NCBI GenBank assembly: GCA_002778465.1
Contig: PFBV01000002.1
Coordinates: 2,312 to 66,311 of the forward strand
Direction of reading: 5' to 3'
Source: Candidatus Magasanikbacteria bacterium CG10_big_fil_rev_8_21_14_0_10_36_32
GTDB taxonomy: Bacteria > Patescibacteriota > Patescibacteriia > Magasanikbacterales > GWA2-37-8
Length of the DNA: 64,000 bases
In this document: in pieces, positions 1 to 64,000 of the stretch
How positions within the stretch are numbered: position 1 is the stretch's first letter
Layout of the letters: each line of letters begins with the position of its first letter
Made by a program: the position numbers and the translations under genes
The notes under the pieces: model-generated
The model's input: only the letters and a program-made list of their open reading frames with translations
What the model was told of the DNA's origin: nothing
The model's database searches: none

Positions 1-1
1 T

Positions 2-2353
2 GTTGGTCATCCAAAAGGATATATTGCCACCGATGTTGTCGCACGAATGAAACAGATGCAAGGGTTTAATGTTTTACATCCAATGGGTTGGGATGCCTTT
101 GGTTTGCCAGCGGAAAATTATGCTATTCAAAATAAAATTCACCCAGCTGAAGCAGTCAAAAAAAATGTTGCTACTTTCAAAAAACAATTGGAGTTGCTTG
201 GTTTTACTTATGATTGGGATAAAGAAATCAATACCACTGATCCGGCTTATTATAAATGGACGCAATGGATATTTTTACAGATGTTTAAAAAAGGATTGGC
301 TTATGAATCGTTCGCTCCGATAAATTGGTGCCCCTCTTGTCAGACAGGTTTGGCCAATGAAGATTTGGAAGAGGGGAAATGTGAACGTTGTGGTTCTTTG
401 GTTGAACAAAAACCGATACGTCAGTGGGTTTTAAAAATTACCGATTATGCCGAACGTTTATTAAATGATTTAGATAAATTAAAAAATTGGCCGGAAGCGA
501 TTAAAGAAATGCAGAAAAATTGGATTGGTCGGAGTGAGGGAGCGGATGTTGATTTTAAGATTAAAAACTTTGATTTAAAAATAAAGGTTTTTACCACACG
601 ACCAGATACTTTGTTTGGAGCTACTTACTGTGTAATCGCCCCGGAGCATGAATTAATGTCAAAACTCCAGCCCGAAATTGGCAATTGGCAGGAGGTCTCT
701 ATATATATAGAAGGCGCAAAGCATAAAACCGCCTTGGAACGGACAGATTTGGCTAAGAATAAGACAGGAATTGAGCTAAAAGGCATAAAAGCCATAAATC
801 CGGTTAATAATGAAGAATTAACAGTTTTTGTGGCTGATTACATTTTGGCTGGTTATGGCACAGGCGCGATTATGGCTGTTCCGGCGCATGATAGTCGCGA
901 CTACGAATTCGCGGTAAAATATGGTATTCCGATTAAAGAAGTAGTCGTTCCTGTTGGTGAAAATCAAAAATTAAATATCAAAAATCAAAATGACAATTCA
1001 AAATTAAAAAATGAAAATAACGAACTGAAGTCTAAAGTCCAAAGTTCAAAGCCCCAAATAATATTTGAGAAAGACGGAATCGCGGTTAACTCCGGTTTTT
1101 TGGACGGTTTACCAACTAAGGAAGCTAAAGAAAAAATGATTAAATGGTTGGAAGATAATAAATTCGGCGAGCGAAAAGTAAATTATAAATTGCGCGATTG
1201 GGTTTTTTCTCGACAGCGTTTTTGGGGTGAACCGATACCTTTAATTAAATGCGAAAAATGCGGTTGGGTTCCGGTTTCTGAAAATGATTTGCCGGTGGAA
1301 TTGCCAAAAGTTAAAAGTTATACCGCAACAGGCACGGGCGAGTCACCGTTGTCCGCTATTGAAAAATGGGTTAATACAAAATGTCCAAAATGTAGTGGTC
1401 CGGCTAAAAGAGAAACCAACACCATGCCTCAGTGGGGTGGTTCTTGCTGGTATTATCTTCGTTATATTGATTCACAAAATGATAAAGCGTTAGTTGATAA
1501 AGATAAGGAAAAATATTGGTCACCGGTTGATTTTTATGTCGGTGGCGCTGAACATGCTACTCGCCATTTAATTTATGCCCGTTTTTGGCACAAATTTTTA
1601 TTTGATATTGACGCGGTTAATTATGATGAACCATTTAATCGTCTGCAAAATGTCGGTTTGATTTTGGCGGAGGACGGCAGAAAAATGAGTAAACGTTGGG
1701 GTAATGTTATCAATCCTGATGATGTGGTTAAACAATATGGCGCTGACGCTATGCGTGTTTATGAAATGTTTATGGGACCATTTAATCAACCTTGCGCTTG
1801 GAATGCCAACGGTTTAATCGGCGCAAAAAGATTTTTAGACAAAGTTTGGTTTTTACAGGATAAAGTTGATAAAAAATTAGTGGTTAGTGGGAAAATAGAC
1901 AGCTTGGTTCATCAGACAATAAAAAAAGTGACTGATGATATTGAAACAATGCGATTTAATACTGCCATTGCTAAAATGATGGAATTAGTTAATGAAATGA
2001 ACAAAGAAACAGTAATTTCAGTTTCTAATTTTAAGTTTTTAATTTCTATTCTTTCTCCATTCGCTCCTCATATTTGTGAGGAATTATGGGCGGAACTTGG
2101 TGGAAAAGAGTTGTTGATTTTGTCTTTGTGGCCGAAATACGATGAAAAATCAGTTATGGCTGAAACTACTGTTATTGTTATTCAGGTAAACGGACGAGTG
2201 CGTGACAATATTGAATTTCAAACAGCTGATATCAGTGAGGAAGTGGCTAAAGAAGCGGCTTTATCCAGTGAATCAGTTAAAAAATATATTAATGGAACAG
2301 AAATAAAGAAAATTATTTATGTTAAAAACAAACTTCTCAATATCGTAATTTAA
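2..2353 (+). CDS. leuS: Leucyl-tRNA synthetase (5' end truncated by window edge)
   Basis: Frame is open from nt 2. Residues before the first Met (VGHPKGYIATDVVAR) are the class-I HIGH region. KMSK-type motif (RKMSKRWGNV), CxxC zinc-knuckle pairs and CP1/editing motifs (TRPDTLFGATY, AVPAHDSRDYEFA) are present. Stop TAA 2351-2353. Confidence 0.95.
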   Translation, partial: VGHPKGYIATDVVARMKQMQGFNVLHPMGWDAFGLPAENYAIQNKIHPAEAVKKNVATFKKQLELLGFTYDWDKEINTTDPAYYKWTQWIFLQMFKKGLAYESFAPINWCPSCQTGLANEDLEEGKCERCGSLVEQKPIRQWVLKITDYAERLLNDLDKLKNWPEAIKEMQKNWIGRSEGADVDFKIKNFDLKIKVFTTRPDTLFGATYCVIAPEHELMSKLQPEIGNWQEVSIYIEGAKHKTALERTDLAKNKTGIELKGIKAINPVNNEELTVFVADYILAGYGTGAIMAVPAHDSRDYEFAVKYGIPIKEVVVPVGENQKLNIKNQNDNSKLKNENNELKSKVQSSKPQIIFEKDGIAVNSGFLDGLPTKEAKEKMIKWLEDNKFGERKVNYKLRDWVFSRQRFWGEPIPLIKCEKCGWVPVSENDLPVELPKVKSYTATGTGESPLSAIEKWVNTKCPKCSGPAKRETNTMPQWGGSCWYYLRYIDSQNDKALVDKDKEKYWSPVDFYVGGAEHATRHLIYARFWHKFLFDIDAVNYDEPFNRLQNVGLILAEDGRKMSKRWGNVINPDDVVKQYGADAMRVYEMFMGPFNQPCAWNANGLIGAKRFLDKVWFLQDKVDKKLVVSGKIDSLVHQTIKKVTDDIETMRFNTAIAKMMELVNEMNKETVISVSNFKFLISILSPFAPHICEELWAELGGKELLILSLWPKYDEKSVMAETTVIVIQVNGRVRDNIEFQTADISEEVAKEAALSSESVKKYINGTEIKKIIYVKNKLLNIVI

Positions 2354-2369
2354 TGATACACTATAATAT

Positions 2370-2759
2370 ATGTTTGGAAAAAATAAGAAAATTAAAAACG
2401 TGTTAATTGTAGAGGATGATGCTTTGTTATCGCAAGTTTTAGGTAAAGCTTTTTCTGCCGCTGGTTTTGATGTAACCGGATTAACAGAGGGAATAAATGT
2501 GGTTTCTACGACAAAAAAAATAAAACCGGCAGCGATTTTGTTGGATTTAGTTTTGCCTGGTTTGGACGGGTTTACTGTTTTAAAAAATTTAAAATCCGAT
2601 AAGGCAACCGCTTCAATTCCAGTGATTGTTATTTCCAATTTGGGAGAGGCGGCTGATATAAAGTCGGTTATGGCGTTGGGAGCTGTTGAATATTTTATCA
2701 AGGCCAATACTCAAATGGAAAAAATAATAAAATTCACGCAAAAAATAATTAAAGATTGA
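2370..2759 (+). CDS. Single-domain (CheY-like) response regulator receiver
   Basis: 129 aa. Acidic pocket VLIVEDD, phospho-acceptor Asp in ILLDLVLPG, conserved Ser (VISNL) and Lys (FIKAN). No output domain. Confidence 0.85.
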   Translation: MFGKNKKIKNVLIVEDDALLSQVLGKAFSAAGFDVTGLTEGINVVSTTKKIKPAAILLDLVLPGLDGFTVLKNLKSDKATASIPVIVISNLGEAADIKSVMALGAVEYFIKANTQMEKIIKFTQKIIKD

Positions 2760-2764
2760 TTTCT

Positions 2765-3157
2765 ATGGCGGGTAAAAAATTAAAAGAAGTTTTGTTGGTG
2801 GTGGAAGATGATGAAATTTTGTTGAGAGCGTTATATTTGATGTTTAACAGTGGGAAATATACCATCGCCACAGCCACTGATGGAGAAACAGCTTTGAAAA
2901 TGGCTGAACGGATAAAACCCGATATGGTTTTATTGGATTTATTGATGCCAAAAATGAATGGCTTTGAATTTCTGAAAGTGTTTAAAGCGCATGATGAATT
3001 AAAAAAAATACCAGTGATTGTTTTGTCTAATTTAGGTGACAGTGACAGTAAGGAAAAAGCAAAAGCATTGGGCGCGATTGATTATTTCGTAAAAGCAAAT
3101 ATTAATTTAACTTCATTGGCAGATAAAATTAAACAAATTTTAAGCCAAAAAACATGA
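2765..3157 (+). CDS. Single-domain response regulator receiver
   Basis: ATG at 2765 (the ORF-track start 2756 is TTG and overlaps the upstream stop). VVEDDE, VLLDLLMPKMNG, VLSNL and FVKAN receiver motifs. No output domain. Confidence 0.85.
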   Translation: MAGKKLKEVLLVVEDDEILLRALYLMFNSGKYTIATATDGETALKMAERIKPDMVLLDLLMPKMNGFEFLKVFKAHDELKKIPVIVLSNLGDSDSKEKAKALGAIDYFVKANINLTSLADKIKQILSQKT

Positions 3158-3975
3158 AAATTAAATGGCTCAATTTAGTTCTATGGTTAACGAATAAAGT
3201 TTATACTTTAAAAAAGAACTTGGTTGAGAGGACGGGACTTATTATTATTGTAACAGTGATAAAACTGTTAATTTTGGAAGTTGTATTGGCAATTATTTCA
3301 TTGCCACTTTATTTGGGTCTTAAAACTAAAACAACTGCCGTTTATTTGGCAGAAAAAAGCGGTTTTGGGCAGGTGGCTTTTGATTATCGTTTGCGTCGGC
3401 TGTTAACTTTAACTGGAGTTGGTGTTATTTTTTTAATTTGGACAGTAAAATTAATTTTGATTATTTCCGTACCCCGCGTTTATGGCCAGTTGCAATTATA
3501 CAAAGTCGTGAATTTTCAATCCGGCACGGGCTTGTCGCAACAGTTGATTAAAACTGAAACAGATATCCAAACCGCCAAAATTTCCAATAAAATTATTGTG
3601 CCAGTGATTGAAAATGTCACAAAAACAGGGATGGACAGTTATGCAGTATCCGGCTCAGGACAATCATTTTCCACGGTGGCAGTTATGCTAACCGGACAAC
3701 AAACAATAATTTATACCATTCAAGCTGATAATAATGGTTATTGGACAATGATTCACAATCAAAAGAATTTTAGGCTGAATGATGGAAATCATTCATTATT
3801 AGCGTTTACTTATGATAAAAAAACTGGGCAGCGCAGCGATATTTCTCCGGAACAGTTCTTTAAAGTTAAGACATCATTGATAGATCGTTTAGTGAAAAAC
3901 ATAGATACCCTGACTAATTGGTCGGTGGTTATTGTAATTTTATTGGGATTATTTTTAACCATCCTAACAATATGA
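3154..3975 (+). CDS. Membrane protein with Ig-like beta domain and C-terminal TM anchor; short paralog of the downstream giant protein
   Basis: ATGA overlap with the upstream stop. The N-terminus (IKWLNLVLWLTNKVYTLKKNL ... EVVLAIISLPLYLGL) aligns by eye with the giant protein N-terminus (ISWLKIFFKLSGRIFELKQKL ... EIVFVFISLPLYFAV). The C-terminal part (ADNNGYWTM...LNDGNHSLLAF + TM helix) resembles the giant protein C-terminus (ADNQGNWHV...LSSGEHTVYAV + TM helix). Confidence 0.6.
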   Translation: MKIKWLNLVLWLTNKVYTLKKNLVERTGLIIIVTVIKLLILEVVLAIISLPLYLGLKTKTTAVYLAEKSGFGQVAFDYRLRRLLTLTGVGVIFLIWTVKLILIISVPRVYGQLQLYKVVNFQSGTGLSQQLIKTETDIQTAKISNKIIVPVIENVTKTGMDSYAVSGSGQSFSTVAVMLTGQQTIIYTIQADNNGYWTMIHNQKNFRLNDGNHSLLAFTYDKKTGQRSDISPEQFFKVKTSLIDRLVKNIDTLTNWSVVIVILLGLFLTILTI

Positions 3976-6900
3976 TGATTAGTTGGTTAAAAATATTTTT
4001 TAAACTTTCCGGGCGGATTTTTGAATTGAAACAAAAATTATCCCAAACTGACAGTTGGATAAAATCTTTGCCTTACGCTTTCCTTTTGATTTTAGACGAA
4101 ATAGTTTTTGTTTTTATTTCTTTGCCGTTGTATTTTGCCGTGCCGCCCAAAAAAGTTCAAGAAAAAGGAATTTTATTTCCTTCAGCCGAACCGGAAACCG
4201 AAAGAATGAAAATGTTTTTTATCAGAAGAAAAATAAGTTTAATTGCTTTTATCACCGCATTGGGAATGTTAGTTTTAAAATTTTTGGTAATCGGCGGTAT
4301 TTCTTTTTATTTGATGGGCGGGCAATTGCTTTTGGCTGCCACTCAAGATTGGCTATTTACCGTCCCTGGCGATTATGCTTATGACAGTTCAAAAATTGAA
4401 TTTGTTGGAGGGATTGCCAGATTGAAAAATTTGGGAACAACGGTTACAGGCAGTACCACTAATGCTAATTTTAATACCAATGCTACTGGCTGGACTTATG
4501 CTGATTGGGATCAAGGCGGTGGTGAGGCGAATGTAGTTGGAACTTATGTGGCATCAGGGGGAAATCCAGGCGGATTTGTTCAAATTAATTTTCCAGTTGG
4601 TAAAAGCGATGAGTTTGGCGGATATTGGCGTCAAGGTTTTGCAATCACGGAAAATAATCCAACCGCAACCCTCAGTTTTGATTGGTCAATAACCGCTTTT
4701 GACAATACTCCCGCCCCAGTCACATTTAAACTTTATGCTTTCATAGATACAGGAACAGGTGTTCCGGTTATTGGTCAAGAAGTTTGGAAATCAGAAGAAA
4801 TTACCGCAACAAGCGCTTGGGTTTCTATGACAAATTTAAATATTTCTTCAAAAGTTACGGCCGCTGGCACTTATTATTTAAAAATTGCGGTATGGTTGGA
4901 AACCCCAAATAACAACACAGGTCCTTTTACGCTTGGTTACGATAATGTCATAGTCAATTGGTCAAAAACTACGATTGTTTATGATTCTAATCGTCCGACA
5001 ATTATACCAAACAATTCTTTAACACCGGTCAATCCGGCGATTTGGAGTTCTTTTACAGAAACAGCTACAAAAAACGGAGGAGAAATTTATTATCAGTTAT
5101 CGGCTGATAATGGTTCTACTTGGAACTATTGGAATGGTTCGTCTTGGATATCCGCCGGCGCGTCTAATTATAATACCGCCATTGTTGTTAATAATAATAT
5201 TGCCGGTTTTTCTACCAGCACCAACAAAATAAAATGGAAAGCTTTTTTGGAAAGCAATGGCAGTCAACAAGTTAGTTTAAGCAAGGTTTCCATCGGCTAT
5301 ACGGAAAATTCCGCTCCCAGTATTTCTGAAGTAGTTCCTGTTCAGCAGACAGATAAAGGCCAAGTTTATATTTCTTATAATTTAACTGATGTTGAAAGCG
5401 ACCCCTCCAGTTTAATTACTTATGAATATTCTTTGACGGGCGCTTTTTCCGGGGAACAGGTGACAATGATAGCGTCCACTACTAATCCAATGCACAATGG
5501 TGTGTCCGGTTTGTCGGCTTCTCCGTCTGGCATCTCGCATATTTTTGTTTGGGACGGAATTATTAATTTGCCCAATGTTTACAACACTAGTACTTATGTT
5601 CGTTTGCGCGCCAATGACGGTATCGCAAGTGGTGTTTATGTCACTTCTTCAGCTATTACGATTGATTATGTAGCACCGGTTATTAGTAATTTATCTGTTA
5701 CGCAAAATTCCGGCAGTGCTAATTTTGATATTTCTTATGATTTATTTGATAACACTTCTGATAATATAAATATTGTTTTAGAAATCTCTGATGATGGCGG
5801 TTTGACTTGGGTTGTGCCGACTGTGTCATCAGTCGGAGATTTGGGTTCCAGTGTTACAGCCGGTATCGGAAAAGTAATTACTTGGAATGCCGGAGTTGAT
5901 TATCCGGCTCATCAAGTTTCCAATATGCAAGTTCGTCTTTTGGTTAAAGATAAATATCAAAATCAAAGCGTTTATTTTAATTCAGTCAATTTTGAATTAG
6001 ATACTTTGGCGCCGGTGGCTGCAATTACAGTTGATTTAATGGCTCAGCCAAATGCCGGCGATACCGCAGTTTTAATTTTTGGTTCTTTTATTGAAACAAA
6101 TCCTAATTATAACAATTTTTTTGTTGGAGTAAACAATGGAGATTATGGTTCGGCCACAGTCGGTGATAGTAATACAATTTCTCCTTCTGCCCAGTTGGTT
6201 GCTACCGGTGTAACCTTAACTGGCGCTGATTATATTGGTAAAGCAAAGATTGCTCACACTGATGATTTTGGTTTTTCAACTGATAATGAAAATTTTTCTC
6301 CCAATAGTTCATATAAATATGTAAAACCTTATACTCCACCGGCGCCGACAGTAGGTAATCCGGCAGAAGGGTCGTTAGATGTCACTATCAACAAATATTC
6401 TTCTGAAGCTGATGGATTAGAATATTTAGTTTTTGAGAATACCCAATCAAAATATATTCAAGGCGATGGTTTATTAAGTGATAGTCCTGTTTGGTTGTCA
6501 TCAGGAACAATAACTGTAATCGGCTTGTCTGATCCTTTGTCGCAATATATTTTTAAAACAAAATCTCGCAACAATAGCGATGCGGCACATACTCTAACCA
6601 GTGAGAGTGAATGGTCGTCCGGCGCGTCTACTGATTATCAATCACCATCCGTAACAATCAATTCCGTTGCACAGACTATTAATGGAACTAAATATGTGAC
6701 AGTTGATTATGTTGGTATTGATTTTCAGAATGCTCAGAATAATCTGGTAGTATATGAATATTCCACCGATGGTTTTGGTTGGATGACAATGACGGAAAAA
6801 GTTGGTGTAGATTCCAACGGTGTAAGCGGTTTAAGTTTTTCTTCCGGCGGAACGGCTTTCAAATTCGCGTGGGATGTTGGAAACGATTTGTTTTTAACCG

Positions 6901-9683
6901 AAGATTCCACTGTTTATGTTCGTCTTCAATCCAACGACTCTATTAACAGTAGTAATCTATCTGTTTCGTCCGCTTTTTTTGTGGATACGGCCGGACCAAT
7001 AATTTCCAATATTAATGTTAGTCAAGCAACTTCTTCCAATAATATTATTATTAATTATGATTTAACAGATACTGCCGGAGCTGATAATTTTATTGAATTA
7101 TTAATCTCTGATGATAGTGGCAGTTCTTATGTTGTAAGCGTGTCTGCGGTTACCGGCGACATTGGCGAAGGTGTCAGTTCCGGTATTGGAAAAGAAATTA
7201 TTTGGAACGCTGGGACGGATTTTAACGGACAAGAGCAGTCTGATATGCGGATAAAAATCCGTGCTAAAGATAGATATCAAAATCAGGGAGATTTTACAGA
7301 ATCATCTGATTTTCTTTTAGACACCAAAGGGCCAATTGTTAGTGATGTAAATGCGGTTCAATCAAGCAGTACCGTGTTAATAAATTATACTTTATCTGAA
7401 AATGTCGGTTTAGTTGTGTTTGAGGTGTCTGATGACAGTGGATTAACTTGGGTGGTATCCACCAGCAGTGTCAATGGTGATATTGGCGCCGATCAATTGT
7501 CCGGTTTAAAAAATTTCCAGTGGAATGCCAAAATTAATTTTAATGATCAAGAACAAAACGATGTGATGGTTCGTATTAGGGCAACTGATTATTTTAATAA
7601 TGTGGGCGATTATGTTTCGTCGGCTATTTTTTCTTTAGATACTAAACCTCCGGTTATAAGCAATATTACCGCTAATCAAACTCTGAATACAAAAGATTTT
7701 TCATTTAGTTATGAATTATCCGATGCTTCAGCCACAGCCACCATAGTATTGGATATTTCTTCCAATAGCGGTTTGGATTGGAATGTGGCGACTAGTACTC
7801 TCTCTGGAGATTCGGGAGATAATATTACCATGGGTGTTAAAAGTTTAATTTGGAATGCTGGTACGGATTTCAATGATCAGGAGAGTAATGTTATGCGTTT
7901 ACGTTTTCGTGCCACTGATGCTTGGGGTAATGAAAGTTTATTTTTTGAATCATCCGATTTTTCAGTGGATACAGCCGCTCCATCTGGTTTGTCGGAATTA
8001 ACCAAATATAGCATTACTGCAACTTCAGTGACATTAAATTGGTCATCCGGAGTAAATGATTCAAATTTTAATCATTATGAACTGTGGTATGGCGCGAATC
8101 AAAATGATGTTTTAAACAGAGCTGGTTCTGCGGACAAGTGGGATTCATTGGATGATGTTGATTTGAATAATATTACTACAATTTCTACAATTATTTCAGG
8201 AACAAGTTTTATTACTACTAAATATATAAAAATTTGGGCGGTTGATAATTATGGCAATGAATCATCGGCGCCGGATATTTCAGTAATTTATATTCCGCCG
8301 ACAGTGACCTATGATTTAATAGTGCAGGCGCCTACCGGTTCAGGCTCAATTAATCCGGCAATTGGCACTCATACATATAGTAAAGGAACCAATGTAGAAA
8401 TTACCGCTACTCCGGATAGTGGTTGGAATTTTGGTGGTTGGATTTTGGATGATTTATCAGGAGGCAATACAAATCCATTAACTTTAATAATGAATGCCGC
8501 GCATACAATTGGCGCTGTATTTAGTGAGGAAACCGTATCTGTTCCTGAAAAACAAGCGCCATCAGGCGGCGCGCCATTAGTTGTGATTGAGGCAACAGAT
8601 ACTACTCCGCCAACCGCGCCGATTTTAACGCCGGTTGCCGGACCACTGTCTTCAACCAGGGTAAAAATTTCCGGTTTAGCCGAACCTGGTTCAAAACTTT
8701 TTTTATACGATAAGGAAAGTCTGGTGGGACAATTAAGTTCTTTGGTTGGTAACAATGGAAGATTTGAACAAACTTTTGTTTTTAATGAAGGTGAACATAT
8801 TTTAACTTCCAAGGCGGTTGACACCAAAGGAAATCTTAGTCAGATTTCAGAATCAATTACATTTGTGATTGATTTAACTCCGCCGGATGCGCCGCAAATT
8901 TTATCTCCGAAAGAAAACAGTGTTTTATTGGCTAATGAATTAGTTTTGGTTGGTTTATCCGAACCGTTAACCGTTATGGAAATTAATTTAAGAGAAAATA
9001 TTTACAATACTGTCGCCAACGAAAGAGGAGTTTGGCAATTTAACATCTTTAATGTTACTGAAATTATACAAGGACGCCAGACAGTGACTGTACGAGCTAA
9101 AGATGCGGCTGGAAATATTAGCCGGCCTGTAACTTGGATAGGTACAGTAACAGTAGTCACGACCACTGGTGCTATTTATCCGATTCAAATTTTACCACCG
9201 GAAATAATTTCTCCGACTCCGTTGGCGCCGGCATCAATAATTCGTGAAGTTAACCAAGCAATTGAGACCACAGCTATAACGACTCCGTCAGTGGTCAGTG
9301 TTGAATTTTCCGGAGCCGATGACATTATTAGTTTTGCCGGCAAAGCTAAACCCGATGAAGAAGTGATAATTTATATTCATAGTAATCAGGCGGTAGTTTA
9401 TCGTACTGTGGCGGATAATCAAGGTAATTGGCATGTTCATCATTCACAAAATGAATTGGAATTATCCTCCGGTGAGCACACGGTATATGCGGTTGGCATT
9501 AACAGTGAAACAAATCTTAAAAGTCCGCCAAGTTTGATAGGGACATTTATTATTGAAAAAAATTGGTGGGTTAATATTTATAGGCATTTTAATTTTACCT
9601 CAACTTTAATTACCATTGCTGTTTTATTGATGGTTATGTCGTGGTTGTATTGGTTACGCCGTCGGGAAACAGTTAAAATTTAA
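3972..9683 (+). CDS. Giant (~1,903 aa) membrane-anchored, repeat-rich surface protein (adhesin-like)
   Basis: Likely start is ATG 3972 (ATGA overlap with the upstream stop); the ORF-track start 3918 lies inside the upstream gene. Architecture: two N-terminal TM segments, then a CBM/galactose-binding-like region (WTYADWDQGGG...NVIVNW). About six ~110-aa modules share ISN(L/I)xVxQ...(I/V)SDD(G/S)G(L/S)(T/S)W...(I/F)xWNAGxD...(V/I)R(L/I)xAxD...DTxxP, at nt ~5311-6005 and ~6650-7975. These are followed by an FN3-like domain (VTLNWSS...YELWYG), an InlB-B-repeat-like domain (GWNFGGWILD), Ig-like domains (DTTPPTAP.., DLTPPDAP..) and a C-terminal TM plus basic tail (WLYWLRRRETVKI). Confidence 0.8.
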   Translation: MMISWLKIFFKLSGRIFELKQKLSQTDSWIKSLPYAFLLILDEIVFVFISLPLYFAVPPKKVQEKGILFPSAEPETERMKMFFIRRKISLIAFITALGMLVLKFLVIGGISFYLMGGQLLLAATQDWLFTVPGDYAYDSSKIEFVGGIARLKNLGTTVTGSTTNANFNTNATGWTYADWDQGGGEANVVGTYVASGGNPGGFVQINFPVGKSDEFGGYWRQGFAITENNPTATLSFDWSITAFDNTPAPVTFKLYAFIDTGTGVPVIGQEVWKSEEITATSAWVSMTNLNISSKVTAAGTYYLKIAVWLETPNNNTGPFTLGYDNVIVNWSKTTIVYDSNRPTIIPNNSLTPVNPAIWSSFTETATKNGGEIYYQLSADNGSTWNYWNGSSWISAGASNYNTAIVVNNNIAGFSTSTNKIKWKAFLESNGSQQVSLSKVSIGYTENSAPSISEVVPVQQTDKGQVYISYNLTDVESDPSSLITYEYSLTGAFSGEQVTMIASTTNPMHNGVSGLSASPSGISHIFVWDGIINLPNVYNTSTYVRLRANDGIASGVYVTSSAITIDYVAPVISNLSVTQNSGSANFDISYDLFDNTSDNINIVLEISDDGGLTWVVPTVSSVGDLGSSVTAGIGKVITWNAGVDYPAHQVSNMQVRLLVKDKYQNQSVYFNSVNFELDTLAPVAAITVDLMAQPNAGDTAVLIFGSFIETNPNYNNFFVGVNNGDYGSATVGDSNTISPSAQLVATGVTLTGADYIGKAKIAHTDDFGFSTDNENFSPNSSYKYVKPYTPPAPTVGNPAEGSLDVTINKYSSEADGLEYLVFENTQSKYIQGDGLLSDSPVWLSSGTITVIGLSDPLSQYIFKTKSRNNSDAAHTLTSESEWSSGASTDYQSPSVTINSVAQTINGTKYVTVDYVGIDFQNAQNNLVVYEYSTDGFGWMTMTEKVGVDSNGVSGLSFSSGGTAFKFAWDVGNDLFLTEDSTVYVRLQSNDSINSSNLSVSSAFFVDTAGPIISNINVSQATSSNNIIINYDLTDTAGADNFIELLISDDSGSSYVVSVSAVTGDIGEGVSSGIGKEIIWNAGTDFNGQEQSDMRIKIRAKDRYQNQGDFTESSDFLLDTKGPIVSDVNAVQSSSTVLINYTLSENVGLVVFEVSDDSGLTWVVSTSSVNGDIGADQLSGLKNFQWNAKINFNDQEQNDVMVRIRATDYFNNVGDYVSSAIFSLDTKPPVISNITANQTLNTKDFSFSYELSDASATATIVLDISSNSGLDWNVATSTLSGDSGDNITMGVKSLIWNAGTDFNDQESNVMRLRFRATDAWGNESLFFESSDFSVDTAAPSGLSELTKYSITATSVTLNWSSGVNDSNFNHYELWYGANQNDVLNRAGSADKWDSLDDVDLNNITTISTIISGTSFITTKYIKIWAVDNYGNESSAPDISVIYIPPTVTYDLIVQAPTGSGSINPAIGTHTYSKGTNVEITATPDSGWNFGGWILDDLSGGNTNPLTLIMNAAHTIGAVFSEETVSVPEKQAPSGGAPLVVIEATDTTPPTAPILTPVAGPLSSTRVKISGLAEPGSKLFLYDKESLVGQLSSLVGNNGRFEQTFVFNEGEHILTSKAVDTKGNLSQISESITFVIDLTPPDAPQILSPKENSVLLANELVLVGLSEPLTVMEINLRENIYNTVANERGVWQFNIFNVTEIIQGRQTVTVRAKDAAGNISRPVTWIGTVTVVTTTGAIYPIQILPPEIISPTPLAPASIIREVNQAIETTAITTPSVVSVEFSGADDIISFAGKAKPDEEVIIYIHSNQAVVYRTVADNQGNWHVHHSQNELELSSGEHTVYAVGINSETNLKSPPSLIGTFIIEKNWWVNIYRHFNFTSTLITIAVLLMVMSWLYWLRRRETVKI

Positions 9684-9687
9684 TGAT

Positions 9688-12411
9688 ATGATGGTTATAG
9701 ATGAAAAACAAAAATTAAAATTAATTAAATTTTATCAATCTATATCTCATTGGTTGGGGATTGTTGTTTTAACGATTGGCGGGGTGGTGTTGGTGGGCTG
9801 GATTTTTGACATTCAAATATTAAAAAGCGTTTTACCTGGTTTGGTTGCAATGAAGGCCAATACCGCCGTTTGTTTTGTTTTATCAGGTTTTACTTTAATT
9901 TTATTACAGGAAAAACGTATTGGAACGGTTCAACGAATAATAGGGGGAATATTTTCATTTTTGGTTTTATTGTTAGGTGTTTTAACTTTGACTGAATATA
10001 TTTTTGGATTTAATTTTTACATTGATCAGTTGTTATTTAAGGAATTACCTGATGCTGTTTTAACTTTTTCACCGGGGCGAATGGCTGCCAATACCGCATT
10101 TAATTTTTTTCTTATTGGTGTTGCTTTGTTGACAGTCAGTTTAAGCAGGAAGTCAAAAATAATATTTGCAAATATTTTAGTTGTAATAGTCGGAATAGTT
10201 TCTTTATTGGCTTTAATCGGCTATATTTTTGGCGTATCGGTATTTTATCAAGGCATAGCATTGTATACGGCCATGGCTTTGCATACCGCGATTGCTTTTT
10301 TATTTATCGCAATCAGTATTTTTTTTATCAGGTTTGACCATGATTCAGTTCCTGTTTTAGGAGCCGGTGGAACCGGAGGCGCGGTTGTTAGACGTTTATT
10401 GCCGGTGATTGTAATAGTGCCAATAGTGTTAGGTTTATTGTTTCGTTTAGGCGAACAAAGAGGCTATTATAATAATGATTTTGAACTTTCTTTTCTCACC
10501 ACCTTTATTATTGTTATTTTGATGATATTTTTTTGGTTTAACGCTAAAAATATTAATAAAAATGAAATTTTGCAAGCCGAGAGTATTTTAAAATTAGAAG
10601 AATCAGAAAAAAAATATCGGGAAATTTTTAATAACATTCAGGATATCTTTTTTGAAGTTAATATGAATGGAATTGTTGTTGATATATCCCCTTCAATTGA
10701 ACAAATTACTAAATACAAAAGAGATGATCTGATTGGCCGAGACATAGGTCAATTATATGCTAAAAAAGAAGAAAGAAATGATATTTTAAAAACACTGGCT
10801 AAAATCGGAAAAGTTTATGATGTGGAAGCTGATTTTATTGATAAAGATGGTGCCAAATTAACCGGTTCAATGGTAGCCAGATTGATTAAAAACGAAAAAG
10901 GTGTTCCTTTGAGAATTGTCGGTACCATTCGCGATGTTACTGCCCGCCGGAGAGCCGAGGATGAATTGAAATTTAAGAATATTATTTTAGATACACAGCA
11001 AAATACTTCTTTAGATGGAATTTTGATAGTTGACGAAGAAGGAAAAATAATTTCTTTTAATCGACGTTTCGTGAAAATGTGGAATATAACGGATCAAGTG
11101 TTGGAATCAAAGTCAGATGAGCTCGCTTTACAATCGGTGCTTGACAAATTGGTAAATCCTGAAGAATTTTTGTCGCGGGTTAAATTTTTATATGAACATA
11201 AAAATGAAAAAAGTCGTGAAGAAATCTCATTAAAGGATGGAAGAATTTTTGACCGTTATTCTTCGCCAATGTTGTCTTTGGAAAAAGAGTATCTTGGCAG
11301 AGTTTGGTATTTTAGTGATGTGACGGAAAATCGCCAAGCCTCCAGTATATTAAAAAAATCAGAAGAAAAATATGCCGCTTTGGTGGAAAATAGCAATGAT
11401 GGCGTTTTAATTTTACAGGATGAGGTGATTAAATTTGCTAACCGAGCTATGTTGAATATGTTTGGTCTTACAGAAGAAAGGGTTATCGGTCGTTCTTTTT
11501 TAGACTTTACCGATGAACCGTCAAAAAAAATTGCTGCTGATAAATATAAAAAACGAATGAAAGGTGAAAAAATTGCTTCGCGGACGGAATTAAATTTAAT
11601 TCATAGCAGTGGACGGACATTTTCCGCGGAAATCAATGCGGCATTGATTTATCATGAAGGCCGGCCGGCCGATATGGCAACCGTGCGCGATATCAGCAAG
11701 GCAAAAGAAATAGACCGTATGAAATCAGAATTTGTGGCTGTTACTTCGCACCAATTAAGGACTCCTTTGACCGGCATAAAATGGTTTACCGAGTTGTTGA
11801 TAAAAGATAAAAAGCATAAATTATCAAAAGAACAAAAAGATTTTATTCAGCAAATTTCCGTCAGCAATGAGCGGTTAATAAGATTAGTTGATGATTTGTT
11901 AGATGTTTCACATATAGAAACCGGTCGTAAATATAATGTTGTTTTAAAGTCTGAAAGTTTACATGATGTGATTCAAGAGGTGGTGGATAGTCAAAATCTT
12001 TCGGCCAAGAAAAAAGATGTTAAAATAATTTGTCCGCGTTGCCGTGAAAAATTGATTATGCCGATTGATCGGGAAAAAATCCGACAGGTATTTTCCAATT
12101 TAGTCAGTAATGCTATTAAGTATTCTCCGGCTAAAAGCGTTATAGAAATAGGTAGAGAAAAAAAACACGAAGAGATTATTATTTTTATTAAAGATCACGG
12201 AGTGGGAATACCCAAACATCAACAGAAACGAGTTTTTGAAAAATTTTTCCGGGCGGACAATGTATCCACTACTGAAACAGGCACAGGGCTTGGTTTGTAT
12301 ATTGCTAAAGCAATTGTAGAAGGACATGGTGGGCGAATTTGGTTTGAATCAATAGAAAAAAAGGGTACGACTTTTTATGTCGCTTTGCCTATAAAAAATA
12401 AATTAATTTAA
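9688..12411 (+). CDS. Sensor histidine kinase: polytopic membrane N-domain, three PAS-like regions, HisKA and HATPase_c
   Basis: ~8 hydrophobic helices in the first ~290 aa. PAS-like segments (YREIFNNIQDIFFEV.., ILDTQQNTSLDGILIVDEEG.., YAALVENSNDGVLILQDE..). H-box SEFVAVTSHQLRTPL, N-box NLVSNAIKYSP, G1 DHGVGIP, G2 GTGLGLYIAK. Confidence 0.9.
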   Translation: MMVIDEKQKLKLIKFYQSISHWLGIVVLTIGGVVLVGWIFDIQILKSVLPGLVAMKANTAVCFVLSGFTLILLQEKRIGTVQRIIGGIFSFLVLLLGVLTLTEYIFGFNFYIDQLLFKELPDAVLTFSPGRMAANTAFNFFLIGVALLTVSLSRKSKIIFANILVVIVGIVSLLALIGYIFGVSVFYQGIALYTAMALHTAIAFLFIAISIFFIRFDHDSVPVLGAGGTGGAVVRRLLPVIVIVPIVLGLLFRLGEQRGYYNNDFELSFLTTFIIVILMIFFWFNAKNINKNEILQAESILKLEESEKKYREIFNNIQDIFFEVNMNGIVVDISPSIEQITKYKRDDLIGRDIGQLYAKKEERNDILKTLAKIGKVYDVEADFIDKDGAKLTGSMVARLIKNEKGVPLRIVGTIRDVTARRRAEDELKFKNIILDTQQNTSLDGILIVDEEGKIISFNRRFVKMWNITDQVLESKSDELALQSVLDKLVNPEEFLSRVKFLYEHKNEKSREEISLKDGRIFDRYSSPMLSLEKEYLGRVWYFSDVTENRQASSILKKSEEKYAALVENSNDGVLILQDEVIKFANRAMLNMFGLTEERVIGRSFLDFTDEPSKKIAADKYKKRMKGEKIASRTELNLIHSSGRTFSAEINAALIYHEGRPADMATVRDISKAKEIDRMKSEFVAVTSHQLRTPLTGIKWFTELLIKDKKHKLSKEQKDFIQQISVSNERLIRLVDDLLDVSHIETGRKYNVVLKSESLHDVIQEVVDSQNLSAKKKDVKIICPRCREKLIMPIDREKIRQVFSNLVSNAIKYSPAKSVIEIGREKKHEEIIIFIKDHGVGIPKHQQKRVFEKFFRADNVSTTETGTGLGLYIAKAIVEGHGGRIWFESIEKKGTTFYVALPIKNKLI

Positions 12412-12416
12412 ATTAT

Positions 12417-12794
12417 ATGCACAAAATTCTTATCGTGGAGGATGATAATATTTTGGCTCAAGCCATTTATACGGCTGTTAGGCGAGCCGGTTTTTCCGCT
12501 GAAGTGGCGGTTGATGGCGAGGATGCTTTAAAAAAAATGAAAAAAATAAAACCGGACGTGGTACTGCTTGATTTAATTTTACCAAAACGTTCCGGTGAGG
12601 ATGTTTTGGGAGCAATGAAACAGGATGAAACATTAAAAGAAGTACCTGTTTTGGTAATTACCGTCAAAGGCGACAAAGAAACTATCAGCCAGTGTGTAAA
12701 AATGGGTATTCGTGGATATTTAATCAAAGCGCATTATACTTTACAAGAAATAATCAATCAAATTAAAAAAGTGATTGCGGAAACAAAAAAATAA
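12417..12794 (+). CDS. Single-domain response regulator receiver
   Basis: 125 aa. ILIVEDDN, VVLLDLILPKRSG, VITVKG and LIKAH motifs. No output domain. Confidence 0.85.
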   Translation: MHKILIVEDDNILAQAIYTAVRRAGFSAEVAVDGEDALKKMKKIKPDVVLLDLILPKRSGEDVLGAMKQDETLKEVPVLVITVKGDKETISQCVKMGIRGYLIKAHYTLQEIINQIKKVIAETKK

Positions 12795-12796
12795 TT

Positions 12797-14278
12797 ATGA
12801 AGCCGGTGAAATTTTTTGAAAAAGTCGCCGGTTCCAAAAGCAAAACGTTTATTTCGTTTTGCTTTTGTTTTATTATGGGGGTTGGTTTTTTTTCTTTTAT
12901 TGAAATATCAGGAACAAAACTTTATTACTTATTAATTTGCGGTTTTGTAATTTTATTTGGTTTGATATTTTGGTGGAAAAATAAAGTGGCGCGGTTGATT
13001 TTATTGTGTTTATTGTTTGTAGTGTTGGGCAGTATGCGTTTTGTTGGTGAAATGATGTCGTCTCAGGCGGTAACAAATAATGATGGTCGGTTATTTTATG
13101 GAATTGTGGACGAAGAACCCAATTTTAAAATTGATAATGCTGAATATATTGTATCAACGGAATTTAATGAAAAAGTCTTAATCCGCCTTCCTCTTTATCC
13201 GCAATATAATTATGGCGATCGTTTAATGATTGATTGTCTTCCGGCACTTCCACAAAATTATCCTTCCGGCATATTTGATTATCGTCGTTATTTATCCAAT
13301 CAAGGAATTTTTTCGGTTTGTTTTAATCCTCCAGTCACAAAAATCGGAATTGATGAAGGTAATTTATTAAAATCAATTTTATTAAAAACCAAGAATATGG
13401 TCAGCGAACAGATAAACAGATTATTTGTTGAACCAGAAAGCAGTTTGTTGGCAGGTTTATTATATGGAGGACGCAGCGGTTTGCCTAAAGAATTGTCTGA
13501 TAGTTTTCGTCGGACAGGTTTGAGTCATATTGTGGCGGTATCAGGTTATAATATTTCCATTATTTCCGTGATATTTTTAAATATTTTAATTGTTCTTGGT
13601 TTTTCTCGTCCAAAAGCTTTTTGGTTGGCGATAATTGGTTTAGTTTCTTTTGTAATATTTACCGGCGCTTCCGCTTCAGTTGTCCGTGCCGGTATTATGG
13701 GATCATTGGTGTTGATTGCCGAAAAAGTTGGTCGGTTATCGGATGCCGGACGGTTGTTGTTTTTAGCCGGCGCTTTAATATTGCTGGTTAATCCGCGTTT
13801 ATTAGTTTGGGACGCAGGTTTTCAGTTGTCTTTTTTGGCTACTTTGGGTTTAATTTATTTAACGCCACATTTATGGTTTTCCAAAAGAAAAATTCCGGAA
13901 TTATTTTTTAACATAGTCAACCCGACTGTGGCGGCGATTATCGCTACCGCGCCGTTGATTATGTTTCAATTTGGACAGTTATCTTTGTCCGCTTTACCGG
14001 CTAATGTTTTAGTAATTTGGATGATACCATGGCTAATGTTGTTTGGATTTTTATCATTGTCTTTGGGGTGGATTTTTTATCCCTTGGGACAAATAATCGC
14101 GTGGTTGACAGGTTTTGGTTTAAAATATGTTATAATGGTGACAAGTTGGTTTTCTGCCCGAACCTGGGCGGCGGTTGAAATGAATATTTCTTGGTGGATG
14201 ATGTTAATAATGTATTTGTTAATTGTTTTATTTTTTTATGCCAAAAGTAAAAATTTTATCATCGGTCGCCGGATATGA
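12797..14278 (+). CDS. comEC: ComEC/Rec2-family DNA-uptake channel, N-terminal part (OB/DUF4131-like plus Competence domain), lacking the MBL domain
   Basis: 493 aa polytopic membrane protein. Contains the competence-domain signature region LLAGLLYGGRSGLPKELSDSFRRTGLSHIVAVSGYNISI...FTGASASVVRAGIMG. It ends without a beta-lactamase domain. Confidence 0.8.
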   Translation: MKPVKFFEKVAGSKSKTFISFCFCFIMGVGFFSFIEISGTKLYYLLICGFVILFGLIFWWKNKVARLILLCLLFVVLGSMRFVGEMMSSQAVTNNDGRLFYGIVDEEPNFKIDNAEYIVSTEFNEKVLIRLPLYPQYNYGDRLMIDCLPALPQNYPSGIFDYRRYLSNQGIFSVCFNPPVTKIGIDEGNLLKSILLKTKNMVSEQINRLFVEPESSLLAGLLYGGRSGLPKELSDSFRRTGLSHIVAVSGYNISIISVIFLNILIVLGFSRPKAFWLAIIGLVSFVIFTGASASVVRAGIMGSLVLIAEKVGRLSDAGRLLFLAGALILLVNPRLLVWDAGFQLSFLATLGLIYLTPHLWFSKRKIPELFFNIVNPTVAAIIATAPLIMFQFGQLSLSALPANVLVIWMIPWLMLFGFLSLSLGWIFYPLGQIIAWLTGFGLKYVIMVTSWFSARTWAAVEMNISWWMMLIMYLLIVLFFYAKSKNFIIGRRI

Positions 14279-14843
14279 TTTGTCTGCCGCCGATTATGAT
14301 AAAAAAGAAAAATATTTAAACAGTTTTGAAAAAAATAAAATTTGGCTATTGTTGGGATATTTATCTGGAAAAAAAATTTTAGATGCCGGAACAGGAACTG
14401 GACGTTTAGCTGTTGAAATGTCAAAAAATGGCGCGGAAGTAACCGCTCTTGATGTGTCGTCAGAAATGTTAAAACAGTTGTCGCGTAAAAGTAATAAAAT
14501 AAAAACCATGATTGGCGATGCTGAATGTTTGCCTTTTGACAAAGAGATTTTTGATTTGGTGACAGCCGCTTTTTTAATCGTTCATTTTAAGGATCCTTCT
14601 CGTTTTTTTGACGAAGCTTATCGTGTATTGAAAGATGGTGGAAGATTATTGGTGACAAATATTAATCAAAAAGAACCGCCAGAAATAAAAACTAAGCAAG
14701 GAGTTATAAAAATTGAATCGTTTTATCATCGCCCGGAAAAAATCAGGGAGATTTTACAGTCATTGGCTTTTACCATTGAAAAAGAAATTATTGTTAAAGA
14801 AGGGGAGAATTGGATAAATCAGATAATAGTAGCTAAAAAATAA
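14238..14843 (+). CDS. Class I SAM-dependent methyltransferase
   Basis: Motif I ILDAGTGTGRLA, acidic post-I (ALDVS), and LKDGGRLLV. ATG at 14238 (track start 14223 is TTG). The 5' end overlaps the end of the ComEC channel gene. Confidence 0.75.
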   Translation: MPKVKILSSVAGYDLSAADYDKKEKYLNSFEKNKIWLLLGYLSGKKILDAGTGTGRLAVEMSKNGAEVTALDVSSEMLKQLSRKSNKIKTMIGDAECLPFDKEIFDLVTAAFLIVHFKDPSRFFDEAYRVLKDGGRLLVTNINQKEPPEIKTKQGVIKIESFYHRPEKIREILQSLAFTIEKEIIVKEGENWINQIIVAKK

Positions 14844-14846
14844 TTC

Positions 14847-15123
14847 ACCCCGTTAGAGATATTTATGGTTTATATTTATTTAATGCAGAGCAAGAAAGAT
14901 AATCTTTGGTATACAGGTGCTACTAGAGATTTAAAAAAACGTTTTAAAGAGCATAATGATGGGAAAGTAAAAGCAACAAGGGATAGAAGACCTTTTGTGT
15001 TAATATATTATGAAGCTTGTTTGAATGAACACGATGCTTTTACTCGTGAAAAATATTTAAAGTCAGGAATGGGAAAACGTTATCTTAAAAATCGTTTAAA
15101 ACGTTTTTTATCTCTAACGGGGT
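14847..15123 (+). mobile_element. GIY-YIG ORF cassette bracketed by a perfect 15-bp inverted repeat
   Basis: ACCCCGTTAGAGATA at 14847-14861 and its exact reverse complement TATCTCTAACGGGGT at 15109-15123 enclose the 86-aa ORF. The cassette exactly fills the spacer between the methyltransferase stop and the ComEC-MBL start. Confidence 0.45.
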
Positions 15124-15125
15124 AA
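14865..15125 (+). CDS. Small GIY-YIG nuclease-superfamily protein
   Basis: 86 aa. VYIYLMQS...LWYTGATRDLKKRFKEHNDGK...PFVLIYYE fits the GIY-(x10)-YxG..R..E..N layout. Paralog of the ORF at 47285-47527. Confidence 0.8.
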   Translation: MVYIYLMQSKKDNLWYTGATRDLKKRFKEHNDGKVKATRDRRPFVLIYYEACLNEHDAFTREKYLKSGMGKRYLKNRLKRFLSLTG

Positions 15126-15128
15126 ATT

Positions 15129-15986
15129 ATGAAAAAGTTGTTTATAGTTATAGTAGTTGTCCTGCTGTTAAGCGTGGGCTTATTTTATTATATTCATTTT
15201 TCCGCCAATGAAAAAAAATTTGATATTATTTTTTTTGATGTTGGGCAAGGCGATGCAACGCTGGTGCGTTTTGAAGATGGAAGTAAAATGTTGGTAGATT
15301 GCGGACCGGACAGGACTATTTTGAAAAAACTCGGACAATATCTTCCTTTTTATGACCGGACGATTGATTATTTGCTTATTACTCATCCGGACAATGATCA
15401 TTATGGCGGTTGTGTTGACGTATTGCGTCGTTATCAAGTGAAAAATATAATTACAAATAGTGATCGTAAACCGGACGATACTTTTTGGCAAACTTGGCGT
15501 TTTTATGAAGAAAATGAAGATGCAAAAATTTTTATCATTGATGAACCGCAAATTTTTGAAATTGGGAACAATAAAATTGAATTTATTTATCCGGATACAT
15601 CTTTAATTTTATCTTCAGCCGGCGATACCAGCAATAATCAATCGTTGGTTTTTCGTTTAGTTGATAAAAGTGTAAAAGTTTTATTTACCGGAGATATTGA
15701 AGAATCATTGGAAAATGCTTTGATAAAAAAATATTGTTCAATTACAAACTGCCCTTTTTTATCAGCTGATATTTTGAAGGTCGCCCATCATGGCAGTGAC
15801 ACGTCAAGCAGTGAAGAATTTTTGAATGCGTCTAATCCGAAAGCGGCAGTGATTTCCGTCGGTCAGAATCGTTTTGGACATCCGTCTTTGCGAGTTTTGA
15901 AAAAGATGGAACGTTTACCGGTAATTGTTTTGCGCACTGATGAGTATGGCGATATTACATTTGACAAAATTTTAAAAACATGGTAA
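15129..15986 (+). CDS. ComEC-type metallo-beta-lactamase domain protein (C-terminal part of a split ComEC)
   Basis: N-terminal TM helix, then FFDVGQGDATL, ITHPDNDHYGG, FTGDIE and KVAHHGSDTSSS, the typical ComEC MBL-domain motifs. Confidence 0.8.
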   Translation: MKKLFIVIVVVLLLSVGLFYYIHFSANEKKFDIIFFDVGQGDATLVRFEDGSKMLVDCGPDRTILKKLGQYLPFYDRTIDYLLITHPDNDHYGGCVDVLRRYQVKNIITNSDRKPDDTFWQTWRFYEENEDAKIFIIDEPQIFEIGNNKIEFIYPDTSLILSSAGDTSNNQSLVFRLVDKSVKVLFTGDIEESLENALIKKYCSITNCPFLSADILKVAHHGSDTSSSEEFLNASNPKAAVISVGQNRFGHPSLRVLKKMERLPVIVLRTDEYGDITFDKILKTW

Positions 15987-15997
15987 TATATTACTAG

Positions 15998-16029
15998 AAA
16001 CGCTTCCATAATGAAGCGTTTTAATTTTT
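15998..16029 (+). terminator. Rho-independent terminator-like hairpin
   Basis: AAACGCTTC-cataat-GAAGCGTTT followed by a T-rich tract. Confidence 0.55.
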
Positions 16030-16055
16030 GACTTAATTTAATTTATTTTTTATAT

Positions 16056-17309
16056 ATGTCATCAGAAATATCAAAAGCCATTCAGGCATTATGTGCTGAA
16101 AAAAATCTCTCGTTAGAGGTGGTTATGGAAACCATTGAAACAGCTTTGTCAGCTGCTTATCGTAAGGATTTTGGCAATAAACAGCAAAACATCAAGGTTA
16201 AGTTTGATCCCGAAACAGCTGGAATAAAAGTGTGGGATGTTAAAACGGTTGTTGAAGATATTGAGGAAGAGACTTTGGAAGCAGCTCAAGAGGAATTAAC
16301 CGTTCGCCGTGAAAAAGCTCGAGCTGAAGGCCGTGAATTAACAGAAGAAGAAACTGAGGACTTGCCGCGTTTTAATCCAAAAACTGAAATAATGCAAACC
16401 CCAGCTAAAGAATTTAAGAAAAAAGCGAAAATTGGCGATGTTTTGGAAATTTCCTTGGAAGTACCCGGTGAATTTGGTAGAATGGCCGCTCAAACAGCCA
16501 AACAAGTTATTATTCAAAAAATTCGCGAGGCGGAACGAAATATGGTATTTGATGATTACAAAGATTATGAAGGTAAAATTATTGTTGGTACCATTCAAAG
16601 AGTTGAGGGTCGTAAAGTTTTGGTGGATTTAGGTCGTGGCACCGGTCTTTTACCGTCTGATCAACAGGTGAGTCGTGATCATTATCGCCCCGGCAGTCGA
16701 ATGAAATTTTATGTTGCTTCAGTTACTATGTCTATTCGCGGTCCGGAAATTATTTTATCTCGTAGTGATATAGGCATGGTACGTGAAATTTTTAAACAAG
16801 AAATTCCGGAAATCAGCGACGGTGCTATTTTGATTAAAGGTGTGGCTCGAGATGCTGGCGCCCGTTCCAAAATTTCTGTTTATACAGAAGACAGTTCGGT
16901 TGATCCAATAGGTTCATGTATTGGACAAAGAGGTGGACGTATTAATACTATTATTGAAGAATTAAACGGAGAAAAAATTGATGTGATTAGATACAGTGAG
17001 GATCCTGCAGAGTATATAGCTCACGCCTTGTCTCCGGCAAAAATTTCTCGTGTGGAAATTATCAGCCAAGAAGAACAAAACGCAGAAGTTTATGTTCCGG
17101 CCGATCAGTTTTCTTTAGCTATTGGACGAGGCGGTCAAAATGTTCGTTTAGCTTCCCAATTAACTGATTGGAAAATAAAAGTTATTGAAGAAGGCGGGTC
17201 AAAAGAAATATCAAGTGAAGATGTGAGCGAAGAAAATCCTGGTGAAGAAGAATTAGCCGTAGCTGATGAGGTGAAAGAAGAACCAAAAGAATCTGCTGAA
17301 ATAAAATAA
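16056..17309 (+). CDS. nusA: Transcription termination/antitermination factor NusA
   Basis: N-terminal NusA motif (ALCAEKNLSLEVVMETIETALSAAYRK), S1-like region (GKIIVGTIQRVEG), two KH regions (DPIGSCIGQRGGRI, LAIGRGGQNVRLA), and an acidic tail. Confidence 0.9.
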   Translation: MSSEISKAIQALCAEKNLSLEVVMETIETALSAAYRKDFGNKQQNIKVKFDPETAGIKVWDVKTVVEDIEEETLEAAQEELTVRREKARAEGRELTEEETEDLPRFNPKTEIMQTPAKEFKKKAKIGDVLEISLEVPGEFGRMAAQTAKQVIIQKIREAERNMVFDDYKDYEGKIIVGTIQRVEGRKVLVDLGRGTGLLPSDQQVSRDHYRPGSRMKFYVASVTMSIRGPEIILSRSDIGMVREIFKQEIPEISDGAILIKGVARDAGARSKISVYTEDSSVDPIGSCIGQRGGRINTIIEELNGEKIDVIRYSEDPAEYIAHALSPAKISRVEIISQEEQNAEVYVPADQFSLAIGRGGQNVRLASQLTDWKIKVIEEGGSKEISSEDVSEENPGEEELAVADEVKEEPKESAEIK

Positions 17310-17336
17310 AAATAATATAAAATTAAAATTATTATT

Positions 17337-18110
17337 ATGTTTACTTCCGTTTTTCACACTATTTTATACCAACCGATATTTAATTTTTTTGTCGGTTTAT
17401 ATAATTTAATTCCGGGTCATGATGTTGGTTTGGTAATTTTAATAATTACCATTTTAATTAGAATATTGGTTTGGCCACTTACTTCATCCTCAATTAAAGC
17501 TCAGCGATCTGTTCAAGAATTGCAGCCCAAGGTTGATGCGGTCAAAAAAGAATTTGCCAACGATCAGCAAAAACAAGCGGCGGAATTAATGAAATTATAT
17601 AAAGAAAACAAAGTTAATCCGTTTTCATCTTGTTTGCCATTGTTAATTCAATTGCCAATTTTGATTGCTTTATATATGGTAATGCGGGATGGATTAATGG
17701 CTGATAAATTTGCCGTTGAACTTTATTCTTTTGTTGATAATCCGGGAAAGCTTAATCCTTTATCGTTAGGATTTTTAGATATGGCTAAACCAAATTATGT
17801 TTTGGCGATTTTAGCCGGTTTGGCTCAATTTTGGCAGGCTAAAACAATGATGTCTAAACAACCGCCGAAAGCAGCTGGTGCTGGCGCCAAAGACGAGGGA
17901 ATGATGGCTACAATGAATAAACAAATGCTTTATTTTATGCCGGTCATGACTGTAATTATTGGTTTTGGTTTGCCGGCCGGTTTGACGGTTTATTGGTTTT
18001 TTAGCACGCTTTTAACCGTTGCCCAACAATCAATATTATTAAAGAAAAAAAATAAAAAAAATCCTGTTGAAGAAAAAGTTATTGAAGGTAAAGTGGAAGA
18101 AATAAAATAA
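17337..18110 (+). CDS. yidC: Membrane protein insertase YidC/Oxa1 family (short form)
   Basis: GLVILIITILIRILVWPLT, MKLYKENKVNPFSSCLPLLIQLPILIALY and GLTVYWFFSTLLTVAQQ are typical short YidC motifs. Confidence 0.85.
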   Translation: MFTSVFHTILYQPIFNFFVGLYNLIPGHDVGLVILIITILIRILVWPLTSSSIKAQRSVQELQPKVDAVKKEFANDQQKQAAELMKLYKENKVNPFSSCLPLLIQLPILIALYMVMRDGLMADKFAVELYSFVDNPGKLNPLSLGFLDMAKPNYVLAILAGLAQFWQAKTMMSKQPPKAAGAGAKDEGMMATMNKQMLYFMPVMTVIIGFGLPAGLTVYWFFSTLLTVAQQSILLKKKNKKNPVEEKVIEGKVEEIK

Positions 18111-18136
18111 GCTCGTAAACCGATAAGATAAAAAGT

Positions 18137-19060
18137 ATGTCTCCATTGGAACAATCCATCGTGAGAACTTTGACTTATTTTGATTTAGTTGATTATCCTT
18201 TAACCAAAGAGGAATTATTTTCTTATCTTTGGCGTCCGCCATTCGGTCGTTATGATGATTTTTTAACCGCTTTAGAATCGGGCAGTCAAAAATGGGAAAA
18301 TAAGTGGGGTTATTATTTTTTGTCTGGACGGGAACATATTGTTGAAAATCGCCGAGTGCGATTATTGCCCAGCGAACAAAAGTTACGTTTAGCGCGTCGT
18401 GCGGCAAAAAAAATTCGTTCCGTTCCTTTTTTGCGGGCGATTTTTTTATGTAATTCAGTTGCTTCCGGAACAGCCGGCGAATCCAGTGATATAGATTTTT
18501 TTATTATTGCCGATCCAAAAAGAATTTGGTTGGTGCGTTTTTTTACCAATTTTATTTTAAAACTTTTTGGTTGGCGTACTTATGGACAAAAAATTCGCAA
18601 TAGAATCTGTTTGTCTTTTTATGTTGATGGAGGACATTTGGATATTTCCCCGTTGCGAGCGGTGCCGGAAGATATCCATTTTATTTATTGGTTGTATCAA
18701 ATGTTGCCGCTTTATGATCCGGACAATTATAATGATAAATTTTTAAAGGCTAATAAATGGGCGGGTGATTATTTGCCCAATCTCAAAAAAGAAAATTTGC
18801 CGATTAGCGATTCGGCATTTCAAAATTCTCGGCTTGGCTTAATTTGGAAAAAAATTTGGGAAAAAATGTGGAGTGTCGGTTACGGCGATTTGCTTGAAAG
18901 TCAAGCTAAGGGATTTCAGTTGGCCATGATGAAAAAGAATATTAAATCAATGGCGGATATGGGGGATAATAGTGTAGTTATTGGAGATTCCGTCATCAAA
19001 TTACACGAAAACGATACAAGAAAGGAATATTATGAAAAATGGAAAAGCAGAATAAATTAA
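18137..19060 (+). CDS. Hypothetical protein with a nucleotidyltransferase-fold signature
   Basis: NSVASGTAGESSDIDFFII resembles the GS-x(n)-DxD minimal NTase motif. Otherwise unassigned. Confidence 0.45.
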   Translation: MSPLEQSIVRTLTYFDLVDYPLTKEELFSYLWRPPFGRYDDFLTALESGSQKWENKWGYYFLSGREHIVENRRVRLLPSEQKLRLARRAAKKIRSVPFLRAIFLCNSVASGTAGESSDIDFFIIADPKRIWLVRFFTNFILKLFGWRTYGQKIRNRICLSFYVDGGHLDISPLRAVPEDIHFIYWLYQMLPLYDPDNYNDKFLKANKWAGDYLPNLKKENLPISDSAFQNSRLGLIWKKIWEKMWSVGYGDLLESQAKGFQLAMMKKNIKSMADMGDNSVVIGDSVIKLHENDTRKEYYEKWKSRIN

Positions 19061-20403
19061 TATTTAATATGTTATCTCGCCTTACTAATTATCTTATCCT
19101 CTTATTTTTATTTGCGTTGCCTTTTCAAACCCGTTGGATTATTGAATATGGAATTTTAAATAATCGTCCATGGGAATTTGGGACTATCAGTTTGTATGGT
19201 ACGGAATTTTTTTTATGGCTGATAGTGATTTTGACCGGCATTCGGATTTTTGGCCGACCGGATTTTTGGAAATCATTCTCAAATTGTAGAATCAATGCTG
19301 ATTATTTTAAAATGCACAAAAAAAATATATTGGCTGTTTTGATTTTTTTATTCAGCACGGCTGTTTTTATACGTTCCGGCAATCCGATATCATGGCAATT
19401 TACCACTTGGTTTTTGGGAGGAATATGTTTAATGATTTCAATAGCTGTATCTGAATTATCTTTTTCCCGTGCCGGCATGACATTGTGGTTAAGCGGGGTT
19501 GTGCAAGGAGTATTGGCAGTTCAACAATTTTTTTATCAAAAAATTATTGGTTCAAAATGGTTAGGTATGTCCGCACAAAATTCAAGTGACTCAGGAGTTA
19601 GTGTGGTGCAGTTTGGTGACGAACGCTGGCTGAGAGCCTATGGCAGTTTTGGATGGCCTAATTCTTTGGGAATTTATTTAGCAGTTATCTTTGTTTTGGG
19701 TTTAATTTTATATTTTTATTTTTCTAAAACTAAATGGCGAATATTAATCCTGGTGGGACAATTGATTATTCTAACGGGGTTATTATTGTCTTTTTCCCGC
19801 GGTGCTTGGTTGGCGGCAGTTGGCGGTTTGCTTATTTTTGGGTTGATTGCTTGGAATAATCTGCCTTTTGAATTTACGCGGCGTAAATTTTATAGTCAAT
19901 TTGTAAAACAGTTGGCAGTTTATGCGGTATTAGTAATCAGTCTGGTGACGATTTATTTTCCAGTTTTTACAAATCGGTTTAATACAGGTAATTATTTGGA
20001 ATATTTATCTATAACGGAACGGCAAGATCAATTGAATGTTGCTGGTCAGATGATATCGGACAATTTATTTTTTGGTGTTGGCCCCGGATTGTACACTAAT
20101 TATTTGGCTAGATATTTTGTTTCGCCGACATATGGAGTTTATCAGCCTGTCCATAATATTTTTTTATTAGCACTGGCTGAATTGGGTATATTTGTGTTTT
20201 TATTTATTTTGGTCTTTGTCTTTTGGTTGATTAAAAAAATCGGTCGCGCCGGACCGATTTATTTTTCCGTTTTGACAGTTTTGTTTTTAGCCGGTTTTTA
20301 TGATCATTTTCTTTGGAGTTTATACGCCGGTCAGTTGATTTGGTGGGTGGTTTTGGCTTTAGGATTAATGTTAAAAAAATCGCAATCCAATATTGAAAAA
20401 TAA
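19039..20403 (+). CDS. O-antigen ligase/Wzy-like polytopic membrane protein
   Basis: ~10 TM helices with the LLSFSRGAWLAAVGGLL loop signature of the Wzy_C/O-antigen ligase family. An alternative ATG at 19069 avoids overlap with the upstream gene. Confidence 0.65.
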   Translation: MEKQNKLIFNMLSRLTNYLILLFLFALPFQTRWIIEYGILNNRPWEFGTISLYGTEFFLWLIVILTGIRIFGRPDFWKSFSNCRINADYFKMHKKNILAVLIFLFSTAVFIRSGNPISWQFTTWFLGGICLMISIAVSELSFSRAGMTLWLSGVVQGVLAVQQFFYQKIIGSKWLGMSAQNSSDSGVSVVQFGDERWLRAYGSFGWPNSLGIYLAVIFVLGLILYFYFSKTKWRILILVGQLIILTGLLLSFSRGAWLAAVGGLLIFGLIAWNNLPFEFTRRKFYSQFVKQLAVYAVLVISLVTIYFPVFTNRFNTGNYLEYLSITERQDQLNVAGQMISDNLFFGVGPGLYTNYLARYFVSPTYGVYQPVHNIFLLALAELGIFVFLFILVFVFWLIKKIGRAGPIYFSVLTVLFLAGFYDHFLWSLYAGQLIWWVVLALGLMLKKSQSNIEK

Positions 20404-20450
20404 TAAAAAATTATTATTTTATTTGTTTTGTTTTTAAAATAAATAACAAA

Positions 20451-20487
20451 AATAATACCCATTCTAATGGGTATTATTGTTTTTTTA
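20451..20487 (+). terminator. Terminator hairpin (member of the TACCCATT..AATGGGTA palindrome family)
   Basis: AATAATACCCATTctAATGGGTATTATT followed by GTTTTTTT. Confidence 0.65.
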
Positions 20488-20565
20488 TAAAAAAGCCAGC
20501 CATGTTGATTTTTATTTAAAATTAAGGTAAAATTTTATTATTCAGCCAACCGATATAATCTTTTT

Positions 20566-21192
20566 ATGATTACCCATATAATTGAATTTTTAGCCAATAT
20601 TGTAATCAATGTTATTGATTGGTCGGGATATGCCGGCGTTTTTTTTCTTATGTTGGTGGAGAGTTGCGGGATTCCAATGCCTTCGGAGGTAATTATGCCG
20701 TTTGCCGGCTTTTTGGTTTCCAAAGGAAAATTGTTATTTTGGGCAGTGGTGTTTCTGGGTGCGGCAGGAAATTTAATCGGATCTTGGCTGGCTTATTTTA
20801 TTGGAGTTAAAGGTGGACGGCCTTTGTTGGAAAAATATGGCAAGTATATTTTAATTTCTAGGCATGATTTGGATGTGGCTGACAGGTGGTTTGTCCGTTA
20901 TGGAGAGGCGACTGTATTTTTTGGTCGTTTGTTGCCGGTTGTTCGTACTTTTATTTCTTTTCCGGCTGGAGTGGCAAAAATGAATTTTAAAAAGTTTTCT
21001 TTTTATACTTTTGCTGGCGCTTTACCCTGGTCATTATTATTTGCTTGGTTGGGTGTAAAAATGGGAAATAATTGGGATTTAATTCGTGCAAAATTACACA
21101 GTTTTGATTTATTTATAGGTTGTCTTGTTTTGATTTTAATAATTTGGTATATTTGGCGACATTTAAAACATCGGCGTGAATATGTTAAATAG
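20566..21192 (+). CDS. DedA-family membrane protein
   Basis: GYAGVFFLMLVESCGIPMPSEVIMPFAGFL and FFGRLLPVVRTFISFPAG are canonical DedA/SNARE-associated motifs. Confidence 0.8.
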   Translation: MITHIIEFLANIVINVIDWSGYAGVFFLMLVESCGIPMPSEVIMPFAGFLVSKGKLLFWAVVFLGAAGNLIGSWLAYFIGVKGGRPLLEKYGKYILISRHDLDVADRWFVRYGEATVFFGRLLPVVRTFISFPAGVAKMNFKKFSFYTFAGALPWSLLFAWLGVKMGNNWDLIRAKLHSFDLFIGCLVLILIIWYIWRHLKHRREYVK

Positions 21193-21685
21193 TTTTTTAG
21201 AAATAGTTATTAATTTTTTTTCAGTCTTTCCGCGGGATTTGGCTGTTTTTTTACTTAGTATGTTTCCGGTTGGTGAATTGAAATTATCTTTGCCGGTAGG
21301 ACTTTTGGTTTATCATTTGCCGATTTGGCAGGTAGTAGTTTTGTCAATCGTCGGAAATATGATTCCGACTACTGTAATTTTATTTTTTGCCGACCGCTTT
21401 CATTGTTGGGTGGAAAAACGATCCGGATTTTTTTCCAAGAGATGGATTAATACTCTTGCTAAAATACAAAAAAAATTTTCCGGTCGATATGAAAAATATG
21501 GTTTGATTATTTTAGTGTTGATAACCAGTATTCCCGTACCTGGTTCGGGCGCTTATGCTGGCGCGTTAGCCGCTTTAGTTTTTGGTATTTCGGTAAAAAA
21601 ATCCTTGCCTTGTATTTTTTCCGGTATCTTATTATCAACCCTGATAATTATATTGTTAACTATTGGTGTGGATAAGGTGTTCTAA
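21182..21685 (+). CDS. Small polytopic membrane protein (COG2426-like putative small export protein)
   Basis: Four to five TM helices. ATG at 21182 (track start 21176 is GTG). Overlaps the dedA stop. The assignment is by general resemblance only. Confidence 0.45.
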   Translation: MLNSFLEIVINFFSVFPRDLAVFLLSMFPVGELKLSLPVGLLVYHLPIWQVVVLSIVGNMIPTTVILFFADRFHCWVEKRSGFFSKRWINTLAKIQKKFSGRYEKYGLIILVLITSIPVPGSGAYAGALAALVFGISVKKSLPCIFSGILLSTLIIILLTIGVDKVF

Positions 21686-21730
21686 GCAAAAATCATAAGT
21701 TTCAATGGCCAAACCCTGAACAATTTTATT

Positions 21731-21862
21731 TCAAATACCAAAGTCCAAATGTTAAAACCAAAACCTTTAATATTAAAAGTTAAATTAAAAATAGTAATGG
21801 TGTGTTTTTATCCTAGATTTGAGGTTTTGAGTTGTGGATTTGACATTTAACATTTGAGTTTT
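21731..21862. repeat. Heptamer-periodic degenerate arrays in inverted orientation (CAAAGTC/CAAATGT vs ATTTGAG/ATTTGAC)
   Basis: The left arm tcaaataccaaagtccaaatgttaaaaccaaaacc and the right arm gatttgaggttttgagttgtggatttgacatttaacatttgagtttt can pair. Pairing segments are caaatgttaaa/tttaacatttg (11 bp) and caaaacct/aggttttg (8 bp). The array ends 14 nt before the prfB ATG. Confidence 0.6.
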
Positions 21863-21875
21863 AAGATTATTTATT

Positions 21876-22949
21876 ATGTCTGATCGTTTGAAAAAAATTC
21901 AAGAAAAAATAGTAGAAGTATCCAAACTTTTAAAATTGGATGATTTAAAAAATAAAATGTCTCAGTTATCCGATGAAATGAACGCTTCTGATTTTTGGCA
22001 AAATCGTGAAAATGCCCAAGCGGTATCGCAAGATTATGAAGATATAAAAAAAGAATTGGAAAAATGGAAAGCGATTGAAACGAAAGCTGCCGATTTGGCG
22101 GAATTATCAGTTGTTAATGATCAATCATTGTCCGATGAAATAGAAAAACAAACCGCGGATTTGGAAAAAGAATTTTCTGAATATGAATTATATCTTTTAT
22201 TAAATGGACCTTATGACAAAAGCAATGCTGTGGTGGCGATTCATGCCGGTTCAGGCGGAACTGAAGCGCAAGATTGGTCAGAGATGCTTTTACGAATGTT
22301 TTTAAGATTTTGCGAATCGCGTGGTTGGAAAACAAAAATTATTGATGAATCGCGCGGGCAAGAGGCCGGCTATAAGTCAATTATGTTTGAGGTGACAGGA
22401 CGTTATGCTTTTGGTTATTTAAAATCTGAACACGGTGTTCACCGTTTGGTTCGTATTTCTCCGTTTGACGCAGAAAAAATGCGTCACACGTCATTTGCAT
22501 TAATTGAAGTATTGCCGGAATTGGATGATAAAATTGACATTAAATTGGAAACAAAAGATTTAAGAATTGATACTTTTATGTCCGGCGGACATGGTGGTCA
22601 AAGTGTTAATACCACTTATTCGGCGGTGCGAATTGTGCATATTCCGACTAATATTAGTGTTTCTTGTCAAAACGAGCGTTCACAACAACAAAATAAAGAA
22701 ACAGCTTTAAAAATTTTAAAAGCCAAATTATATCGTTTGGAAGAAGAAAAAAAAGCTAAAGAAAGAAATGAAATGCGCGGTGAATATAAATCAGCTGAAT
22801 GGGGCAATCAAATTCGTTCCTATGTGTTACATCCATATCATATGGTAAAAGATCACAGGACGGAGTATGAGTCGTCTGATCCCGAAGGAGTTTTGGAAGG
22901 AAATTTATTGCCATTGTCTGAAGCGTATTTAAAGTGGATTAAACAATAA
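21876..22949 (+). CDS. prfB: Peptide chain release factor 2 (uninterrupted, no +1 frameshift site)
   Basis: SPF tripeptide (RISPFD), GGQ (SGGHGGQSVNTT), NERSQQQNK. A single 357-aa ORF spans the full length. Confidence 0.92.
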   Translation: MSDRLKKIQEKIVEVSKLLKLDDLKNKMSQLSDEMNASDFWQNRENAQAVSQDYEDIKKELEKWKAIETKAADLAELSVVNDQSLSDEIEKQTADLEKEFSEYELYLLLNGPYDKSNAVVAIHAGSGGTEAQDWSEMLLRMFLRFCESRGWKTKIIDESRGQEAGYKSIMFEVTGRYAFGYLKSEHGVHRLVRISPFDAEKMRHTSFALIEVLPELDDKIDIKLETKDLRIDTFMSGGHGGQSVNTTYSAVRIVHIPTNISVSCQNERSQQQNKETALKILKAKLYRLEEEKKAKERNEMRGEYKSAEWGNQIRSYVLHPYHMVKDHRTEYESSDPEGVLEGNLLPLSEAYLKWIKQ

Positions 22950-22961
22950 AATGAAATTTTT

Positions 22962-23585
22962 ATGATTATTTTAAAAATAACCGATTTGGATAAGGTGGTG
23001 GAATTATTGCGAAAAGGAAAAGAAATAATTTTTCCGACTGAAACTTCGTATGGATTGGGTTGTGATGCCACCAATCAATTTGCAGTTGATACAATATTTA
23101 AGATAAAAGAAAGACCGATTGCCAAATCGTTGTTGATTATTGTGTTAAACGCGGAAACGGCTAAAAAATATTTGGTTTGGAATGAAATGTTGGAAAAAAT
23201 CAGCCAAAAATATTGGCCCGGTCCTCTGACCGTGATAGGAAGTTATAAAAAAAATCCGTTTTGGCAATTTTGGAAAAAAAATTTAGCTCGCGGTGTGGTT
23301 GGTACTGATAACAGCGTGGCTGTTCGCGTGACCGATTATCCTTTGATGAGTGAATTATCAGCCAGATTGGGTTGTCCGATAGTAGCCACATCAGCCAATG
23401 TTTCAGGCAATGGAGATTTTTATAATAGTCAGGAAGTTATCGGTCAATTTTCCGATCAGAAATTTTCTCCGGATGCTTTGATTGACGGCGGAGCTTTGCC
23501 TTTAAGATCGCCAACCACTATTGTTAGTGTAATTGATAATAAATTAAAAGTTTTGCGGCAAGGAGAATGTATTGTTGAAATATAA
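22962..23585 (+). CDS. tsaC: L-threonylcarbamoyladenylate synthase (TsaC/YrdC/Sua5 family)
   Basis: IIFPTETSYGLGCDA, IFKIKERPIAKSLLIIV, ATSANVSG and PTTIVSV are YrdC-domain motifs. Confidence 0.8.
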   Translation: MIILKITDLDKVVELLRKGKEIIFPTETSYGLGCDATNQFAVDTIFKIKERPIAKSLLIIVLNAETAKKYLVWNEMLEKISQKYWPGPLTVIGSYKKNPFWQFWKKNLARGVVGTDNSVAVRVTDYPLMSELSARLGCPIVATSANVSGNGDFYNSQEVIGQFSDQKFSPDALIDGGALPLRSPTTIVSVIDNKLKVLRQGECIVEI

Positions 23586-23634
23586 AAATAGTTAAAGATT
23601 CTTAAGTTTAATTAAAAAATTTATTTTACTGGAT

Positions 23635-24786
23635 ATGGTAATAGTTTATCCGACAAAATTATTCGGCTGGGCGATGATTATTTTATTTGCCATCAGTTCG
23701 GCTTTATTTATTGGTTCGCAAATTGTTTATACCGGCGCTTATGTGGACACGGAAATGTCATTGATGCTTCCGGCCGTTTTGTCAGATGAACACAAGTCGG
23801 ATGTTAAAACGAAATCGTCGCTCCGTGAAATTAAGGGAATTTATTTAACCGCTTATTCGGCCGGCAGTTCTAAAAAAATTGATGAAATTATCAGACTGAT
23901 AGACAGAACAGAGTTGAATGCGGTGGTGATTGATATAAAAGATTATAGTGGTTTGATTTTTTACGATAGCCAAGTTCCTTTGGTTAAGGAATTAAAATTA
24001 AAAGAAAAGCGTTTGGGCGATATTAAAGCGTTGATTGATAAGTTGCATCGCCATAAAATTTATGTGATTGCCAGACAGTCGGTTTTTCAAGACCCATTGT
24101 TGGCTGAGAAAAAAAACGATTGGGCGATAAAAAATAAAAATGGAGGTTTGTGGCGCGATAACAAAGGTTTGGCTTGGGTGGATGCGGCGAAAAAAGAAGT
24201 TTGGGATTATAATATTTTGATTGCCAAAGAGGCGGTTGCTTTGGGGTTTGATGAGATTAATTTTGATTATGTTCGTTTTCCATCTGACGGCAAAATGAGT
24301 GAAATGGTTTATTCCGGCGGAGAAAAAAAGAAATATCAAATTATGGCTGAATTTTACGCTTATGTTAGTAGGAAATTAGTTCGCGAACCGGCTTGGATTT
24401 CTATTGATATGTTTGGTTTGGTGATGGAAAAGAGTGGAGAAGATGATATGGCGATTGGTCAGCGTATTGTTGATGCGAATAATCAAGTTGATTACATTTG
24501 TCCAATGATGTATCCGTCACATTATCCGTCTGGTCATCTTGGTTTAAAAAATCCGGCTGATCATCCCTTTGAAGTGTTGGATAACGGAATGAATAAGGGT
24601 ATGACAATGTTTCAAAACACCAGGGCGCAACCGCGGCCTTGGTTGCAAGCTTTTAATTTGGGTGCTGATTATGACGCGACAAAAATTCGCGAGCAAATTG
24701 ATGCGGTGGAAAAATATGCTTCGGCAGGTTGGCTTTTGTGGAATGCCAGCAATAGATATAGTGATGCGGGATTAAAGTTAAATTAA
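23635..24786 (+). CDS. Membrane-anchored putative glycoside-hydrolase-like protein (COG1306/DUF4015-type)
   Basis: N-terminal TM, then IKGIYLTAYSAG...LNAVVIDIKDYSG...FDEINFDYVRFP, resembling GHL TIM-barrel family members. Confidence 0.55.
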   Translation: MVIVYPTKLFGWAMIILFAISSALFIGSQIVYTGAYVDTEMSLMLPAVLSDEHKSDVKTKSSLREIKGIYLTAYSAGSSKKIDEIIRLIDRTELNAVVIDIKDYSGLIFYDSQVPLVKELKLKEKRLGDIKALIDKLHRHKIYVIARQSVFQDPLLAEKKNDWAIKNKNGGLWRDNKGLAWVDAAKKEVWDYNILIAKEAVALGFDEINFDYVRFPSDGKMSEMVYSGGEKKKYQIMAEFYAYVSRKLVREPAWISIDMFGLVMEKSGEDDMAIGQRIVDANNQVDYICPMMYPSHYPSGHLGLKNPADHPFEVLDNGMNKGMTMFQNTRAQPRPWLQAFNLGADYDATKIREQIDAVEKYASAGWLLWNASNRYSDAGLKLN

Positions 24787-24798
24787 AATTATCAGATT

Positions 24799-25644
24799 AT
24801 GCCAAATTTATTCAATCAAGATTATTTGGCGCATCTTTGCGGAAAATATAATCTTCAACCGTCTAAGCATTACGGTCAGAATTTTTTAATTAATTTTGAG
24901 CCGGTTGAAAAGATGATTGATATATCCGATTTATCAGCTGATGATTCGGTGGTGGAAATTGGTCCGGGTTTTGGCGGTTTAACTTTTGTTTTGGCGGCTA
25001 AAACAAAAAAAGTTTTAGCTTTTGAAATTGAGAAAAAAATATCAGCTTATTGGGAAGAACAAATTAAAAAATACCCAAATATAGAAATTGTTTGGGGAAA
25101 TATTTTAAAACAAAATATAAATTTAAAATTAGAAGCAGGAAATTATAAAGTAGTGGCTAATTTGCCATATCAAATTACTTCATCGGTTATCAGATTTTTT
25201 TTGGAAGCGGAAAATCCGCCGGAGATTATGGTTTTAATGGTTCAAAAAGAAGTGGCGGACAGAATTTGCGCCGAGGCGGGGGATATGTCTTTATTATCGG
25301 TGGCGGTTCAATATTACGCTAAGGCGGAAATTGTCGCTCAAGTTTCGCGTTTAAATTTTTGGCCGGCGCCAAAAGTTGATTCGGCAATAATAAAATTATC
25401 AGTCAATAATCATCAGTCGGTTAAAAATAGTGAAGAATTTTTTAGAATTGTAAAAATTGGATTTGCCAATCGCCGAAAAATGCTGATAAAAAATTTGGAA
25501 TCAATTGTCGGTAAAAAAAACAGATCAAACTTAGAAAAAATTTTTATAAAATTGGATTTAAATCAAAAAATTCGAGCGCAAGAATTATCAGTGGAAAAAT
25601 GGAAACAGTTAACTGATTTATTGAAGCCGATTATCACTATTTAA
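24799..25644 (+). CDS. rsmA: 16S rRNA (adenine1518/1519-N6)-dimethyltransferase
   Basis: KHYGQNFL, VVEIGPGFGGLT, VANLPYQITS and FWPAPKVDS are KsgA/RsmA motifs. Confidence 0.9.
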   Translation: MPNLFNQDYLAHLCGKYNLQPSKHYGQNFLINFEPVEKMIDISDLSADDSVVEIGPGFGGLTFVLAAKTKKVLAFEIEKKISAYWEEQIKKYPNIEIVWGNILKQNINLKLEAGNYKVVANLPYQITSSVIRFFLEAENPPEIMVLMVQKEVADRICAEAGDMSLLSVAVQYYAKAEIVAQVSRLNFWPAPKVDSAIIKLSVNNHQSVKNSEEFFRIVKIGFANRRKMLIKNLESIVGKKNRSNLEKIFIKLDLNQKIRAQELSVEKWKQLTDLLKPIITI

Positions 25645-25688
25645 TGTTGTTTTGATTTATGTTATAATTGATAAAGCTTTATAAAATT

Positions 25689-26354
25689 ATGATAGAGGAA
25701 CAAAATCAAGAAAATTCGCAAAATCAGTTTTCCAAAGAACATAAAATCGGGTTGGTTTTATTATCGCTTTTTGCCGTTTTAGCGGTTGGTTTGGGTATTT
25801 TACAAATTAGAAATAATGCTTATCGTCCGTTTGCTTTAAACAATTCAATCCCGCCATTTTTAAATGAAGAAATAAATACCGAGGAAGCATTGCGTTACCG
25901 TGATACGGATTTAGATGGCTTGAATGATTTTGATGAATTATATATTTACAGCACCAGTCCCTATTTGGAGGATACTGATTCTGATGGGGTTAAAGACAAA
26001 GAGGAAATTGACAAAGGACGAAATCCTCTTTGTTATGAAGGAAAAAATTGCGGTTTTAATGATATGAGCATTAATGCCAGTTCATTTCCGGCCAAACAGG
26101 ATAATGTAGCTTTATATGGCGAAGCGGCTCCGCAATCAATGGAAGAATATTTGCAGAATCCTGACACCATTCGTGAATTGTTACTTACTTCAGGTTTGAG
26201 TCAGGAACTAGTTAATAAATTAACTGATGATGATTTAAAGACAATGGCTGGAGAAATTTTTGCATCCACTACTTTAATGACTGCGTCAAGTACGTCGGAT
26301 GAAACTGATTTGAGCGCCACCGCTGAATTTATAAATGATTTAATGAATAAATAA
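25689..26354 (+). CDS. Membrane-anchored protein with thrombospondin type-3-like Ca-binding repeats
   Basis: ATG at 25689 (track start 25668 is TTG). One TM helix, then DTDLDGLNDFDE and DTDSDGVKDKEE (DxDxDGxxDxxE) repeats. Confidence 0.5.
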   Translation: MIEEQNQENSQNQFSKEHKIGLVLLSLFAVLAVGLGILQIRNNAYRPFALNNSIPPFLNEEINTEEALRYRDTDLDGLNDFDELYIYSTSPYLEDTDSDGVKDKEEIDKGRNPLCYEGKNCGFNDMSINASSFPAKQDNVALYGEAAPQSMEEYLQNPDTIRELLLTSGLSQELVNKLTDDDLKTMAGEIFASTTLMTASSTSDETDLSATAEFINDLMNK

Positions 26355-26365
26355 TAATTTTTTAT

Positions 26366-27898
26366 ATGCCACAAAAGAAAATTGTGGTTTGGTTAATTAT
26401 GATTTTTGTATGCGGCGCGTTAGTACGACTGCCGCATTTTTTAACTGTCATTCCCAACGCCGGAGTTTGGGAGTCAAAAATCGCTTGGTATGATGAGGTT
26501 TTGTCTATTCATTTTGCTTCACAAGAAATAAATAGCACAATCGCTTTATCAGGTTTAGACACCAGTCCGTGTCTTTTTTTTATGATTCTTCATTTTTGGC
26601 TTTTGATTTTTAGTAACGCCAGTGTGTTTGTTGCGGCCATTCTGCCTTTTTTGTTCAGTTTAGCCGGCATTGTCGCTATTTATTTTCTCGGTCGGAGAAT
26701 TTACGACGAAAAAATTGGTTTGTTTTCCGCCGCTTTGCTTGCTTTATCTCCTTTAAATATTCAATATGCCACAGAAATCAGAGTCTATTCATTATTGGTT
26801 TTTTTGACAATTTTATTTTTGTTGTTTTTGTGGCGAATTAAGGATTTGAGCAAAATAAAAGATTGGACAGGATTTATCATCTGTTCTTTATTATTGCTGT
26901 ATGCTCATTATACGGCAATAATTTTAATTATTTTTGGTTTTATGTTTTTAGTGTTTTTTAAAAGAAATGAAACCAAGAAAATAATTTTTTCTTTTTTTGC
27001 AATCTCTGTTGGAGTAATTCCTTTAATTTTAATTTTTCAAAGATGGACGGATTTTGTCGGCGCAAATTTTTCTTTTTTTAGCCGTTTTTTTTCACATGGC
27101 GGTTTGTTGTCATTTTTTCAATATTTATATTTTATTTCTTTCGGTTCATCCGGCGCCGATGGAGCGATGATAATTTTTTCGTTGTTGATTGCCGGTTTTT
27201 TTATTTATTTTTGGCGGCGCTCAGTGGATATTAACAGTCGAGTTTTAATTGTTTTCGTTATTGCCGGTTGGTTGGCATTGGCCGGTTTTAAGTTTATTTA
27301 TCATGAACGATATTATTTAATTTTGACTATTCCGCTGATATTATTGGCGGCTGTCGCCTTGCGAATTGTTTTTGAAAAATATCGTCTGGTGAGCGTGATA
27401 GGCGGTTTATTGTTTTTGTTTATTTTTATTTTTTCTTGTTATATTGTTCCACCCGAGCACGCTTATAAATATTTTACGCCTGAGTTTGTTAAGATAATCA
27501 ACAGCCAATATCAAACAGGGGATGTGATAATTGCCGATCATTATAGTAAATTATTATGGAATCAATATTATCCTGGACCGGCTGAAATTAAATTATTTTT
27601 TCCTTATGAAAATGAATTGTTGCCGGCTGATTCAAATTTGCGCTGGCGATTTAGCGATTACGCCAATGTTAATTCTGACAATGTCGTTTTATTTGATAAT
27701 TTAGTAAAAAATGAACAAAGATTTTGGATTGTTATGTTTAATCCTCTAAATTATTCAGTTCAAGATCCGCAAGGATTACTGCCTGAATATTTAGACAGCC
27801 ATTATTCAAGGTGGGCGACTTATTTTTTTCCGCTTTTTGTCTCGAAAAACGACTTTCAGGTTGAATTACGATTATATGTCGTAAAACCAGCTGATTAA
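26366..27898 (+). CDS. GT-C fold glycosyltransferase (ArnT/PMT, GT39-like)
   Basis: ~11 TM helices, a first-loop acidic motif (AWYDEVLS), and a soluble C-terminal domain. Confidence 0.6.
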   Translation: MPQKKIVVWLIMIFVCGALVRLPHFLTVIPNAGVWESKIAWYDEVLSIHFASQEINSTIALSGLDTSPCLFFMILHFWLLIFSNASVFVAAILPFLFSLAGIVAIYFLGRRIYDEKIGLFSAALLALSPLNIQYATEIRVYSLLVFLTILFLLFLWRIKDLSKIKDWTGFIICSLLLLYAHYTAIILIIFGFMFLVFFKRNETKKIIFSFFAISVGVIPLILIFQRWTDFVGANFSFFSRFFSHGGLLSFFQYLYFISFGSSGADGAMIIFSLLIAGFFIYFWRRSVDINSRVLIVFVIAGWLALAGFKFIYHERYYLILTIPLILLAAVALRIVFEKYRLVSVIGGLLFLFIFIFSCYIVPPEHAYKYFTPEFVKIINSQYQTGDVIIADHYSKLLWNQYYPGPAEIKLFFPYENELLPADSNLRWRFSDYANVNSDNVVLFDNLVKNEQRFWIVMFNPLNYSVQDPQGLLPEYLDSHYSRWATYFFPLFVSKNDFQVELRLYVVKPAD

Positions 27899-28030
27899 AT
27901 TGAAAAGTTATTCACATTTTTAGCTATTCCAAGCATTCGTATTGTGTTATACTAATATAGTAATTGAACAGTTTATGATTGAGCCAAAAAAATATTTTTT
28001 CTCAAACAAATTGGCTTGATTTTGATATTT

Positions 28031-31000
28031 ATGATGAAATGTCCGCGAAAAATTAGTCTGAAAATTTTAATGGCCTTATTTATCGTGTCAGGTTTTTTTG
28101 GCACGGCGATTTTTGGAGTGGAAAAAGCTCAGGCGCAATACGATAATCAAATCAATGCTTCGTTTTTATCTTGGCAGGCGCAGGGTGAAGCGGAAAAAGC
28201 CAAGGCCGAAGTTCAGTCAAATTTATTGAAGAATAAAAATTACATGGTGATGAATGCGGTTATTAATGCCATGAGTTATTTTGCCAATAAAATTTCTTAT
28301 GATATGGCTGTTTGGCTGGCATCGGGTGGAAAAGGACAAGCGCCGTTTTCAAGTACTTCCGGATTTTTTAAATATTTAGGGCAAGTAACCGGAGATTCTC
28401 TCGGTGAATCGCTTGGTTCATTGGGTGAGAGTCTTGGTTTAAATATCTGCGATTTGCCGGATCCGCGGCTGGACTTGGCGCTTCAATTAGGTTTAAATTT
28501 TCATTATGCTGAACCGACACCGAAATGTTCCTGGCAGGATTTAAAAAAAGCTTACAGCGTGGAAAATTTTAAAAGTAAATATCTGAGTCAGGAAGGAACC
28601 ATTGGAAGGTTGTCCGCTTCAGTGACGGTTAAAGATACTGATTTTGGCATTTGGACTGACGCTCGCGCTAAGATTGACGGCATAGCTGTTCAAAAAGAAA
28701 ATGCCGCCCAAGCTGATCGTGAAGAAGGAAGCGGTATGAAAGCTGTAACCGATTTAATTTCCGGACAAGTTAAAACGCCGGCCGTGGTAGTGAAAGACAC
28801 GATGATGAAACAGTCGGCTGACAGTAAAATGACAAAAGAGGAAGCAAAAAAGACCGGTGAGGTTTGGGGAGCTTTCGGCGCGGGCGCTACTCAAGTCGCG
28901 TATAAAGCGGCCAGCACTTTTATCAGTACCATGCTTGGTACGGTGCTTAAGAATTTTATGGAGGGTGGTATGTTGCCGGGAGGACACAAAGTTTGTAATC
29001 CGGGTTTGACATTGACCGGTGTTAATTTGGAACCGTGTTCCAGTGATTCTTCAGGCGGCAATAATTTAGCTGATAATTATTACGCTGACGCCAGAAATAC
29101 TGATAATCGTGCCGCCGCTCAAGCTATGTTTAGCCAATTGTTGATACCCCAAATAAAAACTCTGGATAATTATAATTTGATTGCCAGTTTGGCGGAATGT
29201 TCACCTGAAAATTTATCGCCGGACAGTTGTGTGGTAGATCAATCGTTTTTACAAATTTTACAGTCAGCCGATAATGGAGAATCTTTAACTGTTAAACAGG
29301 CGATGGAAAAAGGCTGGCTACACGGAGATTGGAAAATGATTTCATCGCTTGATAAAGCCGCTTCGCAAAAACAAGATTGTTCCCAGAGCGCTTATTGTCA
29401 GCGTAATATGACATTTTTGCGTCAAGCCAGAATTTTGTCGGTTGGTTTTGAATTTGCCGCGCTTTTATCGCCGGTAAATAATCCGGTTAGCTTAAAAGAA
29501 GTAGTAGACAATTTTTATACCGTTGGCAGTCCTTATTATCATTTGATTAATCCGCATTGGGTTATTAAATTGCCAAAAATTCGCTGTAAAGCTTTTACTT
29601 TCAGTTCTATCGCTCAAAATGGCGCGCGATTGGAAGAATGTTCTGATTTGCAACATTGTGTTGGTTACAATAAAGACGGTTCTTGTCAGACTTGGGGTTA
29701 TTGTATGAAAGAACGTCCAATTTGGAAATTTAATGCCAATTACTGTGATTCGCAATATAGCACTTGTCGAGCATTTACTGATTCTGATGGAAATAGCGTC
29801 GGATATTTGGTTAGAACGTTGGATACCAGTTTTTGCGGAGAAGATACAGATGGTTGCCGTCGTTATTCGGCCGGTAAAGTTTATGCCAGCGCTACTAATT
29901 CCGTTTGGTTGCCGGAAGAAATAAAATATAATACCGTTTCTAATTATTTTTACAATTCCAGTTTATATTTTAATAAAAAACTAACCAGCTGTGACGCTAA
30001 AGATGACGGTTGTTCGGCTTTTAAATTAGCTTCTAAAACTGATACTTTATTATATTTGCGCAAAGCGCCGGATTATCTCGGTTGTTATGATGCTGATTTA
30101 AAATCAGTTCCGGCTAAATTATATGATGGAATTGCTTGGCCGAAAAATTTAACCGAATTAAGTTTGGTTACTCCGCAAAATACTGAAGCTTGTAAAAATT
30201 ATGCTCAGGTTTGTTTGCCTGAAGAAGAAAATTGCAATCTCTACACTTCTGTTTTAAATCAGGAAGCAATACCTGGTAAATTTAAACCGGCTGAAATAGT
30301 TTCCATGACCGCCGGTCAGCAATTAGTTTGGAATGATCAGTGCGATGCTTCTTGTGTCGGTTATGCCGCTTATAAAGAAATGCCAAGCAGTTATACTAAT
30401 GGAGAAAATTTGGCATATATTATTCCTTCATCCGGAAACACCTGCACATCTTATGATGCAGGTTGTTCAGCTTTTACGAATTTGAGCACCACTAATCCGT
30501 CAGGTATGGAACAAACTGAATATTTTTCTTATTTGCGTTCCTGTATTTTGCCGGATCAAACAAAACAAAAAACTTTTTATCTTTATGAAAGTTCAGAATC
30601 AGGCGGATATAAACTGCAAACTTTTGTTTTAGAAAAAGACGCTACTGGCGCGCCAAAACAAATTTGGCGAGATATATCTGAAATTGATTCATTTGGTGAT
30701 TGTGATTCAACCAGTTATGCCGCCGGAACGGCTGATCCGGATTGTCATCAGTTTAATGACGATGGTGGAAATATTTATTATAAATATCTTTCAAAAACAA
30801 TTTTAGTATCGGAAAATTGCAATCCTTATCGTTTGAACAATACCGAGTTGGTTGATGGACAATGTCCGTTTGATTTTGACGGTTTTGGCAATCGTGTTGG
30901 TAATGCGGTGGAGAAAATCAATGAGGCTTGTTATTATTATGGTTTGCCGGTAGGAGATACCAGGGGAGCAGGGGAAACAAAAGTTTGTTCAGCCGCGACT

Positions 31001-34000
31001 AATTCATGCCGCGCCTACAAGGGTAATGCCGGCAATAATGTGCGGGTGGTTTTTCAAGATAATTTTGAAAATGAAGAAATAGGCGATTGGTCTGGAGGTT
31101 TGGGCGGCAGTTTGGAAATTTCCTTGGAATCAAATCAAATTAATGGCCATTCATTAAAGAATTTTGGTCAAGATGGTTTTTATCGTCAGAATGTTGAGGT
31201 TGCAGAAGGTAAGAGTTATGTTTTAACTTTTTGGGCCAAAGGTAATGCTATTATTTTTCCTTCTTTTCAAGATGAAGGAGTTTATAAATTAAGTTTTGGT
31301 GATGCGGTTAGCTTGACTGATGTTTGGCATTATTATTCTTTCGGACCGTTAGAATTTAATCAATCAGTTACCAGTACATATTTAAATTTTAATATTTCAG
31401 GTACGGGATTAAAAAATGTTTTTATAGACAATATAAAATTAATGGAAATTACCGATTACCTGTATTTGGTTAAAAACAGTTTAAGTGTTAATCAGATTTG
31501 TGATAGTAATTTGGAAGATAATATGCCGGGTGAGGCGTTGGGTTGCACGGCCTATAAAGATCCATTAAATAATATATATAATTTAACCAATTTCAGTTAT
31601 CTTTGTCGTGAAGCGGCGGTTGGTTGTACTGCTGTGTTGGATACATATAATACTTTGAATACTGCCGAACCGCGTACTTATAATGTGTGGCTTTATGGCG
31701 AGATGATAAATTTAGATGGTCGGAGCGCTGAGGTGGTAATCGGTGGAAAAACTTTTTCATGTATTGTGCCGACAGGAGCGAAAGGTTGTTATGTTGATAT
31801 TTTTGGACCGACTTTGGCGCAAATAGTAAGTGTTAGTGTTCCTGGTATTTTAACTTCTTCCACTATTTATATTCCGGGAGATACGCCAACCAGTTCACCG
31901 ATTTATTTGGTGGCCAACAAATCGGCAACTTGTAAATCTGAAAATATCGGTTGTCGATCGGTTGGAAAAGGCACTGTCACCAGAGATGGAGTATTGAATC
32001 CTTTGTCCAGTGAATATGAAGATGTGGCGGTTAAAAATGATCCGGCGCTGTTTGATGATGTTTTGTGCGGCAGTGAATCGGTAGGTTGCCGCGGTTACAC
32101 ATCCGGTGACAGCAAATATTATTTTAAAGATCCGAAAATTATCGGCCAACGCGTTTGTGCTTATATGTCCGCTAAAAATGATAGTGGCTTGCCGATTATG
32201 GGTTGGTATTGGAAAGATAATAAAATGTGTGGCGATTCATCCGGATTTTGTTCATCAGATGCCGATTGCGCCGCCGGAGTTAAATGTCAAAATGTTCCGT
32301 GTTATCCTCTTTATTATAAATTTAATGAAACACAAGGCGCTATTGAATGGGGATTGTGGTCTTTTGGCAGTACTCAGTATAAAGGTTTTGTGGGACAATG
32401 TCCTGAAGAACAAAACGGTTGTACTGAATTTATAGATCGTGCCAGCAGCGCTCAGGTTTCTGGTAAAAAATGCGCTTTCACTGGCAAAAAATGTGAACTA
32501 AATAGTGATTGCAATGAAGAAGAAAATGATTATTGTAAAGAAAATGTTTCTGGCACTTATTATCTTTTAAATGATGGAGTTTTGGCTGAAACAAAAAATA
32601 AATGTAATGGCATGGTCAGTCAAGCCGAAGGTTGTATTTTGCTTGATCAAACGGACAAGCCGAATAAATATTGGAATACCACTTCAACCTATGAAGTTTC
32701 CCAATCCGCTCAAGATGCTTTTGTTGTGCCAGTAGATAAAGCCGAATTAAACGATGCCAATATAATTTTAAAAGTTACCCACGACAGAGAATGCGCTGAA
32801 TGGGGATATTGCGATTTAAAACAAGATTATAAAGATGAAGATACTGGTGAAACAACTTCTCGTTGTTATCATTTGGGTGTTTGTCAAAAAGCGACCGGTT
32901 CTTCAATTTTTAACAAAGAATGTTTGGTGCCGGTTACTCAATGGGATGATAAAAATCAGGAACTCTCATTGGCTCATTATAATTCCCGTGAAGCTTATTG
33001 GGATTCTTTGGATTACTCCGGTTATTCAGTGCCATGGCTTTACTCAATTGCTGATTTAACCGCTCGTCCGTTGGCTGGTGATAATTTTCATTTGGTTCAT
33101 GTTGATTACAGTGAAGATGCGGCGGGAGATTGTAATGGCAGCGCCGACAATGGAGATGTTTGCGGTTTGGATGATACGGGAAAGTGTTTTAACGGAGAAT
33201 GTTTGCATTCACCAAATAATTATTCCTCTTTGACTAACCATTTAACATTGTTAAATTGTCGTGGTAACGCCGAAGATTCCAGTCCGTTTCCATCATCTGT
33301 TTTGACTGATGAAAGCGCCAGTTTAGATTATAAAATATTTAAATCAGGATTTGAGAGTGTTAATTTATGTTATGATAAATCCGGCAGTGTGGTAAATTGT
33401 GATTGCAGTTATAAAAAATTAAGAACTTCAGCTGGTGATGTTTATACCCCGTCCAATCAGTCAGTTGGCAGTTCATATGTTTGTAGTGGTGGAACAAAAC
33501 AAGGTAAATTCTGTAATGGAAAAGATGATATCACCACTTGCGGCAGCGATGGTATTTGCGGCGTTATTCAAACATTGAGCGCAATGAACGGCTGGCAGGG
33601 ATATTGTTTGGAACGTGATACGCGACAGTTTATCAATGGCACTGAAACCGGAAATTGTTTGACTTGGTGGCCGATTGAAGTTCCGCCGGGGACTACTAAT
33701 ATTTGGGATATTGACGATTCAGCTGGTTATCAAATTGCTGAAGGAAAACAAGACAGGTTTATGTGTTTGGTTAATGAGCCGGTTATTAACGATCCTGAAA
33801 TAATGATGCATATATTATTATATGGGAGTCATGTTTCCGCAGCCAATGATTATAATATTCAGCAATTACCCAAATCTTATAAAATACAAACCGCCGGTCT
33901 TGACCATAGTTTTAAAATAACCGATTTGCCGCCCAATGCGGCTGTATCTGGTTGTTCGGACAATAATGCGGATGATGATTTTTATGACCCGTTACCTGGA

Positions 34001-36127
34001 ACGCCCAGTAATAATGTATATAATTATCAGATATATGACTATGATAGCAATAAAAATTCAAAAGGAAAGTTTTGTCCAATAAACAGAGAAACTTTGCGCA
34101 AGGATGGCGATACAATGCGAATGTGTGCGAATCCAACTTGGGATGATGATAATCAAACCTATTCTGAATGTCCGCCGTCGGGTATTCTCGCTGCCGATGG
34201 TACGCGTTGGGTAAATAACAACTATGAAAATAAATATTTCCATCGCAATGAAATAGAAAGAATTGATATTGTTTTTGATAGAATAGGCGATGATCAATAT
34301 GCTGATGGATATATTAGTTTTATAACAGACAGTATTAACGCTGTTGAAGGTCATGCTTTTGATACGGAAGAACATTTTTTAAATAAAGAAGGAGAAAGCG
34401 CGACTAAGGGCGTGGTTGATAATTATGAAATGAGATGTCCGGATTGGAATAGTATTGAAGATGGATTGGGAAATTTAAGAGCTTGGGAATGGCGCGGTGG
34501 AGTAGGTGTTCCATCGTGGACTTTGCCTGATGCGGATGATACAACATTAAGTAAAATGCAAGTTCTCGCTCAGGGTGTTTGTGAAGATTTATACAGAGAA
34601 GTTCAAGTTAAATCAAGTGAAGTAAATCAGAAAAATTTGGCTATAAGAGTGGTTTGGGATGGAGATTATCATTTACGCGGTATTTGGGTAAATTTGGAAA
34701 ATACGGGGTCGGCTGATGTAAACGCTGGATTCTTTTTCGTAATCCATTTTAATGATGGCCGTTGTGAAAAATTTGCCAAAGTTGCCACCGATACTGCTTC
34801 AAAAGATTTTGCTTTTAAACCATTCACTAATAATTTAGCGACAGGCAAAACAATCAATATGGGTTCCGCGCCGGTTGGTATTACTTTAACTGACAGAGTT
34901 TCTAATTTAAACGGTGGAAATTACGGATTAGCTTGGGGCGAGGGAGAATATTTAGAACCGCCAAGCGCCAGTGTTAAAGAAGCCTTTGTAAATCCGTTTA
35001 TACCATGGCCCAATACGCATCTTTTTATTGATACTGTGATTTTTTCACAGGGCGGCGATTATTTAAAAAATTATGAAATGACCAATTTTAAAGCCGGCGT
35101 GCCGTTGGTTTGGGCAAGATACGGATTGGCAAAATATGAAGACGGAGGTATTTATGATGGACCTGATTATACAACATTTAATAGTGAGATTTTTGATGTT
35201 TCAACTGTAGATATGCCGTGGGAAATTATGTTGGAAAATATGTACGCCAAAGTTTTTGGACAGTATGAGCAAAGTTACAGTGGTGGTATGCCGACTGAAT
35301 TTACATTATTATCCGGCACGGAATTAGATATGGCAAATTCTGCTAACGCTATCAAAAGCGGATTAAAAATTTATCCGCCTCATGTGGCCGCGCCGATTAT
35401 CGGTTCAACCGGAGATGATTGGCAGTTGGATGCCATATCCGTTAATGACAGGGTGTCCGGTGATATTTATTTAGTCAGCGGTTCGCAGGTGCATATTAAA
35501 TTTTATGCTTGGGCTCATGGTAATCAAATGCCATTGAGAAAAATCTGGGTTGATAAAGGTGATGGAATTAAAATCAGCAATGATAGTGTCAGTTTTGGCA
35601 ACCGCAAATTTAAATGCGCCGAAGGCACTTGTGGCGCCACTGCTGGCGGCTGGCAATTTCCTTGTGAAAATAATGATGATTGTGCGCCATTGTATAGTGA
35701 TTCAATCACGGACGATTCTACTGCCTGTTATTATCCGGCTGCATATGACCATCGTAAGTTTGGTAATACCGGAGATACCGGTTGTCATGAAGGTCCGTAT
35801 GATTTTGTTACTGATTTTAATTGTCCTTACGGCGATTTGACGCATTGGCCTGTTAGTTGGTTGGAACCGGAAGAACAGGCTTATATTCAAAGTCAATTTG
35901 GAGATATTAGTTATGTTTGTATGGTACAACCAAAAGTCCAAGTGACTGATAATTGGGGTTGGTGTAATGGAACTTGTAAAACTACTTATGCTGGAGGTGG
36001 TTCTAATATTGAGGGTGATGGTTGTTATGAAGATTATAGTGGGAAAGATTGTTCAACCGACGAATATGGCAATAACAAAGCTTGGACTAAATATAACGGA
36101 AGATTAATCATTATTCCAACACAATAA
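28031..36127 (+). CDS. Giant (~2,698 aa) secreted/anchored cysteine-rich protein of unknown function
   Basis: ATG at 28031 (track start 28016 is TTG). N-terminal signal/anchor (ILMALFIVSGFFGTAIFGVEKAQA). At least nine C-x6-C-[RST]-x-[FYV] motifs lie between nt ~29.7 and 32.45 kb. Three (W/Q)GYC motifs are present. A CBM/galactose-binding-like module (VVFQDNFENEEIGDWSGG...VFIDNIKLMEI) sits at nt ~31.04-31.45 kb. Many CxxxDC-type Cys clusters occur in the C-terminal half. A strong terminator follows. Confidence 0.8.
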   Translation: MMKCPRKISLKILMALFIVSGFFGTAIFGVEKAQAQYDNQINASFLSWQAQGEAEKAKAEVQSNLLKNKNYMVMNAVINAMSYFANKISYDMAVWLASGGKGQAPFSSTSGFFKYLGQVTGDSLGESLGSLGESLGLNICDLPDPRLDLALQLGLNFHYAEPTPKCSWQDLKKAYSVENFKSKYLSQEGTIGRLSASVTVKDTDFGIWTDARAKIDGIAVQKENAAQADREEGSGMKAVTDLISGQVKTPAVVVKDTMMKQSADSKMTKEEAKKTGEVWGAFGAGATQVAYKAASTFISTMLGTVLKNFMEGGMLPGGHKVCNPGLTLTGVNLEPCSSDSSGGNNLADNYYADARNTDNRAAAQAMFSQLLIPQIKTLDNYNLIASLAECSPENLSPDSCVVDQSFLQILQSADNGESLTVKQAMEKGWLHGDWKMISSLDKAASQKQDCSQSAYCQRNMTFLRQARILSVGFEFAALLSPVNNPVSLKEVVDNFYTVGSPYYHLINPHWVIKLPKIRCKAFTFSSIAQNGARLEECSDLQHCVGYNKDGSCQTWGYCMKERPIWKFNANYCDSQYSTCRAFTDSDGNSVGYLVRTLDTSFCGEDTDGCRRYSAGKVYASATNSVWLPEEIKYNTVSNYFYNSSLYFNKKLTSCDAKDDGCSAFKLASKTDTLLYLRKAPDYLGCYDADLKSVPAKLYDGIAWPKNLTELSLVTPQNTEACKNYAQVCLPEEENCNLYTSVLNQEAIPGKFKPAEIVSMTAGQQLVWNDQCDASCVGYAAYKEMPSSYTNGENLAYIIPSSGNTCTSYDAGCSAFTNLSTTNPSGMEQTEYFSYLRSCILPDQTKQKTFYLYESSESGGYKLQTFVLEKDATGAPKQIWRDISEIDSFGDCDSTSYAAGTADPDCHQFNDDGGNIYYKYLSKTILVSENCNPYRLNNTELVDGQCPFDFDGFGNRVGNAVEKINEACYYYGLPVGDTRGAGETKVCSAATNSCRAYKGNAGNNVRVVFQDNFENEEIGDWSGGLGGSLEISLESNQINGHSLKNFGQDGFYRQNVEVAEGKSYVLTFWAKGNAIIFPSFQDEGVYKLSFGDAVSLTDVWHYYSFGPLEFNQSVTSTYLNFNISGTGLKNVFIDNIKLMEITDYLYLVKNSLSVNQICDSNLEDNMPGEALGCTAYKDPLNNIYNLTNFSYLCREAAVGCTAVLDTYNTLNTAEPRTYNVWLYGEMINLDGRSAEVVIGGKTFSCIVPTGAKGCYVDIFGPTLAQIVSVSVPGILTSSTIYIPGDTPTSSPIYLVANKSATCKSENIGCRSVGKGTVTRDGVLNPLSSEYEDVAVKNDPALFDDVLCGSESVGCRGYTSGDSKYYFKDPKIIGQRVCAYMSAKNDSGLPIMGWYWKDNKMCGDSSGFCSSDADCAAGVKCQNVPCYPLYYKFNETQGAIEWGLWSFGSTQYKGFVGQCPEEQNGCTEFIDRASSAQVSGKKCAFTGKKCELNSDCNEEENDYCKENVSGTYYLLNDGVLAETKNKCNGMVSQAEGCILLDQTDKPNKYWNTTSTYEVSQSAQDAFVVPVDKAELNDANIILKVTHDRECAEWGYCDLKQDYKDEDTGETTSRCYHLGVCQKATGSSIFNKECLVPVTQWDDKNQELSLAHYNSREAYWDSLDYSGYSVPWLYSIADLTARPLAGDNFHLVHVDYSEDAAGDCNGSADNGDVCGLDDTGKCFNGECLHSPNNYSSLTNHLTLLNCRGNAEDSSPFPSSVLTDESASLDYKIFKSGFESVNLCYDKSGSVVNCDCSYKKLRTSAGDVYTPSNQSVGSSYVCSGGTKQGKFCNGKDDITTCGSDGICGVIQTLSAMNGWQGYCLERDTRQFINGTETGNCLTWWPIEVPPGTTNIWDIDDSAGYQIAEGKQDRFMCLVNEPVINDPEIMMHILLYGSHVSAANDYNIQQLPKSYKIQTAGLDHSFKITDLPPNAAVSGCSDNNADDDFYDPLPGTPSNNVYNYQIYDYDSNKNSKGKFCPINRETLRKDGDTMRMCANPTWDDDNQTYSECPPSGILAADGTRWVNNNYENKYFHRNEIERIDIVFDRIGDDQYADGYISFITDSINAVEGHAFDTEEHFLNKEGESATKGVVDNYEMRCPDWNSIEDGLGNLRAWEWRGGVGVPSWTLPDADDTTLSKMQVLAQGVCEDLYREVQVKSSEVNQKNLAIRVVWDGDYHLRGIWVNLENTGSADVNAGFFFVIHFNDGRCEKFAKVATDTASKDFAFKPFTNNLATGKTINMGSAPVGITLTDRVSNLNGGNYGLAWGEGEYLEPPSASVKEAFVNPFIPWPNTHLFIDTVIFSQGGDYLKNYEMTNFKAGVPLVWARYGLAKYEDGGIYDGPDYTTFNSEIFDVSTVDMPWEIMLENMYAKVFGQYEQSYSGGMPTEFTLLSGTELDMANSANAIKSGLKIYPPHVAAPIIGSTGDDWQLDAISVNDRVSGDIYLVSGSQVHIKFYAWAHGNQMPLRKIWVDKGDGIKISNDSVSFGNRKFKCAEGTCGATAGGWQFPCENNDDCAPLYSDSITDDSTACYYPAAYDHRKFGNTGDTGCHEGPYDFVTDFNCPYGDLTHWPVSWLEPEEQAYIQSQFGDISYVCMVQPKVQVTDNWGWCNGTCKTTYAGGGSNIEGDGCYEDYSGKDCSTDEYGNNKAWTKYNGRLIIIPTQ

Positions 36128-36140
36128 AAAATAAATTAAA

Positions 36141-36178
36141 AAATCCCCCAACAATTTAGTTGGGGGATTTGTTTTTTT
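36141..36178. terminator. Bidirectional rho-independent terminator
   Basis: AAATCCCCCAAC-aattta-GTTGGGGGATTT followed by GTTTTTTT, with an A-run upstream that serves the minus strand. Confidence 0.8.
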
Positions 36179-36222
36179 AAAGGACAAACTTATCTGTGGA
36201 ACTCCACAGTTCTGAGATGACC

Positions 36223-36747
36223 TCAAGCGTAACCTGACTGAATCAGATTGCCATTGGATAGTATAGTCGCTATCAGCCAGCCGCAACTGCCGGTTTTTAC
36301 CAGTGGCAGATTCTTTCCTTGATAATCTCCCTTGAGAAAAGCGAGAGTGCCGTTTCCGGTAAAGTTTACCACGCACATATTTCCGATTTCCGGAGTGATT
36401 GTGACGGTCATCACCATGGTAGTTTCAGTGTTGTACCAGTCGCCGGCGATATGTGTCAGCTCATTGCAACTAGCAGGATCAATGAAAACCAGTTTGGACA
36501 ATTCCGTGTCCATCACACTGTTTTCCGGCTCGGTAATGATTGGCGGCAGATTGAGATCTGAATCGCCGTTCATTTCTGAATCGCCGTATTCATCCATCAA
36601 TTCGCCACCATCAATGTCTTCGTCATAAGGATAACATCCAGATGTTATAACGGCGAACAAGAGCATTACAGCAATGGCTATAATTGCAATGACAATTGTG
36701 GCAACCGCTCCTACTGTAACATGGGAATCATAATGTAAATTTCTCAC
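36223..36747 (-). CDS. Small putative lipoprotein, atypically GC-rich
   Basis: GTG start preceded by AAGGAGG. TM/signal segment ending in the lipobox-like AVITSGC. Acidic linker, then a beta-rich domain. A hand-counted 60-nt sample (36241-36300) has 28 G+C (47%). Confidence 0.55.
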   Translation of the reverse strand: MRNLHYDSHVTVGAVATIVIAIIAIAVMLLFAVITSGCYPYDEDIDGGELMDEYGDSEMNGDSDLNLPPIITEPENSVMDTELSKLVFIDPASCNELTHIAGDWYNTETTMVMTVTITPEIGNMCVVNFTGNGTLAFLKGDYQGKNLPLVKTGSCGWLIATILSNGNLIQSGYA

Positions 36748-36779
36748 CGTTTCCTCCTTTTTGTTTCAGATTTTGGTCG

Positions 36780-36793
36780 TTTGAATATTCAAA
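36780..36793. promoter_or_regulatory. Perfect 14-bp palindrome in the 5' UTR of the minus-strand lipoprotein gene (operator candidate)
   Basis: TTTGAATATTCAAA lies between the predicted -10 and the RBS. Confidence 0.3.
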
Positions 36794-36804
36794 GAACTTT
36801 AATA

Positions 36805-36833
36805 GTTTTAGCATATTTAAAGATTTTTGTCAA
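36805..36833 (-). promoter_or_regulatory. Sigma70-like promoter for 36747..36223
   Basis: On the minus strand: TTGACA, 17 nt spacer, TAAAAC. Confidence 0.4.
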
Positions 36834-36960
36834 TCTCGCATAAATTTAAAATAGCCTGTTAAAATAAATATTTTTAAAATGGAATTTTAAATGTTAAATT
36901 ATCTTAATTTTAGCCATCTTTAGCCTTTTTTTATGTGGATAACCAACGATTTTTTGTTGT

Positions 36961-36989
36961 TTGTTGTCTTCTTTAATTTATGGTATAAT
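36961..36989 (+). promoter_or_regulatory. Extended -10 promoter candidate for the T4SS-like operon
   Basis: TTGTTG, 17 nt spacer, TATAAT with TGn immediately upstream (tggTATAAT). Confidence 0.4.
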
Positions 36990-37094
36990 ATGAGTATTAA
37001 ATTAGCTGTAAAAAGGCTATAAGCGAACGAAGATGAGTGAAATAATCGTCGAGAAGGCGGATATTTCCAAGTCAAGAAGCTTATATTATTATAT

Positions 37095-40000
37095 ATGCTA
37101 CAGACTTTAGCCCGGACCGGGCGAAAATTTTGGAATTTTATCAGACCGCGCAGAAAGTGGGGTCTTATTTCGCTTTTTATTTTTGCCGGTGTCGGTTTGT
37201 GTGTTTATTTTTTTGGCGGAACATTGGTAAATTCAGCCGGTGGTTCTGAAGAAGTATATCAAGGCACTTTGCTTACTAAAATAGTAACCGATATTATGGT
37301 TTGGATTGCCGGATTTTTTATTCAGGCAACAGTTTTTATAATGGATTTTGTTATTGAAATAGCCGGTTATAGTAATTTTATAAATTCCAAAGCGGTTTTA
37401 TTTGGTTGGACGCTGGTGCGTGACATTGCCAATATGTTTTTTGTTGTGATTTTATTGATAATCGCTTTTGGTACGGTTTTGGGCGCTGAAACATATAGCT
37501 GGAAAAAACTTTTGGTAAAATTTGTTTTAGCGGCCGTGTTAGTGAATTTTAGCCGGATAATTTGCGGAATAATTATTGATGCCGCTCAGGTGTTTATGAT
37601 GACTTTTTTGAATGGTGTGGCGGCGGTAGCCGGTGGAAATATTATTAATGCTTTTAAATTAAATGATGTTTTAAGTTTTGATCCGAATGTGCAACCGGAA
37701 GGAATGACAGATGTCAGTGTTTTAGGTTCAGCCATTGCTTGTATGTTTTTTGCGGCGATTGCCGCCTTTACCATCGGCGCTTATTTTATTGTTTTACTCG
37801 GACGTTTAGTGACTTTATGGATTTTAATAATTTTATCGCCGTTGGCTTTTGTTTTAAATGTTATTCCAAAAACTCAATCTTATGCCGGACAATGGTGGTC
37901 TGAATTTACCAACAATGTTATTGCCGGTCCGATTTTGGCTTTTTTTCTTTGGTTGTCTTTTGCTGTGGTTGGCGATGGAATGCCTCATAATGAATTAAGC
38001 GATAATTCGGCTTTTATGTTAAATACCGAATCAGTGGAAAGTACGGGGAATAATAATGTAATGGGTGGTTTGGCTAAAGTTATGGAATGGGGAAATTTGG
38101 CAAATTTTATAATCGCCGTCGGTATGCTTTTAGCCGGCGTAAAAGCAACTCAAAAATTAGGTGTGATTGGTTCCGGTATGCTCGGGAGCGCGGTGGAAAT
38201 GGGCAAAAAAGTTGCGACAGTGGCGACTGGAATAGCGGCTGGCCGATGGTTGGCGCAAAAAGGTGTTGAAGGAACAAAAATTGCAGGCAAAGGCGTGTTG
38301 ATGAAAGCGCCATTTGTTGGCGGAGATGCTTGGAAACGGCGCGGTAGAACTATTGCCGGAAAAGTGTCTTCAAAAGTTCAGGATATTCAATATGCCCGCG
38401 AACAGGCGGCAAAAAAATTAGAGAAAAAAGGTGGTTTTGGAAAATTTGCCGCTGGAATTATTGAAACTGCAACTAAAAAAGAAGAAGCGTCTAAACAATG
38501 GGGGAAATTAGCCGCGATGAAAAAAGAAGTCAGAATGGAAGATATGGGTTTAGGTTCGCGTCAAGTTGGAAAAGATACTTTAGTGGAAAAAGTTCGTTTA
38601 GATACGCTTAAGGCGCAGAGTACTGCCGCCAAAGAACGCTGGTATAATAATGCTTTAGTTAAATTTTATAACGCGCCGGATGAATTAAAAGATTTACAAA
38701 CTCAGCGTGGCGGTTTAGCGACCAGAGAATCAGCGGAACAGGCGATTGTTCAGGAAGCCAGTTTGGAAATTGCTAAAGCTCAAGCTGAGTTGGAGAACAT
38801 AAAAGACAATCCGGAAAAAATCAAACAATTGAATGATAGTATTGCGCAGAGTACTGCTATTAAACAAAATGCTGAACAAAATTTATCTCAGATTGTTGAT
38901 ACCAAAAAAACACTTGATAAACAAGTTGATACTATTTTCAAAGACGATAAAAAATGGAACAAAGACAGTTTGATTGGAAAGGATATTTTAGAACAGAGAA
39001 TCCAAAAGGAAAAAAATATGTCTGATGTGGCCGCCGCTCAAGGTATGATGGAATTAAGTTATTTAAATACCGAAGCCGGCAGACAAGCTCAAGTCAACGC
39101 GGCGGAATCAAAAATTATTCAACAACAGATGGGAGAAACAGTCAATGCTCAAAAACAATTGGTTGAATTAAAAAAGATTGAAGAATTATTGAAAAAGCCG
39201 CAGCCGGGACAAGATGCGTCTGCTTTGTCCGCACGTTATCAGGCTTTGCAGCAGGATATGTATTCCTCCAAAGCCGGCGGAGAACAATTGCGGATTGATC
39301 AAGCTCGCGAGGCGGAAAAGAAATTAGCTGTGGCTCGTGATGAAAAATTAAAACAATCCAGTCAGTTACCTCGTTATTTAAGCCAAGTTTTGCAAAAACA
39401 AAATAAAGAGGATATTGATATGTATTCCTCAAAAAACTTTGACCAAATGATGGCTAATATTAAATTTTTGAGCGGTCAAATGGAAAAAGAGACAGATGTT
39501 GACAAGAAAAGCATAATGCAAAAAGATTTACAGAATTGGGTGGTAGCCTCCTTTAATCGCGGTTCTGATTTTGGCTTAGCCGCTTTGAGTACGGCAAAGA
39601 AAAATAAAGATATTTCCGCTGATAATGTGGATAGCGCCAGAGCTGCTCACTTATCGGCCTTTTTAGGGGAAGAAGTGGAACAGTCATCTGAAGGTGTGAA
39701 TAAGGCTATGGAAAAAATGAAAAAATTGCAGGGTGAAAACTTTGACGCTTTTATGACGAATTATGTTGGCGGTTTATCAATGATGGCTGATAATGGCGCG
39801 GTAACGCACGGCGGTTTGTATAAAATGGTGACTGATAAAAATACCGGCCGGCAGACTTATGAAGTGACACATAAAGATTATGATAAAGATTTGATTAAAT
39901 CCAAAAGAGATTATCATTTGTCTCAGGCTAGGCAAGCCGGTCGCGGATTTAATGGTTCTTTAGATTTTAAAGACGGTAAATTTAAATTAGACAGTGAAGT

Positions 40001-40247
40001 ATCGGTTAACCATGTTGTAAATTTGATTGGCGCTAGAACTTCGGTCGGTTATGCTAATATGCACAAGATGAATTTAGATTCATTAAGCTCTGCCATTGAA
40101 AATACTGATAAGGAAGAATTTTTGAAACAATTAGGTGAAAAATTAAGTAAAAGCATTACTGAAACAAAAGCGATGGAGATGTTATTAAAACGCATTTCGG
40201 GAAAAGCTTTAGATAAAATTAATAAATATATTACATCAAATAAATAA
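37095..40247 (+). CDS. Polytopic membrane protein (VirB6/TrbL/PrgH-like topology) with a ~700-aa K/E/Q-rich coiled-coil extension
   Basis: ~8 hydrophobic helices in the first ~340 aa (e.g. ANMFFVVILLIIAFGTVLG, LWILIILSPLAFVLNVIP). The remainder is low-complexity helical sequence rich in K/E/Q/A. Confidence 0.5.
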   Translation: MLQTLARTGRKFWNFIRPRRKWGLISLFIFAGVGLCVYFFGGTLVNSAGGSEEVYQGTLLTKIVTDIMVWIAGFFIQATVFIMDFVIEIAGYSNFINSKAVLFGWTLVRDIANMFFVVILLIIAFGTVLGAETYSWKKLLVKFVLAAVLVNFSRIICGIIIDAAQVFMMTFLNGVAAVAGGNIINAFKLNDVLSFDPNVQPEGMTDVSVLGSAIACMFFAAIAAFTIGAYFIVLLGRLVTLWILIILSPLAFVLNVIPKTQSYAGQWWSEFTNNVIAGPILAFFLWLSFAVVGDGMPHNELSDNSAFMLNTESVESTGNNNVMGGLAKVMEWGNLANFIIAVGMLLAGVKATQKLGVIGSGMLGSAVEMGKKVATVATGIAAGRWLAQKGVEGTKIAGKGVLMKAPFVGGDAWKRRGRTIAGKVSSKVQDIQYAREQAAKKLEKKGGFGKFAAGIIETATKKEEASKQWGKLAAMKKEVRMEDMGLGSRQVGKDTLVEKVRLDTLKAQSTAAKERWYNNALVKFYNAPDELKDLQTQRGGLATRESAEQAIVQEASLEIAKAQAELENIKDNPEKIKQLNDSIAQSTAIKQNAEQNLSQIVDTKKTLDKQVDTIFKDDKKWNKDSLIGKDILEQRIQKEKNMSDVAAAQGMMELSYLNTEAGRQAQVNAAESKIIQQQMGETVNAQKQLVELKKIEELLKKPQPGQDASALSARYQALQQDMYSSKAGGEQLRIDQAREAEKKLAVARDEKLKQSSQLPRYLSQVLQKQNKEDIDMYSSKNFDQMMANIKFLSGQMEKETDVDKKSIMQKDLQNWVVASFNRGSDFGLAALSTAKKNKDISADNVDSARAAHLSAFLGEEVEQSSEGVNKAMEKMKKLQGENFDAFMTNYVGGLSMMADNGAVTHGGLYKMVTDKNTGRQTYEVTHKDYDKDLIKSKRDYHLSQARQAGRGFNGSLDFKDGKFKLDSEVSVNHVVNLIGARTSVGYANMHKMNLDSLSSAIENTDKEEFLKQLGEKLSKSITETKAMEMLLKRISGKALDKINKYITSNK

Positions 40248-40285
40248 AATTAATACTGATAAATTAAGCAAGATAAGTTTTGAAT

Positions 40286-41311
40286 ATGGCATCAATTGTT
40301 AGACAACTAAACGATACTGAACTGCGAGAAAAAAATCTCGTCTATTTTGGTTTTGATACGCAGGAGATGGAAGGTTTTTGGAATGCGTTGCATGAATATT
40401 TTAATGAAGCCTCACCATCTGATGACAGACAATATTGGTGGAGTTTTTTCCGTTGGTATACTGATGCCACATGGCAGGATATGACACGAATAGATAGGGA
40501 TGTTTTTGAAAGGATTGCAGTTGGACGGCAAATACCAATGGCTTTGATTTTGGGTTTTGATGTTTGGAATAGAATTATGGCTTATCTGTCATTAAAAGGA
40601 TTAGATGAAGAAGATACGCAAAACTTATATGTGAAAATTCGCGTCGCTTTTCTTAATTCAGAAGCAATAGTTGGTTATGGAAAAGGAAATTCCGAAATTA
40701 AAATAGTTGATTTAATAAAAGAATTGACTTTGATTAACAGTCGTGGGCGGGATTCAATGGCTATGGCGGAATTTTATGAAAAAATAAAAAATTTATTATT
40801 TCCGTCTAATGATAGTTGGTTAAAAGAGTTTATTGATGTTGATTATAAAGAAGCGGTGATGAAAATGGTAGATTTGATGGATTTTTTTATTACAGTGGAA
40901 TCTGACGATTTACCGGGGATAATGGATATGTATTTGCATTCAGAATTATATCCAACTGCCTCAACTGTTGCTCCGACTTCCGCTAAACAGGTTCAGTCTA
41001 TATCATTTAATCAACCGGAGACGGTCAAAGAAAAAAAAGTTGTTTTACCTGCTAAAAAAACGGAAGTTAAAGCTATTGTTTCAACACCGACTCCAATTCC
41101 GCCCAAGCCTGTCAAACCGCCTGTTCCGTCTTATTTAGATATAAAAAAAGAAGTTAATTTGGTTTTTAAAAAAGATCAGGACGGGGAATTTGTCGATTTA
41201 GACGGAGTCCTGAATAAATTATCTGAACTGGCTGTAAAATATAGCGATAATAAAATCGCTGAACTTTATTATTTTGACGAAAAAGAAAATAAATTTAAGT
41301 GGGGAGTTTAA
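40286..41311 (+). CDS. Hypothetical cytoplasmic protein (T4SS-operon member)
   Basis: ATG at 40286 (track start 40280 is TTG). No TM helix. Pro-rich linker (TPTPIPPKPVKPPVP) before a small C-terminal domain. No recognisable family motif. Confidence 0.5.
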   Translation: MASIVRQLNDTELREKNLVYFGFDTQEMEGFWNALHEYFNEASPSDDRQYWWSFFRWYTDATWQDMTRIDRDVFERIAVGRQIPMALILGFDVWNRIMAYLSLKGLDEEDTQNLYVKIRVAFLNSEAIVGYGKGNSEIKIVDLIKELTLINSRGRDSMAMAEFYEKIKNLLFPSNDSWLKEFIDVDYKEAVMKMVDLMDFFITVESDDLPGIMDMYLHSELYPTASTVAPTSAKQVQSISFNQPETVKEKKVVLPAKKTEVKAIVSTPTPIPPKPVKPPVPSYLDIKKEVNLVFKKDQDGEFVDLDGVLNKLSELAVKYSDNKIAELYYFDEKENKFKWGV

Positions 41312-41315
41312 AATT

Positions 41316-42461
41316 ATGTCTGATAACGCAACAATTTTAATTAAAAAAGCTGATGGCACAACCGAGAAGATAACTCTGGCTGAATTTCATGCTCGACAAA
41401 AGCAGTCTGCTCCGGCAGTTTTACCACCGGCGGATATTTCCCATTCTTCCGTTAAACCGGTTAAAATTGAAAAAAAAGTTGAACCGCTAAAATCTTTTAA
41501 TCCGCCAAAGGTAGAATCCAAAATTGAATTGTCAGAAAAAATTAAAAAAACAGAATTTACCAAAGATGATGCCGTTTCGTTGTTGGATGAATCATTGGAT
41601 GATGAAAAACCGAATATGCCTTTAGTCAGCCAGTCGCGTGTTTCTCAAGCTGACGAAATTATAAATAAATTAAATTTTAGAGCGCCGGATACGATTCGAT
41701 TACGAGGATTGATTCAATTGCGGTTGAAAGAAGTGCGAAGCGATGAAGAAACAAGAAGTTGGCTGATTCGGCCGATTGTTGACGGAGGCGCCGGAATCAA
41801 TGCGATGCAAGCTGAAGATGTTTTAAAATTATGCCGTGGAGAAAAAATTTCAAATAACTTTGAAGAAGTTAGTCCTTTAAAAAAAGGTTTACCCGGCGGT
41901 TTAAATGAACTGCCAATGGCTTCCGGCAATAAAACCGCTCCGATTGTTTATAAAGAACAGCCGGTTCCGGCAATTATGCCCAATAAAAAATCTTTTGTTG
42001 CCGCTTCTCCGGCCAAAGAAATAAAAAATTTAGGAGAATTAAAAAAAATATCCGATCAGAATTTGTCTGTTGACAGACATAATAAGATTTTATCTGATGA
42101 CAAAGAAATTCCGTCTGTTCGTCATATGGTGCGAGATATTATTCCGAACAAAAAAACCAGTATGAGTCCGACTGACGAAATTCGCTTTATATCATTGGTT
42201 GATTTTCGTCGTTTGTCCGCTAATCCGGAAGAGGCGATTGCCAGATTAAAACAAAAATTTATCAATTTGAAAGATGAATCGTATCTGCTTTATTTGGATG
42301 CTTTACAGGTTTGGCGAATGAGTCCGTTGTATCAGGATTATGTTGGCAGTGTTATTCGCGCGTTAAATCAAAATGTCCGTCTTAACAATTCATTGTTAGA
42401 TAAAAACAAAATACAAATGACGGAAATATCAGCGATTATTAAAATGGAAAATAGTTTTTAA
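41316..42461 (+). CDS. Hypothetical protein (T4SS-operon member)
   Basis: ATG at 41316, 5 nt after the upstream stop and preceded by GGGGAG. The ORF-track start 41274 overlaps the upstream gene. No recognisable motif. Confidence 0.5.
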   Translation: MSDNATILIKKADGTTEKITLAEFHARQKQSAPAVLPPADISHSSVKPVKIEKKVEPLKSFNPPKVESKIELSEKIKKTEFTKDDAVSLLDESLDDEKPNMPLVSQSRVSQADEIINKLNFRAPDTIRLRGLIQLRLKEVRSDEETRSWLIRPIVDGGAGINAMQAEDVLKLCRGEKISNNFEEVSPLKKGLPGGLNELPMASGNKTAPIVYKEQPVPAIMPNKKSFVAASPAKEIKNLGELKKISDQNLSVDRHNKILSDDKEIPSVRHMVRDIIPNKKTSMSPTDEIRFISLVDFRRLSANPEEAIARLKQKFINLKDESYLLYLDALQVWRMSPLYQDYVGSVIRALNQNVRLNNSLLDKNKIQMTEISAIIKMENSF

Positions 42462-42463
42462 AT

Positions 42464-42889
42464 ATGCAACAATTTGTCGTACCTCAATTTATTGATGTGG
42501 AAGATAAAATTTTCGGACCAATCACGGCGCGGCAGTTTGTGATTTTATTGGTGGCAACATTAATTATTTTTCTCACTTATAAATTAGCTGATATTACATT
42601 ATTTATTTTTTTAACTTTGGTAATAGGCGGTTTAGCTTTAGTTTTTGCTTTTGTTAAAGTAAACGGACAGCCGTTCCATTATGTTATTTTAAGCATGATT
42701 CAGACATTACGCCGACCGAGTTTAAGAGTTTGGAATAAAACTTTTGACAAAAGCGAATTAACTCATTATCGTGAAGAATCAAAAGTTGTGGTTGTTGAAA
42801 AAATTAAACGAGTGCCAAAATTGTCTTACAGCCGTATTCGAGATTTATCTTTGGTGGTAAATACCGGCGGTTATTATAAACCTGAATAA
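42464..42889 (+). CDS. PrgI-family (VirB3-like) small T4SS membrane protein
   Basis: N-terminal VPQFIDVEDKIFGPITARQFVILLVA followed by two TM helices, as in Gram-positive conjugation PrgI/VirB3-like proteins. It sits upstream of VirB4. Confidence 0.65.
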   Translation: MQQFVVPQFIDVEDKIFGPITARQFVILLVATLIIFLTYKLADITLFIFLTLVIGGLALVFAFVKVNGQPFHYVILSMIQTLRRPSLRVWNKTFDKSELTHYREESKVVVVEKIKRVPKLSYSRIRDLSLVVNTGGYYKPE

Positions 42890-42891
42890 TT

Positions 42892-43581
42892 ATGAAAAAT
42901 AAAAAAGCGGTCAATAAAAGAAATGCCGTTCCGACTACACAAAAAAATACGGCTATCGCTGAAATTAAACATGATACTGTAGTGGTAAAAGATGGTACTT
43001 TGCGTTCGGTTTTGATGGTGTCCAGTATTAATTTTGCTTTAAAAAATGACGATGAACAGCAGGCGATTGTGTCTAATTATGTTTCTTTTTTAAATTCGCT
43101 TGATCATCCTTTGCAAATTCTTATTCAATCCCGTCAGCTTAATATAAAACCGTATTTGGAAAGATTGGCGGACAAAGAAAAAGAACAGCCAAATGAATTG
43201 TTAAGAATGCAAATTGCCGATTATCGTTCGTTTGTTTCAGAATTGGTCAATTTGGGAAAAATTATGAGTAAACATTTTTTTGTGGTGGTGCCTTACGATC
43301 CGCTGACAAATAAAAAAAGAGGTTTTTGGTCGCGTTTGCTTGAAGTTATTAATCCGGCCATTACAGTTCGTTTGAAAGAAGAAAGATTTTTGCAGAGAAA
43401 GAGAGATTTGGATATGCGAGTAAGACAAATTCAAGGCGGTTTGCAAAGTATGGGGTTGGAAGTTGTTAAATTAGATACTCAATCGTTGATTGAACTTTAT
43501 TATTCCGCGTATAATCCGGATATCGCTCTTAGCGAACCGTTGGCGGATGTGGTGGAAACCATGCAATTAGAAAACGCTTAA
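42892..43581 (+). CDS. Hypothetical protein between the VirB3-like and VirB4 genes
   Basis: 229 aa and soluble. The segment IKHDTVVVKDGTLRSVLMVSSINFALKNDDEQQAIVSNYVSFLNSL resembles the extreme N-terminal module of Gram-positive VirB4-type proteins. This is by-eye inference only. Confidence 0.45.
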   Translation: MKNKKAVNKRNAVPTTQKNTAIAEIKHDTVVVKDGTLRSVLMVSSINFALKNDDEQQAIVSNYVSFLNSLDHPLQILIQSRQLNIKPYLERLADKEKEQPNELLRMQIADYRSFVSELVNLGKIMSKHFFVVVPYDPLTNKKRGFWSRLLEVINPAITVRLKEERFLQRKRDLDMRVRQIQGGLQSMGLEVVKLDTQSLIELYYSAYNPDIALSEPLADVVETMQLENA

Positions 43582-43591
43582 TTTTTTATTT

Positions 43592-45463
43592 ATGGCATTT
43601 AAACCAAGCTCAATTAAAGCAGAAAAAGAATCTACTGGTCGTCTTAAAGAAGATGAAAACAAAATAAAGAAGCAGACGGCCGAAGAAATGATTACTTTGG
43701 AAGAAGAAAAGATTTTTCGCGAAGGTGTTGTCAGTATCCGTGATTTAATAGCGCCTTCCGCTTTTCGCGTTGAATCCAGTTTTATACAATTGGGTGATTT
43801 ATATTGCCGGACTATTTTCATTACCGCTTACCCGAGATATATTTCCATCGGCTGGAGTTCGCCGGTTATTAATTTGTCGGTCACCATGGACATCTCAATG
43901 TTTTTTTATCCGGTTAAATCAGCTGTTATTTTAAAACAATTAAAAAATAAAGTCGGCGCTTTGGAAGCGCAAATTAGTTCCGACACAGAAAAAGGCGCGC
44001 CTCGCGATCCAATTCGGGAAACAGCTTTGCGCGATATTGAACAATTGCGAGATAATTTAACGCAAGGAATTGAACATTTTTTTCAATTTTGTTTTTATGT
44101 TACTCTTTACGCCAAAAGTAAAGAGGAATTGGATCAAACCACTGAAGATATTGAAAATATTTTCGGTTCAAAACTGATTATGAGTCGCAAAGTTTTATAT
44201 CAGGCGGAACAAGGTTTTAATTCCACTTTACCGATGGCAAATGACGAATTGTACATTGCTTTTAATATGAATTCGTCTCCGATTGCCGCTTCTTTTCCAT
44301 TTATTTCCGCGGAATTAACCTCAGATGATGGTATTCTTTATGGCATTAATCGCCATAATAACAGTTTGATTTTGTTTGACCGGTTTTCTTTGCAAAATGG
44401 CAATATGGTGGTTTTCGCTTCGGCCGGTGCCGGAAAAAGTTACGCCGTTAAACTGGAAGTTTTGCGCACAATGATGATGGGAACCGATGTGATGATTATT
44501 GATCCGGAAATGGAATATAAACATCTTTGTGATGCGGTTGGTGGAACTTACATTAGTATTTCGTTGTCTTCGGAAGCAAAAATCAATCCATTTGATTTGC
44601 CCCGTCCGGTCGGTTCTGATATTTCCACTGAGGATATTATTCGTAGCGCCGTTATTACCATGAAAGGCTTGTTGCGTATTATGTTGAATGGTTTGACGGT
44701 GGAGCAGGATTCAATTATGGATAGAGCTTTGATTGAAACTTACGCCAAGAAAGATATTACGCCGGAGGCGGATTTATCCAATATTAAACCGCCGATTATG
44801 CAGGATTTAGTGGAAGTTTTGGAAGGTATGCAAGGTTCCGATGAATTGGTAATGAAATTAAAAAAATATACCGAAGGAACTTTCAGTGGACTGTTTAATT
44901 CGCCGACTAATGTTGATGTTAAAAATCAATTGGTGATTTATAGTGTTCGTGATTTAGAGGATGAACTTCGCCCGATTGCTATTTATTCAATCGTTAACTA
45001 TATTTGGAATGTTGTACGTTCGGAAAGAAAAAAACGAGTTTTGGTGATTGATGAAGCTTGGTGGCTGATGATGCATGAGGACAGCGCCAGATTTATTTAT
45101 GGTTTGGTTAAACGCTGCCGAAAATATTATCTCGGAGTGACTACTATCACTCAGGATGTGAATGACTTTTTGAAATCTCAATATGGACAGGCGATCGTTA
45201 CCAACTCGGCTTTGCAGTTGTTGTTGCGTCAGTCGCCGGCGGCGGTGGATTTGGTTCAGCGGGTGTTTATGTTGACTGACAGCGAGAAATATTTGTTATT
45301 GGAAAGCGGAGTGGGCGAGGGTATATTTTTTGCCGGCAATAAACATGCCGCCATTAAAGTTGTTGCTTCTTATACAGAAGATCAGTTGGTTACCACCAAT
45401 CCGGAACAATTATTGGCTATAGAAAAAGCAAAGCGCGAATTTGAAGAACAGAGTAAAAAATAA
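43592..45463 (+). CDS. virB4: VirB4/PrgJ-class T4SS ATPase
   Basis: Walker A FASAGAGKSYAV, Walker B RVLVIDEAWWLM, downstream GVTTITQD motif. The N-terminal half (IRDLIAPSAF..GDLYCRTIFITAYPRYISIGW) is as in Gram-positive VirB4 homologs. Confidence 0.85.
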   Translation: MAFKPSSIKAEKESTGRLKEDENKIKKQTAEEMITLEEEKIFREGVVSIRDLIAPSAFRVESSFIQLGDLYCRTIFITAYPRYISIGWSSPVINLSVTMDISMFFYPVKSAVILKQLKNKVGALEAQISSDTEKGAPRDPIRETALRDIEQLRDNLTQGIEHFFQFCFYVTLYAKSKEELDQTTEDIENIFGSKLIMSRKVLYQAEQGFNSTLPMANDELYIAFNMNSSPIAASFPFISAELTSDDGILYGINRHNNSLILFDRFSLQNGNMVVFASAGAGKSYAVKLEVLRTMMMGTDVMIIDPEMEYKHLCDAVGGTYISISLSSEAKINPFDLPRPVGSDISTEDIIRSAVITMKGLLRIMLNGLTVEQDSIMDRALIETYAKKDITPEADLSNIKPPIMQDLVEVLEGMQGSDELVMKLKKYTEGTFSGLFNSPTNVDVKNQLVIYSVRDLEDELRPIAIYSIVNYIWNVVRSERKKRVLVIDEAWWLMMHEDSARFIYGLVKRCRKYYLGVTTITQDVNDFLKSQYGQAIVTNSALQLLLRQSPAAVDLVQRVFMLTDSEKYLLLESGVGEGIFFAGNKHAAIKVVASYTEDQLVTTNPEQLLAIEKAKREFEEQSKK

Positions 45464-45493
45464 TTCACTTTTTATTTAACAGGGTAAAACAAT

Positions 45494-46090
45494 ATGACTA
45501 CACTCCGCACAAGAATTTTTATTATTTTTAGCATATTTTTTCTGTTCGTTTTAGCGGTTAGCATTATTTTGATTGTGATTAATAAGCAAAAACAGGCGGT
45601 TATTGAAACAACTTCTACACCGTCGGCGATAGATTTTGATAATTTTACGCAGGATAAAATTAGCGCGCCGGCTGCCCAAGTGACGCCAACTCAAGGAATA
45701 ACCGTAAAACAACCAACCACTGAGGAACAAATGAAAAATGCCGCTAAACAGATAGCAAAGATTTTTGTGGAACGCTATGGCACTTATTCCACTGATAATA
45801 ATTTCAGCAATATTAAAGAATTGGATACAATGTGCAGTCGGGATTTGTGGAGTGTTTTAAGTTCGCGGATAACTGACACTCAGGTCAATAACGGATTTGT
45901 CGGTGTTACCACTAAAGCGGTTACCTCAGTAATCACTTCTTGGCAAACAGATAAAGCTATTGTTGAAATTACAACTGTCCGGACAGAAACAAAAGATGGC
46001 GTCACTTCTTCAAAAAATCAAAAAGCTACAGTTACTTTGGTTAATGTTCAGAATAATTGGCTGGTGGATGATGCAAAATGGGGACAATAA
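45494..46090 (+). CDS. Bitopic membrane protein, VirB8/PrgL-like candidate
   Basis: One N-terminal TM helix, a T/P/Q-rich linker, and a ~115-aa C-terminal alpha+beta domain (AAKQIAKIFVERYGTYS...ATVTLVNVQNNWLVDDAKW). This is compatible with an NTF2-like fold, and the gene follows VirB4. Confidence 0.35.
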   Translation: MTTLRTRIFIIFSIFFLFVLAVSIILIVINKQKQAVIETTSTPSAIDFDNFTQDKISAPAAQVTPTQGITVKQPTTEEQMKNAAKQIAKIFVERYGTYSTDNNFSNIKELDTMCSRDLWSVLSSRITDTQVNNGFVGVTTKAVTSVITSWQTDKAIVEITTVRTETKDGVTSSKNQKATVTLVNVQNNWLVDDAKWGQ

Positions 46091-46106
46091 AAAAATATAT
46101 TTAACA

Positions 46107-46141
46107 AAAACCCCGATATCAAATCGGGGTTTTAAATTTTT
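46107..46141 (+). terminator. Rho-independent terminator closing the T4SS-like operon
   Basis: AAAACCCCGAT-atcaa-ATCGGGGTTTT followed by AAATTTTT. Confidence 0.7.
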
Positions 46142-46852
46142 ATGGATAATTTTTTTAAGTTTATCAAAGATATTCTTTTTCCGATTTTTTGCGTTGATTG
46201 CGGAAAAGAAGGCGAATGGTGGTGTTCGCCTTGCCGTAAGAAAATCAAGTCAGTTTTAATTGCCAAATGTCCGGTTTGTCACCGCCATAGCGAATTTGGC
46301 GCAGTTTGTGTTGTTTGTCGCTCGGTTTCCTCTTTGGATGGTTTGGTTTCCTATTTGCCTTATTTTGAAAAATATCCGGCCGCTATTTTGATTCATAAAT
46401 TTAAATATCAATACGCTAAAGATATTGTTGAAATTTGGAAAAAAATAATGTCGCCGATAAATTTTTTTTGGTTGGAAAATAAAAAAACAGTTGCTATTAT
46501 TCCTGTGCCGTTGCACAGCCGGCGTGAACGGGAGCGCGGTTTTAATCAGGCCGATTTACTTGTCGGAGTTTTTCATGATAAAATGTCTGCTGAATTTTCA
46601 ACAGTTGATTTTCAGATTAATCGTGATTTAATTCGTCGCCGGTTTACTCAACAGCAGGCGAAATTGACTAAAGAGGAAAGGTTGGAAAATATAAAAGATG
46701 CTTTTGATTGGCAAGGCAAAGAATGTCCGAAAACGATTATTTTGATTGATGATGTTTTTACCAGTGGCGCCACTATGCAGGAATGCGCGAAAATTTTAAA
46801 ATCCGCCGGCGCGGAAATTGTTTGGGGTGTCACTCTGTCCAGAGCGGAGTAA
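46142..46852 (+). CDS. comFC: ComF-family protein (ComFC: double zinc ribbon plus phosphoribosyltransferase domain)
   Basis: CVDCGKEGEWWCSPC and CPVCHR...CVVCR zinc ribbons. PRTase loop IILIDDVFTSGATMQE. Confidence 0.8.
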   Translation: MDNFFKFIKDILFPIFCVDCGKEGEWWCSPCRKKIKSVLIAKCPVCHRHSEFGAVCVVCRSVSSLDGLVSYLPYFEKYPAAILIHKFKYQYAKDIVEIWKKIMSPINFFWLENKKTVAIIPVPLHSRRERERGFNQADLLVGVFHDKMSAEFSTVDFQINRDLIRRRFTQQQAKLTKEERLENIKDAFDWQGKECPKTIILIDDVFTSGATMQECAKILKSAGAEIVWGVTLSRAE

Positions 46853-46925
46853 ATATCCTTGACTTTGCATAAATAATGTGCTATTTTAAAATCATCTGCG
46901 CATAACAAACCATGGAGGTGATGAA

Positions 46926-47084
46926 ATGAGGCTGTTGGGTAGTTTCTTTGGTGGCGCGTCAATCGGAGGATTGATTGCTATGTTCATCACAATCCATCCG
47001 GAAATGGTAATTTTTTGGATGGTTTATAGCATCGTGTGCGCCATAATTTCTGCCGGAATGCTCATTGGGTCCAGAAACAAGTAG
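46926..47084 (+). CDS. 52-aa hydrophobic micro-protein (below the ORF-track threshold)
   Basis: GGAGGTG RBS 5 nt upstream of the ATG. Encodes MRLLGSFFGGASIGGLIAMFITIHPEMVIFWMVYSIVCAIISAGMLIGSRNK (two TM helices). A promoter-like TTGACT-N17-TATTTT lies at ~46859-46887, and a terminator follows at 47105. Confidence 0.4.
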   Translation: MRLLGSFFGGASIGGLIAMFITIHPEMVIFWMVYSIVCAIISAGMLIGSRNK

Positions 47085-47104
47085 TTCTTTTTTAGAAAAA
47101 TCCG

Positions 47105-47131
47105 CCAGCTGTTTTTAACAGCTGGCTTTTT
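47105..47131 (+). terminator. Rho-independent terminator
   Basis: CCAGCTG-tttttaa-CAGCTGG followed by CTTTTT. Confidence 0.65.
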
Positions 47132-47160
47132 AAATACCCATTTAAACGGGTATTTAAATA
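47130..47160. repeat. TTAAATACCCATTTAAAcGGGTATTTAAA palindrome (family also at 61888-61917 and 20451-20478)
   Basis: Near-perfect 30-bp palindrome. An almost identical copy (T instead of C at the centre) is at 61888-61917. Confidence 0.8.
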
Positions 47161-47180
47161 CGAGATGATTTGTTCAGTGT

Positions 47181-47209
47181 TTGACTTTTCAATTTATTTT
47201 TGCTATTAT
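47181..47209 (+). promoter_or_regulatory. Sigma70-like promoter positioned as for a tRNA gene
   Basis: TTGACT, 17 nt spacer, TATTAT. The -10 ends 12 nt before the GGAGAGG of the tRNA 5' fragment. Confidence 0.5.
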
Positions 47210-47221
47210 TATCCGAGAATT

Positions 47222-47273
47222 GGAGAGGTGGCTTCTGAGCTCCTGCCTGCCGGTAGGCAGGGGTCGAAAGCGG
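47222..47273 (+). pseudogene. Duplicated 5' portion (nt 1-29) of tRNA-Ser(GCU), interrupted by 3-nt and 20-nt insertions
   Basis: GGAGAGGTGGCT|tct|GAGCT|CCTGCCTGCCGGTAGGCAGG|GGTCGAAAGCGG compared with the tRNA 5' end GGAGAGGTGGCTGAGCTGGTCGAAAGCGG at 47529-47557. All 29 shared nt are identical. Confidence 0.7.
47242..47261. repeat. 20-bp GC-rich palindrome CCTGCCTGCCGGtAGGCAGG (second copy at 53222-53241)
   Basis: One mismatch from a perfect palindrome. The perfect copy CCTGCCTGCCGGCAGGCAGG is at 53222-53241. GC content contrasts strongly with the background. Confidence 0.8.
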
Positions 47274-47528
47274 TAATAAAATTTATGTATTGCGTGTATT
47301 TTTTACAAAGTCTGAAAGATAAAGGTTTGTACATCGGAAAAACGAATAATATTAAACGTCGGTTATCTGAACACAACGCCGGTAAAGTTCAATCGACAAA
47401 AAGTAGAAAACCTTTTATTTTGTTGGGATTAGAAAAATACCAAACAGAAAAAGAATGTTTGGCGGCAGAATTAGAATGGAAAAAAGGATATAAACGCGAA
47501 CAATTAAAAGTTAGATATAGTCTATAAT
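47274..47528 (+). mobile_element. GIY-YIG cassette lying between the tRNA-Ser 5' duplicate and the intact tRNA-Ser
   Basis: The cassette is bounded by 29-nt direct repeats (the tRNA 5' part). It contains only the 80-aa GIY-YIG ORF, whose stop is 1 nt from tRNA position 1. Confidence 0.45.
47285..47527 (+). CDS. Small GIY-YIG nuclease-superfamily protein (paralog of 14865-15125)
   Basis: MYCVYFLQSLKDKGLYIGKTNNIKRRLSEHNAGKV...KPFILL. The start is taken at ATG 47285 because the longer track ORF (47165) reads through the tRNA fragment and the palindrome. Confidence 0.75.
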   Translation: MYCVYFLQSLKDKGLYIGKTNNIKRRLSEHNAGKVQSTKSRKPFILLGLEKYQTEKECLAAELEWKKGYKREQLKVRYSL

Positions 47529-47624
<96 letters not shown>

Positions 47625-47781
47625 GGACAATTTAGTATCGGATAGACCCGAGTAATGGTGAAGAATCCGTGATCCGACTGCCTAAAAAATTGTAATAAAA
47701 ACAACGATTTTCTGGTCGCTGTTTTTTTAATAAAAAATAGGTTCTTCAATAAGGTGAATATTTGAGTTATAATATAAGCAA

Positions 47782-47967
47782 ATGAACTGCCCCGATATGA
47801 AGAATAAACTTTTATACTGTATCCCAAAAATTCTAGCAATACTGCTGGGGATATTTTTTATCATTTTCGGTGAATTTGATGATAGTCCCGGAGCGCAACT
47901 ATTAGGTGTGGTATTAGTTGTGATCGGTATTGTTAGTATATTTAAAAACAATAAAAAATCTGCATGA
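47782..47967 (+). CDS. Small two-TM membrane protein
   Basis: 61 aa. Preceded by TTCAAT-N17-TATAAT at ~47745-47773. Two hydrophobic helices. An alternative ATG is at 47797. Confidence 0.4.
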   Translation: MNCPDMKNKLLYCIPKILAILLGIFFIIFGEFDDSPGAQLLGVVLVVIGIVSIFKNNKKSA

Positions 47968-48003
47968 AATTTTTTAACCAAGATTTTATTTAACGGGGTA
48001 AAT

Positions 48004-49569
48004 ATGAATAATCATTTAAAATCAATTTTAAAAATCCTGTTAATCGTTTTGTCCTACACTTTCATCATCTGCATTTTTTCCAACAGCTATGACTATGATT
48101 TAGGCTGGCATTTGAGATTTGGCAAAGAATTTTGGGAAAGTTTGAAATTTTCTTTTACCGACACTTACACTTGGCAACATTTTGGACAGTTTTGGACAAA
48201 TCATGAATGGGGAGGTGATTTATTGTTTTGGCCGATTTACAACGATCTTTCTTATTTTGGCTTAATTTTATTAGTCGCTTTGTCGCCGTTGGCGGCGTTT
48301 TTAATTGTTTTGAAAATTTTTCAGCCGCGATGGACGATAGCCGGATTGATTTTAATTTTTGTTTTTTTATGGACAATGCCGCATATCCTGATTTTGCGTT
48401 TGGCAATGTTAACGCCGTTATTTTTGGCAATTCTTTGGTATTTTTTGGAAAAATTTCCTAAGCAAAATAATTATTTTTTTTGGCCGTTGGTATTATGGTT
48501 TTGGTCAATTTTGCATGGCAGTTGGATTTTAGGTTTTATTGTGATTGGTATTTATAGTTTTGGAAATATTTTAAATTTGGTGGCGAAAAAATATTGCCCG
48601 CGTTTTCATAATCCAAAATTATGGTCAATTAAAGATATTCGGAATGCTATTGTTTGGACTTTGATTTCCGCCGGCGTGATTTGCATTAATCCTTATGGTT
48701 GGCATATTTGGCAAGAAGTTATAAATTATTTTTCTTTGTCATTTTACAAATTGCATATCTTGGAATGGGTGCCGAGTTATGTTTATCCGATTTATTGGAA
48801 ACCGCTGTTTATTATGGGCGCCGGCATTCCGTTGGCAGTTTGGGGTTTTGTTAAAAAAAGAGTGACTTTACCGCAAATTCTCTTATTCGCCGCTCTTTGG
48901 TTGGCCGCTTGGCAATATAAACGGCAGGCGATTTTATTTTTATTGGTTTGTCTGTCGTTGTTTTCAGGTTGTTGGGAAATAGTAAAATCAAGGTTATTAA
49001 ATCGTTTTACAATCAAAGTTGTTTATTTTTTTCCGATTATTGCCGTGTTTTTATTAATCGTCGGTTATTTAATCAGGATTGATTGGACAAAAGATATTTG
49101 GAATAATCAAAGTTTATTATCTGCTAACACCATGCCGGTTGAAGCGGTTGAATTTTTGAAGGAACGAACTGTCGGACACACAACTTTTGTATTTAATGAA
49201 TTCAGCTGGGGCGGATATATGAATTGGACATGGCCGGAGGGGTTGGTTTTTTTTGACGGTCGTGGCGCCGCCACTTGGATGTATGATAAAAAAACAACAA
49301 TGACTGAAAAATATTTTAATATTAAATATGAAGCCGGCGGATTTGAATTTTTAGAAGCTTCTCCGGCTGAATATATCATACTCAGTAAAGATGTTATCGC
49401 TTATCCGCCACCGGATAAATTAAACCGGTTGTTTTTTGGACAAAAAGATTTGGATAAAATTTTAAAACCCGCTTCGCCACAGCTTCAGCAAATGCTTGAC
49501 CGGAGCCAAAGTTGGCAAAATATCTATGAAGATGAAGTTTGTAATGTTTGGCAACGGTTCAGCCGATAA
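48004..49569 (+). CDS. Polytopic membrane protein with a C-terminal soluble domain (GT-C-like topology, function unknown)
   Basis: ~12 TM helices followed by a ~150-aa soluble tail. No diagnostic motif recognised. Confidence 0.55.
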   Translation: MNNHLKSILKILLIVLSYTFIICIFSNSYDYDLGWHLRFGKEFWESLKFSFTDTYTWQHFGQFWTNHEWGGDLLFWPIYNDLSYFGLILLVALSPLAAFLIVLKIFQPRWTIAGLILIFVFLWTMPHILILRLAMLTPLFLAILWYFLEKFPKQNNYFFWPLVLWFWSILHGSWILGFIVIGIYSFGNILNLVAKKYCPRFHNPKLWSIKDIRNAIVWTLISAGVICINPYGWHIWQEVINYFSLSFYKLHILEWVPSYVYPIYWKPLFIMGAGIPLAVWGFVKKRVTLPQILLFAALWLAAWQYKRQAILFLLVCLSLFSGCWEIVKSRLLNRFTIKVVYFFPIIAVFLLIVGYLIRIDWTKDIWNNQSLLSANTMPVEAVEFLKERTVGHTTFVFNEFSWGGYMNWTWPEGLVFFDGRGAATWMYDKKTTMTEKYFNIKYEAGGFEFLEASPAEYIILSKDVIAYPPPDKLNRLFFGQKDLDKILKPASPQLQQMLDRSQSWQNIYEDEVCNVWQRFSR

Positions 49570-49627
49570 AAACAAATTAGTCATTTTAACGTAAAAATAG
49601 TATAATATATGTATAATTATACTATTT

Positions 49628-50293
49628 ATGAAAAAAATCCTGTTTTTATTTGTTGTTTTAACGCTTTGTCTTGCTGGAACAGTTGATGCTCATCAACCAA
49701 GATTGGTATTTGGCGGGAATGTTGTTGATATTAAAAATCCTGAAATATCCCAAGCATTTTACAGCGAGTTAAAAGGAGAGCCGGCTTATTATCAGATAAA
49801 ATCCGATGATTATTTTGATTTTTATGCCAACCTTTTAGTGCCGAACATTAAAGAAATAAAAACTGATGTTTCAGCCGAAGTGACCGATGAAAATGGGGCA
49901 ATAATATTTTTTTTGGATGGTCCAGAACAAAAAGAATGGAAATCTTTTTATGAACCGTTTGCCGGCGATTCATATTTAAAAGGTCCTGAAGCAAAAGTGC
50001 CCGAGGGAGAAAAAATGCTGCCGGGAAATTATCAGATAAAAGTATTCAGTTCTAACAATAATAGCAAGTATGTGTTAGTGGTGGGGGAGAAAGAAAGTTT
50101 TCCTATTACAGAAATTATCAATATGGTTAAAGTGTTGCCAATTTTAAAATCAGATTTTTTTGGAAAACCGCCGTTGTTCGCTTTTTTTAATTTAACCGGA
50201 TTGGTTTTACTGGTTCCATTTGTGGTTTTATTTGGATTGGCGATGGTCGCGATTTTGAAGATAAAAAAACAAAAAAGAAAAAAAGTGGTATAA
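49628..50293 (+). CDS. Secreted protein with signal peptide and C-terminal TM anchor
   Basis: Signal peptide MKKILFLFVVLTLCLAGTVDA. C-terminal helix plus KKQKRKKVV tail. Confidence 0.55.
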   Translation: MKKILFLFVVLTLCLAGTVDAHQPRLVFGGNVVDIKNPEISQAFYSELKGEPAYYQIKSDDYFDFYANLLVPNIKEIKTDVSAEVTDENGAIIFFLDGPEQKEWKSFYEPFAGDSYLKGPEAKVPEGEKMLPGNYQIKVFSSNNNSKYVLVVGEKESFPITEIINMVKVLPILKSDFFGKPPLFAFFNLTGLVLLVPFVVLFGLAMVAILKIKKQKRKKVV

Positions 50294-50337
50294 TATATTA
50301 AAGTTTTTAAACTTAATAAATTATAAGTTAATTAAGT

Positions 50338-50787
50338 ATGTTAGATGAATCGAAAAAATTTGATTTGCCGGTCGGCATGGGTGATGATATTGATGAAGAT
50401 TTAATGATTTTTTCGTCTTTGAAAAAAGCCGCCGAGTCGGCTGTTTTAGAAGATGGAGATGAGGGGCAATTAACCGTTGATGTGGCGGAAACCGAAACAG
50501 AACTGATTATTGTTTCAACCATGGCCGGAACACCGAAAGATAAAGTTGAATTGCATTTGAACAATGATTTATTGACCATTAAAGGAGAACGAACTCCGCC
50601 GATTTCATCGGAAGCCGCTTATCATTACCATGAATGTTATTGGGGGAAATTTTCCCGCAGTATTGTTTTGCCGGTTGATGTCAGAGCGGATTTGGCCATC
50701 GCTGAATATAAAAACGGCTTGTTGATTGTCCGTCTGCCAAAAATTAAAACTGATCAGTCAATTCCGGTATATATAATAGAAGAGTAA
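50338..50787 (+). CDS. Hsp20/alpha-crystallin small heat-shock protein
   Basis: ACD motifs: VDVAETETELIIVSTMAGTPKDKVELHLNNDLLTIKGER, GKFSRSIVLP and AEYKNGLLIVRLPK. Confidence 0.85.
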   Translation: MLDESKKFDLPVGMGDDIDEDLMIFSSLKKAAESAVLEDGDEGQLTVDVAETETELIIVSTMAGTPKDKVELHLNNDLLTIKGERTPPISSEAAYHYHECYWGKFSRSIVLPVDVRADLAIAEYKNGLLIVRLPKIKTDQSIPVYIIEE

Positions 50788-50799
50788 ATTTGATAAAAT

Positions 50800-52797
50800 A
50801 TGGCCGAAGGTGCAATTAAAAAAATCGCGGAAAAAATACAGCTTATTCCAGCCAGGAAAAATAATTGGAAAACCGTCGTAATAATATTGGCGGTTGTTTT
50901 TGGTTTATTGGCGGTTGTGTTCGGCGTATCAGTCGTTTATTCCAAAACATACGTTGGAAAAGTTTATCCCGGAATTTATCTTGGGCATTATGATTTGTCA
51001 GGTTGGACAGCCGATGATGTAAAAAAGTTTGTTGATAGTTTTAGCCGACGTTTATCTCAGGAAGGATTGGTTTATATGTTTGAGCAAAACGGGCAATCGC
51101 AAAGAGTAGCGGTTAATCCGGCGCTTATTTCCAGCGAAGCGGCCATTGAAACGATTTTTTTAAGCAATAAAGAATTTGCCGGTGAAATTTTAAATATTGG
51201 CAGGGGAGAATCTTTTTGGTTTAAAAAAATGTGGCTGCCGTTGTGGTATAGAATAAAAACGATTCATTTGTCTTTGCCGGTGAAAATTGACCGTCAGAAT
51301 TTTCAAGGGATTATAGAAAACGCGTTAGAGGGATATGTGATTGAACCGCGTGACGCCAATATTCATTTGAGCAGTATTAATCCGTTGGCTTATGAGCTGA
51401 CTTTAGAACAATCAGGTGAAGTTTTTGATTATGAACAAATTATAGATGATACAGTTCAAAAATTATCTGAGCCGTCGCTGGAATCAATCGTTATTTCAAA
51501 ACGGTTGGTTATTCCATCGGTGACAAAAAAAGATTTAGCGGCAGCTGAAGAAAATATTTTAAGGGCGTTTAATTTTGGTCCGGCGATATTATCCCATACC
51601 GATACCGATGCCAAAGAAACTCAAGTTTGGTCGGTTGGTCCGGAATTATTGGTAAAATGGTTAAAACCTGTTTATGATTCCACCGGGAAAATTAAGTTGG
51701 AATTAAAAGAAAAAGAAGTGGGTCAATATTTGGAAAATTTGAGGGTGATTGTTGATCAGCCGGCTGAGGATGCTAAATTTTCAATGGAAAATGGCAAGGT
51801 GAGTGAATTTAAAAATGGTCATTCCGGACGCAGTTTGAATGTGGCTAAAACTTACGGTGAATTAAATAATTTATTTATCAAAATAAGCCAAGGAGAAAAT
51901 GTTGATAAAACAGTTATTAATTTAGCGGTTGACCAAACCGAACCGAAATTGAAATTATCCGATATTAATGATTATGGAATTACCGGAATATTCGGCGTTG
52001 GTACTTCAACTTTTTATGATAGTCATAATAACCGCATTAAAAATATTGCCAACGCAGTTGAACGGTTGAATGGTATAATTATCAAGCCGGGGGAAGAATT
52101 TTCTTCTATTAAATATGCCGGTTCATTTACTGAAGAAAATGGATTTTTACCGGAAGAAATAATCAAAGGCAATAAAATTATTAAAGAAGTCGGAGGAGGA
52201 ATGTGTCAGATTGGCACCACTTTGTTCAGAATGGCCATGAATTCCGGTATGCCGATTACAGAACGAACCAATCATTCTTTGGTGGTTGGTTATTATGCAG
52301 ATCCAATTAATGGAAATCCGGGTACGGACGCTACTTTGTATGAACCAATTTTGGATTTTAAATTTATGAATGATACCGGCGGTTATTTGTTGTTGCAAAC
52401 GGAAATTAATTATAAAAAACAAATGTTGATTTTTACTTTGTGGGGAACACCTGATGGTCGTTCTGGATTTTATAGCCGTCCGATAGTGAGTAAATGGATT
52501 CCAGCCGGTTTGCCGCAAGAAATAAAAACAACCACTTTAAAACCTGGTGAGACAAAATGTCAAAATGCATTTCGTGGCGCGAACGCCAGTTTTACATATA
52601 CTCGGTTTAATCAATCGGGTGAAAAAATTGAACGGGTATTTTCCAGTTATTACCGTCCGTTGCCAAAAATGTGTATGACTGGCATTAGTCCGAATGAATG
52701 CCCTGACGGAAAAACAACTTGTGATATTATTGTTAAAAATACAGCCACCAGTACGCCTTCGGCCACACCGAATTCTCAACCTCTTTTAGCTGACTAG
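50800..52797 (+). CDS. VanW-family protein, membrane anchored
   Basis: N-terminal TM helix. The C-terminal VanW core is GGGMCQIGTTLFRMAMNSGMPITERTNHS..YY. Confidence 0.8.
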   Translation: MAEGAIKKIAEKIQLIPARKNNWKTVVIILAVVFGLLAVVFGVSVVYSKTYVGKVYPGIYLGHYDLSGWTADDVKKFVDSFSRRLSQEGLVYMFEQNGQSQRVAVNPALISSEAAIETIFLSNKEFAGEILNIGRGESFWFKKMWLPLWYRIKTIHLSLPVKIDRQNFQGIIENALEGYVIEPRDANIHLSSINPLAYELTLEQSGEVFDYEQIIDDTVQKLSEPSLESIVISKRLVIPSVTKKDLAAAEENILRAFNFGPAILSHTDTDAKETQVWSVGPELLVKWLKPVYDSTGKIKLELKEKEVGQYLENLRVIVDQPAEDAKFSMENGKVSEFKNGHSGRSLNVAKTYGELNNLFIKISQGENVDKTVINLAVDQTEPKLKLSDINDYGITGIFGVGTSTFYDSHNNRIKNIANAVERLNGIIIKPGEEFSSIKYAGSFTEENGFLPEEIIKGNKIIKEVGGGMCQIGTTLFRMAMNSGMPITERTNHSLVVGYYADPINGNPGTDATLYEPILDFKFMNDTGGYLLLQTEINYKKQMLIFTLWGTPDGRSGFYSRPIVSKWIPAGLPQEIKTTTLKPGETKCQNAFRGANASFTYTRFNQSGEKIERVFSSYYRPLPKMCMTGISPNECPDGKTTCDIIVKNTATSTPSATPNSQPLLAD

Positions 52798-52822
52798 CTG
52801 TGTTGGCAGGATAATTTAAACT

Positions 52823-53061
52823 AAAAAACAAACCACCCCGCATTATTTTGCGGGGTGGTTTAATTGATATTGGGGGAATGAACCCCCTAGAGTTCCGTAT
52901 TCAAGAAGATGTGTCAAAGGTGGAGATAAGCCGTGGCCTATGCAGACCGTTAACACATCCCCATGCTTGTGGTGAATACGGGAAATTGCTCGTTTTTTCT
53001 CGTTAAAAGGGGCAATTTCTCGTATTCTTACAGCATTGGATGTCCGTAGATTTTCAAACAA
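52823..53061 (-). ncRNA. Candidate ~240-nt structured non-coding RNA (class unknown)
   Basis: A minus-strand promoter (TTGACA-N17-TACAAT, 53096-53068) and the terminator at 52861-52823 bracket a region with no ATG-initiated ORF or RBS. It contains a 16-bp stem with one mismatch (GAATACGAGAAATTGC / GCAATTTCCCGTATTC, plus-strand coordinates 52974-53027). A competing GAATACGG segment and a GGGGG-n6-CCCCC hairpin are also present. Confidence 0.35.
52830..52861. terminator. Bidirectional terminator
   Basis: AAACCACCCCGC-attatttt-GCGGGGTGGTTT with A-run and T-run flanks on both sides. Confidence 0.8.
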
Positions 53062-53067
53062 CAAAGT

Positions 53068-53096
53068 ATTGTATCACATCTAAATCATTTTGTCAA
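53068..53096 (-). promoter_or_regulatory. Near-consensus sigma70 promoter with no downstream CDS
   Basis: On the minus strand: TTGACA (53096-53091), 17 nt spacer, TACAAT (53073-53068). Confidence 0.5.
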
Positions 53097-53212
53097 CCCC
53101 GTTAGAAAAGCCAATTGAAAAATTTTAGTAATCTTAGCCTAAAAATTGAATAATACCCTGTGGATAAACCTTTAGAAAAGCATCTTTTCGTGGAATAATT
53201 TTCTAACGGGGT
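53096..53212. repeat. ORF-less element bounded by a perfect 14-bp inverted repeat related to the GIY-YIG cassette IR
   Basis: ACCCCGTTAGAAAA at 53096-53109 and TTTTCTAACGGGGT at 53199-53212. It shares the 11-mer ACCCCGTTAGA with the IR at 14847/15123. The interior is 89 nt and non-coding. Confidence 0.55.
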
Positions 53213-53214
53213 CA

Positions 53215-53290
53215 AGCCCGACCTGCCTGCCGGCAGGCAGGCGTAAAAAAGTCGGGGTCCCGACCCCCCAAAGGGGCGTCGGGAGGGATC
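53215..53290. repeat. GC-rich cluster of nested hairpins including the 20-bp palindrome
   Basis: CCCGAC[CTGCCTGCCGGCAGGCAGG..]GTCGGG, then CCCGAC[CCCC-caaa-GGGG]cGTCGGG. Very GC-rich relative to its surroundings. Confidence 0.6.
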
Positions 53291-53423
53291 AATTTAGTCA
53301 TTTTTTGGTTTAAACTGGGGAAAAATATTATTTTTGGCTAATGTTAGGGTTAAAATCTGTATTATCCGTATTTTGTTTATTAATTCAAGTCAATGTGTTA
53401 ATTTTATTTATTTTTATTTCAGA

Positions 53424-53454
53424 ATAAAACAAAAACCCCGCATTTACGGGGTTT
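53424..53454 (-). terminator. Rho-independent terminator for the 52-aa ORF
   Basis: On the minus strand: AAACCCCG-taaatg-CGGGGTTT followed by TTGTTTT. Confidence 0.7.
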
Positions 53455-53473
53455 GAAGAACAATAAAGGTATT

Positions 53474-53632
53474 TTATTTGCGATTGTGTATGATGTTATA
53501 GAAAAATTCAGCGCTGACTGCGCCAAGGGCTATACCAAACAGAATACCAATCGCGCCCAATGAATTTTTGAATAAGAATCCGATGACTCCTCCGGCCACA
53601 GCTCCAATGAGCATAATTGATTTGTCCAACAT
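53474..53632 (-). CDS. 52-aa glycine-zipper-like hydrophobic micro-protein
   Basis: AGGAG RBS before the ATG at 53632 (the track ORF extends to 53680). Encodes MLDKSIMLIGAVAGGVIGFLFKNSLGAIGILFGIALGAVSAEFFYNIIHNRK. It has its own promoter-like TTGACA-N17-TATCTT and its own terminator. Confidence 0.45.
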   Translation of the reverse strand: MLDKSIMLIGAVAGGVIGFLFKNSLGAIGILFGIALGAVSAEFFYNIIHNRK

Positions 53633-53717
53633 TATTTGTCTCCTTGGTTTTGGTTGCGTATTAAAAAGAACATTGTTCAAAAGATAGCATTTTTATATAG
53701 ATGTGTCAATTATAGAT

Positions 53718-53753
53718 AAAAACAAAAAACCACTCCGTTTACTGAGTGGTTTT
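53718..53753 (-). terminator. Rho-independent terminator after clpP
   Basis: On the minus strand: AAAACCACTC-agtaaacg-GAGTGGTTTT followed by TTGTTTTT. Confidence 0.75.
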
Positions 53754-53763
53754 AATTTGAATC

Positions 53764-54387
53764 TTACTCAATAATTTTATCTATCAAACCGTATTTTTTA
53801 GCTTCAGTCGGATTGATGAAATAATCACGGTCAGTATCTTTTTCAATTGTCGGCATCGGCTGTCCGGTATGTTTGGCTAAAATTTTATTCAAACGATCTT
53901 TCATTTTAATAATTCTTTCCGCATGGATTTTAATGTCGCTGGCTTGACCTTCCATCCCACCCATCACTTGATGAATCATTACTTCGGCGTTTGGCAGAGC
54001 TAATCGTTTTCCTTTGGCGCCAGCGGCCAAAAGAACGGCGGCCATGCTGGCGGCCATACCGACACAAATTGTGCTGACATCGGATTTAAGAAATTGCATT
54101 GTGTCATAAATCGCCATGCCGGAAGTGACTGAACCGCCTGGAGAATTAATATATAGTTTAATGTCTTTGTCAGGATTTTGATTATCCAAAAATAGCATTT
54201 GAGCGATAACTAAATTAGCCACCGCGTCATCAATCGGTCCACCAAGAAAAATAATTCTGTCTTGTAATAAACGGGAAAAAATATCAAACGACCGTTCGCC
54301 ATAGCTGGTTTTTTCCACCACGATAGGAACGAGATGTTGAGCTTGTGGCATTTTTTGGGAAATAGTTGTATTTTCTTCTTGTGTCAT
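53764..54387 (-). CDS. clpP: ATP-dependent Clp protease proteolytic subunit
   Basis: [20 protein letters not shown], the active-site context [18 protein letters not shown], and MIHQ. Confidence 0.95.
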
Positions 54388-54428
54388 ACGTTTTTAATTT
54401 ATATTATAAGTTTAATTTTATATTATTT

Positions 54429-55388
54429 TTAATCCAAAGTCAAAATACGGTTTAAAACTTCTTCAATTGTTCCGTCGGCCGTAAATCCGGCAGCTTTTTT
54501 ATGTCCGCCGCCGCCAAGTTTTCTAGCAATGGACGATACATCCACTGTGTTGCCTGTTGTGCGAAGATTACCTTTTATTTTATTGTCTGGAATTTCTCTC
54601 AACATTAAAGCAATTTGCGTGTTGCTTAAAATATTTAAAAAATTAGAAATGCCGTCGCCGTCTTCTTCGGCCGCGCCGCATTTTTTAAAATCTTCCAAAG
54701 TTAAATAAGTGTGGGCTAAATCCATTTTTTCATTTTTAGTTAGACGAGCTAAAGCAATGCCCCACAGTTTTAAGGAATTGATGGTTTTTTCTTTTTGAGT
54801 GTAATAATAAATTAAATTGAAATTTGCGCCTAAACGAACCAAATCGCCGGCAATAGTGAAAGAATCGGGAGAAGTGCCGCCATTAGTGAAGTTGTCCGTA
54901 TCGGTGATTAAACCGGACAGAAGAGCGGTAGCCATAGACGGACTGATGCGAATGCGATTGTGTTGAAAAAATTGATAAAGAACTTCAGCGGTTGCAGCCG
55001 CTTTTTTCATTACCATATTATAATGGCCGTAATTTTCATTGGTAGCATGATGATCAATGTTGATTATCGTCGCCGGATGATTATGAATAAATTCAGCAAT
55101 GCCCGCATAATGTAAATCCCCGCAATCCATCACTACAATTAAATCAATTTTTCGGTCGTTGAATAATTCAGTATTATTTTCCAATTGTGGAAAATTCGGC
55201 AGGAATTTTAATCTTGGGCTGGCCGGTGTCACACAAAAAATAGTTGGCGAATGGCCAAGATTGGTTAAATGTTCCAATAAAGCGTTGGCTGAACCTAAAG
55301 TATCTCCATCCGGATGAGGGTGGGTGACAATTACGATTTTATTGGCTTTTTCCATTTCCTGTTGAATTTGTTTGGCTATGCGTTGCAT
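54429..55388 (-). CDS. nrnA: DHH/DHHA1 phosphoesterase (NrnA-like)
   Basis: HPHPDGDTLGS, VMDCGD, NIDHHATN and GGGHKKAAG motifs. Confidence 0.8.
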   Translation of the reverse strand: MQRIAKQIQQEMEKANKIVIVTHPHPDGDTLGSANALLEHLTNLGHSPTIFCVTPASPRLKFLPNFPQLENNTELFNDRKIDLIVVMDCGDLHYAGIAEFIHNHPATIINIDHHATNENYGHYNMVMKKAAATAEVLYQFFQHNRIRISPSMATALLSGLITDTDNFTNGGTSPDSFTIAGDLVRLGANFNLIYYYTQKEKTINSLKLWGIALARLTKNEKMDLAHTYLTLEDFKKCGAAEEDGDGISNFLNILSNTQIALMLREIPDNKIKGNLRTTGNTVDVSSIARKLGGGGHKKAAGFTADGTIEEVLNRILTLD

Positions 55389-55395
55389 GATAAAT

Positions 55396-55518
55396 GAAAG
55401 TCAAATGTCAAAATTCAAATGTCAAAACTTTGGTATCCGTATGGCGGATTATTTTTTATGATAAATTATCGTAAAACGACCCTGTAATTTTGATTTTTGA
55501 TTTTTGCATTTTGAGTTT
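55396..55518. repeat. Heptamer-periodic arrays in inverted orientation in the nrnA/smc divergent region
   Basis: Left arm gaaagtcaaatgtcaaaattcaaatgtcaaaac (AAATGTC period 7). Right arm aattttgatttttgatttttgcattttgagttt (ATTTTTG period 7). Confidence 0.6.
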
Positions 55519-55740
55519 AACAAATTATTATATCCCTCTTGTTCATTATTGTCAAGATATGTTATAATTATGGGTATAAAATGGCTGTTAGCAGCAAATA
55601 CAGGCGAGTAAAATTAACAAATAAATTTTTTATATTTTCACGCCAAAAAAGTTTATTTTGCCTGGTATTGTGAAGTTTTTTCAGTTTTAATAAAATTTTA
55701 TCCGCAAATTATCCTGCGGTCTCTGTTTTAGGGGTTTACT

Positions 55741-58700
55741 ATGTATTTAAAGCGTTTAGAAATTCAAGGTTTTAAGTCCTTTGCCAGCAGGACTGTTTTA
55801 GAATTTTTACCGCCTAAAAATGGAAGTTTAGGAGTAACGGCAGTAGTCGGTCCTAACGGTTCAGGTAAATCAAATATTTCCGATGCTATTCGTTGGGCGA
55901 TGGGTGAACAGAGTTTAAAAGTTTTGCGCGGGAAAAAAAGTGACGATGTTATTTTTAATGGTTCGGAAACAAAAAGCCGGTTGGGTATGGCTGAAGTTTC
56001 TTTGATTTTAGACAATACCGACGGAAAAATTTATAAAGAATATCCCGAGATAATAATTACTCGTCGTGTTTATCGCCAAGGCGAAGGAGAATATTTGATT
56101 AATAATAATGCGGCTCGGCTTTTTGATATTCATTTGGTTTTAGCGCAGTTGCAATGCGCTGGAAATTCATATGGTATTGTTGGACAAGGTATGATTGATC
56201 AAATGTTAGTTGCTACGCCGGCTGAGCGCAAAGAATTTTTAGATGAAGCTTCGGGAATTAAAGAATTTCAAATTAAACGCCATCAAGCCGCTTTGAAATT
56301 GAATCGGACTTCGGAAAATATTATTCAAGCTGAACGGTTGATACAGGAAGTTGAACCAAGATTAAGATTATTGTCACGCCAAGTTAAAAAATTGGAAAAA
56401 CGGCAAGAAGTGGAGTTGCAGTTAAGAGAGTCTCAGGAAAAATATTTTAATTCAATCTTTCATCGCAATAAAAATGAAGCCGATGAGATTAGTACTGCTT
56501 TGTCGGCGGTGGAAAAGAAATATGAAGTGGCTAAACAAGAATTGGAGAAAATTCAAAATGAATTAAGCCAGCATGCTCGGGCGGCCGGACGGCAGGAAGT
56601 TTTTGCCGGTTTGCAGGATGATTATCGTATCGCTCAACATGAAAAAAATGAATTAGCGAGGCAAATGATGATGTTGGAAGGGCAAATGCATACTGAATAT
56701 AGTCAGCGCGGACAGCAAAATATCGGTTGGTTGGAAAATAAAATTAATGATTTAAAATTTCAAACTGAAAAAATATCCGGTCAATGTCGTTCTTTGGAAG
56801 AGGAAAATAAAAAAATCAATGAAGAATTGACTCAACAACGGAAGAAGTTGGATAAAATGTCATCTGATAAAGCGGAAAAAATGGTTAAAATTTCGCGTTG
56901 GCAAAATCAGTTGATGGAAGGACAATCAGAACAGAATTTTTTGCAGTTAAGCGGTTTAACCACTATTAAATCAATTTTGGAAGCCAAAGGCAGTTTAGGA
57001 AAAATTTATGGCGTGGTGGCCAGTTTGGCTGAAGCAGATTTACAATATTGTTTGGCTTTGGATGTGGCTGCCGGTTCACGCCTTTCGTCCATCGTGGTTG
57101 ATGATGACGAAGTTGCTCGTTTGGCGATTAATTATTTGCGTGAAAAAAGATTGGGTGTGGCAACATTTTTACCGTTAAATAAAATTACTGAAAGAGAATT
57201 GTCGCCGGAAATGGAGATTTTAAAGAAAGAGCCGGATGTCGTCGGCTGGGCGATTGATTTATTAAAATTTGAAAATAAATTTAGGAATATTTTTTCTTTT
57301 ATTTTGGGAGATACATTGGTTGTAAAAGATTTACAGGCGGCTAAGCGTATTGGTATTGGCCGAATTAGGATGGTGACATTGGAAGGTGATTTGGTGGAAA
57401 GAAATGGCGTAATGAGAGGCGGTTATCGACAATTTAAAAAATACAGCCTTAGTTTCGCCGCTAAATTTTCTTTAAGCAGCGAGGATAGAATGAAAGAATA
57501 TCAAACACAGCTAACTTTGGAACAGCAGGGATTGTTGGAAATTGATAGAGAAATGGATGTTGTAAAACGCGCTATTGGAGAAAGTGAAGCTCAGAATCAG
57601 GCGAAACGAGCCAAGCTTGATTTGTTGAATGAAGAAATTCAAAAAAATGATAAGGAAAAATCATCTTTGGAACGCGATTTGTCACTTTTACAATTAACAC
57701 CGGAAGAGCATGGTGAACATTTGGTTAAGTTGGCTGGCGATAAAGAAAAATTAATGAAAGAAATTGGACAAGCTGACCAAAAATTGGCGGAATTGGATAA
57801 AAAAATAAGCGAATTTAATGAAGATGAAGAAAAGAAAAAACAGCGTGTTTTTTCTTTGCAAAATGAAATGAATTCCAAACAAGATGAATTAAATCATTTA
57901 ACTTCCGATCGCAATGATTATCGTGTGGCTTTGGCAAAAATTGAAACAAAGCAGGAAGCTTTGAACGAAGAAGTGAATACTGATTTAAATACTTCCATAA
58001 TGTCTATCGTGGAACGCAATTTGGAAATTGTTCCGACAGCGCAATTGGAAGAATTGGCCGCTGAATTGCAAAAATTAAAATATCAGCTAAGTTTAATTGG
58101 CAGTATTGATGAAGAAGTAATTCAAGAACATGAGCAAACAAAAGAAAGATATGATTTTCTGTCTAATCAGTTGATTGATTTAAAAACCGCGATTGAAAAT
58201 TTGGAAAAAATGGTGGAAGATTTGGATGATTTGATGAAAACAAAACGAGCGGTGGCTTTCAAAAAAATTAGAAAAGAATTTGATCGTTATTTTAAAATTT
58301 TGTTTGAAGGCGGCAGCGCGAATTTGGAAGAAATTTATACGGAAGAAAAAGATGAAGAATTGGAGATTGGTAATGAAGGAGAAATGGAAATTCCTCCGGA
58401 AATTCCGACGTCAAGAAAGAAAGAAAAAGTGTTGGTTGGAATTGATGTTTTGGCTAATCCGCCGGGTAAGAAAATTAAAAGTATAAATGCGTTATCTGGA
58501 GGAGAACGCACTTTAACCTCAATCGCTTTAATTTGCGCCGTGTTGAATTATAATCCGTCACCATTTGTTGTTTTGGATGAAGTGGAAGCGGCTTTGGATG
58601 AAGCTAACACCCTGCGGTTTACTAAGATTTTGGCGGAATTGGCGACTAAATCTCAATTCATTATTATTACTCATAATCGCGTCACTATGCATTCTGCTGA

Positions 58701-58788
58701 TGCGCTTTATGGTGTGACAATGAGCAGTGAAGGTATTTCCAGATTGTTAAGTGTGAAGATGGAAGATGTACCGCAATATTCCAAATAG
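55741..58788 (+). CDS. smc: Chromosome partition protein SMC (short, 1,015 aa)
   Basis: N-terminal Walker A GPNGSGKSN, long coiled coils, a hinge (GVVASLAE..LDVAAGSRL), the signature LSGGERTLTSIAL, and Walker B VLDEVEAALD. Confidence 0.9.
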   Translation: MYLKRLEIQGFKSFASRTVLEFLPPKNGSLGVTAVVGPNGSGKSNISDAIRWAMGEQSLKVLRGKKSDDVIFNGSETKSRLGMAEVSLILDNTDGKIYKEYPEIIITRRVYRQGEGEYLINNNAARLFDIHLVLAQLQCAGNSYGIVGQGMIDQMLVATPAERKEFLDEASGIKEFQIKRHQAALKLNRTSENIIQAERLIQEVEPRLRLLSRQVKKLEKRQEVELQLRESQEKYFNSIFHRNKNEADEISTALSAVEKKYEVAKQELEKIQNELSQHARAAGRQEVFAGLQDDYRIAQHEKNELARQMMMLEGQMHTEYSQRGQQNIGWLENKINDLKFQTEKISGQCRSLEEENKKINEELTQQRKKLDKMSSDKAEKMVKISRWQNQLMEGQSEQNFLQLSGLTTIKSILEAKGSLGKIYGVVASLAEADLQYCLALDVAAGSRLSSIVVDDDEVARLAINYLREKRLGVATFLPLNKITERELSPEMEILKKEPDVVGWAIDLLKFENKFRNIFSFILGDTLVVKDLQAAKRIGIGRIRMVTLEGDLVERNGVMRGGYRQFKKYSLSFAAKFSLSSEDRMKEYQTQLTLEQQGLLEIDREMDVVKRAIGESEAQNQAKRAKLDLLNEEIQKNDKEKSSLERDLSLLQLTPEEHGEHLVKLAGDKEKLMKEIGQADQKLAELDKKISEFNEDEEKKKQRVFSLQNEMNSKQDELNHLTSDRNDYRVALAKIETKQEALNEEVNTDLNTSIMSIVERNLEIVPTAQLEELAAELQKLKYQLSLIGSIDEEVIQEHEQTKERYDFLSNQLIDLKTAIENLEKMVEDLDDLMKTKRAVAFKKIRKEFDRYFKILFEGGSANLEEIYTEEKDEELEIGNEGEMEIPPEIPTSRKKEKVLVGIDVLANPPGKKIKSINALSGGERTLTSIALICAVLNYNPSPFVVLDEVEAALDEANTLRFTKILAELATKSQFIIITHNRVTMHSADALYGVTMSSEGISRLLSVKMEDVPQYSK

Positions 58789-58814
58789 TAAAAATTTGGC
58801 TAAAATAAGGAATT

Positions 58815-58843
58815 TTGACATTATTCATAATTTTTTATATTAT
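58815..58843 (+). promoter_or_regulatory. Sigma70-like promoter
   Basis: TTGACA, 17 nt spacer, TATTAT. Confidence 0.45.
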
Positions 58844-58875
58844 AAACACACAGTCTAAATCAAAAATATATTTAT

Positions 58876-59994
58876 ATGAGAAATTTTGAATCGTCACCGC
58901 ACAATCAAGAACCAAAAGAGAAGCCTGAATGGGTGCAAAATTTACGCGTTGCTTTTGGCGCGTGGAAAAATGCAGATAAAGCAATGATACAAGAACTCGG
59001 AGAGAGGGAAGGTTTGATGGGTGATATTCACAGAAAGTTGAATTTGGAAGTGGCTACCATTTTTCATAATCAAATCAGTTCAATGCGTGATTTGCCCAGT
59101 TTTGTTCCGTTAGAGCAAGATTCTCAAGTTACAGGGCGTGCGGATGTTGATGTGGAAAACGAAAATGCAACGGTAAAATTTTCTCAACATTCTCAGCCCA
59201 CCGAAAGAAAATATTTTTTACCGCAAACACACGAACTTTATGTTGAAATGCCTTTTGCAACAATGAACCCGGAGAGTAGAAAAAATTATTTACCGGAGAG
59301 TAAAAGTTTTAAGGGATTTGAAGAAATTAAGAAAGAAAAAAAGACGGGAGGCAGGGCAAATCATTATTCCGCCTTTTATGATTTTTATGATTTGACACCG
59401 CCCACTCAAGAGACTTTAGAGCAAGAAAGCCGTAAATTAAGTTTTCAATTTTGGGATACATACCCGCGCGGGGAATATGACAAAGCGCAGGCATCCCAAA
59501 GAACACGCGACAGGTATGGGTTGTCGCCCGAACAGATATGTGAAATTATTTCACATCTTGAAGGCACGGTTAAAGATGAAGGCGACTGTAAAAAATTAGA
59601 GGCGATGAAAAACGATGTAAATAAAACACTGGATGCATTTCCGGAAAAATTAAATCAGGTGAAAGAAAAAAATGCTGAACATATCAAACAAAGAATTATT
59701 AATTTGACTAATTTTTTGCTTGAAGATTTTAAGAAAGACTTGCCTAAGTCAATAAGTATCGGACATCATGAATATGATGAAAATCATAACAAAATTGCGA
59801 GTTATTTTTATATGCCGCACGAAAAGAAGTTGATAAAAGCGCCGTACAAGAAAGGCTTTTTAAGTGATGGATCAAAACCTGATTTTTCTAAAGCCGAGGA
59901 TGCTCCGGAAGAAGAGTGGCTACATGTGGGATTGTTGGGAGATATGCTTTTAAATATATTTCCTGATGATATTAGGAATAGTATTAAAAAATAA
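58876..59994 (+). CDS. Hypothetical cytoplasmic protein (monocistronic)
   Basis: 372 aa, no TM helix and no recognised motif. It has its own promoter and its own terminator. Confidence 0.5.
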   Translation: MRNFESSPHNQEPKEKPEWVQNLRVAFGAWKNADKAMIQELGEREGLMGDIHRKLNLEVATIFHNQISSMRDLPSFVPLEQDSQVTGRADVDVENENATVKFSQHSQPTERKYFLPQTHELYVEMPFATMNPESRKNYLPESKSFKGFEEIKKEKKTGGRANHYSAFYDFYDLTPPTQETLEQESRKLSFQFWDTYPRGEYDKAQASQRTRDRYGLSPEQICEIISHLEGTVKDEGDCKKLEAMKNDVNKTLDAFPEKLNQVKEKNAEHIKQRIINLTNFLLEDFKKDLPKSISIGHHEYDENHNKIASYFYMPHEKKLIKAPYKKGFLSDGSKPDFSKAEDAPEEEWLHVGLLGDMLLNIFPDDIRNSIKK

Positions 59995-60003
59995 TTACCA
60001 TTA

Positions 60004-60037
60004 AAAACAAGACCGCCCAAAAAGGCGGTTTTTGTTT
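60004..60037 (+). terminator. Rho-independent terminator
   Basis: AAACAAGACCGCC-caaaaa-GGCGGTTTTTGTTT. Confidence 0.7.
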
Positions 60038-60106
60038 AATCAGATAAACCACCAGCGATAAACTGAGGGTAGTTCATTGGATTTTTTGTTATATAATTAT
60101 TGGGGA

Positions 60107-60135
60107 TTGACAGCAGTTTTTAAATATGATATATT
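60107..60135 (+). promoter_or_regulatory. Consensus-like promoter of rpsP
   Basis: TTGACA, 17 nt spacer, TATATT. The 3' part AAATATGATATATTG is identical to the promoter at 61196. Confidence 0.55.
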
Positions 60136-60214
60136 GTTGTTGCTCTCTAAATCGTCATTTATAAATAATGTCAGTTCATAATTCATGGTTTTCAATAAAA
60201 AATTATTGGCCCGT

Positions 60215-60242
60215 GAACTGGGAACTGAGAACTGTTAACTGT
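60215..60242 (+). repeat. Four tandem heptamers GAACTGN directly upstream of the rpsP start codon
   Basis: gaactgg gaactga gaactgt taactgt. The complementary CAGTTC is at 60172-60177. Confidence 0.7.
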
Positions 60243-60246
60243 TTAT

Positions 60247-60723
60247 ATGCTAATTATTCGCATGCAACGGGTAGGCAAGAAGAAATTCTCTACTTACCGT
60301 TTAATTATTTCTGAAAAAACAAAAGATACGCAAGGATCTTATTTAGAGGCCTTGGGTACTTTTAATCCGCACGCCAAAGAAAATGCTTTTAAGCCTAATA
60401 TTGAAAGAATTAAATATTGGTTAAGTAAAGGCGCTTTAGTTTCGGATACTTTGAATAATTTGTTGATTTCCAACAATATTATTGAAGGTGATAAAAAGAA
60501 ATCAGTTTTTTTAACAAAAAAAAGACAGGTTAAATTAGCTGAAAAAAAGAAAGCGGTCACTCCCGCTCCAGTTGAAACTCCTGCCGAAACTCCAGTTGAA
60601 ACTTCAGTTGAACAACCAATTGCTCCTGTTGAAACTCCTGCCGAAACTCCAGTTGAAACTTCAGTTGAACAACCAATTGCTCCTGTTGAAACTCCTGCCG
60701 AAACTCCGACTGAGCAGGTTTAA
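60247..60723 (+). CDS. rpsP: 30S ribosomal protein S16 with a repeat-containing C-terminal extension
   Basis: MLIIRMQRVGKKKFSTYRLIISE...GTFNP...IERIKYWLSKGA is the bS16 core (~85 aa). It is followed by a ~70-aa P/E/T/V-rich tail. Confidence 0.9.
   Translation: MLIIRMQRVGKKKFSTYRLIISEKTKDTQGSYLEALGTFNPHAKENAFKPNIERIKYWLSKGALVSDTLNNLLISNNIIEGDKKKSVFLTKKRQVKLAEKKKAVTPAPVETPAETPVETSVEQPIAPVETPAETPVETSVEQPIAPVETPAETPTEQV
60565..60707 (+). repeat. 57-bp tandem repeat, 2.5 copies, in frame in the rpsP tail
   Basis: Units start at 60565, 60622 and 60679. Copies 1 and 2 differ at one nucleotide. Each encodes APVETPAETPVETSVEQPI. Confidence 0.9.
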
Positions 60724-60800
60724 TAAATTAGTTTCGCAGTACTGGTGGTGTTACCACAATGTCGACAGACTGCAACATTAAAAATTTTAAAGATATTACT

Positions 60801-61136
60801 ATGACGAACGCAGATCAGCAATTTCTGGAAACACTCGTTAAAGCGGTTGTTAACAACCCGAACGACGTAAAAGTTGACAGAGTGGTTGATGAAAGAGGAG
60901 TTTTACTTACTCTGGATGTCAATCCGCAAGATATGGGTTATATTATTGGTCGACAAGGCCAAACTGCCCATGCGATTCGTACCTTGTTGAAAATCGTCGG
61001 TGCCAAAAATAATGCCCGCGTTAATTTAAAAATTAACGAACCGGCTGGTAGTGAGCACAGACGCAGAGAAGACAGAGGTCCGGTCGAGACTAGCGCCCCG
61101 GTAGATACCAGCGCCATTGATAACTTGGAAATCTAA
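60801..61136 (+). CDS. KH-domain RNA-binding protein (YlqC/UPF0109 family)
   Basis: ATG at 60801. FLETLVKAVVNNPNDVKV...GYIIGRQGQTAHAIRTLLK (GxxG KH motif). Canonical position after rpsP. Confidence 0.8.
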   Translation: MTNADQQFLETLVKAVVNNPNDVKVDRVVDERGVLLTLDVNPQDMGYIIGRQGQTAHAIRTLLKIVGAKNNARVNLKINEPAGSEHRRREDRGPVETSAPVDTSAIDNLEI

Positions 61137-61148
61137 AATTAAAATTTA

Positions 61149-61186
61149 AAATCGCCTCCGCAAATGCGGAGGCGATTTTGTTTTTA
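61149..61186 (+). terminator. Strong rho-independent terminator
   Basis: AAATCGCCTCCGC-aaat-GCGGAGGCGATTT followed by TGTTTTT. Confidence 0.8.
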
Positions 61187-61195
61187 TTTAAAATC

Positions 61196-61224
61196 TTGAC
61201 AAAAGCTTTAAAATATGATATATT
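61196..61224 (+). promoter_or_regulatory. Consensus-like promoter (twin of the rpsP promoter)
   Basis: TTGACA, 17 nt spacer, TATATT. Confidence 0.55.
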
Positions 61225-61286
61225 GATTTGTTCTTTAAAAAACAACCAAGTCCTGTAAAAAAACAGGCAAAACAAGGAGAAGAGAG

Positions 61287-61820
61287 ATGAAGAAGGGAAT
61301 GTTTTTCGTTTTGTTCGTATTCGCGATTCTGTCCGTTTCCGCTTGTGGTAGCGCGCAGTTTCAGAACGTTGCGGATGATAATCCGATAACGGACCAGACC
61401 TGTACAGTCATCGTGGATCGTACCCAGTCGCTGGATGAGATGATTCAGGCGGGGCGGTACAGTTTCGTTTCTGATTACTTTACCGCTGAGAATTTCCCGG
61501 TAGAGCAGCCGCAGGTGGAGGTGGAGGTAACACTTCACGTCATCACCATGAATAGGGTGGTTACCACCAATGCAATTTTGGCTGAAATTGATAAGCGTGG
61601 TTTGCGTCCGGCGACCTTGTCGGAGCTATTGGCTTTCGGAGTCAAGTATCCGTCGGCCCAAAGACATTTTTCGGTCGTCGCTTTCGGTTCGATTTGGTCA
61701 ATTAGCGGTTTTCGTGTAGTGACCTTTCTGTCCGGTGACGATGATATTCGGGCGCTGAACATGGATTATTTTGGTGGTGATTGGGACGAAGCCACCCGTT
61801 TCCTTGCCGTCGTCAAGTAA
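61287..61820 (+). CDS. Putative lipoprotein, strongly GC-enriched
   Basis: AAGGAG RBS. Signal peptide plus lipobox (FAILSVSAC). A hand-counted 60-nt sample (61321-61380) has 32 G+C (53%), versus 19 (32%) in an rpsP sample (60301-60360). Confidence 0.6.
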   Translation: MKKGMFFVLFVFAILSVSACGSAQFQNVADDNPITDQTCTVIVDRTQSLDEMIQAGRYSFVSDYFTAENFPVEQPQVEVEVTLHVITMNRVVTTNAILAEIDKRGLRPATLSELLAFGVKYPSAQRHFSVVAFGSIWSISGFRVVTFLSGDDDIRALNMDYFGGDWDEATRFLAVVK

Positions 61821-61845
61821 ATCCCGTTCTTTTTTCAACATACAG

Positions 61846-61872
61846 CCACCTCAGTTCTTGAGGTGGTTTTTT
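61846..61872 (+). terminator. Rho-independent terminator
   Basis: CCACCTCA-gttct-TGAGGTGG followed by TTTTTT. Confidence 0.75.
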
Positions 61873-61887
61873 ATTGGATAGAGTTTT

Positions 61888-61917
61888 TTTAAATACCCAT
61901 TTAAATGGGTATTTAAA
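61888..61917. repeat. TTTAAATACCCATTTAAATGGGTATTTAAA perfect palindrome
   Basis: Second copy of the 47130-47160 element, flanked by a T-run and an A-run. Confidence 0.8.
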
Positions 61918-61946
61918 AAAATATATAGTTCTTATTTTTTTATTTA

Positions 61947-61975
61947 TTGACAGTAATTTTATTTTATTGTATATA
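61947..61975 (+). promoter_or_regulatory. Sigma70-like promoter
   Basis: TTGACA, 17 nt spacer, TATATA. Confidence 0.5.
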
Positions 61976-62031
61976 TACAGAATACTGTTCTTTTAAATCA
62001 ATCGGCCTAAGGGTCAAAAAAGGAGGTCCAA

Positions 62032-62667
62032 ATGGGCACAAAGGGAAGATTTTTGACGATTTTTGTTACATCGATTTTTCTCATGTTGGCCATTTTTACC
62101 GCCGGCTGCGCTGTTTTTTCGTCACAGGTGAAGGATGTTAAATCAGAAGATCCGAACAGAGCGCTGTTCAATCATTGGCATGCGATTTGTTTGAATGTTG
62201 ATGATGAAGAAGTTGATCATTTTGCGGCAGAGGAAATGTCCAAATTGACAGAACCTTTTTATGACGACTGGTTGTCTATTTTCATGTGTGCTCAATCCAA
62301 GAGTGATTTGAGCTATAAATCTTTGGCATGGGCAGGTCAGTTGTCATCAAAATTTTCTGAGATGAAAATTGTGGCACAGCTTGTATATTGGAAGAAAATA
62401 ACCGATGATGATGAACGTCTTCAAAAAATATTTCAGTATACACTATACAAAATGTACTGGGAGGCGGAGAGTTTTAAGGAGTGGGCTGTTGTAACTAAAT
62501 TTGCCAATTGTGAAACGTATAATGATTTATTTCTAGAGTCGCTGAGTCGTATGGCTAGTTTGGCCAATACTTTCAAGGAATGGAAATGTGTCTATGATAT
62601 TGCTCCTAAGGATAACGCGATTCGCAAGATTGCTTTTTACAGAATGATTGGGATGGTCAAACCGTAA
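62032..62667 (+). CDS. Putative lipoprotein (helical, unknown function)
   Basis: AAAGGAGG RBS. Signal peptide plus lipobox (LAIFTAGC). Confidence 0.55.
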   Translation: MGTKGRFLTIFVTSIFLMLAIFTAGCAVFSSQVKDVKSEDPNRALFNHWHAICLNVDDEEVDHFAAEEMSKLTEPFYDDWLSIFMCAQSKSDLSYKSLAWAGQLSSKFSEMKIVAQLVYWKKITDDDERLQKIFQYTLYKMYWEAESFKEWAVVTKFANCETYNDLFLESLSRMASLANTFKEWKCVYDIAPKDNAIRKIAFYRMIGMVKP

Positions 62668-62736
62668 GGGCAGTTTAATTCGCAAGTTTGCGCTTACGAG
62701 ACGATTGAGATAATTCGTTCTTTTTAAAAAAAATTT

Positions 62737-62763
62737 ACCCCGACTTTAAGTCGGGGTTTTTAT
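62737..62763 (+). terminator. Rho-independent terminator
   Basis: ACCCCGAC-tttaa-GTCGGGGT followed by TTTTAT. Confidence 0.7.
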
Positions 62764-62828
62764 TTAGATAAACTTGTTTTTTTATTTTTTTTATTGTATT
62801 ATGCAATTTGTGAATTATTAGTTGATTT

Positions 62829-63494
62829 ATGCGTTTTGATATCTTAACTTTATTTCCAGATATTGTTCACAGCTATGGCAGTGAGAGTATTTTAAAGCGG
62901 GCGCAAAAAGCCGGCTTTATTAAAATTGCGGCGCATAATTTTAGAGATTATACCAAAGATAAACAGTGGCATGTTGATGATAAACCATATGGCGGCGGAG
63001 CCGGGATGGTTCTTCAAGTCCAACCGATTTGGGATTGTTTGAAAAATATTAAAGCATTAAAAAATAAAAAAACAAAAACATCAAAACAAAAAACGAAGAT
63101 TATTATTTTAGATCCGGCGGGAAAAAAGTTTAACCAAAGAATGGCGGAGAAATTATCCAAGCTGGACAGAGTGATTTTAATTTGCGGACGCTATGAAGGT
63201 TTTGATGAAAGAATTTATAAATTGGCTGATGAAAAAGTGTCGGTAGGCGATTATGTTTTGTCCGGCGGAGAATTGCCGGCGCTGGTAATTGTTGAGGCAG
63301 TGTCGCGGCTCATTCCTGGCGTGTTGGGAAATGAGGAATCACTGTTGAATGAAACATTTGGAAAAGGTAAATATCCGGTTTATACTCGTCCGGAAAATTT
63401 TATGGGTCAAAAAGTGCCAAAAATTCTTCTTTCAGGCGACCATAAAAAGATTAAAGAATGGCGTCAAAAAATGGCTAAGATTATCCACAAGTAA
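62829..63494 (+). CDS. trmD: tRNA (guanine37-N1)-methyltransferase
   Basis: MRFDILTLFPD, DDKPYGGGAGMV, LICGRYEGFDERI and SVGDYVLSGGELPA are TrmD motifs. Confidence 0.92.
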   Translation: MRFDILTLFPDIVHSYGSESILKRAQKAGFIKIAAHNFRDYTKDKQWHVDDKPYGGGAGMVLQVQPIWDCLKNIKALKNKKTKTSKQKTKIIILDPAGKKFNQRMAEKLSKLDRVILICGRYEGFDERIYKLADEKVSVGDYVLSGGELPALVIVEAVSRLIPGVLGNEESLLNETFGKGKYPVYTRPENFMGQKVPKILLSGDHKKIKEWRQKMAKIIHK

Positions 63495-63499
63495 AGCCC

Positions 63500-63528
63500 T
63501 TGACATATAATTTGTTTTGTGTTATTCT
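63500..63528 (+). promoter_or_regulatory. rRNA operon promoter candidate P1
   Basis: TTGACA, 17 nt spacer, TATTCT with TGn upstream. A weaker second candidate is TTGACA-N17-ACTAAT at 63684-63712. Confidence 0.4.
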
Positions 63529-63808
63529 TGTAGGGTTAAATTTAAAAAACGACCTTCACCTTTCAATATCCACAACTAAAATTTTTCTAAGTCCGCGCAG
63601 GAAACTGGAAAGAAAAAAGAGCAACTGATATTTCGGTTTCTCTTTTTTCTTTCTAAGGTGTAGAAAGTTAGAAAGAAAGTACTTTGACAACATGAATATG
63701 GCAAAAACTAATGAAGCCTAATTTTATATTCCTTTATAACATTGTAAATCCAAATTTGTTTTTGTTTCGTCATGCTTCGGTATGACCACCAAAAACAAAC
63801 TTCAAACT

Positions 63809-64000
63809 TATATTAAGAGTTTGATCCTAGCTCAGGATGAACGCTGGCGGCGTGTCTAAGGCATGCAAGTCGAGCGACGTGTTCCCCGCAAGGGGAATTA
63901 CGAGCGGCAAACGGGTGAGTAACACATTGGTAACCTACCTCTAAGTCGGGGATAGCCTGCCGAAAGGCGGATTAATACCCGATAGTAACGCGGGGGCAAA
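63809..64000 (+). rRNA. rrs: 16S rRNA, 5' ~190 nt (continues beyond the window; 5' end approximate)
   Basis: AGAGTTTGATCCTAGCTCAGGATGAACGCTGGCGGCGTG...GCAAGTCGAGCG...GGGTGAGTAACAC matches the universal 16S 5' domain (27F site at 63816). Confidence 0.92.

Follow-up and report, generated by a model that had tools for sequence, protein, structure and literature searches.

We found that a 21-kb region (positions 25,689 to 46,852) of the analysed window, a 64-kb stretch of DNA from Candidatus Magasanikbacteria bacterium CG10_big_fil_rev_8_21_14_0_10_36_32, is made up of three separate transcription units: a surface module, a T4SS operon and comFC. The region is a vertically inherited piece of chromosomal backbone, typical of Magasanikbacteria and their ABY1 relatives, and not a foreign island. 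Gene identities, unit boundaries, conservation and synteny were established by direct observation. What is new is the module composed of a TSP3 membrane protein, a giant Cys-rich protein in the same direction and a convergent lipoprotein, which lies next to the T4SS in most related genomes. We propose, with a probability of about 0.55, that in this inherited neighbourhood of three units the giant protein is a host-contact adhesin that works alongside the T4SS, not through it. All genes named in the preliminary description of the region were present where it had placed them.

The giant gene (28016..36127, + strand; NCBI start 28034) encodes a protein of 2703 aa with 99 Cys (3.7%). Its N-terminus shows a single hydrophobic segment followed by AQA|Q, a Sec signal peptide with an AXA site. 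This is followed by a helical N-terminal region and by Cys-rich modules whose loops read C-x6-GC-x2-[FY]. A beta-sandwich of CBM4/22-like type occupies approximately aa 1010-1145, aa 1900-2450 are variable, and the Cys-rich C-terminal end is semi-conserved. About 50 Cys in the first 1150 aa are invariant or near-invariant across 34 homologs, and the family comprises more than 1000 clusters. The protein has no LPXTG motif, no sequence relative in PDB and no Pfam match beyond a weak one to CBM; no enzymatic domain was detected, and structure models (pLDDT 56) had low confidence except in three or four domains. Because the signal peptide and the invariant Cys imply export and the formation of disulfides outside the cell, the giant protein is predicted to be Sec-exported and extracellular.

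Upstream of the giant gene lies TSP3tm (25668..26354, ATG 25689, + strand), encoding a small membrane protein of 228 aa with one TM helix (aa 27-45) and two TSP3-type Ca-binding motifs. Both motifs are canonical (DxDxDGxxD) and form the most conserved part of the protein, near-invariant across 20 homologs, so that the TSP3-repeat membrane protein reported earlier at this place is supported by its motifs despite a weak match to Pfam TSP3_bac (13.8 bits, cut-off 25). TSP3tm is located directly 5' of the giant gene in 59 of 63 loci and is its conserved upstream partner. Between the two genes in the window is that of a GT-C glycosyltransferase (26366..27898, + strand; PMT_2 43.2 bits, cut-off 26.1, E 6e-11) with about 11 TM segments. 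The identity proposed for this gene was right, but not its place in a conserved module: by tblastn against more than 160 related loci, it was seen besides the window in only one relative (L001/L002). It is a lineage-specific insertion.

Downstream of the giant gene, on the opposite strand, an acidic lipoprotein of 174 aa is encoded at 36223..36747 (- strand); the gene starts with GTG behind the Shine-Dalgarno sequence AGGAGG. In the protein, a signal with a lipobox Cys is followed by a linker rich in D, E and G and by a small C-terminal domain that contains Cys. Positional homologs in five loci (L001, L003, L004, L006 and L091) have in common the lipobox Cys, the acidic linker and a C..IEGDWYN..C domain; in total, six genomes, among them the rearranged L091 and the T4SS-less L006, have the gene 3' of the giant gene, whose conserved convergent partner it is. 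The two genes share a bidirectional hairpin terminator (36141..36170), whose 12-bp stem includes 6 GC pairs and which has T-runs on either strand. The lipoprotein gene is the single gene in the gap between the giant gene and the T4SS operon, as described before; the gap measures 967 nt (stop ending at 36127, next + strand gene at 37095), one less than the 968 given earlier. In relatives, unrelated cargo accumulates in this spacer. Within its AT-rich sequence, an extended -10-like promoter element, TGgTATAAT (36981..36989, + strand), was read from the sequence approximately 105 nt 5' of the T4SS operon, which probably has its own promoter.

The T4SS operon (37095-46090, + strand) is tightly packed and contains PrgI, TrsD and VirB4. 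It begins with the gene for an extended VirB6-like protein (37095..40247, +) of 1050 aa and 7-8 hydrophobic segments, whose N-terminal domain (about 420 aa) is polytopic and whose C-terminal domain (about 630 aa) is charged and hydrophilic. This protein itself has no Pfam match, and its assignment is based on homologs: P0255, 40% identical, matches Pfam TrbL/VirB6 (28.8 bits, cut-off 25.9), other homologs carry PF19590, and conserved motifs are seen in alignment A1. Two conserved proteins with no TM segment and no known domain follow, g343 (40280..41311, +; no Cys, no relative in PDB) and g395 (41274..42461, +; likely start ATG 41316). Next are a PrgI/VirB3-like membrane protein (42464..42889, +; PF12666 39.4 bits, cut-off 27) with two TM segments and a TrsD-like protein (42892..43581, +; NF041427 TrsD E 5.5e-10), a separately encoded VirB4 N-terminal domain with VirB4 N-terminal matches, whose counterparts in neighbouring loci are annotated as TraC-like. 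The VirB4 ATPase (43592..45463, +; NF045971 355 bits, cut-off 325; P-loop_TraG E 2e-29) shows by eye the Walker A motif FASAGAGKS and the Walker B motif VLVIDEAW. The last gene encodes g198 (45494..46090, +), a bitopic membrane protein with an N-terminal TM that is conserved 3' of VirB4 in 51 loci; its profile matched PrgL (7aed) weakly over the soluble domain (E 1.3), and it is a candidate VirB8/PrgL-like protein. A hairpin search placed the operon terminator at 46107..46133 (+).

This operon is of the already published Patescibacteria type, MPF-FATA-derived, relaxase-less and chromosomal (Quinonero-Coronel et al. 2025, PMC12102498), as is the essential SEML1_0006-0019 cluster of Southlakia epibionticum (Wang et al. 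2023, PMC10633639). In common with that type, it has VirB4, a separate TrsD, PrgI/VirB3, a VirB6-like protein and a VirB8-like candidate, no relaxase or coupling protein in the locus, KsgA nearby and, as reported for ABY1, an adjoining comF. It differs in lacking a VirB2-like pilin array and a VirB1-type hydrolase, in the two cytoplasmic proteins g343 and g395 inside the operon, and in the giant Cys-rich module conserved beside virB6, which was unreported in PMC12102498.

Conserved linkage in related genomes had been set beforehand as the test of a connection between the giant gene and the T4SS. The linkage is conserved, so that this test does not refute the idea. Of 50 evaluable metagenome loci anchored on the giant gene, 43 have a VirB6-like gene next to it; in exact-protein look-ups, 7 of 10 independent contexts had the T4SS 3' of the giant gene, some of them with giants of only 26-28% identity; and at least 44 of 59 VirB6-anchored species genomes have a giant gene within 10 kb. 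At the level of 70%-identity lineages the linkage holds in 64 of 72 evaluable ones, a figure biased upward by the inclusion of VirB6-anchored loci. It persists in giants of which only 9-30% of the length can be aligned (L009, L170 and L171), and in some lineages the giant-VirB6 junction is operon-like (4 nt in L042, 16 nt in L171). An alternative order, VirB6-g343-giant-lipoprotein, occurs at seven loci of one clade. One of these, L091, reaches past the giant gene, where ValRS/TyrRS come next; the giant there has therefore stayed with VirB6 and g343, not with KsgA. One apparent VirB6-giant fusion (L052) was a scaffold-gap artefact. Against the connection, judging from PMC12102498, most Patescibacteria probably have this T4SS without a giant-family member.

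From these data we infer surface anchoring, an adhesin function and cooperation with the T4SS for the giant protein. TSP3tm and the lipoprotein, membrane-tethered and with Ca-binding or acidic segments, would hold the giant protein at the cell surface, where it may bind glycans through its CBM-like domain and serve in host contact, its variable region being tuned to the host. The surface module comprises these three proteins and, in this lineage, the GT-C enzyme; the second unit is the Patescibacteria-type T4SS, from the extended VirB6 to the VirB8-like candidate, and ComFC is the third. The giant protein may be the extracellular attachment arm of the T4SS, a role played elsewhere by PrgB-type adhesins or VirB2 pili. 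Consistent with such a role, neither a VirB2 pilin array nor a PrgB homolog is present at the locus as another extracellular part, and no adhesin was found for Patescibacteria T4SSs (PMC12102498). That the two work together is plausible but unproven; against it, the two are set apart in the window by a strong terminator behind the giant gene, the 967-nt spacer and a promoter-like element that belongs to the T4SS operon.

The strongest competitor to cooperation, tentative but deserving serious consideration, is synteny by descent only: the giant/TSP3/lipoprotein module would have an independent surface or envelope function, and the RF1-Sua5-DUF4015-KsgA-...-T4SS-ComFC stretch would simply be rarely broken in the clade. 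The linkage of KsgA to the giant gene (44 of 49 loci) is as tight as that of the T4SS, and RF1-Sua5-DUF4015 is also syntenic; linkage alone is thus no proof of shared function. This reading also accommodates the separate transcription of module and T4SS in the window, the variable cargo between them in relatives, the rearranged order as a single event in one clade, and at least eight lineages that have TSP3tm and the giant gene but no T4SS within reach (L006, L007, L172, L138, L150 and others). It accounts less well for the junctions of 4-16 nt, for the rearranged giant gene that kept VirB6/g343 while losing KsgA/TSP3tm, and for an adjacency that persists in giants that can hardly be aligned. 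Much less probable is that the T4SS secretes the giant protein as an effector or, as had been suggested, a substrate. In favour of this are only the conserved adjacency and, as a precedent, pertussis toxin, a T4SS substrate that is exported by Sec. However, the Sec signal with its AXA site and the 99 mostly invariant Cys make passage through the T4SS unlikely, no T4CP is encoded in the window, and the size and multi-domain, disulfide-rich build suit a surface protein.

The T4SS might instead be a DNA-uptake machine, ComB- or Ced-like, coupled to ComFC/ComEC, with the giant protein attaching to the host for DNA acquisition. ComFC (46142..46852, +; TIGR00201 E 4e-30 across the whole profile), which combines a double zinc ribbon with a PRTase domain and is followed by a bidirectional hairpin terminator (47104..47126), indeed lies right behind the T4SS terminator, directly 3' of g198 in 25 of 38 loci; comF, recG and radA near the T4SS were already published for class ABY1 (PMC12102498), and VirB4 gives weak generic matches to CedB/CedD models. 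Yet the hairpin terminator separates g198 from comFC, and Falkowbacteria-type loci keep the same operon without an adjoining ComFC. The suggested coupling to ComEC found no support: the gene, split in two (12797-14278 and 15129-15986), is 23 kb away and outside the conserved block in L001, L003 and L004. S. epibionticum, the one CPR organism in which the T4SS is essential, can do without comEC, comF and dprA, and its transformation is explained by comEC alone (PMC10633639; PMC12857230). We consider DNA uptake improbable. The view that the region was acquired horizontally, as a 21-kb host-interaction island enclosing a foreign lipoprotein gene, is contradicted by the data and has next to no probability left. 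It could draw on a tRNA-Ser and a GIY-YIG ORF close downstream (47165-47624) and on the lipoprotein gene, 45% GC against 36.5% for the window. However, GC over the region is 0.374 versus 0.365 for the 64-kb window; profile searches found no integrase, relaxase or T4CP in the window; and the 3' end of tRNA-Ser (47529-47624), the sole tRNA there, has no second copy within it, i.e. no att repeat. Flanked by housekeeping genes (RF1-Sua5-DUF4015-KsgA), the same gene order recurs in dozens of species, as a block syntenic across many CPR genomes. The GC excess of the lipoprotein gene was seen in all six genomes compared, the homologs in the five others being 8-14 points GC-richer than their own loci; this bias is therefore a property of the protein family, not a sign of origin.

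For the favoured reading, a surface adhesin beside the T4SS, a parallel is the pCF10 T4SS (PrgH/PrgI/PrgJ/PrgK/PrgL with adhesin PrgB, MPF-FATA), which likewise has PrgI and VirB4/PrgJ homologs, a VirB6/PrgH-type polytopic protein, a counterpart of the bitopic PrgL-like candidate and a large surface protein encoded next to the channel genes. The resemblance is a functional analogy only: the giant protein is not homologous to PrgB, and the present locus lies on no mobile element and is without relaxase, T4CP and PrgK hydrolase. Rickettsiales VirB6 paralogs with large hydrophilic domains (PMC7648143, PMC12857230) resemble the VirB6-like protein here in its hydrophilic C-terminal extension and in the association of a very large protein with a VirB6 gene; the giant protein, in contrast, does not extend VirB6 but is a polypeptide of its own, exported by Sec. 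Giant proteins of uncultivated Omnitrophota (bioRxiv 10.1101/2023.11.21.568195) belong to another phylum and family, and the protein described here is much smaller and has no detected enzymatic domain; in common, they are very large multi-domain extracellular proteins of symbiotic or predatory bacteria, mostly unannotated by sequence searches.

All genes named in the preliminary description were found in the window, which has a GC content of 36.5% and carries nearly every gene on the plus strand. The 21-kb stretch interpreted there as a host-interaction island is not an island. Its GC content is 0.374, against 0.365 for the window; no integrase, relaxase, coupling protein or other mobility gene was found among the window ORFs scanned; and the sole tRNA gene in the window (tRNA-Ser, 47529-47624) has a 3' end present in single copy, with no att duplication. 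Composition, integrase and tRNA att checks were all negative, and horizontal acquisition of the region was rejected. Rather than patchy presence among close relatives, the same order (RF1-Sua5-DUF4015-KsgA-TSP3tm-giant-...-VirB6like-...-VirB4-g198-ComFC) was seen in dozens of species-level genomes and metagenome contigs, where TSP3tm is a TSP3-motif membrane protein and the giant a Cys-rich protein of 2703 aa. The KsgA-giant-T4SS-ComFC block is a conserved backbone of the clade, and removal of the island call is useful even if the linkage reflects only inherited synteny.

In the window, the region follows the housekeeping genes NusA, YidC, RF1, Sua5, DUF4015 and KsgA and precedes HSP20, VanW, ClpP and SMC. 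It begins with TSP3tm (25668-26354), which spans the membrane once and has two canonical TSP3 calcium-binding motifs; the protein scores under the Pfam cut-off, and the motifs form the conserved core of its family. A GT-C enzyme (26366-27898; PMT_2, 43.2 bits against a cut-off of 26.1; about 11 TM segments) is followed by the giant (28016-36127), which carries a signal (AQA|Q) at its N-terminus and contains 99 cysteines and seven C-x6-GC-x2-[FY] loops; its ORF is 100% identical to hypothetical protein COU29_00535 of a Candidatus Magasanikbacteria MAG. Beyond a strong bidirectional hairpin (36141-36170) lies a lipoprotein gene on the minus strand (36223-36747; 174 aa), whose GTG start is preceded by a Shine-Dalgarno sequence, and then an AT-rich spacer with a TGgTATAAT element. 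The T4SS operon (37095-46090) consists of seven genes separated by 2-32 nt, encoding a 1050-aa polytopic protein, two proteins of unknown function, PrgI, TrsD, VirB4 and a bitopic 198-aa protein. A hairpin at 46107-46133 separates it from ComFC (46142-46852), which is itself followed by a further hairpin. The giant unit and the T4SS unit are transcriptionally separate in the window.

The secretion system is of a known kind, the Patescibacteria T4SS: the composition of the operon is exactly as described for this clade (Quinonero-Coronel et al. 2025, PMC12102498), which has no relaxase and no T4CP, is chromosomal and located near KsgA, and has comF adjacent in class ABY1. Consistent with that report, neither a VirD4-type coupling protein nor a relaxase, as in conjugative T4SS, was present among the window ORFs scanned. 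VirB4 matched NF045971 (a CD1110-family model) at 355 bits against a cut-off of 325 and P-loop_TraG at E 2e-29, with the Walker A/B motifs GAGKS and IDEAW. The adjoining PrgI/VirB3 has two TM segments and matched PF12666 (39.4 bits, cut-off 27). The separate TrsD upstream of VirB4 matched NF041427 at E 5.5e-10, under the curated cut-off, and also matched VirB4 N-terminal regions; its counterparts in neighbours are annotated as TraC-like.

The 1050-aa protein (37095-40247) and the operon proteins g343, g395 and g198 returned nothing in Pfam or NCBIfam. Assignment of the first to VirB6/TrbL/PrgH is transitive only, through the homologs P0255 (40% identity; PF04610, 28.8 bits against a cut-off of 25.9) and P0227 (24.5 bits); many VirB6-like homologs carry PF19590. 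Because it has VirB6-family homologs and a charged C-terminal extension of about 630 aa, we refer to it as an extended VirB6. Profiles of the VirB6-like protein and g343 gave no meaningful match in the PDB, and the VirB6-like domain had no tblastn match in 72,556 plasmids. g198 has the topology and position of VirB8, and its profile match to PrgL (7aed) is weak (E 1.3). No VirB1/PrgK-type cell-wall hydrolase, as in monoderm-type T4SS, was found in 37095-46090 or in the giant; a VanW/PG_binding protein is encoded 4.7 kb downstream. In one distant relative (locus L171), the operon extends beyond the g198-like gene and includes a gene (28392-29186) whose product weakly matches T4SS_pilin; the window locus has no equivalent.

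Employing the first 1150 aa of the giant in a phmmer search of 1.84 billion representatives, we obtained 1045 clusters at E<=1e-30, nearly all of 2500-3200 aa and aligning from the N-terminus. Along its length, aa 1-1900 are highly conserved and aa 1900-2450 poorly so, and the Cys-rich C-terminal end shows intermediate conservation. The invariant cysteines number in the dozens, which points to an extracellular, disulfide-bonded protein. Together with the N-terminal signal, this makes it very unlikely that the giant is a substrate of the T4SS, one of the two roles proposed for it in the preliminary description.

Pfam returned nothing for the giant besides a weak CBM_4_9 match, and a sequence search of the PDB gave no match at E<=1. 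AlphaFold models had poor overall confidence (pLDDT 56) and were good locally; the predicted CBM4/9/22-type domain has a beta-jelly-roll fold superposable on solved CBMs. From the model of the C-terminal half (aa 1504-2703, pLDDT 56), Foldseek found nothing in the PDB below E 0.1, and the Ig-like resemblances were non-significant. Neither half yielded an enzyme-like domain, such as a substitute for VirB1. As for a resemblance to PrgB or LPXTG adhesins, the giant has no LPXTG-like motif, nor did any such protein emerge from the PDB sequence search. A second large surface protein in the window (3918-9683; 1921 aa) bears no relation to the giant family; its adhesin repeats are of the types Big_6, Big_13, Flg_new_2 and Ca_tandemer.

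The genes around the giant differ in how constantly they accompany it. In 59 of 63 loci, the gene immediately upstream of the giant is TSP3tm. The GT-C gene, which had been counted as part of the set, was detected by tblastn only in the window and in one relative (L001/L002), at differing positions relative to TSP3tm, and is not core to the giant module. The acidic lipoprotein gene is convergent and downstream of the giant in Magasanikbacteria-type loci, and is also found in L006 and L091 despite different surroundings; the protein has no match in Pfam or NCBIfam. Its high GC content had been read as a sign of foreign origin. Each of its positional homologs in L001, L003, L004, L006 and L091 is 8-14 GC points above its own locus. 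The homologs have in common a small C..IEGDWYN..C domain, a lipobox cysteine and a linker that is acidic and rich in D/T/S. Since the GC excess recurs in homologs relative to their own loci, the composition reflects the protein rather than its origin.

Linkage of the giant and T4SS genes was seen in relatives from either anchor, with a VirB6-like gene near the giant in most evaluable loci. Based on ten exact-protein look-ups of giants, a T4SS operon is found downstream in 7 contexts: in six (L001, L003, L004, L009, L170 and L171) with at most a few small ORFs between, and in L008 at 7.8 kb; none is present within 10 kb of the giant in L006, L007 and L172. A conserved motif of the giant, used to anchor a metagenome scan, retrieved 80 loci, of which 70 are distinct at the level of 95% nucleotide identity. 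The VirB6-like gene is downstream of the giant in 42 of the 50 loci with enough downstream sequence, and upstream in one more; when downstream, its first tblastn match lies 4 nt to 5.1 kb beyond the giant stop codon. From the VirB6 side, 59 GTDB species genomes had >=6 kb of upstream sequence. A giant homolog lies <=3.5 kb upstream in 33, at 4.3-7.2 kb in 7 and downstream in 4, with none detected in 15; the resulting 44/59 is a lower bound, because several of the 15 show Cys-rich ORFs at the locus edge. When lineages are defined by clustering a 170-aa core at 70% identity, adjacency holds in 64 of 72 evaluable clusters, a figure biased upward because VirB6-anchored loci were included.

In L007, two tandem giant paralogs (2788 and 2713 aa) and then a laminin-G-rich protein of >1700 aa (10001-28367 in all) directly follow a ribosomal protein/SecY/Adk cluster, with no T4SS nearby. 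In the window, HSP20 and VanW are found 4-6 kb beyond the T4SS (50338-52797). In L172 they are inverted and directly upstream of TSP3tm-giant (4234-7436), which would fit a rearrangement in which that site lost the T4SS.

How far this linkage speaks for a shared function has to be weighed against inherited synteny. As a control, 44 of 49 loci have KsgA <=2.5 kb upstream of TSP3tm, a linkage as tight as that of VirB6. KsgA methylates rRNA, and no role for it in secretion is conceivable; adjacency statistics alone therefore do not separate function from inherited synteny. The finer structure of the loci bears on the same question. The giant stop codon is 4 nt from the VirB6 ATG in L042 and L114 and 16 nt in L171. 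One Magasanikbacteria subclade (L029, L034, L036, L047, L090, L091 and L092) shows the alternative order VirB6-g343-(small ORF)-giant-lipoprotein, with neither KsgA nor TSP3tm upstream in any of the seven loci; in L091, the sole one reaching past the giant, ValRS/TyrRS follow. Here the giant remained with VirB6/g343 and was separated from KsgA/TSP3tm. Because of these operon-like junctions and this order, the persistence of adjacency to very distant homologs and the lack of a pilin or adhesin in the locus, it is plausible, though unproven, that the giant serves as the host-contact arm of the T4SS; we put the probability at about 0.3-0.5.

The spacer between giant and VirB6 is also a hot spot for unrelated cargo (HEPN/MNT, ORF6N, PDDEXK, 23S_rRNA_IVP). 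A HEPN/MNT toxin-antitoxin pair occupies it in L003 (19345-19960), and ORF6N with PDDEXK_3 in L009 (18173-19646). In L091, with the alternative order, 23S_rRNA_IVP lies between g343 and the giant (6106-6510); L170 carries DUF559 just upstream of the giant and 23S_rRNA_IVP inside the T4SS gene run (9321-9677 and 27071-27394). An apparent giant-VirB6 fusion in L052 (a 3573-aa ORF, junction at ~9860-10000) is an artefact of a 100-N scaffold gap that keeps the frame open.

The best-supported view is one of three conserved units: a giant surface protein, probably Sec-exported, glycan-binding and disulfide-rich, accompanied by two small partners that are tethered to the membrane and rich in acidic or Ca-binding segments; the Patescibacteria T4SS; and ComFC. 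No adhesin was found for the Patescibacteria T4SS in the published survey (PMC12102498). As a more tentative and somewhat doubtful extension, the giant, TSP3tm and the acidic lipoprotein might form the missing extracellular host-binding part of this T4SS in ABY1 lineages, functionally replacing a VirB2 pilus or PrgB-type adhesin and docking onto the extended VirB6/g343. If so, the >1000 unannotated giants of this family would act as accessory adhesins of the T4SS and set the host range. Epibiotic growth requires the Patescibacteria T4SS in the sole organism tested. A large, previously unannotated family of giant, secreted and probably glycan-binding proteins encoded beside virB6 offers a concrete candidate for its host-contact element and makes it testable what this T4SS touches.

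Coupling of the T4SS to DNA uptake through ComEC and ComFC had also been suggested, and only the adjacency of ComFC was confirmed. ComFC matched TIGR00201 (E 4e-30) over positions 1-190 of 190, with both the N-terminal zinc ribbon (DZR_2) and the C-terminal PRTase (Pribosyltran) detected. It directly follows g198 in 25 of 38 evaluable loci, Falkowbacteria-type loci not among them; its adjacency to the T4SS is already published. ComEC lies 23 kb upstream in two pieces, a channel (12797-14278; Competence and DUF4131) and an MBL piece (15129-15986) matching ComEC_Rec2 positions 423-663, with a SAM methyltransferase (14223-14843) and an 86-aa ORF between them. L001, L003 and L004 lack ComEC in the equivalent upstream region. 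In S. epibionticum, the homologous T4SS cluster is essential, whereas comEC, comF and dprA are not (Wang et al. 2023, PMC10633639), and according to a 2025 FEMS review (PMC12857230), interaction with ComEC cannot explain the essentiality of the T4SS.

Downstream of ComFC, a 120-aa GIY-YIG ORF abuts tRNA-Ser(GCT) in the window (47165-47624). This ORF is missing in three relatives (L010, L012 and L015), where a homolog of g521 comes right after ComFC on the opposite strand, which suggests a local insertion or inversion downstream of ComFC. g521 itself (48004-49569; 521 aa), which close relatives retain beside ComFC on the opposite strand, is a polytopic membrane protein that matches no known family, and its sequence suggests another glycosyltransferase-like membrane enzyme.

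Follow-up and report, generated by a model that had tools for sequence, protein, structure and literature searches.

Much of bacterial diversity belongs to the Patescibacteria (CPR), whose cells seem to live attached to other microbes. Several described systems bear comparison with the locus that we analyse here. PrgB of the MPF-FATA plasmid pCF10 is a large, Sec-exported surface protein, essentially free of cysteine, with a presumed role in cell-cell contact, and its gene lies just ahead of prgH, prgI and prgJ. These three genes encode the equivalents of VirB6, VirB3 and VirB4 in a monoderm-type type IV secretion system (T4SS), a class tabulated as having no known VirB5 (PMC12624023). The VirB5/TrbJ/TraC/TraI minor pilins combine a Sec signal peptide and a neighbouring VirB6-type gene with a presumed contact function. 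Other giant proteins of CPR/Patescibacteria (with FhaB, fibronectin-III, laminin-G or Big domains) and the giant VirB6 extensions of Anaplasma are large and surface-targeted, and such giants of reduced-genome, host-dependent bacteria are thought to mediate host contact (PMC11809585, PMC13059738, PMC7648143). A 2025 survey of patescibacterial T4SSs detected no adhesins and reports the system to be essential for growth as an epibiont in the only species amenable to genetics (PMC12102498).

Here we describe a gene for a giant cysteine-rich protein in a 64-kb stretch of DNA from an ultrasmall bacterium of Candidatus Magasanikbacteria (the window; Table 1). Like PrgB, its product is a large protein with a Sec-type signal and a presumed contact role, and the gene lies shortly before the VirB6/VirB3/VirB4 genes of a monoderm-type T4SS. 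It differs from PrgB in lacking any sequence or domain similarity (neither polymer-adhesin (GbpC-like) nor Ig-like Csp domains were found by Pfam at E <= 1) and an LPXTG anchor, in being twice the size and in probably carrying ~49 disulfides, and its locus, which has no relaxase, is inherited vertically on the chromosome whereas that of PrgB is plasmid-borne. A subset of family members appears to share with the VirB5 pilins the mature N-terminus A-x-A/Q-[FLM]-V-V-[ST]-D-P, followed by a region predicted to be helical; the giant protein is, however, ~12 times longer, and the likeness is limited to ~23 residues. The other CPR giants consist of known repeat domains; the present family is by contrast non-repetitive and rich in Cys, with no known fold, and Pfam detected no SLH, Big, cadherin, FhaB or RTX domain in it. 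Two other giants of the same genomes were checked, and both are Cys-poor and unrelated to the family: the Big-domain protein at 3918-9683 of the window, to which no homology was found, has 1 Cys in 1,921 aa, and the product of another giant gene in L002, the locus of a distant homolog, has 4 in 2,713.

Table 1. Features of the giant-protein locus, in window coordinates.
Feature	Position	Strand	Basis
Partner gene, bitopic membrane protein with bacterial TSP3 (Ca-binding) repeats	25668..26354	+	tblastn E = 5e-67 to the gene immediately preceding the L001 homolog
Giant Cys-rich protein gene	28031..36127	+	2,698 aa from ATG 28031; full-length homologs of 42-45% identity
Predicted Sec signal peptide, aa 1-35, A-Q-A then Q36	28031..28135	+	Hydrophobic core aa 8-31; A-x-A conserved
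N-terminal region predicted all-helical, aa 36-360	28136..29110	+	AF2 helices, pLDDT 30-60; alignment
Conserved alpha/beta domain, aa 381-520, invariant R464, R467 and E474, no known fold	29171..29590	+	
Span with nine C-x6-C-[RST]-x-[FYV] loops, probably disulfide-stapled	29744..32431	+	Motif counts, conservation, hhalign
CBM4/9/22-like beta-sandwich (lectin-like) module, aa ~1000-1150	31028..31480	+	Pfam, PDB profile, AF2, Foldseek
Second half of conserved Cys-rich core, aa 1151-1915, with EWGYC, GWQGYC and CxxxDC clusters	31481..33775	+	
Hypervariable cassette, aa ~1916-2450	33776..35380	+	Low identity, gaps; BLAST alignments break
Conserved Cys-rich C-terminal region, aa 2465-2698	35423..36124	+	DNWGWC and terminal G-x-[IV][IV]V-x-P strand
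Bidirectional intrinsic terminator	36141..36170	.	12-bp stem, 6 GC pairs, T-runs on both strands
VirB6-like polytopic membrane protein with long C-terminal extension, first gene of T4SS block	37095..40247	+	Position and topology
Two conserved T4SS-locus genes of unknown function, 343 and 395 aa	40280..42461	+	
PrgI (VirB3), TrsD/TraC-like, VirB4 ATPase	42464..45463	+	Pfam

An initial annotation, made from the DNA alone, had described a single uninterrupted 8.1-kb ORF occupying about one eighth of the window. Both statements hold: the gene is one unbroken ORF taking up 12.7% of the window, with candidate starts at TTG 28016, ATG 28031 and ATG 28034 (the last being NCBI model P0001), and its product is 100% identical to a hypothetical protein of Candidatus Magasanikbacteria CG10_big_fil_rev. 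Searches returned first 34 and then 77 homologs, mostly of similar length with a few truncated, the closest of which align over 100% of their length. An HMM of aa 1-525 matched 1,972 cluster representatives at E <= 1e-3, of which 1,142 passed E <= 1e-30; nearly all are of 2,500-3,200 aa, and the domain always stands at the protein N-terminus. Full-length homologs in this size range (2,500-3,200 aa) occur in at least 1,100 clusters (50% identity); the family's clusters are all labelled Patescibacteria or evidently mislabelled, and 163 GTDB species representatives match one peptide pattern of the family. Since the homologs are single genes of equal length rather than sets of split genes, the ORF is not an assembly chimera. 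An artefact of this kind, or a decaying pseudogene, is effectively refuted: the frame has no interruption, co-linear homologs of equal length exist in hundreds of independent assemblies and the Cys positions are strongly conserved, while no point in its support was found.

The giant protein is an intact member of a large, Patescibacteria-restricted, undescribed family. The initial annotation had recognised no described family in its combination of motifs, and none emerged from profile searches either. A Pfam scan of the whole window protein (E <= 1) returned CBM_4_9 alone, a PDB sequence search with the whole family profile returned CBMs only, the N-terminal profile gave no match in the PDB (neither VirB5 nor TraC), and NCBIfam held no established family for the protein besides the CBM module. 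Two confidently modelled AF2 domains had no fold match in the PDB, and no prior description was found in the literature searched. Nor did the whole protein (Pfam, E <= 1; PDB profile) match a characterised Cys-rich repeat family; among others, EGF, furin-like, TSP1 and Myxococcus Cys-rich repeats had no Pfam HMM match in the Cys-rich region.

At the N-terminus a basic n-region leads into a hydrophobic core of 23 aa, and A-Q-A precedes Q36. This bears out the signal and the secretion proposed at the outset, a Sec-type signal peptide with an A-x-A site being conserved across the 77 homologs examined. The protein contains 99 Cys. At 3.67% this is 5.5 times the content of the neighbouring genes, the window's 45 remaining ORFs having 0.67%. 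Fifty-eight of the 99 are conserved in at least 93% of members, the variable ones are gained and lost pairwise (r = 0.96-1.0), and the mature Cys count, after removal of the signal peptide, is even in 171 of 180 full-length members (p = 6e-40). These even counts suggest that essentially all 98 mature Cys are paired, in ~49 disulfides, a reading that rests on parity and on paired gain and loss, not on Cys-Cys distances. The annotation had left the choice between a disulfide- and a metal-stabilised extracellular architecture; parity and pairwise co-variation favour disulfides, and the metal-cluster reading is disfavoured.

According to the initial annotation the protein is built around a recurrent C-x6-C-[RST]-x-[FYV] motif with at least nine copies. 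All nine listed copies are present (first Cys at aa 572, 602, 654, 805, 986, 1192, 1301, 1346 and 1457), whereas in 2,000 shuffles the number averaged 0.087 and never exceeded 2. Plain C-x6-C is found 13 times where 3.6 +/- 1.8 would be expected, and the 18 Cys that the nine motifs contribute are conserved at 99-100% across 120 members of the family. Segments centred on the motif align in register over only 12-26 columns (hhalign probability mostly 50-92%, some pairs lower), so the repeat unit is a mini-module of ~25 aa rather than a long domain repeat. The motifs are therefore real, but a tandem-domain-repeat reading is rejected in favour of nine short, probably stapled loops scattered in non-repetitive domains. 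Three annotated (W/Q)GYC motifs lie at aa 556, 1592 and 1857, and the CxxxDC clusters are likewise present.

Conservation divides the protein into three parts. Across 120 members identity to the reference is 0.24-0.45 over the first 1,900 aa and falls to 0.07-0.16, with mostly 50-60% gapped positions, in a cassette of ~500 aa, where BLAST alignments between homologs break; a conserved Cys-rich C-terminal region follows. A conserved shaft succeeded by a hypervariable cassette is a layout typical of recognition proteins, and counts in favour of an adhesin. The AF2 models cover aa 1-1150 and are weak at aa 1-360 and 560-800; long helices are predicted, at low confidence (pLDDT 30-60), for aa 45-312, within the region (aa 36-360) that carries the signature K-[IL]-A-Y-D-x-A-x-W-L-A-S-G-G-K-G-Q. 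No LP.TG anchor occurs in the last 80 aa of nine representatives and no hydrophobic tail in the C-terminal sequences examined, so that retention of the protein at the surface is assumed.

The single CBM/galactose-binding-like module of the initial annotation finds support from several sides. Although the window protein itself scores below threshold against Pfam CBM_4_9 (17.9 bits, cut-off 25.9, E = 0.004), PF02018 is precomputed on many homologs and the family profile matches the laminarinase CBM4 (1gui) at E = 3.9e-6. AF2 models aa ~1000-1150 at pLDDT ~83, and Foldseek aligns this segment with CBM4, CBM22, CBM16 and CBM61 at E 1e-7 to 1e-6 (TM to target 0.6-0.75). As modelled, the segment has a beta-jelly-roll CBM-type fold; carbohydrate binding is only presumed. 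With CBM families 4/9/16/22/61 it has in common one ~150-aa module, that fold and a weak sequence signature, and it differs in being set in a non-enzymatic giant protein. A fragment reading and an alignment insertion site suggest that in distant members another CBM-like insert is present near aa 664.

The T4SS-like operon noted beside the gene is real. Pfam identifies PrgI (E = 9e-10) and a VirB4 P-loop_TraG domain (E = 2e-29), with TraC_F_IV below threshold at E = 0.003 for the TraC-like/TrsD protein; these three genes are found in seven of nine loci having at least 8 kb of downstream sequence, and their order is identical in loci L001, L003 and L005. The protein at the head of the block has several predicted TM segments at aa 21-294 and no Pfam match, and its assignment to VirB6 is made from position and topology, without an HMM match. 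Its gene begins 968 nt downstream of the giant gene in the window, and a VirB6-like gene lies downstream in 38 of 40 loci at a median of 1.25 kb. Because the synteny set consisted of the 80 loci most similar to the window protein, the 38/40 figure holds for Magasanikbacteria-like lineages and not for the whole family. T4SS genes are absent within the fetched flank of the distant homologs L002, L004 and L006, and of L038 and L075 among the 40.

Upstream, the TSP3 partner is present in all 64 assessable loci (in one ortholog TSP3_bac scores 27.9 bits, above the gathering threshold of 25) and KsgA in 62 of the 64. The intrinsic terminator begins 14 nt past the stop codon of the giant gene and a divergently oriented gene separates the latter from the T4SS block; given this strong terminator and the intervening gene, the two are not one transcript here. 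That minus-strand gene (36223-36747, 174 aa) has no homolog in any of 86 loci and was rejected as part of the system. Between the partner and the giant gene lies a PMT_2 glycosyltransferase that might have been a dedicated glycosylase; since this adjacency is confined to the window and the L001/L032 genome, we do not count it as part of the system.

The leading explanation, which we consider an even prospect, is that the giant protein is the host-contact (adhesin/recognition) arm of the chromosomal patescibacterial T4SS, a system without a relaxase. According to this model the protein would be exported by Sec and its signal peptide cleaved, and the 98 remaining Cys would form ~49 disulfides, many of them C-x6-C staples closing short loops, to give a rigid, protease-resistant extracellular fibre. 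The shaft would be the conserved N-terminal ~1,900 aa, consisting of a helical base, the lectin-like CBM4/9/22 module and novel domains of alpha/beta and beta type, while the ~500-aa hypervariable cassette and the conserved Cys-rich C-terminal region would form the distal end. The N-terminal region would hold the protein at the cell surface, perhaps via the TSP3-repeat membrane protein and/or the VirB6-like platform. By binding glycans or other structures on the surface of a host bacterium it would dock the T4SS channel on the host. Both the surface-binding function and the physical cooperation with the T4SS are what we infer from these features.

In a more specific version of the host-contact arm, the protein would be an integral T4SS part, a giant VirB5 equivalent whose N-terminus, once the signal peptide is cleaved, docks on the VirB6-like platform as VirB5/TrwJ does and whose other ~2,500 aa form a built-in tip fibre. 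Weak matches between the N-termini of several members and three independent models of minor pilins point this way, namely Pfam DUF4141 (best E = 3.6e-5, 5 of 16 members) and the NCBIfam models 'pilin minor subunit VirB5' (E = 4e-4 and 7e-4) and TrbJ (E = 0.019). DUF4141 is precomputed on genuine VirB5 proteins and marks the gene adjoining traJ in Bacteroides conjugative transposons, by its position presumably that for TraI; homology to VirB5 is reported for the TraI of CTnDOT. In addition, hhalign aligns the family N-terminus with a VirB5 alignment (probability 66%, P = 5.6e-5) over 23 columns covering the peptidase site and 'AQ/FVVSDP', the low-confidence models make the region after the signal peptide all-helical, a VirB6-like gene follows in 38 of 40 loci, and the monoderm-type T4SS has no known VirB5 (PMC12624023). 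However, the match spans only those 23 columns, which are partly signal peptide, and the scores lie far below curated cut-offs (DUF4141 23.5 bits against 30; NCBIfam PRK13860/PRK13874 at best ~20 bits against 346, the VirB5 cut-off, and 225). The strict motif occurs in only ~10-20 of 196 members and not in the window protein, which matches none of the VirB5/TrbJ/TraC HMMs; homology to the helical bundle of VirB5 was not detected, and the AF2 confidence for aa 36-360 (pLDDT 30-60) is too low for fold comparison. We regard it as unlikely, though worth keeping in view, that this family supplies the VirB5/tip-adhesin equivalent so far missing from the monoderm-type (MPF-FATA-derived) T4SS of Patescibacteria. 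If it did, a VirB5-like N-terminus would sit on the VirB6-like platform and continue into a ~2,500-aa fibre of novel folds with ~49 disulfides, in which the lectin module and the hypervariable cassette would determine host specificity.

Two further explanations dispense with a contact arm. CPR cells show elaborate surface layers in cryo-EM, and the protein could be a general envelope or S-layer-like component that coats or stiffens the cell, its adjacency to the T4SS being, though conserved, an accident of gene order without functional meaning. Its gene stands in vertically inherited chromosomal synteny with housekeeping ksgA (62/64), occurs in at least 163 species representatives of these lineages and has its own terminator, and some homologs have no T4SS genes nearby. 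We nevertheless judge this quite improbable: recognition accounts better than lattice formation for a lectin module and a hypervariable cassette of ~500 aa, Pfam found no SLH or other S-layer domain in the whole protein, and linkage to a VirB6-like gene in 38 of 40 loci would be hard to keep by chance across lineages diverged to ~30% identity. The absence from the window of a recognisable VirB1-like hydrolase, which T4SS loci usually need, could instead point to a secreted enzyme or toxin directed at the host envelope, such as a pore former or a factor that degrades glycans or peptidoglycan, for which the CBM would be the targeting module; CBM-type modules are typical of carbohydrate-active enzymes, and the invariant Arg, Arg and Glu of aa 381-520 could be catalytic. 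Pfam, NCBIfam and PDB sequence and fold searches yielded no catalytic family, however, and 2,700 aa with ~49 predicted disulfides are out of proportion for an enzyme, so that we give this explanation very little weight.

At ~49 S-S bonds per chain the giant protein would be an extreme bacterial case of disulfide-rich extracellular architecture, and would imply a capacity for oxidative folding in organisms of minimal genome. As the putative host-contact arm of the T4SS, the family offers a concrete adhesin candidate, the strongest to date, with a shaft, a lectin module, a variable cassette, a TSP3 partner and linkage to VirB6, VirB3 and VirB4, and its hypervariable cassette could mark host range in metagenomes. 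Should the VirB5-type relationship prove true, the family would be the physical bridge by which these epibionts engage their host bacteria.

The giant gene holds the single uninterrupted reading frame described in the initial annotation and, if started at ATG 28031, encodes 2,698 aa, opening with a basic n-region, a 23-aa hydrophobic core and an A-Q-A site ahead of Q36. Its 99 Cys make up 3.67% of residues, against 0.67% (113 in 16,888) for the remaining 45 ORFs of the window. All nine copies of C-x6-C-[RST]-x-[FYV] listed in that annotation were recovered, as were its GYC motifs and CxxxDC clusters; 2,000 shuffles of the protein gave a mean of 0.087 copies and a maximum of 2.

A hypothetical protein from a Candidatus Magasanikbacteria MAG (CG10_big_fil_rev) has exactly the same sequence. 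Homologs of 2,000-3,900 aa numbered 34 in an initial search; a profile search brought the total to 77, and among GTDB species representatives one peptide pattern picked out 163 relatives. When an HMM built on residues 1-525 was searched against 1.84 billion cluster representatives, 1,972 proteins matched at E <= 1e-3, of which 1,142 reached E <= 1e-30. Almost all the matches are 2,500-3,200 aa long and carry the matched domain at the N-terminus; the shorter matches are probably contig-end fragments. This large family, together with nearest homologs that align over 100% of the length at 42-45% identity, excludes an artefact, whether a pseudogene or the assembly chimera that the initial annotation had allowed for. 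Record titles name Magasanikbacteria, Falkowbacteria, Uhrbacteria, Komeilibacteria, Parcubacteria/Paceibacterota and 'Patescibacteria group'. Among the 80 related loci (L009, L014-L083; GTDB representatives), about half, many of them TPA MAGs, are titled 'uncultured Gammaproteobacteria', and single loci Methanoregula or Udaeobacter; all odd-titled loci with sufficient flank show the ksgA/TSP3/giant/T4SS synteny of Patescibacteria (CPR), and the taxon labels or bins therefore look wrong.

In an alignment of 120 members, conservation reaches 93% or more at 58 of the 99 Cys and 99-100% at the 18 that belong to the nine motifs. The Cys count after the signal peptide is even in 171 of 180 full-length members (binomial p = 6e-40), and non-invariant Cys are gained or lost jointly with a near neighbour (1243/1252, r = 0.96; 1399/1406, r = 0.98; 1480/1493, r = 1.0). 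Such parity and paired gain and loss are the signature of complete disulfide pairing, which would amount to about 49 bonds in the window's protein. They also argue against metal clusters, and thus favour the former part of the disulfide- or metal-stabilised architecture first proposed. Motif-centred segments align mutually in register over only 12-26 columns (hhalign probability mostly 50-92%). The recurrent unit is therefore, as predicted from these alignments, a strand plus stapled loop of ~25 aa, scattered among otherwise non-repetitive domains; the motif does recur, but the protein is not built around it as a central repeat.

The sole known module is a CBM4/9/22-type beta-sandwich, which bears out the CBM/galactose-binding-like assignment made earlier; the AF2 model covers aa 1-1150. 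Among the 120 members, aa 1-1900 are conserved (identity to reference 0.24-0.45), aa ~1900-2400 are hypervariable (0.07-0.16, mostly 50-60% gaps) and the final ~250 aa are conserved again. DNWGWC occurs in the C-terminal region of 131/180 members, and LPXTG was sought in the last 80 aa of nine representatives and not found. An [ILV]3-x-P strand, usually after G-x, stands at the extreme C-terminus of 120/180 members; this strand, typically G-x-[IV][IV]V-x-P, lies a few residues from the end, and many mature N-termini start with a beta-strand-like Q-[LF]-x-V-x-V. Such features may serve to close the structure, or as a signal for strand complementation or sorting. The distant homologs P0026, P0028 and P0030 carry an apparent extra CBM_4_9-like insert at a site that follows about aa 664 in the window protein, marked, on reading the sequences, by N-x-x-F-E ... 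W ... D-x-[IV]-x-L-E; lectin domains appear to have been gained modularly in the shaft of distant members.

Features of the giant gene, its protein and the window (aa numbers count from ATG 28031)
Feature	Position	Strand	Remarks
ksgA	24799-25644		first gene in listed order
TSP3 partner	25668-26354	+	228-aa bitopic membrane protein, TSP3-type Ca-binding repeats
PMT_2 glycosyltransferase			between TSP3 partner and giant gene
Giant gene	28016 (TTG), 28031 (ATG) or 28034 (ATG) to 36127	+	single uninterrupted ORF
All-helical region	aa 45-312		AF2, low confidence
Alpha/beta domain	aa 381-520		AF2, good
Hairpin-rich stretch	aa 560-800		AF2, poorly modelled
Beta domain	aa 805-995		AF2, good
CBM	aa ~1000-1150		AF2
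Region of C-terminal strand	35423-36124 (aa 2465-2698)
Strong bidirectional terminator	36141-36170		after giant gene
Minus-strand gene	36223-36747	-	174 aa, convergent, membrane/lipoprotein-like
VirB6-like polytopic protein	37095-40247		after minus-strand gene
Two genes of no assigned function			between VirB6-like gene and PrgI/VirB3
PrgI/VirB3, TrsD/TraC-like, VirB4			last genes in listed order
TrsD/TraC-like	42892-43581	+	229 aa
VirB4 ATPase	43592-45463	+	623 aa
198-aa protein	45494-46090	+	directly after VirB4; N-terminal TM helix
ComFC-like gene, then GIY-YIG nuclease ORF and tRNA-Ser(GCT)	46142-47624		double zinc ribbon + phosphoribosyltransferase (ComFC-like)
tRNA-Ser(GCT)	47529-47624		GIY-YIG ORF stops 1 nt short of it
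Second very large protein	3918-9683	+	1,921 aa; Big_6, Flg_new_2, Big_13 domains; 1 Cys

The T4SS-like operon noted beside the giant gene recurs next to many of its homologs. In the 80 GTDB loci closest to the query, whose figures describe Magasanikbacteria-like lineages, the conserved TSP3 partner lies directly upstream in 64/64 assessable loci and ksgA upstream in 62/64; where the flank is 5 kb or longer, a VirB6-like gene follows in 38/40 loci, and where it is 8 kb or longer, PrgI/TrsD/VirB4 are present in 7/9. A T4SS block like the window's follows the homologs in loci L001, L003 and L005 and was not found behind those in L002, L004 and L006. The PMT_2 gene, whose position is not kept, and the minus-strand gene, with a homolog in 0/86 related loci, were rejected as conserved neighbours. 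The TSP3 partner has a conserved NPxCxxGxxC motif, is linked to the giant gene more tightly than the T4SS is, and may be its anchor or chaperone. The VirB4 function is split between two proteins, as in L001, L003 and L005, an arrangement typical of Patescibacteria (PMC12102498). The 198-aa protein, without a Pfam match, would suit a VirB8/PrgL-like component by position and topology. Elsewhere in the window, the second very large protein is unrelated to the giant protein; its gene adjoins response regulators, a PAS histidine kinase and ComEC. Directly downstream of P0026 in L002 (18720-26861) lies an unrelated, Cys-poor gene of 2,713 aa (4 Cys), then a laminin-G/DUF2341 giant gene; with the gene for P0026, these two make up a cluster coding for giant surface proteins, and no T4SS genes lie close by.

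The idea of a VirB5-like N-terminus is attractive, because VirB5 is seated on VirB6 and goes on to form the tip of the pilus, and no VirB5 is known from monoderm systems (PMC12624023), but it is unproven and on balance unlikely. Some mature N-termini read Q-[FLM]-V-V-[ST]-D-P, as in VirB5, yet no more than about 10-20 of 196 members have the strict motif, which the window protein lacks. Pfam DUF4141 is annotated on genuine VirB5 proteins and also on the neighbour of traJ in conjugative transposons of Bacteroides, where TraI has been reported to be homologous to VirB5 (PMC4027160); it matches 5/16 members under threshold (best E = 3.6e-5). The NCBIfam models score E = 4e-4 and 7e-4 for VirB5 and E = 0.019 for TrbJ. 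The hhalign match to a VirB5 alignment (probability 66%, P = 5.6e-5) spans only 23 columns, the peptidase site among them. An S-layer-like envelope protein, in keeping with the housekeeping synteny, the gene's own terminator and the loci that lack T4SS genes, fits the hypervariable cassette and lectin module less well, and we consider it improbable. Less probable still is a secreted enzyme or toxin: the CBM and the invariant R/R/E residues of domain 381-520 would suit one, but searches turned up neither a catalytic family nor a catalytic fold.

The most economical reading is that the giant protein would be exported by Sec and become a disulfide-stapled surface fibre, with a conserved shaft, and with a lectin module and hypervariable cassette that would supply binding specificity. 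Anchoring would be via the N-terminal helical region, perhaps through the TSP3 partner or a VirB6-like platform, and the fibre would provide host contact for the T4SS. The giant gene before the T4SS block parallels the layout of pCF10, where prgB lies ahead of prgH/I/J. Giant surface proteins of host-dependent bacteria and adhesins beside a T4SS are already known in kind. New are the folds, the extreme disulfide content, the fixed TSP3-partner/T4SS module and the family itself, for which, as the initial annotation had supposed, no published description was found in the literature searched, and whose members are listed in databases as 'hypothetical protein' or 'carbohydrate binding domain-containing protein'. 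An adhesin was not detected in the patescibacterial T4SS loci surveyed by Quinonero-Coronel et al. 2025 (PMC12102498), and the giant protein as a host-contact fibre would fill that gap.

Follow-up and report, generated by a model that had tools for sequence, protein, structure and literature searches.

A chromosomal T4SS locus of probable monoderm descent, with a divided VirB4 and a neighboring comF, in Candidatus Magasanikbacteria

The window analyzed in this study, a 64-kb stretch of a Candidatus Magasanikbacteria MAG, contains seven tightly packed, co-directional ORFs (37095-46090, + strand) with a TGnTATAAT -10 element on their 5' side and a hairpin on their 3' side. We consider it probable that this locus is a chromosomal Patescibacterial T4SS of the ABY1 class (Magasanikbacteria type), namely a monoderm, MPF-FATA-derived translocon stripped of its conjugation functions, its role being assigned by homology and by analogy to Saccharimonadia. 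The T4SS, including the missing relaxase and the ABY1 traits VirB8 and comF, has already been published (Wang 2023, PMC10633639; Quiñonero-Coronel 2025, PMC12102498), the second paper giving a phylum-wide description that also covers TrsD. Effector delivery and DNA uptake have both been put forward as speculations in these papers, and a review (PMC12857230) supports the Patescibacteria T4SS reading. The first-pass annotation had proposed a chromosomal, non-conjugative T4SS repurposed in a reduced-genome bacterium, which agrees with the conclusion published for Patescibacteria (PMC12102498, PMC10633639). The features of the locus are as follows:

28016..36127, + strand: giant secreted Cys-rich protein (2703 aa, 99 Cys), separate transcription unit upstream of the operon
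36981..36989, + strand: putative extended -10 promoter-like element TGGTATAAT, found by eye in the sequence
37095..40247, + strand: ORF1, 1050 aa, extended VirB6-like polytopic membrane protein
40286..41311, + strand: ORF2, 341 aa, soluble protein of no recognized family
41316..42461, + strand: ORF3, 381 aa, soluble protein of no recognized family
42464..42889, + strand: ORF4, 141 aa, PrgI/VirB3-like, two TM helices (Pfam PF12666)
42892..43581, + strand: ORF5, 229 aa, TrsD/TraC-like, detached N-terminal part of a split VirB4 (NCBIfam TrsD)
43592..45463, + strand: ORF6, 623 aa, VirB4 ATPase (middle and C-terminal domains), monoderm CD1110/MPF-FATA type (NCBIfam NF045971)
45494..46090, + strand: ORF7, 198 aa, bitopic VirB8-like protein
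46107..46133, + strand: GC-rich hairpin (11-bp stem and T-run) between ORF7 and comF
46142..46852, + strand: comF, ComFC-type (TIGR00201, Pfam DZR_2 and Pribosyltran)
46926-47084: 52-aa ORF with two TM helices, 3' of comF
47104..47126, + strand: second terminator-like hairpin, 10-bp stem GCCAGCTGTT/AACAGCTGGC followed by TTTTT, 3' of comF and the 52-aa ORF

The seven ORFs and their coordinates stand as first annotated, but the junctions, given as 2-35 nt, measure 38, 4, 2, 2, 10, and 30 nt in order from ORF1 to ORF7 (2-38 nt). The promoter-like site is present as TGGTATAAT, 105 nt before the ORF1 start codon; a consensus promoter scan did not return it because it has no matching -35. The operon had also been described as closing at a strong terminator. 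The hairpin at 46107-46133 is indeed there, possibly as a partial terminator or attenuator, but it does not end the unit: comF begins beyond it, its ATG only 8 nt past the end of the hairpin, and the second hairpin follows further downstream, so the conserved gene set runs past the reported end at 46141. The 52-aa ORF shows no conservation in relatives. Housekeeping genes flank the operon, as had been noted, and GC content is flat, with GC and skew of the operon indistinguishable from those of the flanks.

All four expected assignments (PrgI, VirB4/CagE, TrbL/VirB6, and an NTF2-like VirB8) were confirmed. ORF4 matches PF12666 with 39.4 bits (E 8.8e-10; gathering score 27) and carries the motif VPQFIDVEDKIFGPITARQF that had been quoted for its start. 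ORF6 scores 355 bits against NF045971 of the CD1110 family (cut-off 325), matches P-loop_TraG (2.2e-29) and CagE_TrbE_VirB (above gathering score) in Pfam, and aligns with the solved VirB4 domain 4ag5 in the PDB (E 6e-57). Both reported nucleotide-binding motifs are present (Walker A SAGAGKSY, Walker B VLVIDEAWW). Their residues are invariant in 25 orthologues, which together with a mean column identity of 75% in this alignment suggests purifying selection on VirB4. ORF7 consists of an N-terminal TM helix, a disordered linker, and an NTF2-like alpha+beta ectodomain; its AF2 model has a pLDDT of 85.6, and the predicted VirB8 fold was confirmed, in line with the initial assignment.

Three operon members had been listed as lacking a recognizable motif. 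This holds for ORF2 and ORF3 but not for ORF5, which matches NCBIfam TrsD (E 5.5e-10) and whose Paceibacteria-type orthologues are annotated as PF26593 TraC-like. On full-length VirB4 models of NCBIfam, ORF5 covers the extreme N-terminal region (VirB4_plasma 90-223/894, CD1110 18-93/752) and ORF6 the stretches after it. In a single-chain Bacillus VirB4 of 845 aa, residues 29-227 are matched by the ORF5 profile and residues 250-832 by the ORF6 profile. Judged from these alignments, ORF5 and ORF6 represent one VirB4 ATPase in two polypeptides.

ORF1 had been called VirB6-like, and its VirB6 fold was confirmed: residues ~20-355 form a polytopic core of the TrbL_3 type (TrbL_3/TrbL matches). The K/E/Q-rich tail that had been noted comprises ~610 aa (607 aa counted), is K/E/Q/A-rich and coiled-coil-like, and contains 44% K/E/Q/A/D, five Pro, and no Cys. 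Residues 353-443 hold 17 K/R versus six D/E, a bias which suggests that the tail begins in the cytoplasm. The tail is variable, and the total length of orthologues ranges from 475 to 2018 aa. The ‘extended VirB6’ proteins of Rickettsiales likewise combine a polytopic VirB6 core with a very large hydrophilic C-terminal extension (PMC12857230), but the extensions are unrelated in sequence, that of ORF1 being the variable coiled-coil-like one.

ORF2 begins with a helical domain, which a Pro/Lys-rich linker joins to a C-terminal module of ~60 aa that is conserved (YNDP.I.DLYYFDE..G.F.WN); it has no match in Pfam, NCBIfam, PHROG, or PDB sequences. In ORF3, a KKADGT motif at the N-terminal end is followed by a helical module in the center (RL..RLKD.R...GGLGL) and by a C-terminal domain of ~110 aa that is conserved (MGPVEEI..TL.DFRRLS..P.EAA.RL.QKF..ESY..W..SPLY). 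Its family counts 2,459 clusters at 50% identity, in which all named members are ‘hypothetical’; no Pfam domain was found among family members and no match among PDB sequences. Neither protein could be matched in Paceibacteria-type loci, Pontibacillus, pCF10, or the Bacillus plasmid; both are lineage-specific soluble proteins.

Conservation was assessed in the best 80 of 559 confirmed loci, taken from Magasanikbacteria, Uhrbacteria, Falkowbacteria, and other Patescibacteria MAGs. Within these 80, VirB4 is 69-87% identical, and the gene order is maintained across 80 different species-level genomes. The comparison of synteny proposed at the outset showed a conserved order: PrgI and TrsD are each present in 77/77 ABY1 loci, ORF3 occupies the same position in all 73 ABY1 loci that could be checked, and the VirB6-like and VirB8-like genes occur in 52/54 and 71/72 loci, respectively. 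ORF2 is found in 30/65 ABY1 loci. The idea that the locus is what remains of an ancient conjugative element, in decay and no longer functional, could draw on the division of VirB4 over two ORFs and on the lack of the hydrolase, T4CP, relaxase, and adhesin needed by classical systems, but we find it barely credible. It is already contradicted by the conservation data: in addition to the VirB4 identity between species, the catalytic residues are invariant, every ORF is intact, and gene order is held in 71-77 loci. The TrsD/VirB4 split is moreover ancient, being common to Pontibacillus and pGO1-type systems, and S. epibionticum cannot do without the homologous genes (PMC10633639).

Upstream, 15 of the 40 ABY1 loci with enough sequence encode a homologue of the 2703-aa protein directly 5' of the VirB6-like gene and in the same orientation, and a strong hairpin (36141-36170) separates the giant gene from the operon in our window. 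The protein has no Pfam or NCBIfam match. Its association with the T4SS operon is only suggestive.

As the first-pass annotation had stated, no ORF of the 64-kb window encodes a relaxase, T4CP, VirB1-type hydrolase, integrase, or pilin at the sensitivity of Pfam and NCBIfam profile searches. This absence holds for the window; a relaxase or T4CP may lie at another site of the genome, and Patescibacteria VirD4 homologues are commonly located far from virB4 (PMC12102498). The locus might be a standard integrative conjugative element or the remnant of a plasmid, with relaxase, T4CP, and integrase just beyond the window or too divergent to be recognized. Its core genes do derive from monoderm conjugation systems, a tRNA-Ser lies 1.4 kb downstream with an adjoining GIY-YIG nuclease ORF, and a few Patescibacteria carry relaxases (PMC12102498). 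We nevertheless judge this highly improbable and largely refuted. Neither an integrase nor a relaxase is encoded in the ~37 kb before the operon or the ~18 kb after it, the tRNA 3' end is not duplicated, with no att-type repeat in the 64 kb, and GC and skew follow the flanks. The same gene order recurs in the 80 genomes, comF being the downstream neighbor in 64/68 loci. In a published survey, just 103 genomes carried a relaxase, and of the 109 relaxase genes just 15 were close to virB4 (PMC12102498). Because relaxase, coupling protein, and oriT-type functions do not accompany it in the window and the surroundings are housekeeping genes in every relative, the T4SS does not act as a self-transmissible conjugation apparatus.

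The comF product has a double zinc ribbon and a PRTase-like domain (TIGR00201 comF E 4.4e-30; GntX 1.6e-23). In 64/68 ABY1 loci the gene comes after ORF7 in the same orientation, often after a gap of 1-4 nt (≤8 nt or overlapping in 19/54), and on this evidence we regard it as the conserved eighth gene of the cluster; Hsp20 (15/80) and VanW (14/80) are minority downstream neighbors. Co-localization of comF/recG/radA in ABY1 is also published (PMC12102498), and comEC lies in the same window (12797-14278). The tight linkage of comF favors DNA over protein as the cargo. Along these lines, an idea previously raised in PMC11665869, the ABY1 T4SS would be a DNA importer resembling H. pylori ComB or archaeal Ced, which passes host or environmental DNA as single strands to ComF (ComFC), perhaps together with ComEC, while ORF2 and ORF3 would serve as cytoplasmic adaptors; the missing relaxase and T4CP are shared with ComB. 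We rate this as unlikely. Synteny by itself is no proof of functional coupling, a terminator-like hairpin separates ORF7 from comF in this window, and the CedB model is matched with just 50.6 bits against a cut-off of 700. S. epibionticum can lose comEC, comF, and dprA but not its T4SS, and it needs comEC for transformation (PMC10633639).

For the stripped-down translocon that we favor, characterized T4SSs suggest the following arrangement. VirB3 and the N-terminal VirB4 piece would tether a hexameric VirB4 motor at the membrane, VirB6 and VirB8 would make the membrane channel and a cell-wall-spanning scaffold, and ATP hydrolysis would move a macromolecule through the single membrane where the host cell is touched. 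By analogy with Southlakia epibionticum, whose T4SS genes are essential for epibiotic growth (Wang 2023, PMC10633639), the system most likely mediates protein or nucleic-acid exchange with the host. The Saccharibacterial cluster has, in contrast, a VirB2-like pilin array and an adjacent peptidase or lysozyme, both of them essential; the absence of both VirB1-type hydrolase and VirB2-like pilin from our operon counts against this explanation.

Among plasmid VirB4s, the nearest reach 28-34% identity, and every one of them comes from Bacillota or Actinomycetota, which, with the VirB6-PrgI-TrsD-VirB4 order common to Pontibacillus, argues for monoderm ancestry. In the conjugation modules of the Gram-positive plasmids pGO1/pSK41/pIP501, the corresponding order is presumably trsC-trsD-trsE/traC-traD-traE, a comparison that draws on the NCBIfam family name. 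These systems are plasmid-borne and include surface factors, a relaxase, a T4CP (TraJ/TrsK), and a peptidoglycan hydrolase (TraG/TrsG), all of which are missing from the Magasanikbacteria operon. The resemblance to prgH-prgI-prgJ-prgK-prgL of Enterococcus faecalis pCF10 noted at the outset is real: the order B6-B3-B4-(B1)-B8 is common to both, the ORF6 profile matches PrgJ (225-772, E 7e-49), and the best match of ORF7 is PrgL. PrgJ is likewise a CD1110-family VirB4 but a single chain of 796 aa, PrgH (266 aa) lacks the long tail of ORF1, and no Prg or Pcf protein corresponds to ORF2 or ORF3; pCF10 also differs in having the PrgK hydrolase, PcfC T4CP, PcfF/PcfG relaxosome, and PrgA/B/C surface proteins.

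The closest relative outside the phylum is located on an 898-kb replicon of Pontibacillus sp. ALD_SL1 (NZ_CP062975.1, 351-361 kb). Its VirB4 is 34% identical and also split, into a TrsD-like protein of 282 aa and an ATPase of 622 aa, and its VirB6-like, PrgI-like, TrsD, and VirB4 genes stand in the same order. It differs in having a pilin-like gene on the upstream side and, on the downstream side, a peptidoglycan endopeptidase of 1050 aa, and it lacks ORF2, ORF3, a detectable VirB8-like gene, and comF. The replicon is typed as non-mobilizable. ComB and Ced are T4SS-derived and, like our operon, without relaxase or T4CP, and the competence linkage in the window adds to the likeness, but ComB belongs to diderms, with VirB2-4/6-10, and Ced uses CedA/CedB; homology is limited to the VirB4-family ATPase. 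Paceibacteria-type loci adjoin dnaA/oriC, unlike the Magasanikbacteria operon, and ORF2 and ORF3 were not detected in them. With the Patescibacteria-clade T4SS (PMC12102498; S. epibionticum SEML1_0006-0019, PMC10633639), the operon shares a chromosomal location, a monoderm-type VirB4 beside TrsD and PrgI/VirB3, and VirB6; relaxase and T4CP are likewise not nearby, and the two ABY1 traits, VirB8 and a neighboring comF, are both found here.

The T4SS locus consists of seven ORFs on the plus strand, which lie exactly where the first-pass annotation had placed them, followed by a comF gene. Both Walker motifs (A and B) and the PrgI-like motif at the N-terminus, as quoted in that annotation, were found in the sequence. 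The genes and putative signals of the locus are:

36981-36989, extended -10 element TGGTATAAT, read from the sequence
37095-40247, plus strand, ORF1, VirB6
40286-41311, plus strand, ORF2, soluble multi-domain protein, no family match
41316-42461, plus strand, ORF3, soluble multi-domain protein, no family match
42464-42889, plus strand, ORF4, PrgI/VirB3 (Pfam PF12666)
42892-43581, plus strand, ORF5, TrsD-like (NCBIfam TrsD)
43592-45463, plus strand, ORF6, VirB4 (NCBIfam NF045971)
45494-46090, plus strand, ORF7, VirB8-like
46107-46133, GC-rich hairpin of 11 bp between ORF7 and comF
46142-46852, plus strand, comF, ComF/ComFC-type product (TIGR00201 at 4.4e-30, double zinc ribbon and PRTase domain)
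47104-47126, second terminator-like hairpin, 3' of comF

The intergenic gaps from ORF1 to ORF7 measure 38, 4, 2, 2, 10, and 30 nt. The 3' end of the first hairpin lies 8 nt ahead of the comF ATG; this element may be a terminator, an attenuator or a mere transcript stabilizer. ORF3 and ORF7 are identical to COU29_00555 and COU29_00575, respectively, both deposited as “hypothetical proteins” (Candidatus Magasanikbacteria CG10 MAG).

All four component assignments made earlier (VirB6, PrgI/VirB3, VirB4, and VirB8-like) proved correct, based on profile matches and on the folds of VirB6 and VirB8. ORF4 and ORF6 stood up to profile searches above cut-offs. ORF4 scores 39.4 bits on the PrgI family (gathering score 27) and ORF6 reaches 355 bits on NF045971, the CD1110-family VirB4-like ATPase (cut-off 325). 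ORF6 also matches the Pfam families P-loop_TraG (PF19044, 2.2e-29) and CagE_TrbE_VirB (PF03135), both above the gathering score, and its profile retrieves the solved VirB4 domain of Thermoanaerobacter (PDB 4ag5, E 6e-57). Across 25 VirB4 orthologues, the Walker residues do not vary. ORF1 was identified as VirB6 by its fold and by TrbL_3/TrbL matches in its homologues; its profile retrieved nothing but coiled-coil or low-complexity noise among PDB sequences. The predicted folds confirm VirB6 and VirB8 structurally for the ABY1 form, an increment of this analysis. For the topology of the ~610-aa ORF1 tail there is a positive-inside hint alone, as a hand count of transmembrane segments did not settle it.

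One of the three partners listed as unknown in the first-pass annotation is recognizable. ORF5 has a match to NCBIfam TrsD at E 5.5e-10, which stays under the 200-bit cut-off set for that family, and corresponds to the VirB4 N-terminus, while ORF2 and ORF3 remain uncharacterized. ORF5 and ORF6 cover successive parts of the VirB4_plasma profile (90-223 and 288-890), the CD1110 profile (18-93 and 171-730), and the phrog_2666 profile (5-89 and 129-364). The split shows most clearly on a VirB4 of 845 aa that a Bacillus mycoides plasmid encodes as a single chain: it is matched by the ORF5 profile over residues 29-227 (E 2.6e-15) and by the ORF6 profile over residues 250-832 (E 7e-88). On PrgJ of pCF10, ORF6 aligns from residue 225 onward only. 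Because the two proteins are collinear on full-length VirB4s, we conclude that VirB4 is split here into two polypeptides. TrsD has been described as remote kin of the VirB4 N-terminus and as the commonest virB4 partner in Patescibacteria (PMC12102498); the direct demonstration of the split against a single-chain homologue is an increment over published work. An hhalign comparison of the ORF5 profile with the VirB4 profile of its own system gave an E-value of 0.51 with alignments that are too shallow (Neff 2.3), and the ORF5 profile had no meaningful match among PDB sequences. The PHROGs label of phrog_2666, ‘terminase large subunit’, was rejected for ORF5 and ORF6 as that of a mislabelled or VirB4-like family, since both proteins match it collinearly, as they do the VirB4 models.

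ORF2 and ORF3 both encode soluble, multi-domain proteins with Pro/Lys-rich linkers. Neither has a match in Pfam, NCBIfam, PHROG, or PDB sequences, and they are related neither to each other nor to the Prg and Pcf proteins of pCF10 (including PrgD-G, PrgM, and PcfA/B/H). Counterparts were found neither in the Bacillus plasmid and the Pontibacillus locus nor in the Paceibacteria-type T4SS loci. A helix-hairpin-helix was considered for the central GGLGL...QA motif of ORF3 and rejected, as its spacing departs from the consensus GhGxxxA and HhH families gave no match. Clustered at 50% identity, the ORF3 family comprises 2,459 clusters. Both proteins are lineage-specific, unannotated members of the ABY1 locus, ORF2 less regularly than ORF3, which is a further increment of this work. 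Upstream of PrgI, Paceibacteria-type loci encode a different conserved protein (15472-16500 in L083 and 11600-12079 in L085) with an N-terminal helical domain (FW.TY..LPE..KEAIFSE...) and a Pro/Glu/Lys-rich tail, an architecture like that of ORF2 and ORF3 without detectable sequence similarity.

Scanning species-representative genomes with VirB4 yielded 559 confirmed related stretches, the best 80 of which were compared. These 80 loci all belong to Patescibacteria-type MAGs (among them Magasanikbacteria, Uhrbacteria, and Falkowbacteria) with a VirB4 identity of 69-87%; identity to plasmid proteins does not exceed 34%. Many of the contigs bear the record name ‘uncultured Gammaproteobacteria bacterium’ (MAGs from TPA assemblies), an evident taxonomic mislabel. 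Gene order on the same strand is kept across the relatives. Counted by HMM matches, and only where the available sequence of a locus reaches far enough on the side concerned, PrgI and TrsD occur in 77/77 loci each (the latter always directly upstream of virB4), ORF3 in 73/73, VirB8 in 71/72, VirB6 in 52/54, ComF in 64/68, and ORF2 in 30/65. The comF gene overlaps ORF7 or begins at most 8 nt past its stop codon in 19 of 54 loci. This nearness indicates that the conserved unit extends past the end reported for the seven-gene operon; the seven ORFs stand but the end point does not, and comF is effectively an operonic eighth gene, also an increment of this analysis. Paceibacteria-type loci share only a four-gene core (TrbL_3/VirB6, PrgI, TraC-like/TrsD, and VirB4) located beside dnaA, in agreement with the literature.

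Family scans (Pfam and NCBIfam) covered the window ORFs of at least 110 aa and some small ORFs in gaps, and confirmed the reported lack of a relaxase, coupling ATPase, hydrolase, integrase, and pilin in the 64 kb. No scanned ORF matches a relaxase, MOB, or MobC family, an integrase, or an SLT, CHAP, or M23 hydrolase, and no VirD4/TcpA coupling protein is encoded within these 64 kb, to which its absence applies. No VirB1-type hydrolase adjoins virB4, which is directly followed by ORF7 and then comF. The window contains just two cell-wall-related proteins, with VanW/PG_binding_4 (50800-52797) and DUF4015 (23635-24786) domains, neither being of the SLT, CHAP, or M23 type. No VirB2-like pilin (PF04956 or PF18895) was found in the window at the sensitivity of these profiles, which very divergent pilins could escape. 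Three ORFs with two transmembrane segments (46926-47084, 47782-47967, and 53474-53680) were rejected as VirB2-like pilins, none being conserved beside the cluster in relatives; the one scanned, 46926-47084, has no NCBIfam or PHROG family match.

An integrative conjugative element (ICE) was considered, with a tRNA-Ser(GCT) gene (47529-47624) lying 1.4 kb downstream of the locus. The 3' end of this tRNA gene is single-copy in the window, even with up to three mismatches allowed, so no att repeat was found. GC content stays between 0.33 and 0.41 throughout the window, and neither GC nor GC skew steps at the locus. With a single tRNA-Ser 3' end and no mobility-family matches in the window, an ICE is very unlikely. 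A stand-alone GIY-YIG nuclease-like ORF (47165-47527) ends 1 nt ahead of the tRNA gene.

The flanks consist of housekeeping genes as described before: LeuRS, a two-component cluster, ComEC, NusA, YidC, RF1, Sua5, RsmA, Hsp20, VanW, ClpP, SMC, S16, TrmD, and 16S. Nearly all genes lie on the plus strand and GC skew is constantly positive, which places the window on one replichore in leading-strand orientation. At its end, the window includes the first part of a bacterial 16S rRNA gene (63809-64000). A gene-poor gap of 966 bp (52798-53763) contains three terminator-like hairpins, a GC-rich structured stretch (~53200-53290), and, on the minus strand, a small ORF for a glycine-zipper membrane protein (53474-53680); an Rfam scan of this gap gave no family above noise.

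Upstream of the locus, a giant gene (28016-36127, plus strand) encodes a secreted protein of 2703 aa with a signal peptide ending in AQA|Q and 99 cysteines, which has no Pfam or NCBIfam match. In 15 of 40 related loci a homologue immediately precedes the VirB6-like gene, and the protein is a candidate surface adhesin linked to the T4SS. A hairpin (36141-36170) marks the giant gene as a separate transcription unit. Between it and the operon, the minus strand carries a bitopic ORF of 174 aa (36223-36747) with a strong Shine-Dalgarno sequence (AAGGAGG), which among the relatives is kept only in the closest one (L002). ComEC seems dispersed: ORF 12797-14278 encodes DUF4131 and Competence domains without the metallo-beta-lactamase domain, and an MBL fold is encoded separately by a stand-alone ORF (15129-15986). 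Between the two are ORFs for a methyltransferase of class I (14223-14843) and a GIY-YIG protein of 86 aa (14865-15125; weak group-I-intron endonuclease match). Immediately upstream of comEC, a signalling cluster (2370-12794) encodes two response-regulator receiver proteins, a 273-aa unknown protein, a third receiver protein, a surface protein of 1921 aa (Big_6, Big_13, and InlB B-repeat), and a multi-PAS histidine kinase.

The lack of a relaxase, coupling protein, and mobility signatures in the 64 kb, together with the strict chromosomal synteny across many species, indicates that the locus is not a conjugation apparatus. By analogy with characterized T4SSs, PrgI and the TrsD piece would hold the VirB4 hexamer at the membrane, VirB6 and VirB8 would form the channel and wall-spanning scaffold, and ATP hydrolysis would drive a macromolecule through the single membrane at cell-cell contact. 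Reviews call the function of the Patescibacterial T4SS “completely unknown”; effector delivery and ComB-like DNA uptake have both been proposed (PMC11665869). The latter, our main alternative, is an improbable reading. It would account for the tight comF linkage and for a T4SS core that has no relaxase or coupling protein in the window and is linked to comF and comEC (12797-14278), but Saccharibacterial genetics give it no support: Tn-seq, done in Southlakia epibionticum only, found the homologous T4SS genes essential for epibiotic growth, and comEC, comF, and dprA not (PMC10633639). No orthology to ComB or Ced components was found beyond the generic VirB4 ATPase: scores on the CedB (50.6 bits, cut-off 700) and CedD models (21.6, cut-off 600) are low, and there are no CedA-like or VirB9/VirB10-like matches. 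As a long shot, the ABY1 T4SS might be a competence-wired nucleic-acid transporter, in which ORF3 (and ORF2) would act as cytoplasmic recruiters replacing the coupling protein and relaxase, and translationally coupled ComF would take or give ssDNA at VirB4. If true, ComB and Ced would be joined by a third T4SS-based system for DNA import or exchange, one that evolved independently.

The reading as a chromosomal, non-conjugative minimal T4SS is therefore correct but a rediscovery, as the system, its traits, and both functional ideas are in print. Patescibacterial T4SSs were described experimentally in 2023 (PMC10633639), surveyed phylum-wide in 2025 for MPF-FATA affinity, TrsD, PrgI, VirB6, and the missing relaxase (PMC12102498), and included in a 2025 nomenclature review (PMC12857230). 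The system is not of a new kind; what the locus provides is a clean example, annotated in full, of the ABY1 variant, which adds the VirB8-like protein, ORF2/ORF3, and comF to the universal core of VirB6, PrgI, TrsD, and VirB4, with hydrolase and pilin not found. The Patescibacterial T4SS is one of few machines proven essential for the epibiotic lifestyle. The presence of ORF3 with virB4 in every checkable locus and the near-constant comF adjacency offer handles on the question of DNA versus protein cargo.

Like the T4SSs of the Patescibacteria clade, the locus encodes a monoderm (MPF-FATA/CD1110) VirB4 in which both Walker motifs are intact, has TrsD next to virB4 with PrgI/VirB3 and VirB6 nearby, and is chromosomal, no relaxase having been found around virB4 (64-kb window). 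A VirB2-like pilin, which many but not all loci of the phylum have close to virB4, was not found. Detectable VirB8 is nearly restricted to class ABY1, and comF/recG/radA are reported in ABY1 loci (PMC12102498); VirB8 and comF are both present here. The ABY1 VirB4 profile scores 811-821 bits on Paceibacteria-type proteins, 457 on Pontibacillus, 290 on the Bacillus plasmid, and 157 on PrgJ, a ranking by similarity, not a tree, that is compatible with the monophyletic VirB4 clade specific to Patescibacteria. The core order VirB6-VirB3-VirB4-VirB8 is common to conjugative MPF-FATA systems (pCF10/pIP501/pGO1), which bears out the noted echo of the pCF10 channel, but pCF10 has pcfF and pcfG whereas no relaxase family matches in the window. 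Outside Patescibacteria, the cluster has its closest relative in Pontibacillus sp. ALD_SL1 (NZ_CP062975.1; 7552-17105 in L081), with the order pilin-like, VirB6-like, PrgI-like, TrsD-like (282 aa), VirB4 (622 aa), and a peptidoglycan endopeptidase of 1050 aa. Its VirB4 is likewise split, the 622-aa piece being 34% identical. The replicon of 898 kb is typed non-mobilizable and carries the locus beside flagellar genes. This locus may represent another non-conjugative chromosomal T4SS, in a member of the Bacillota.
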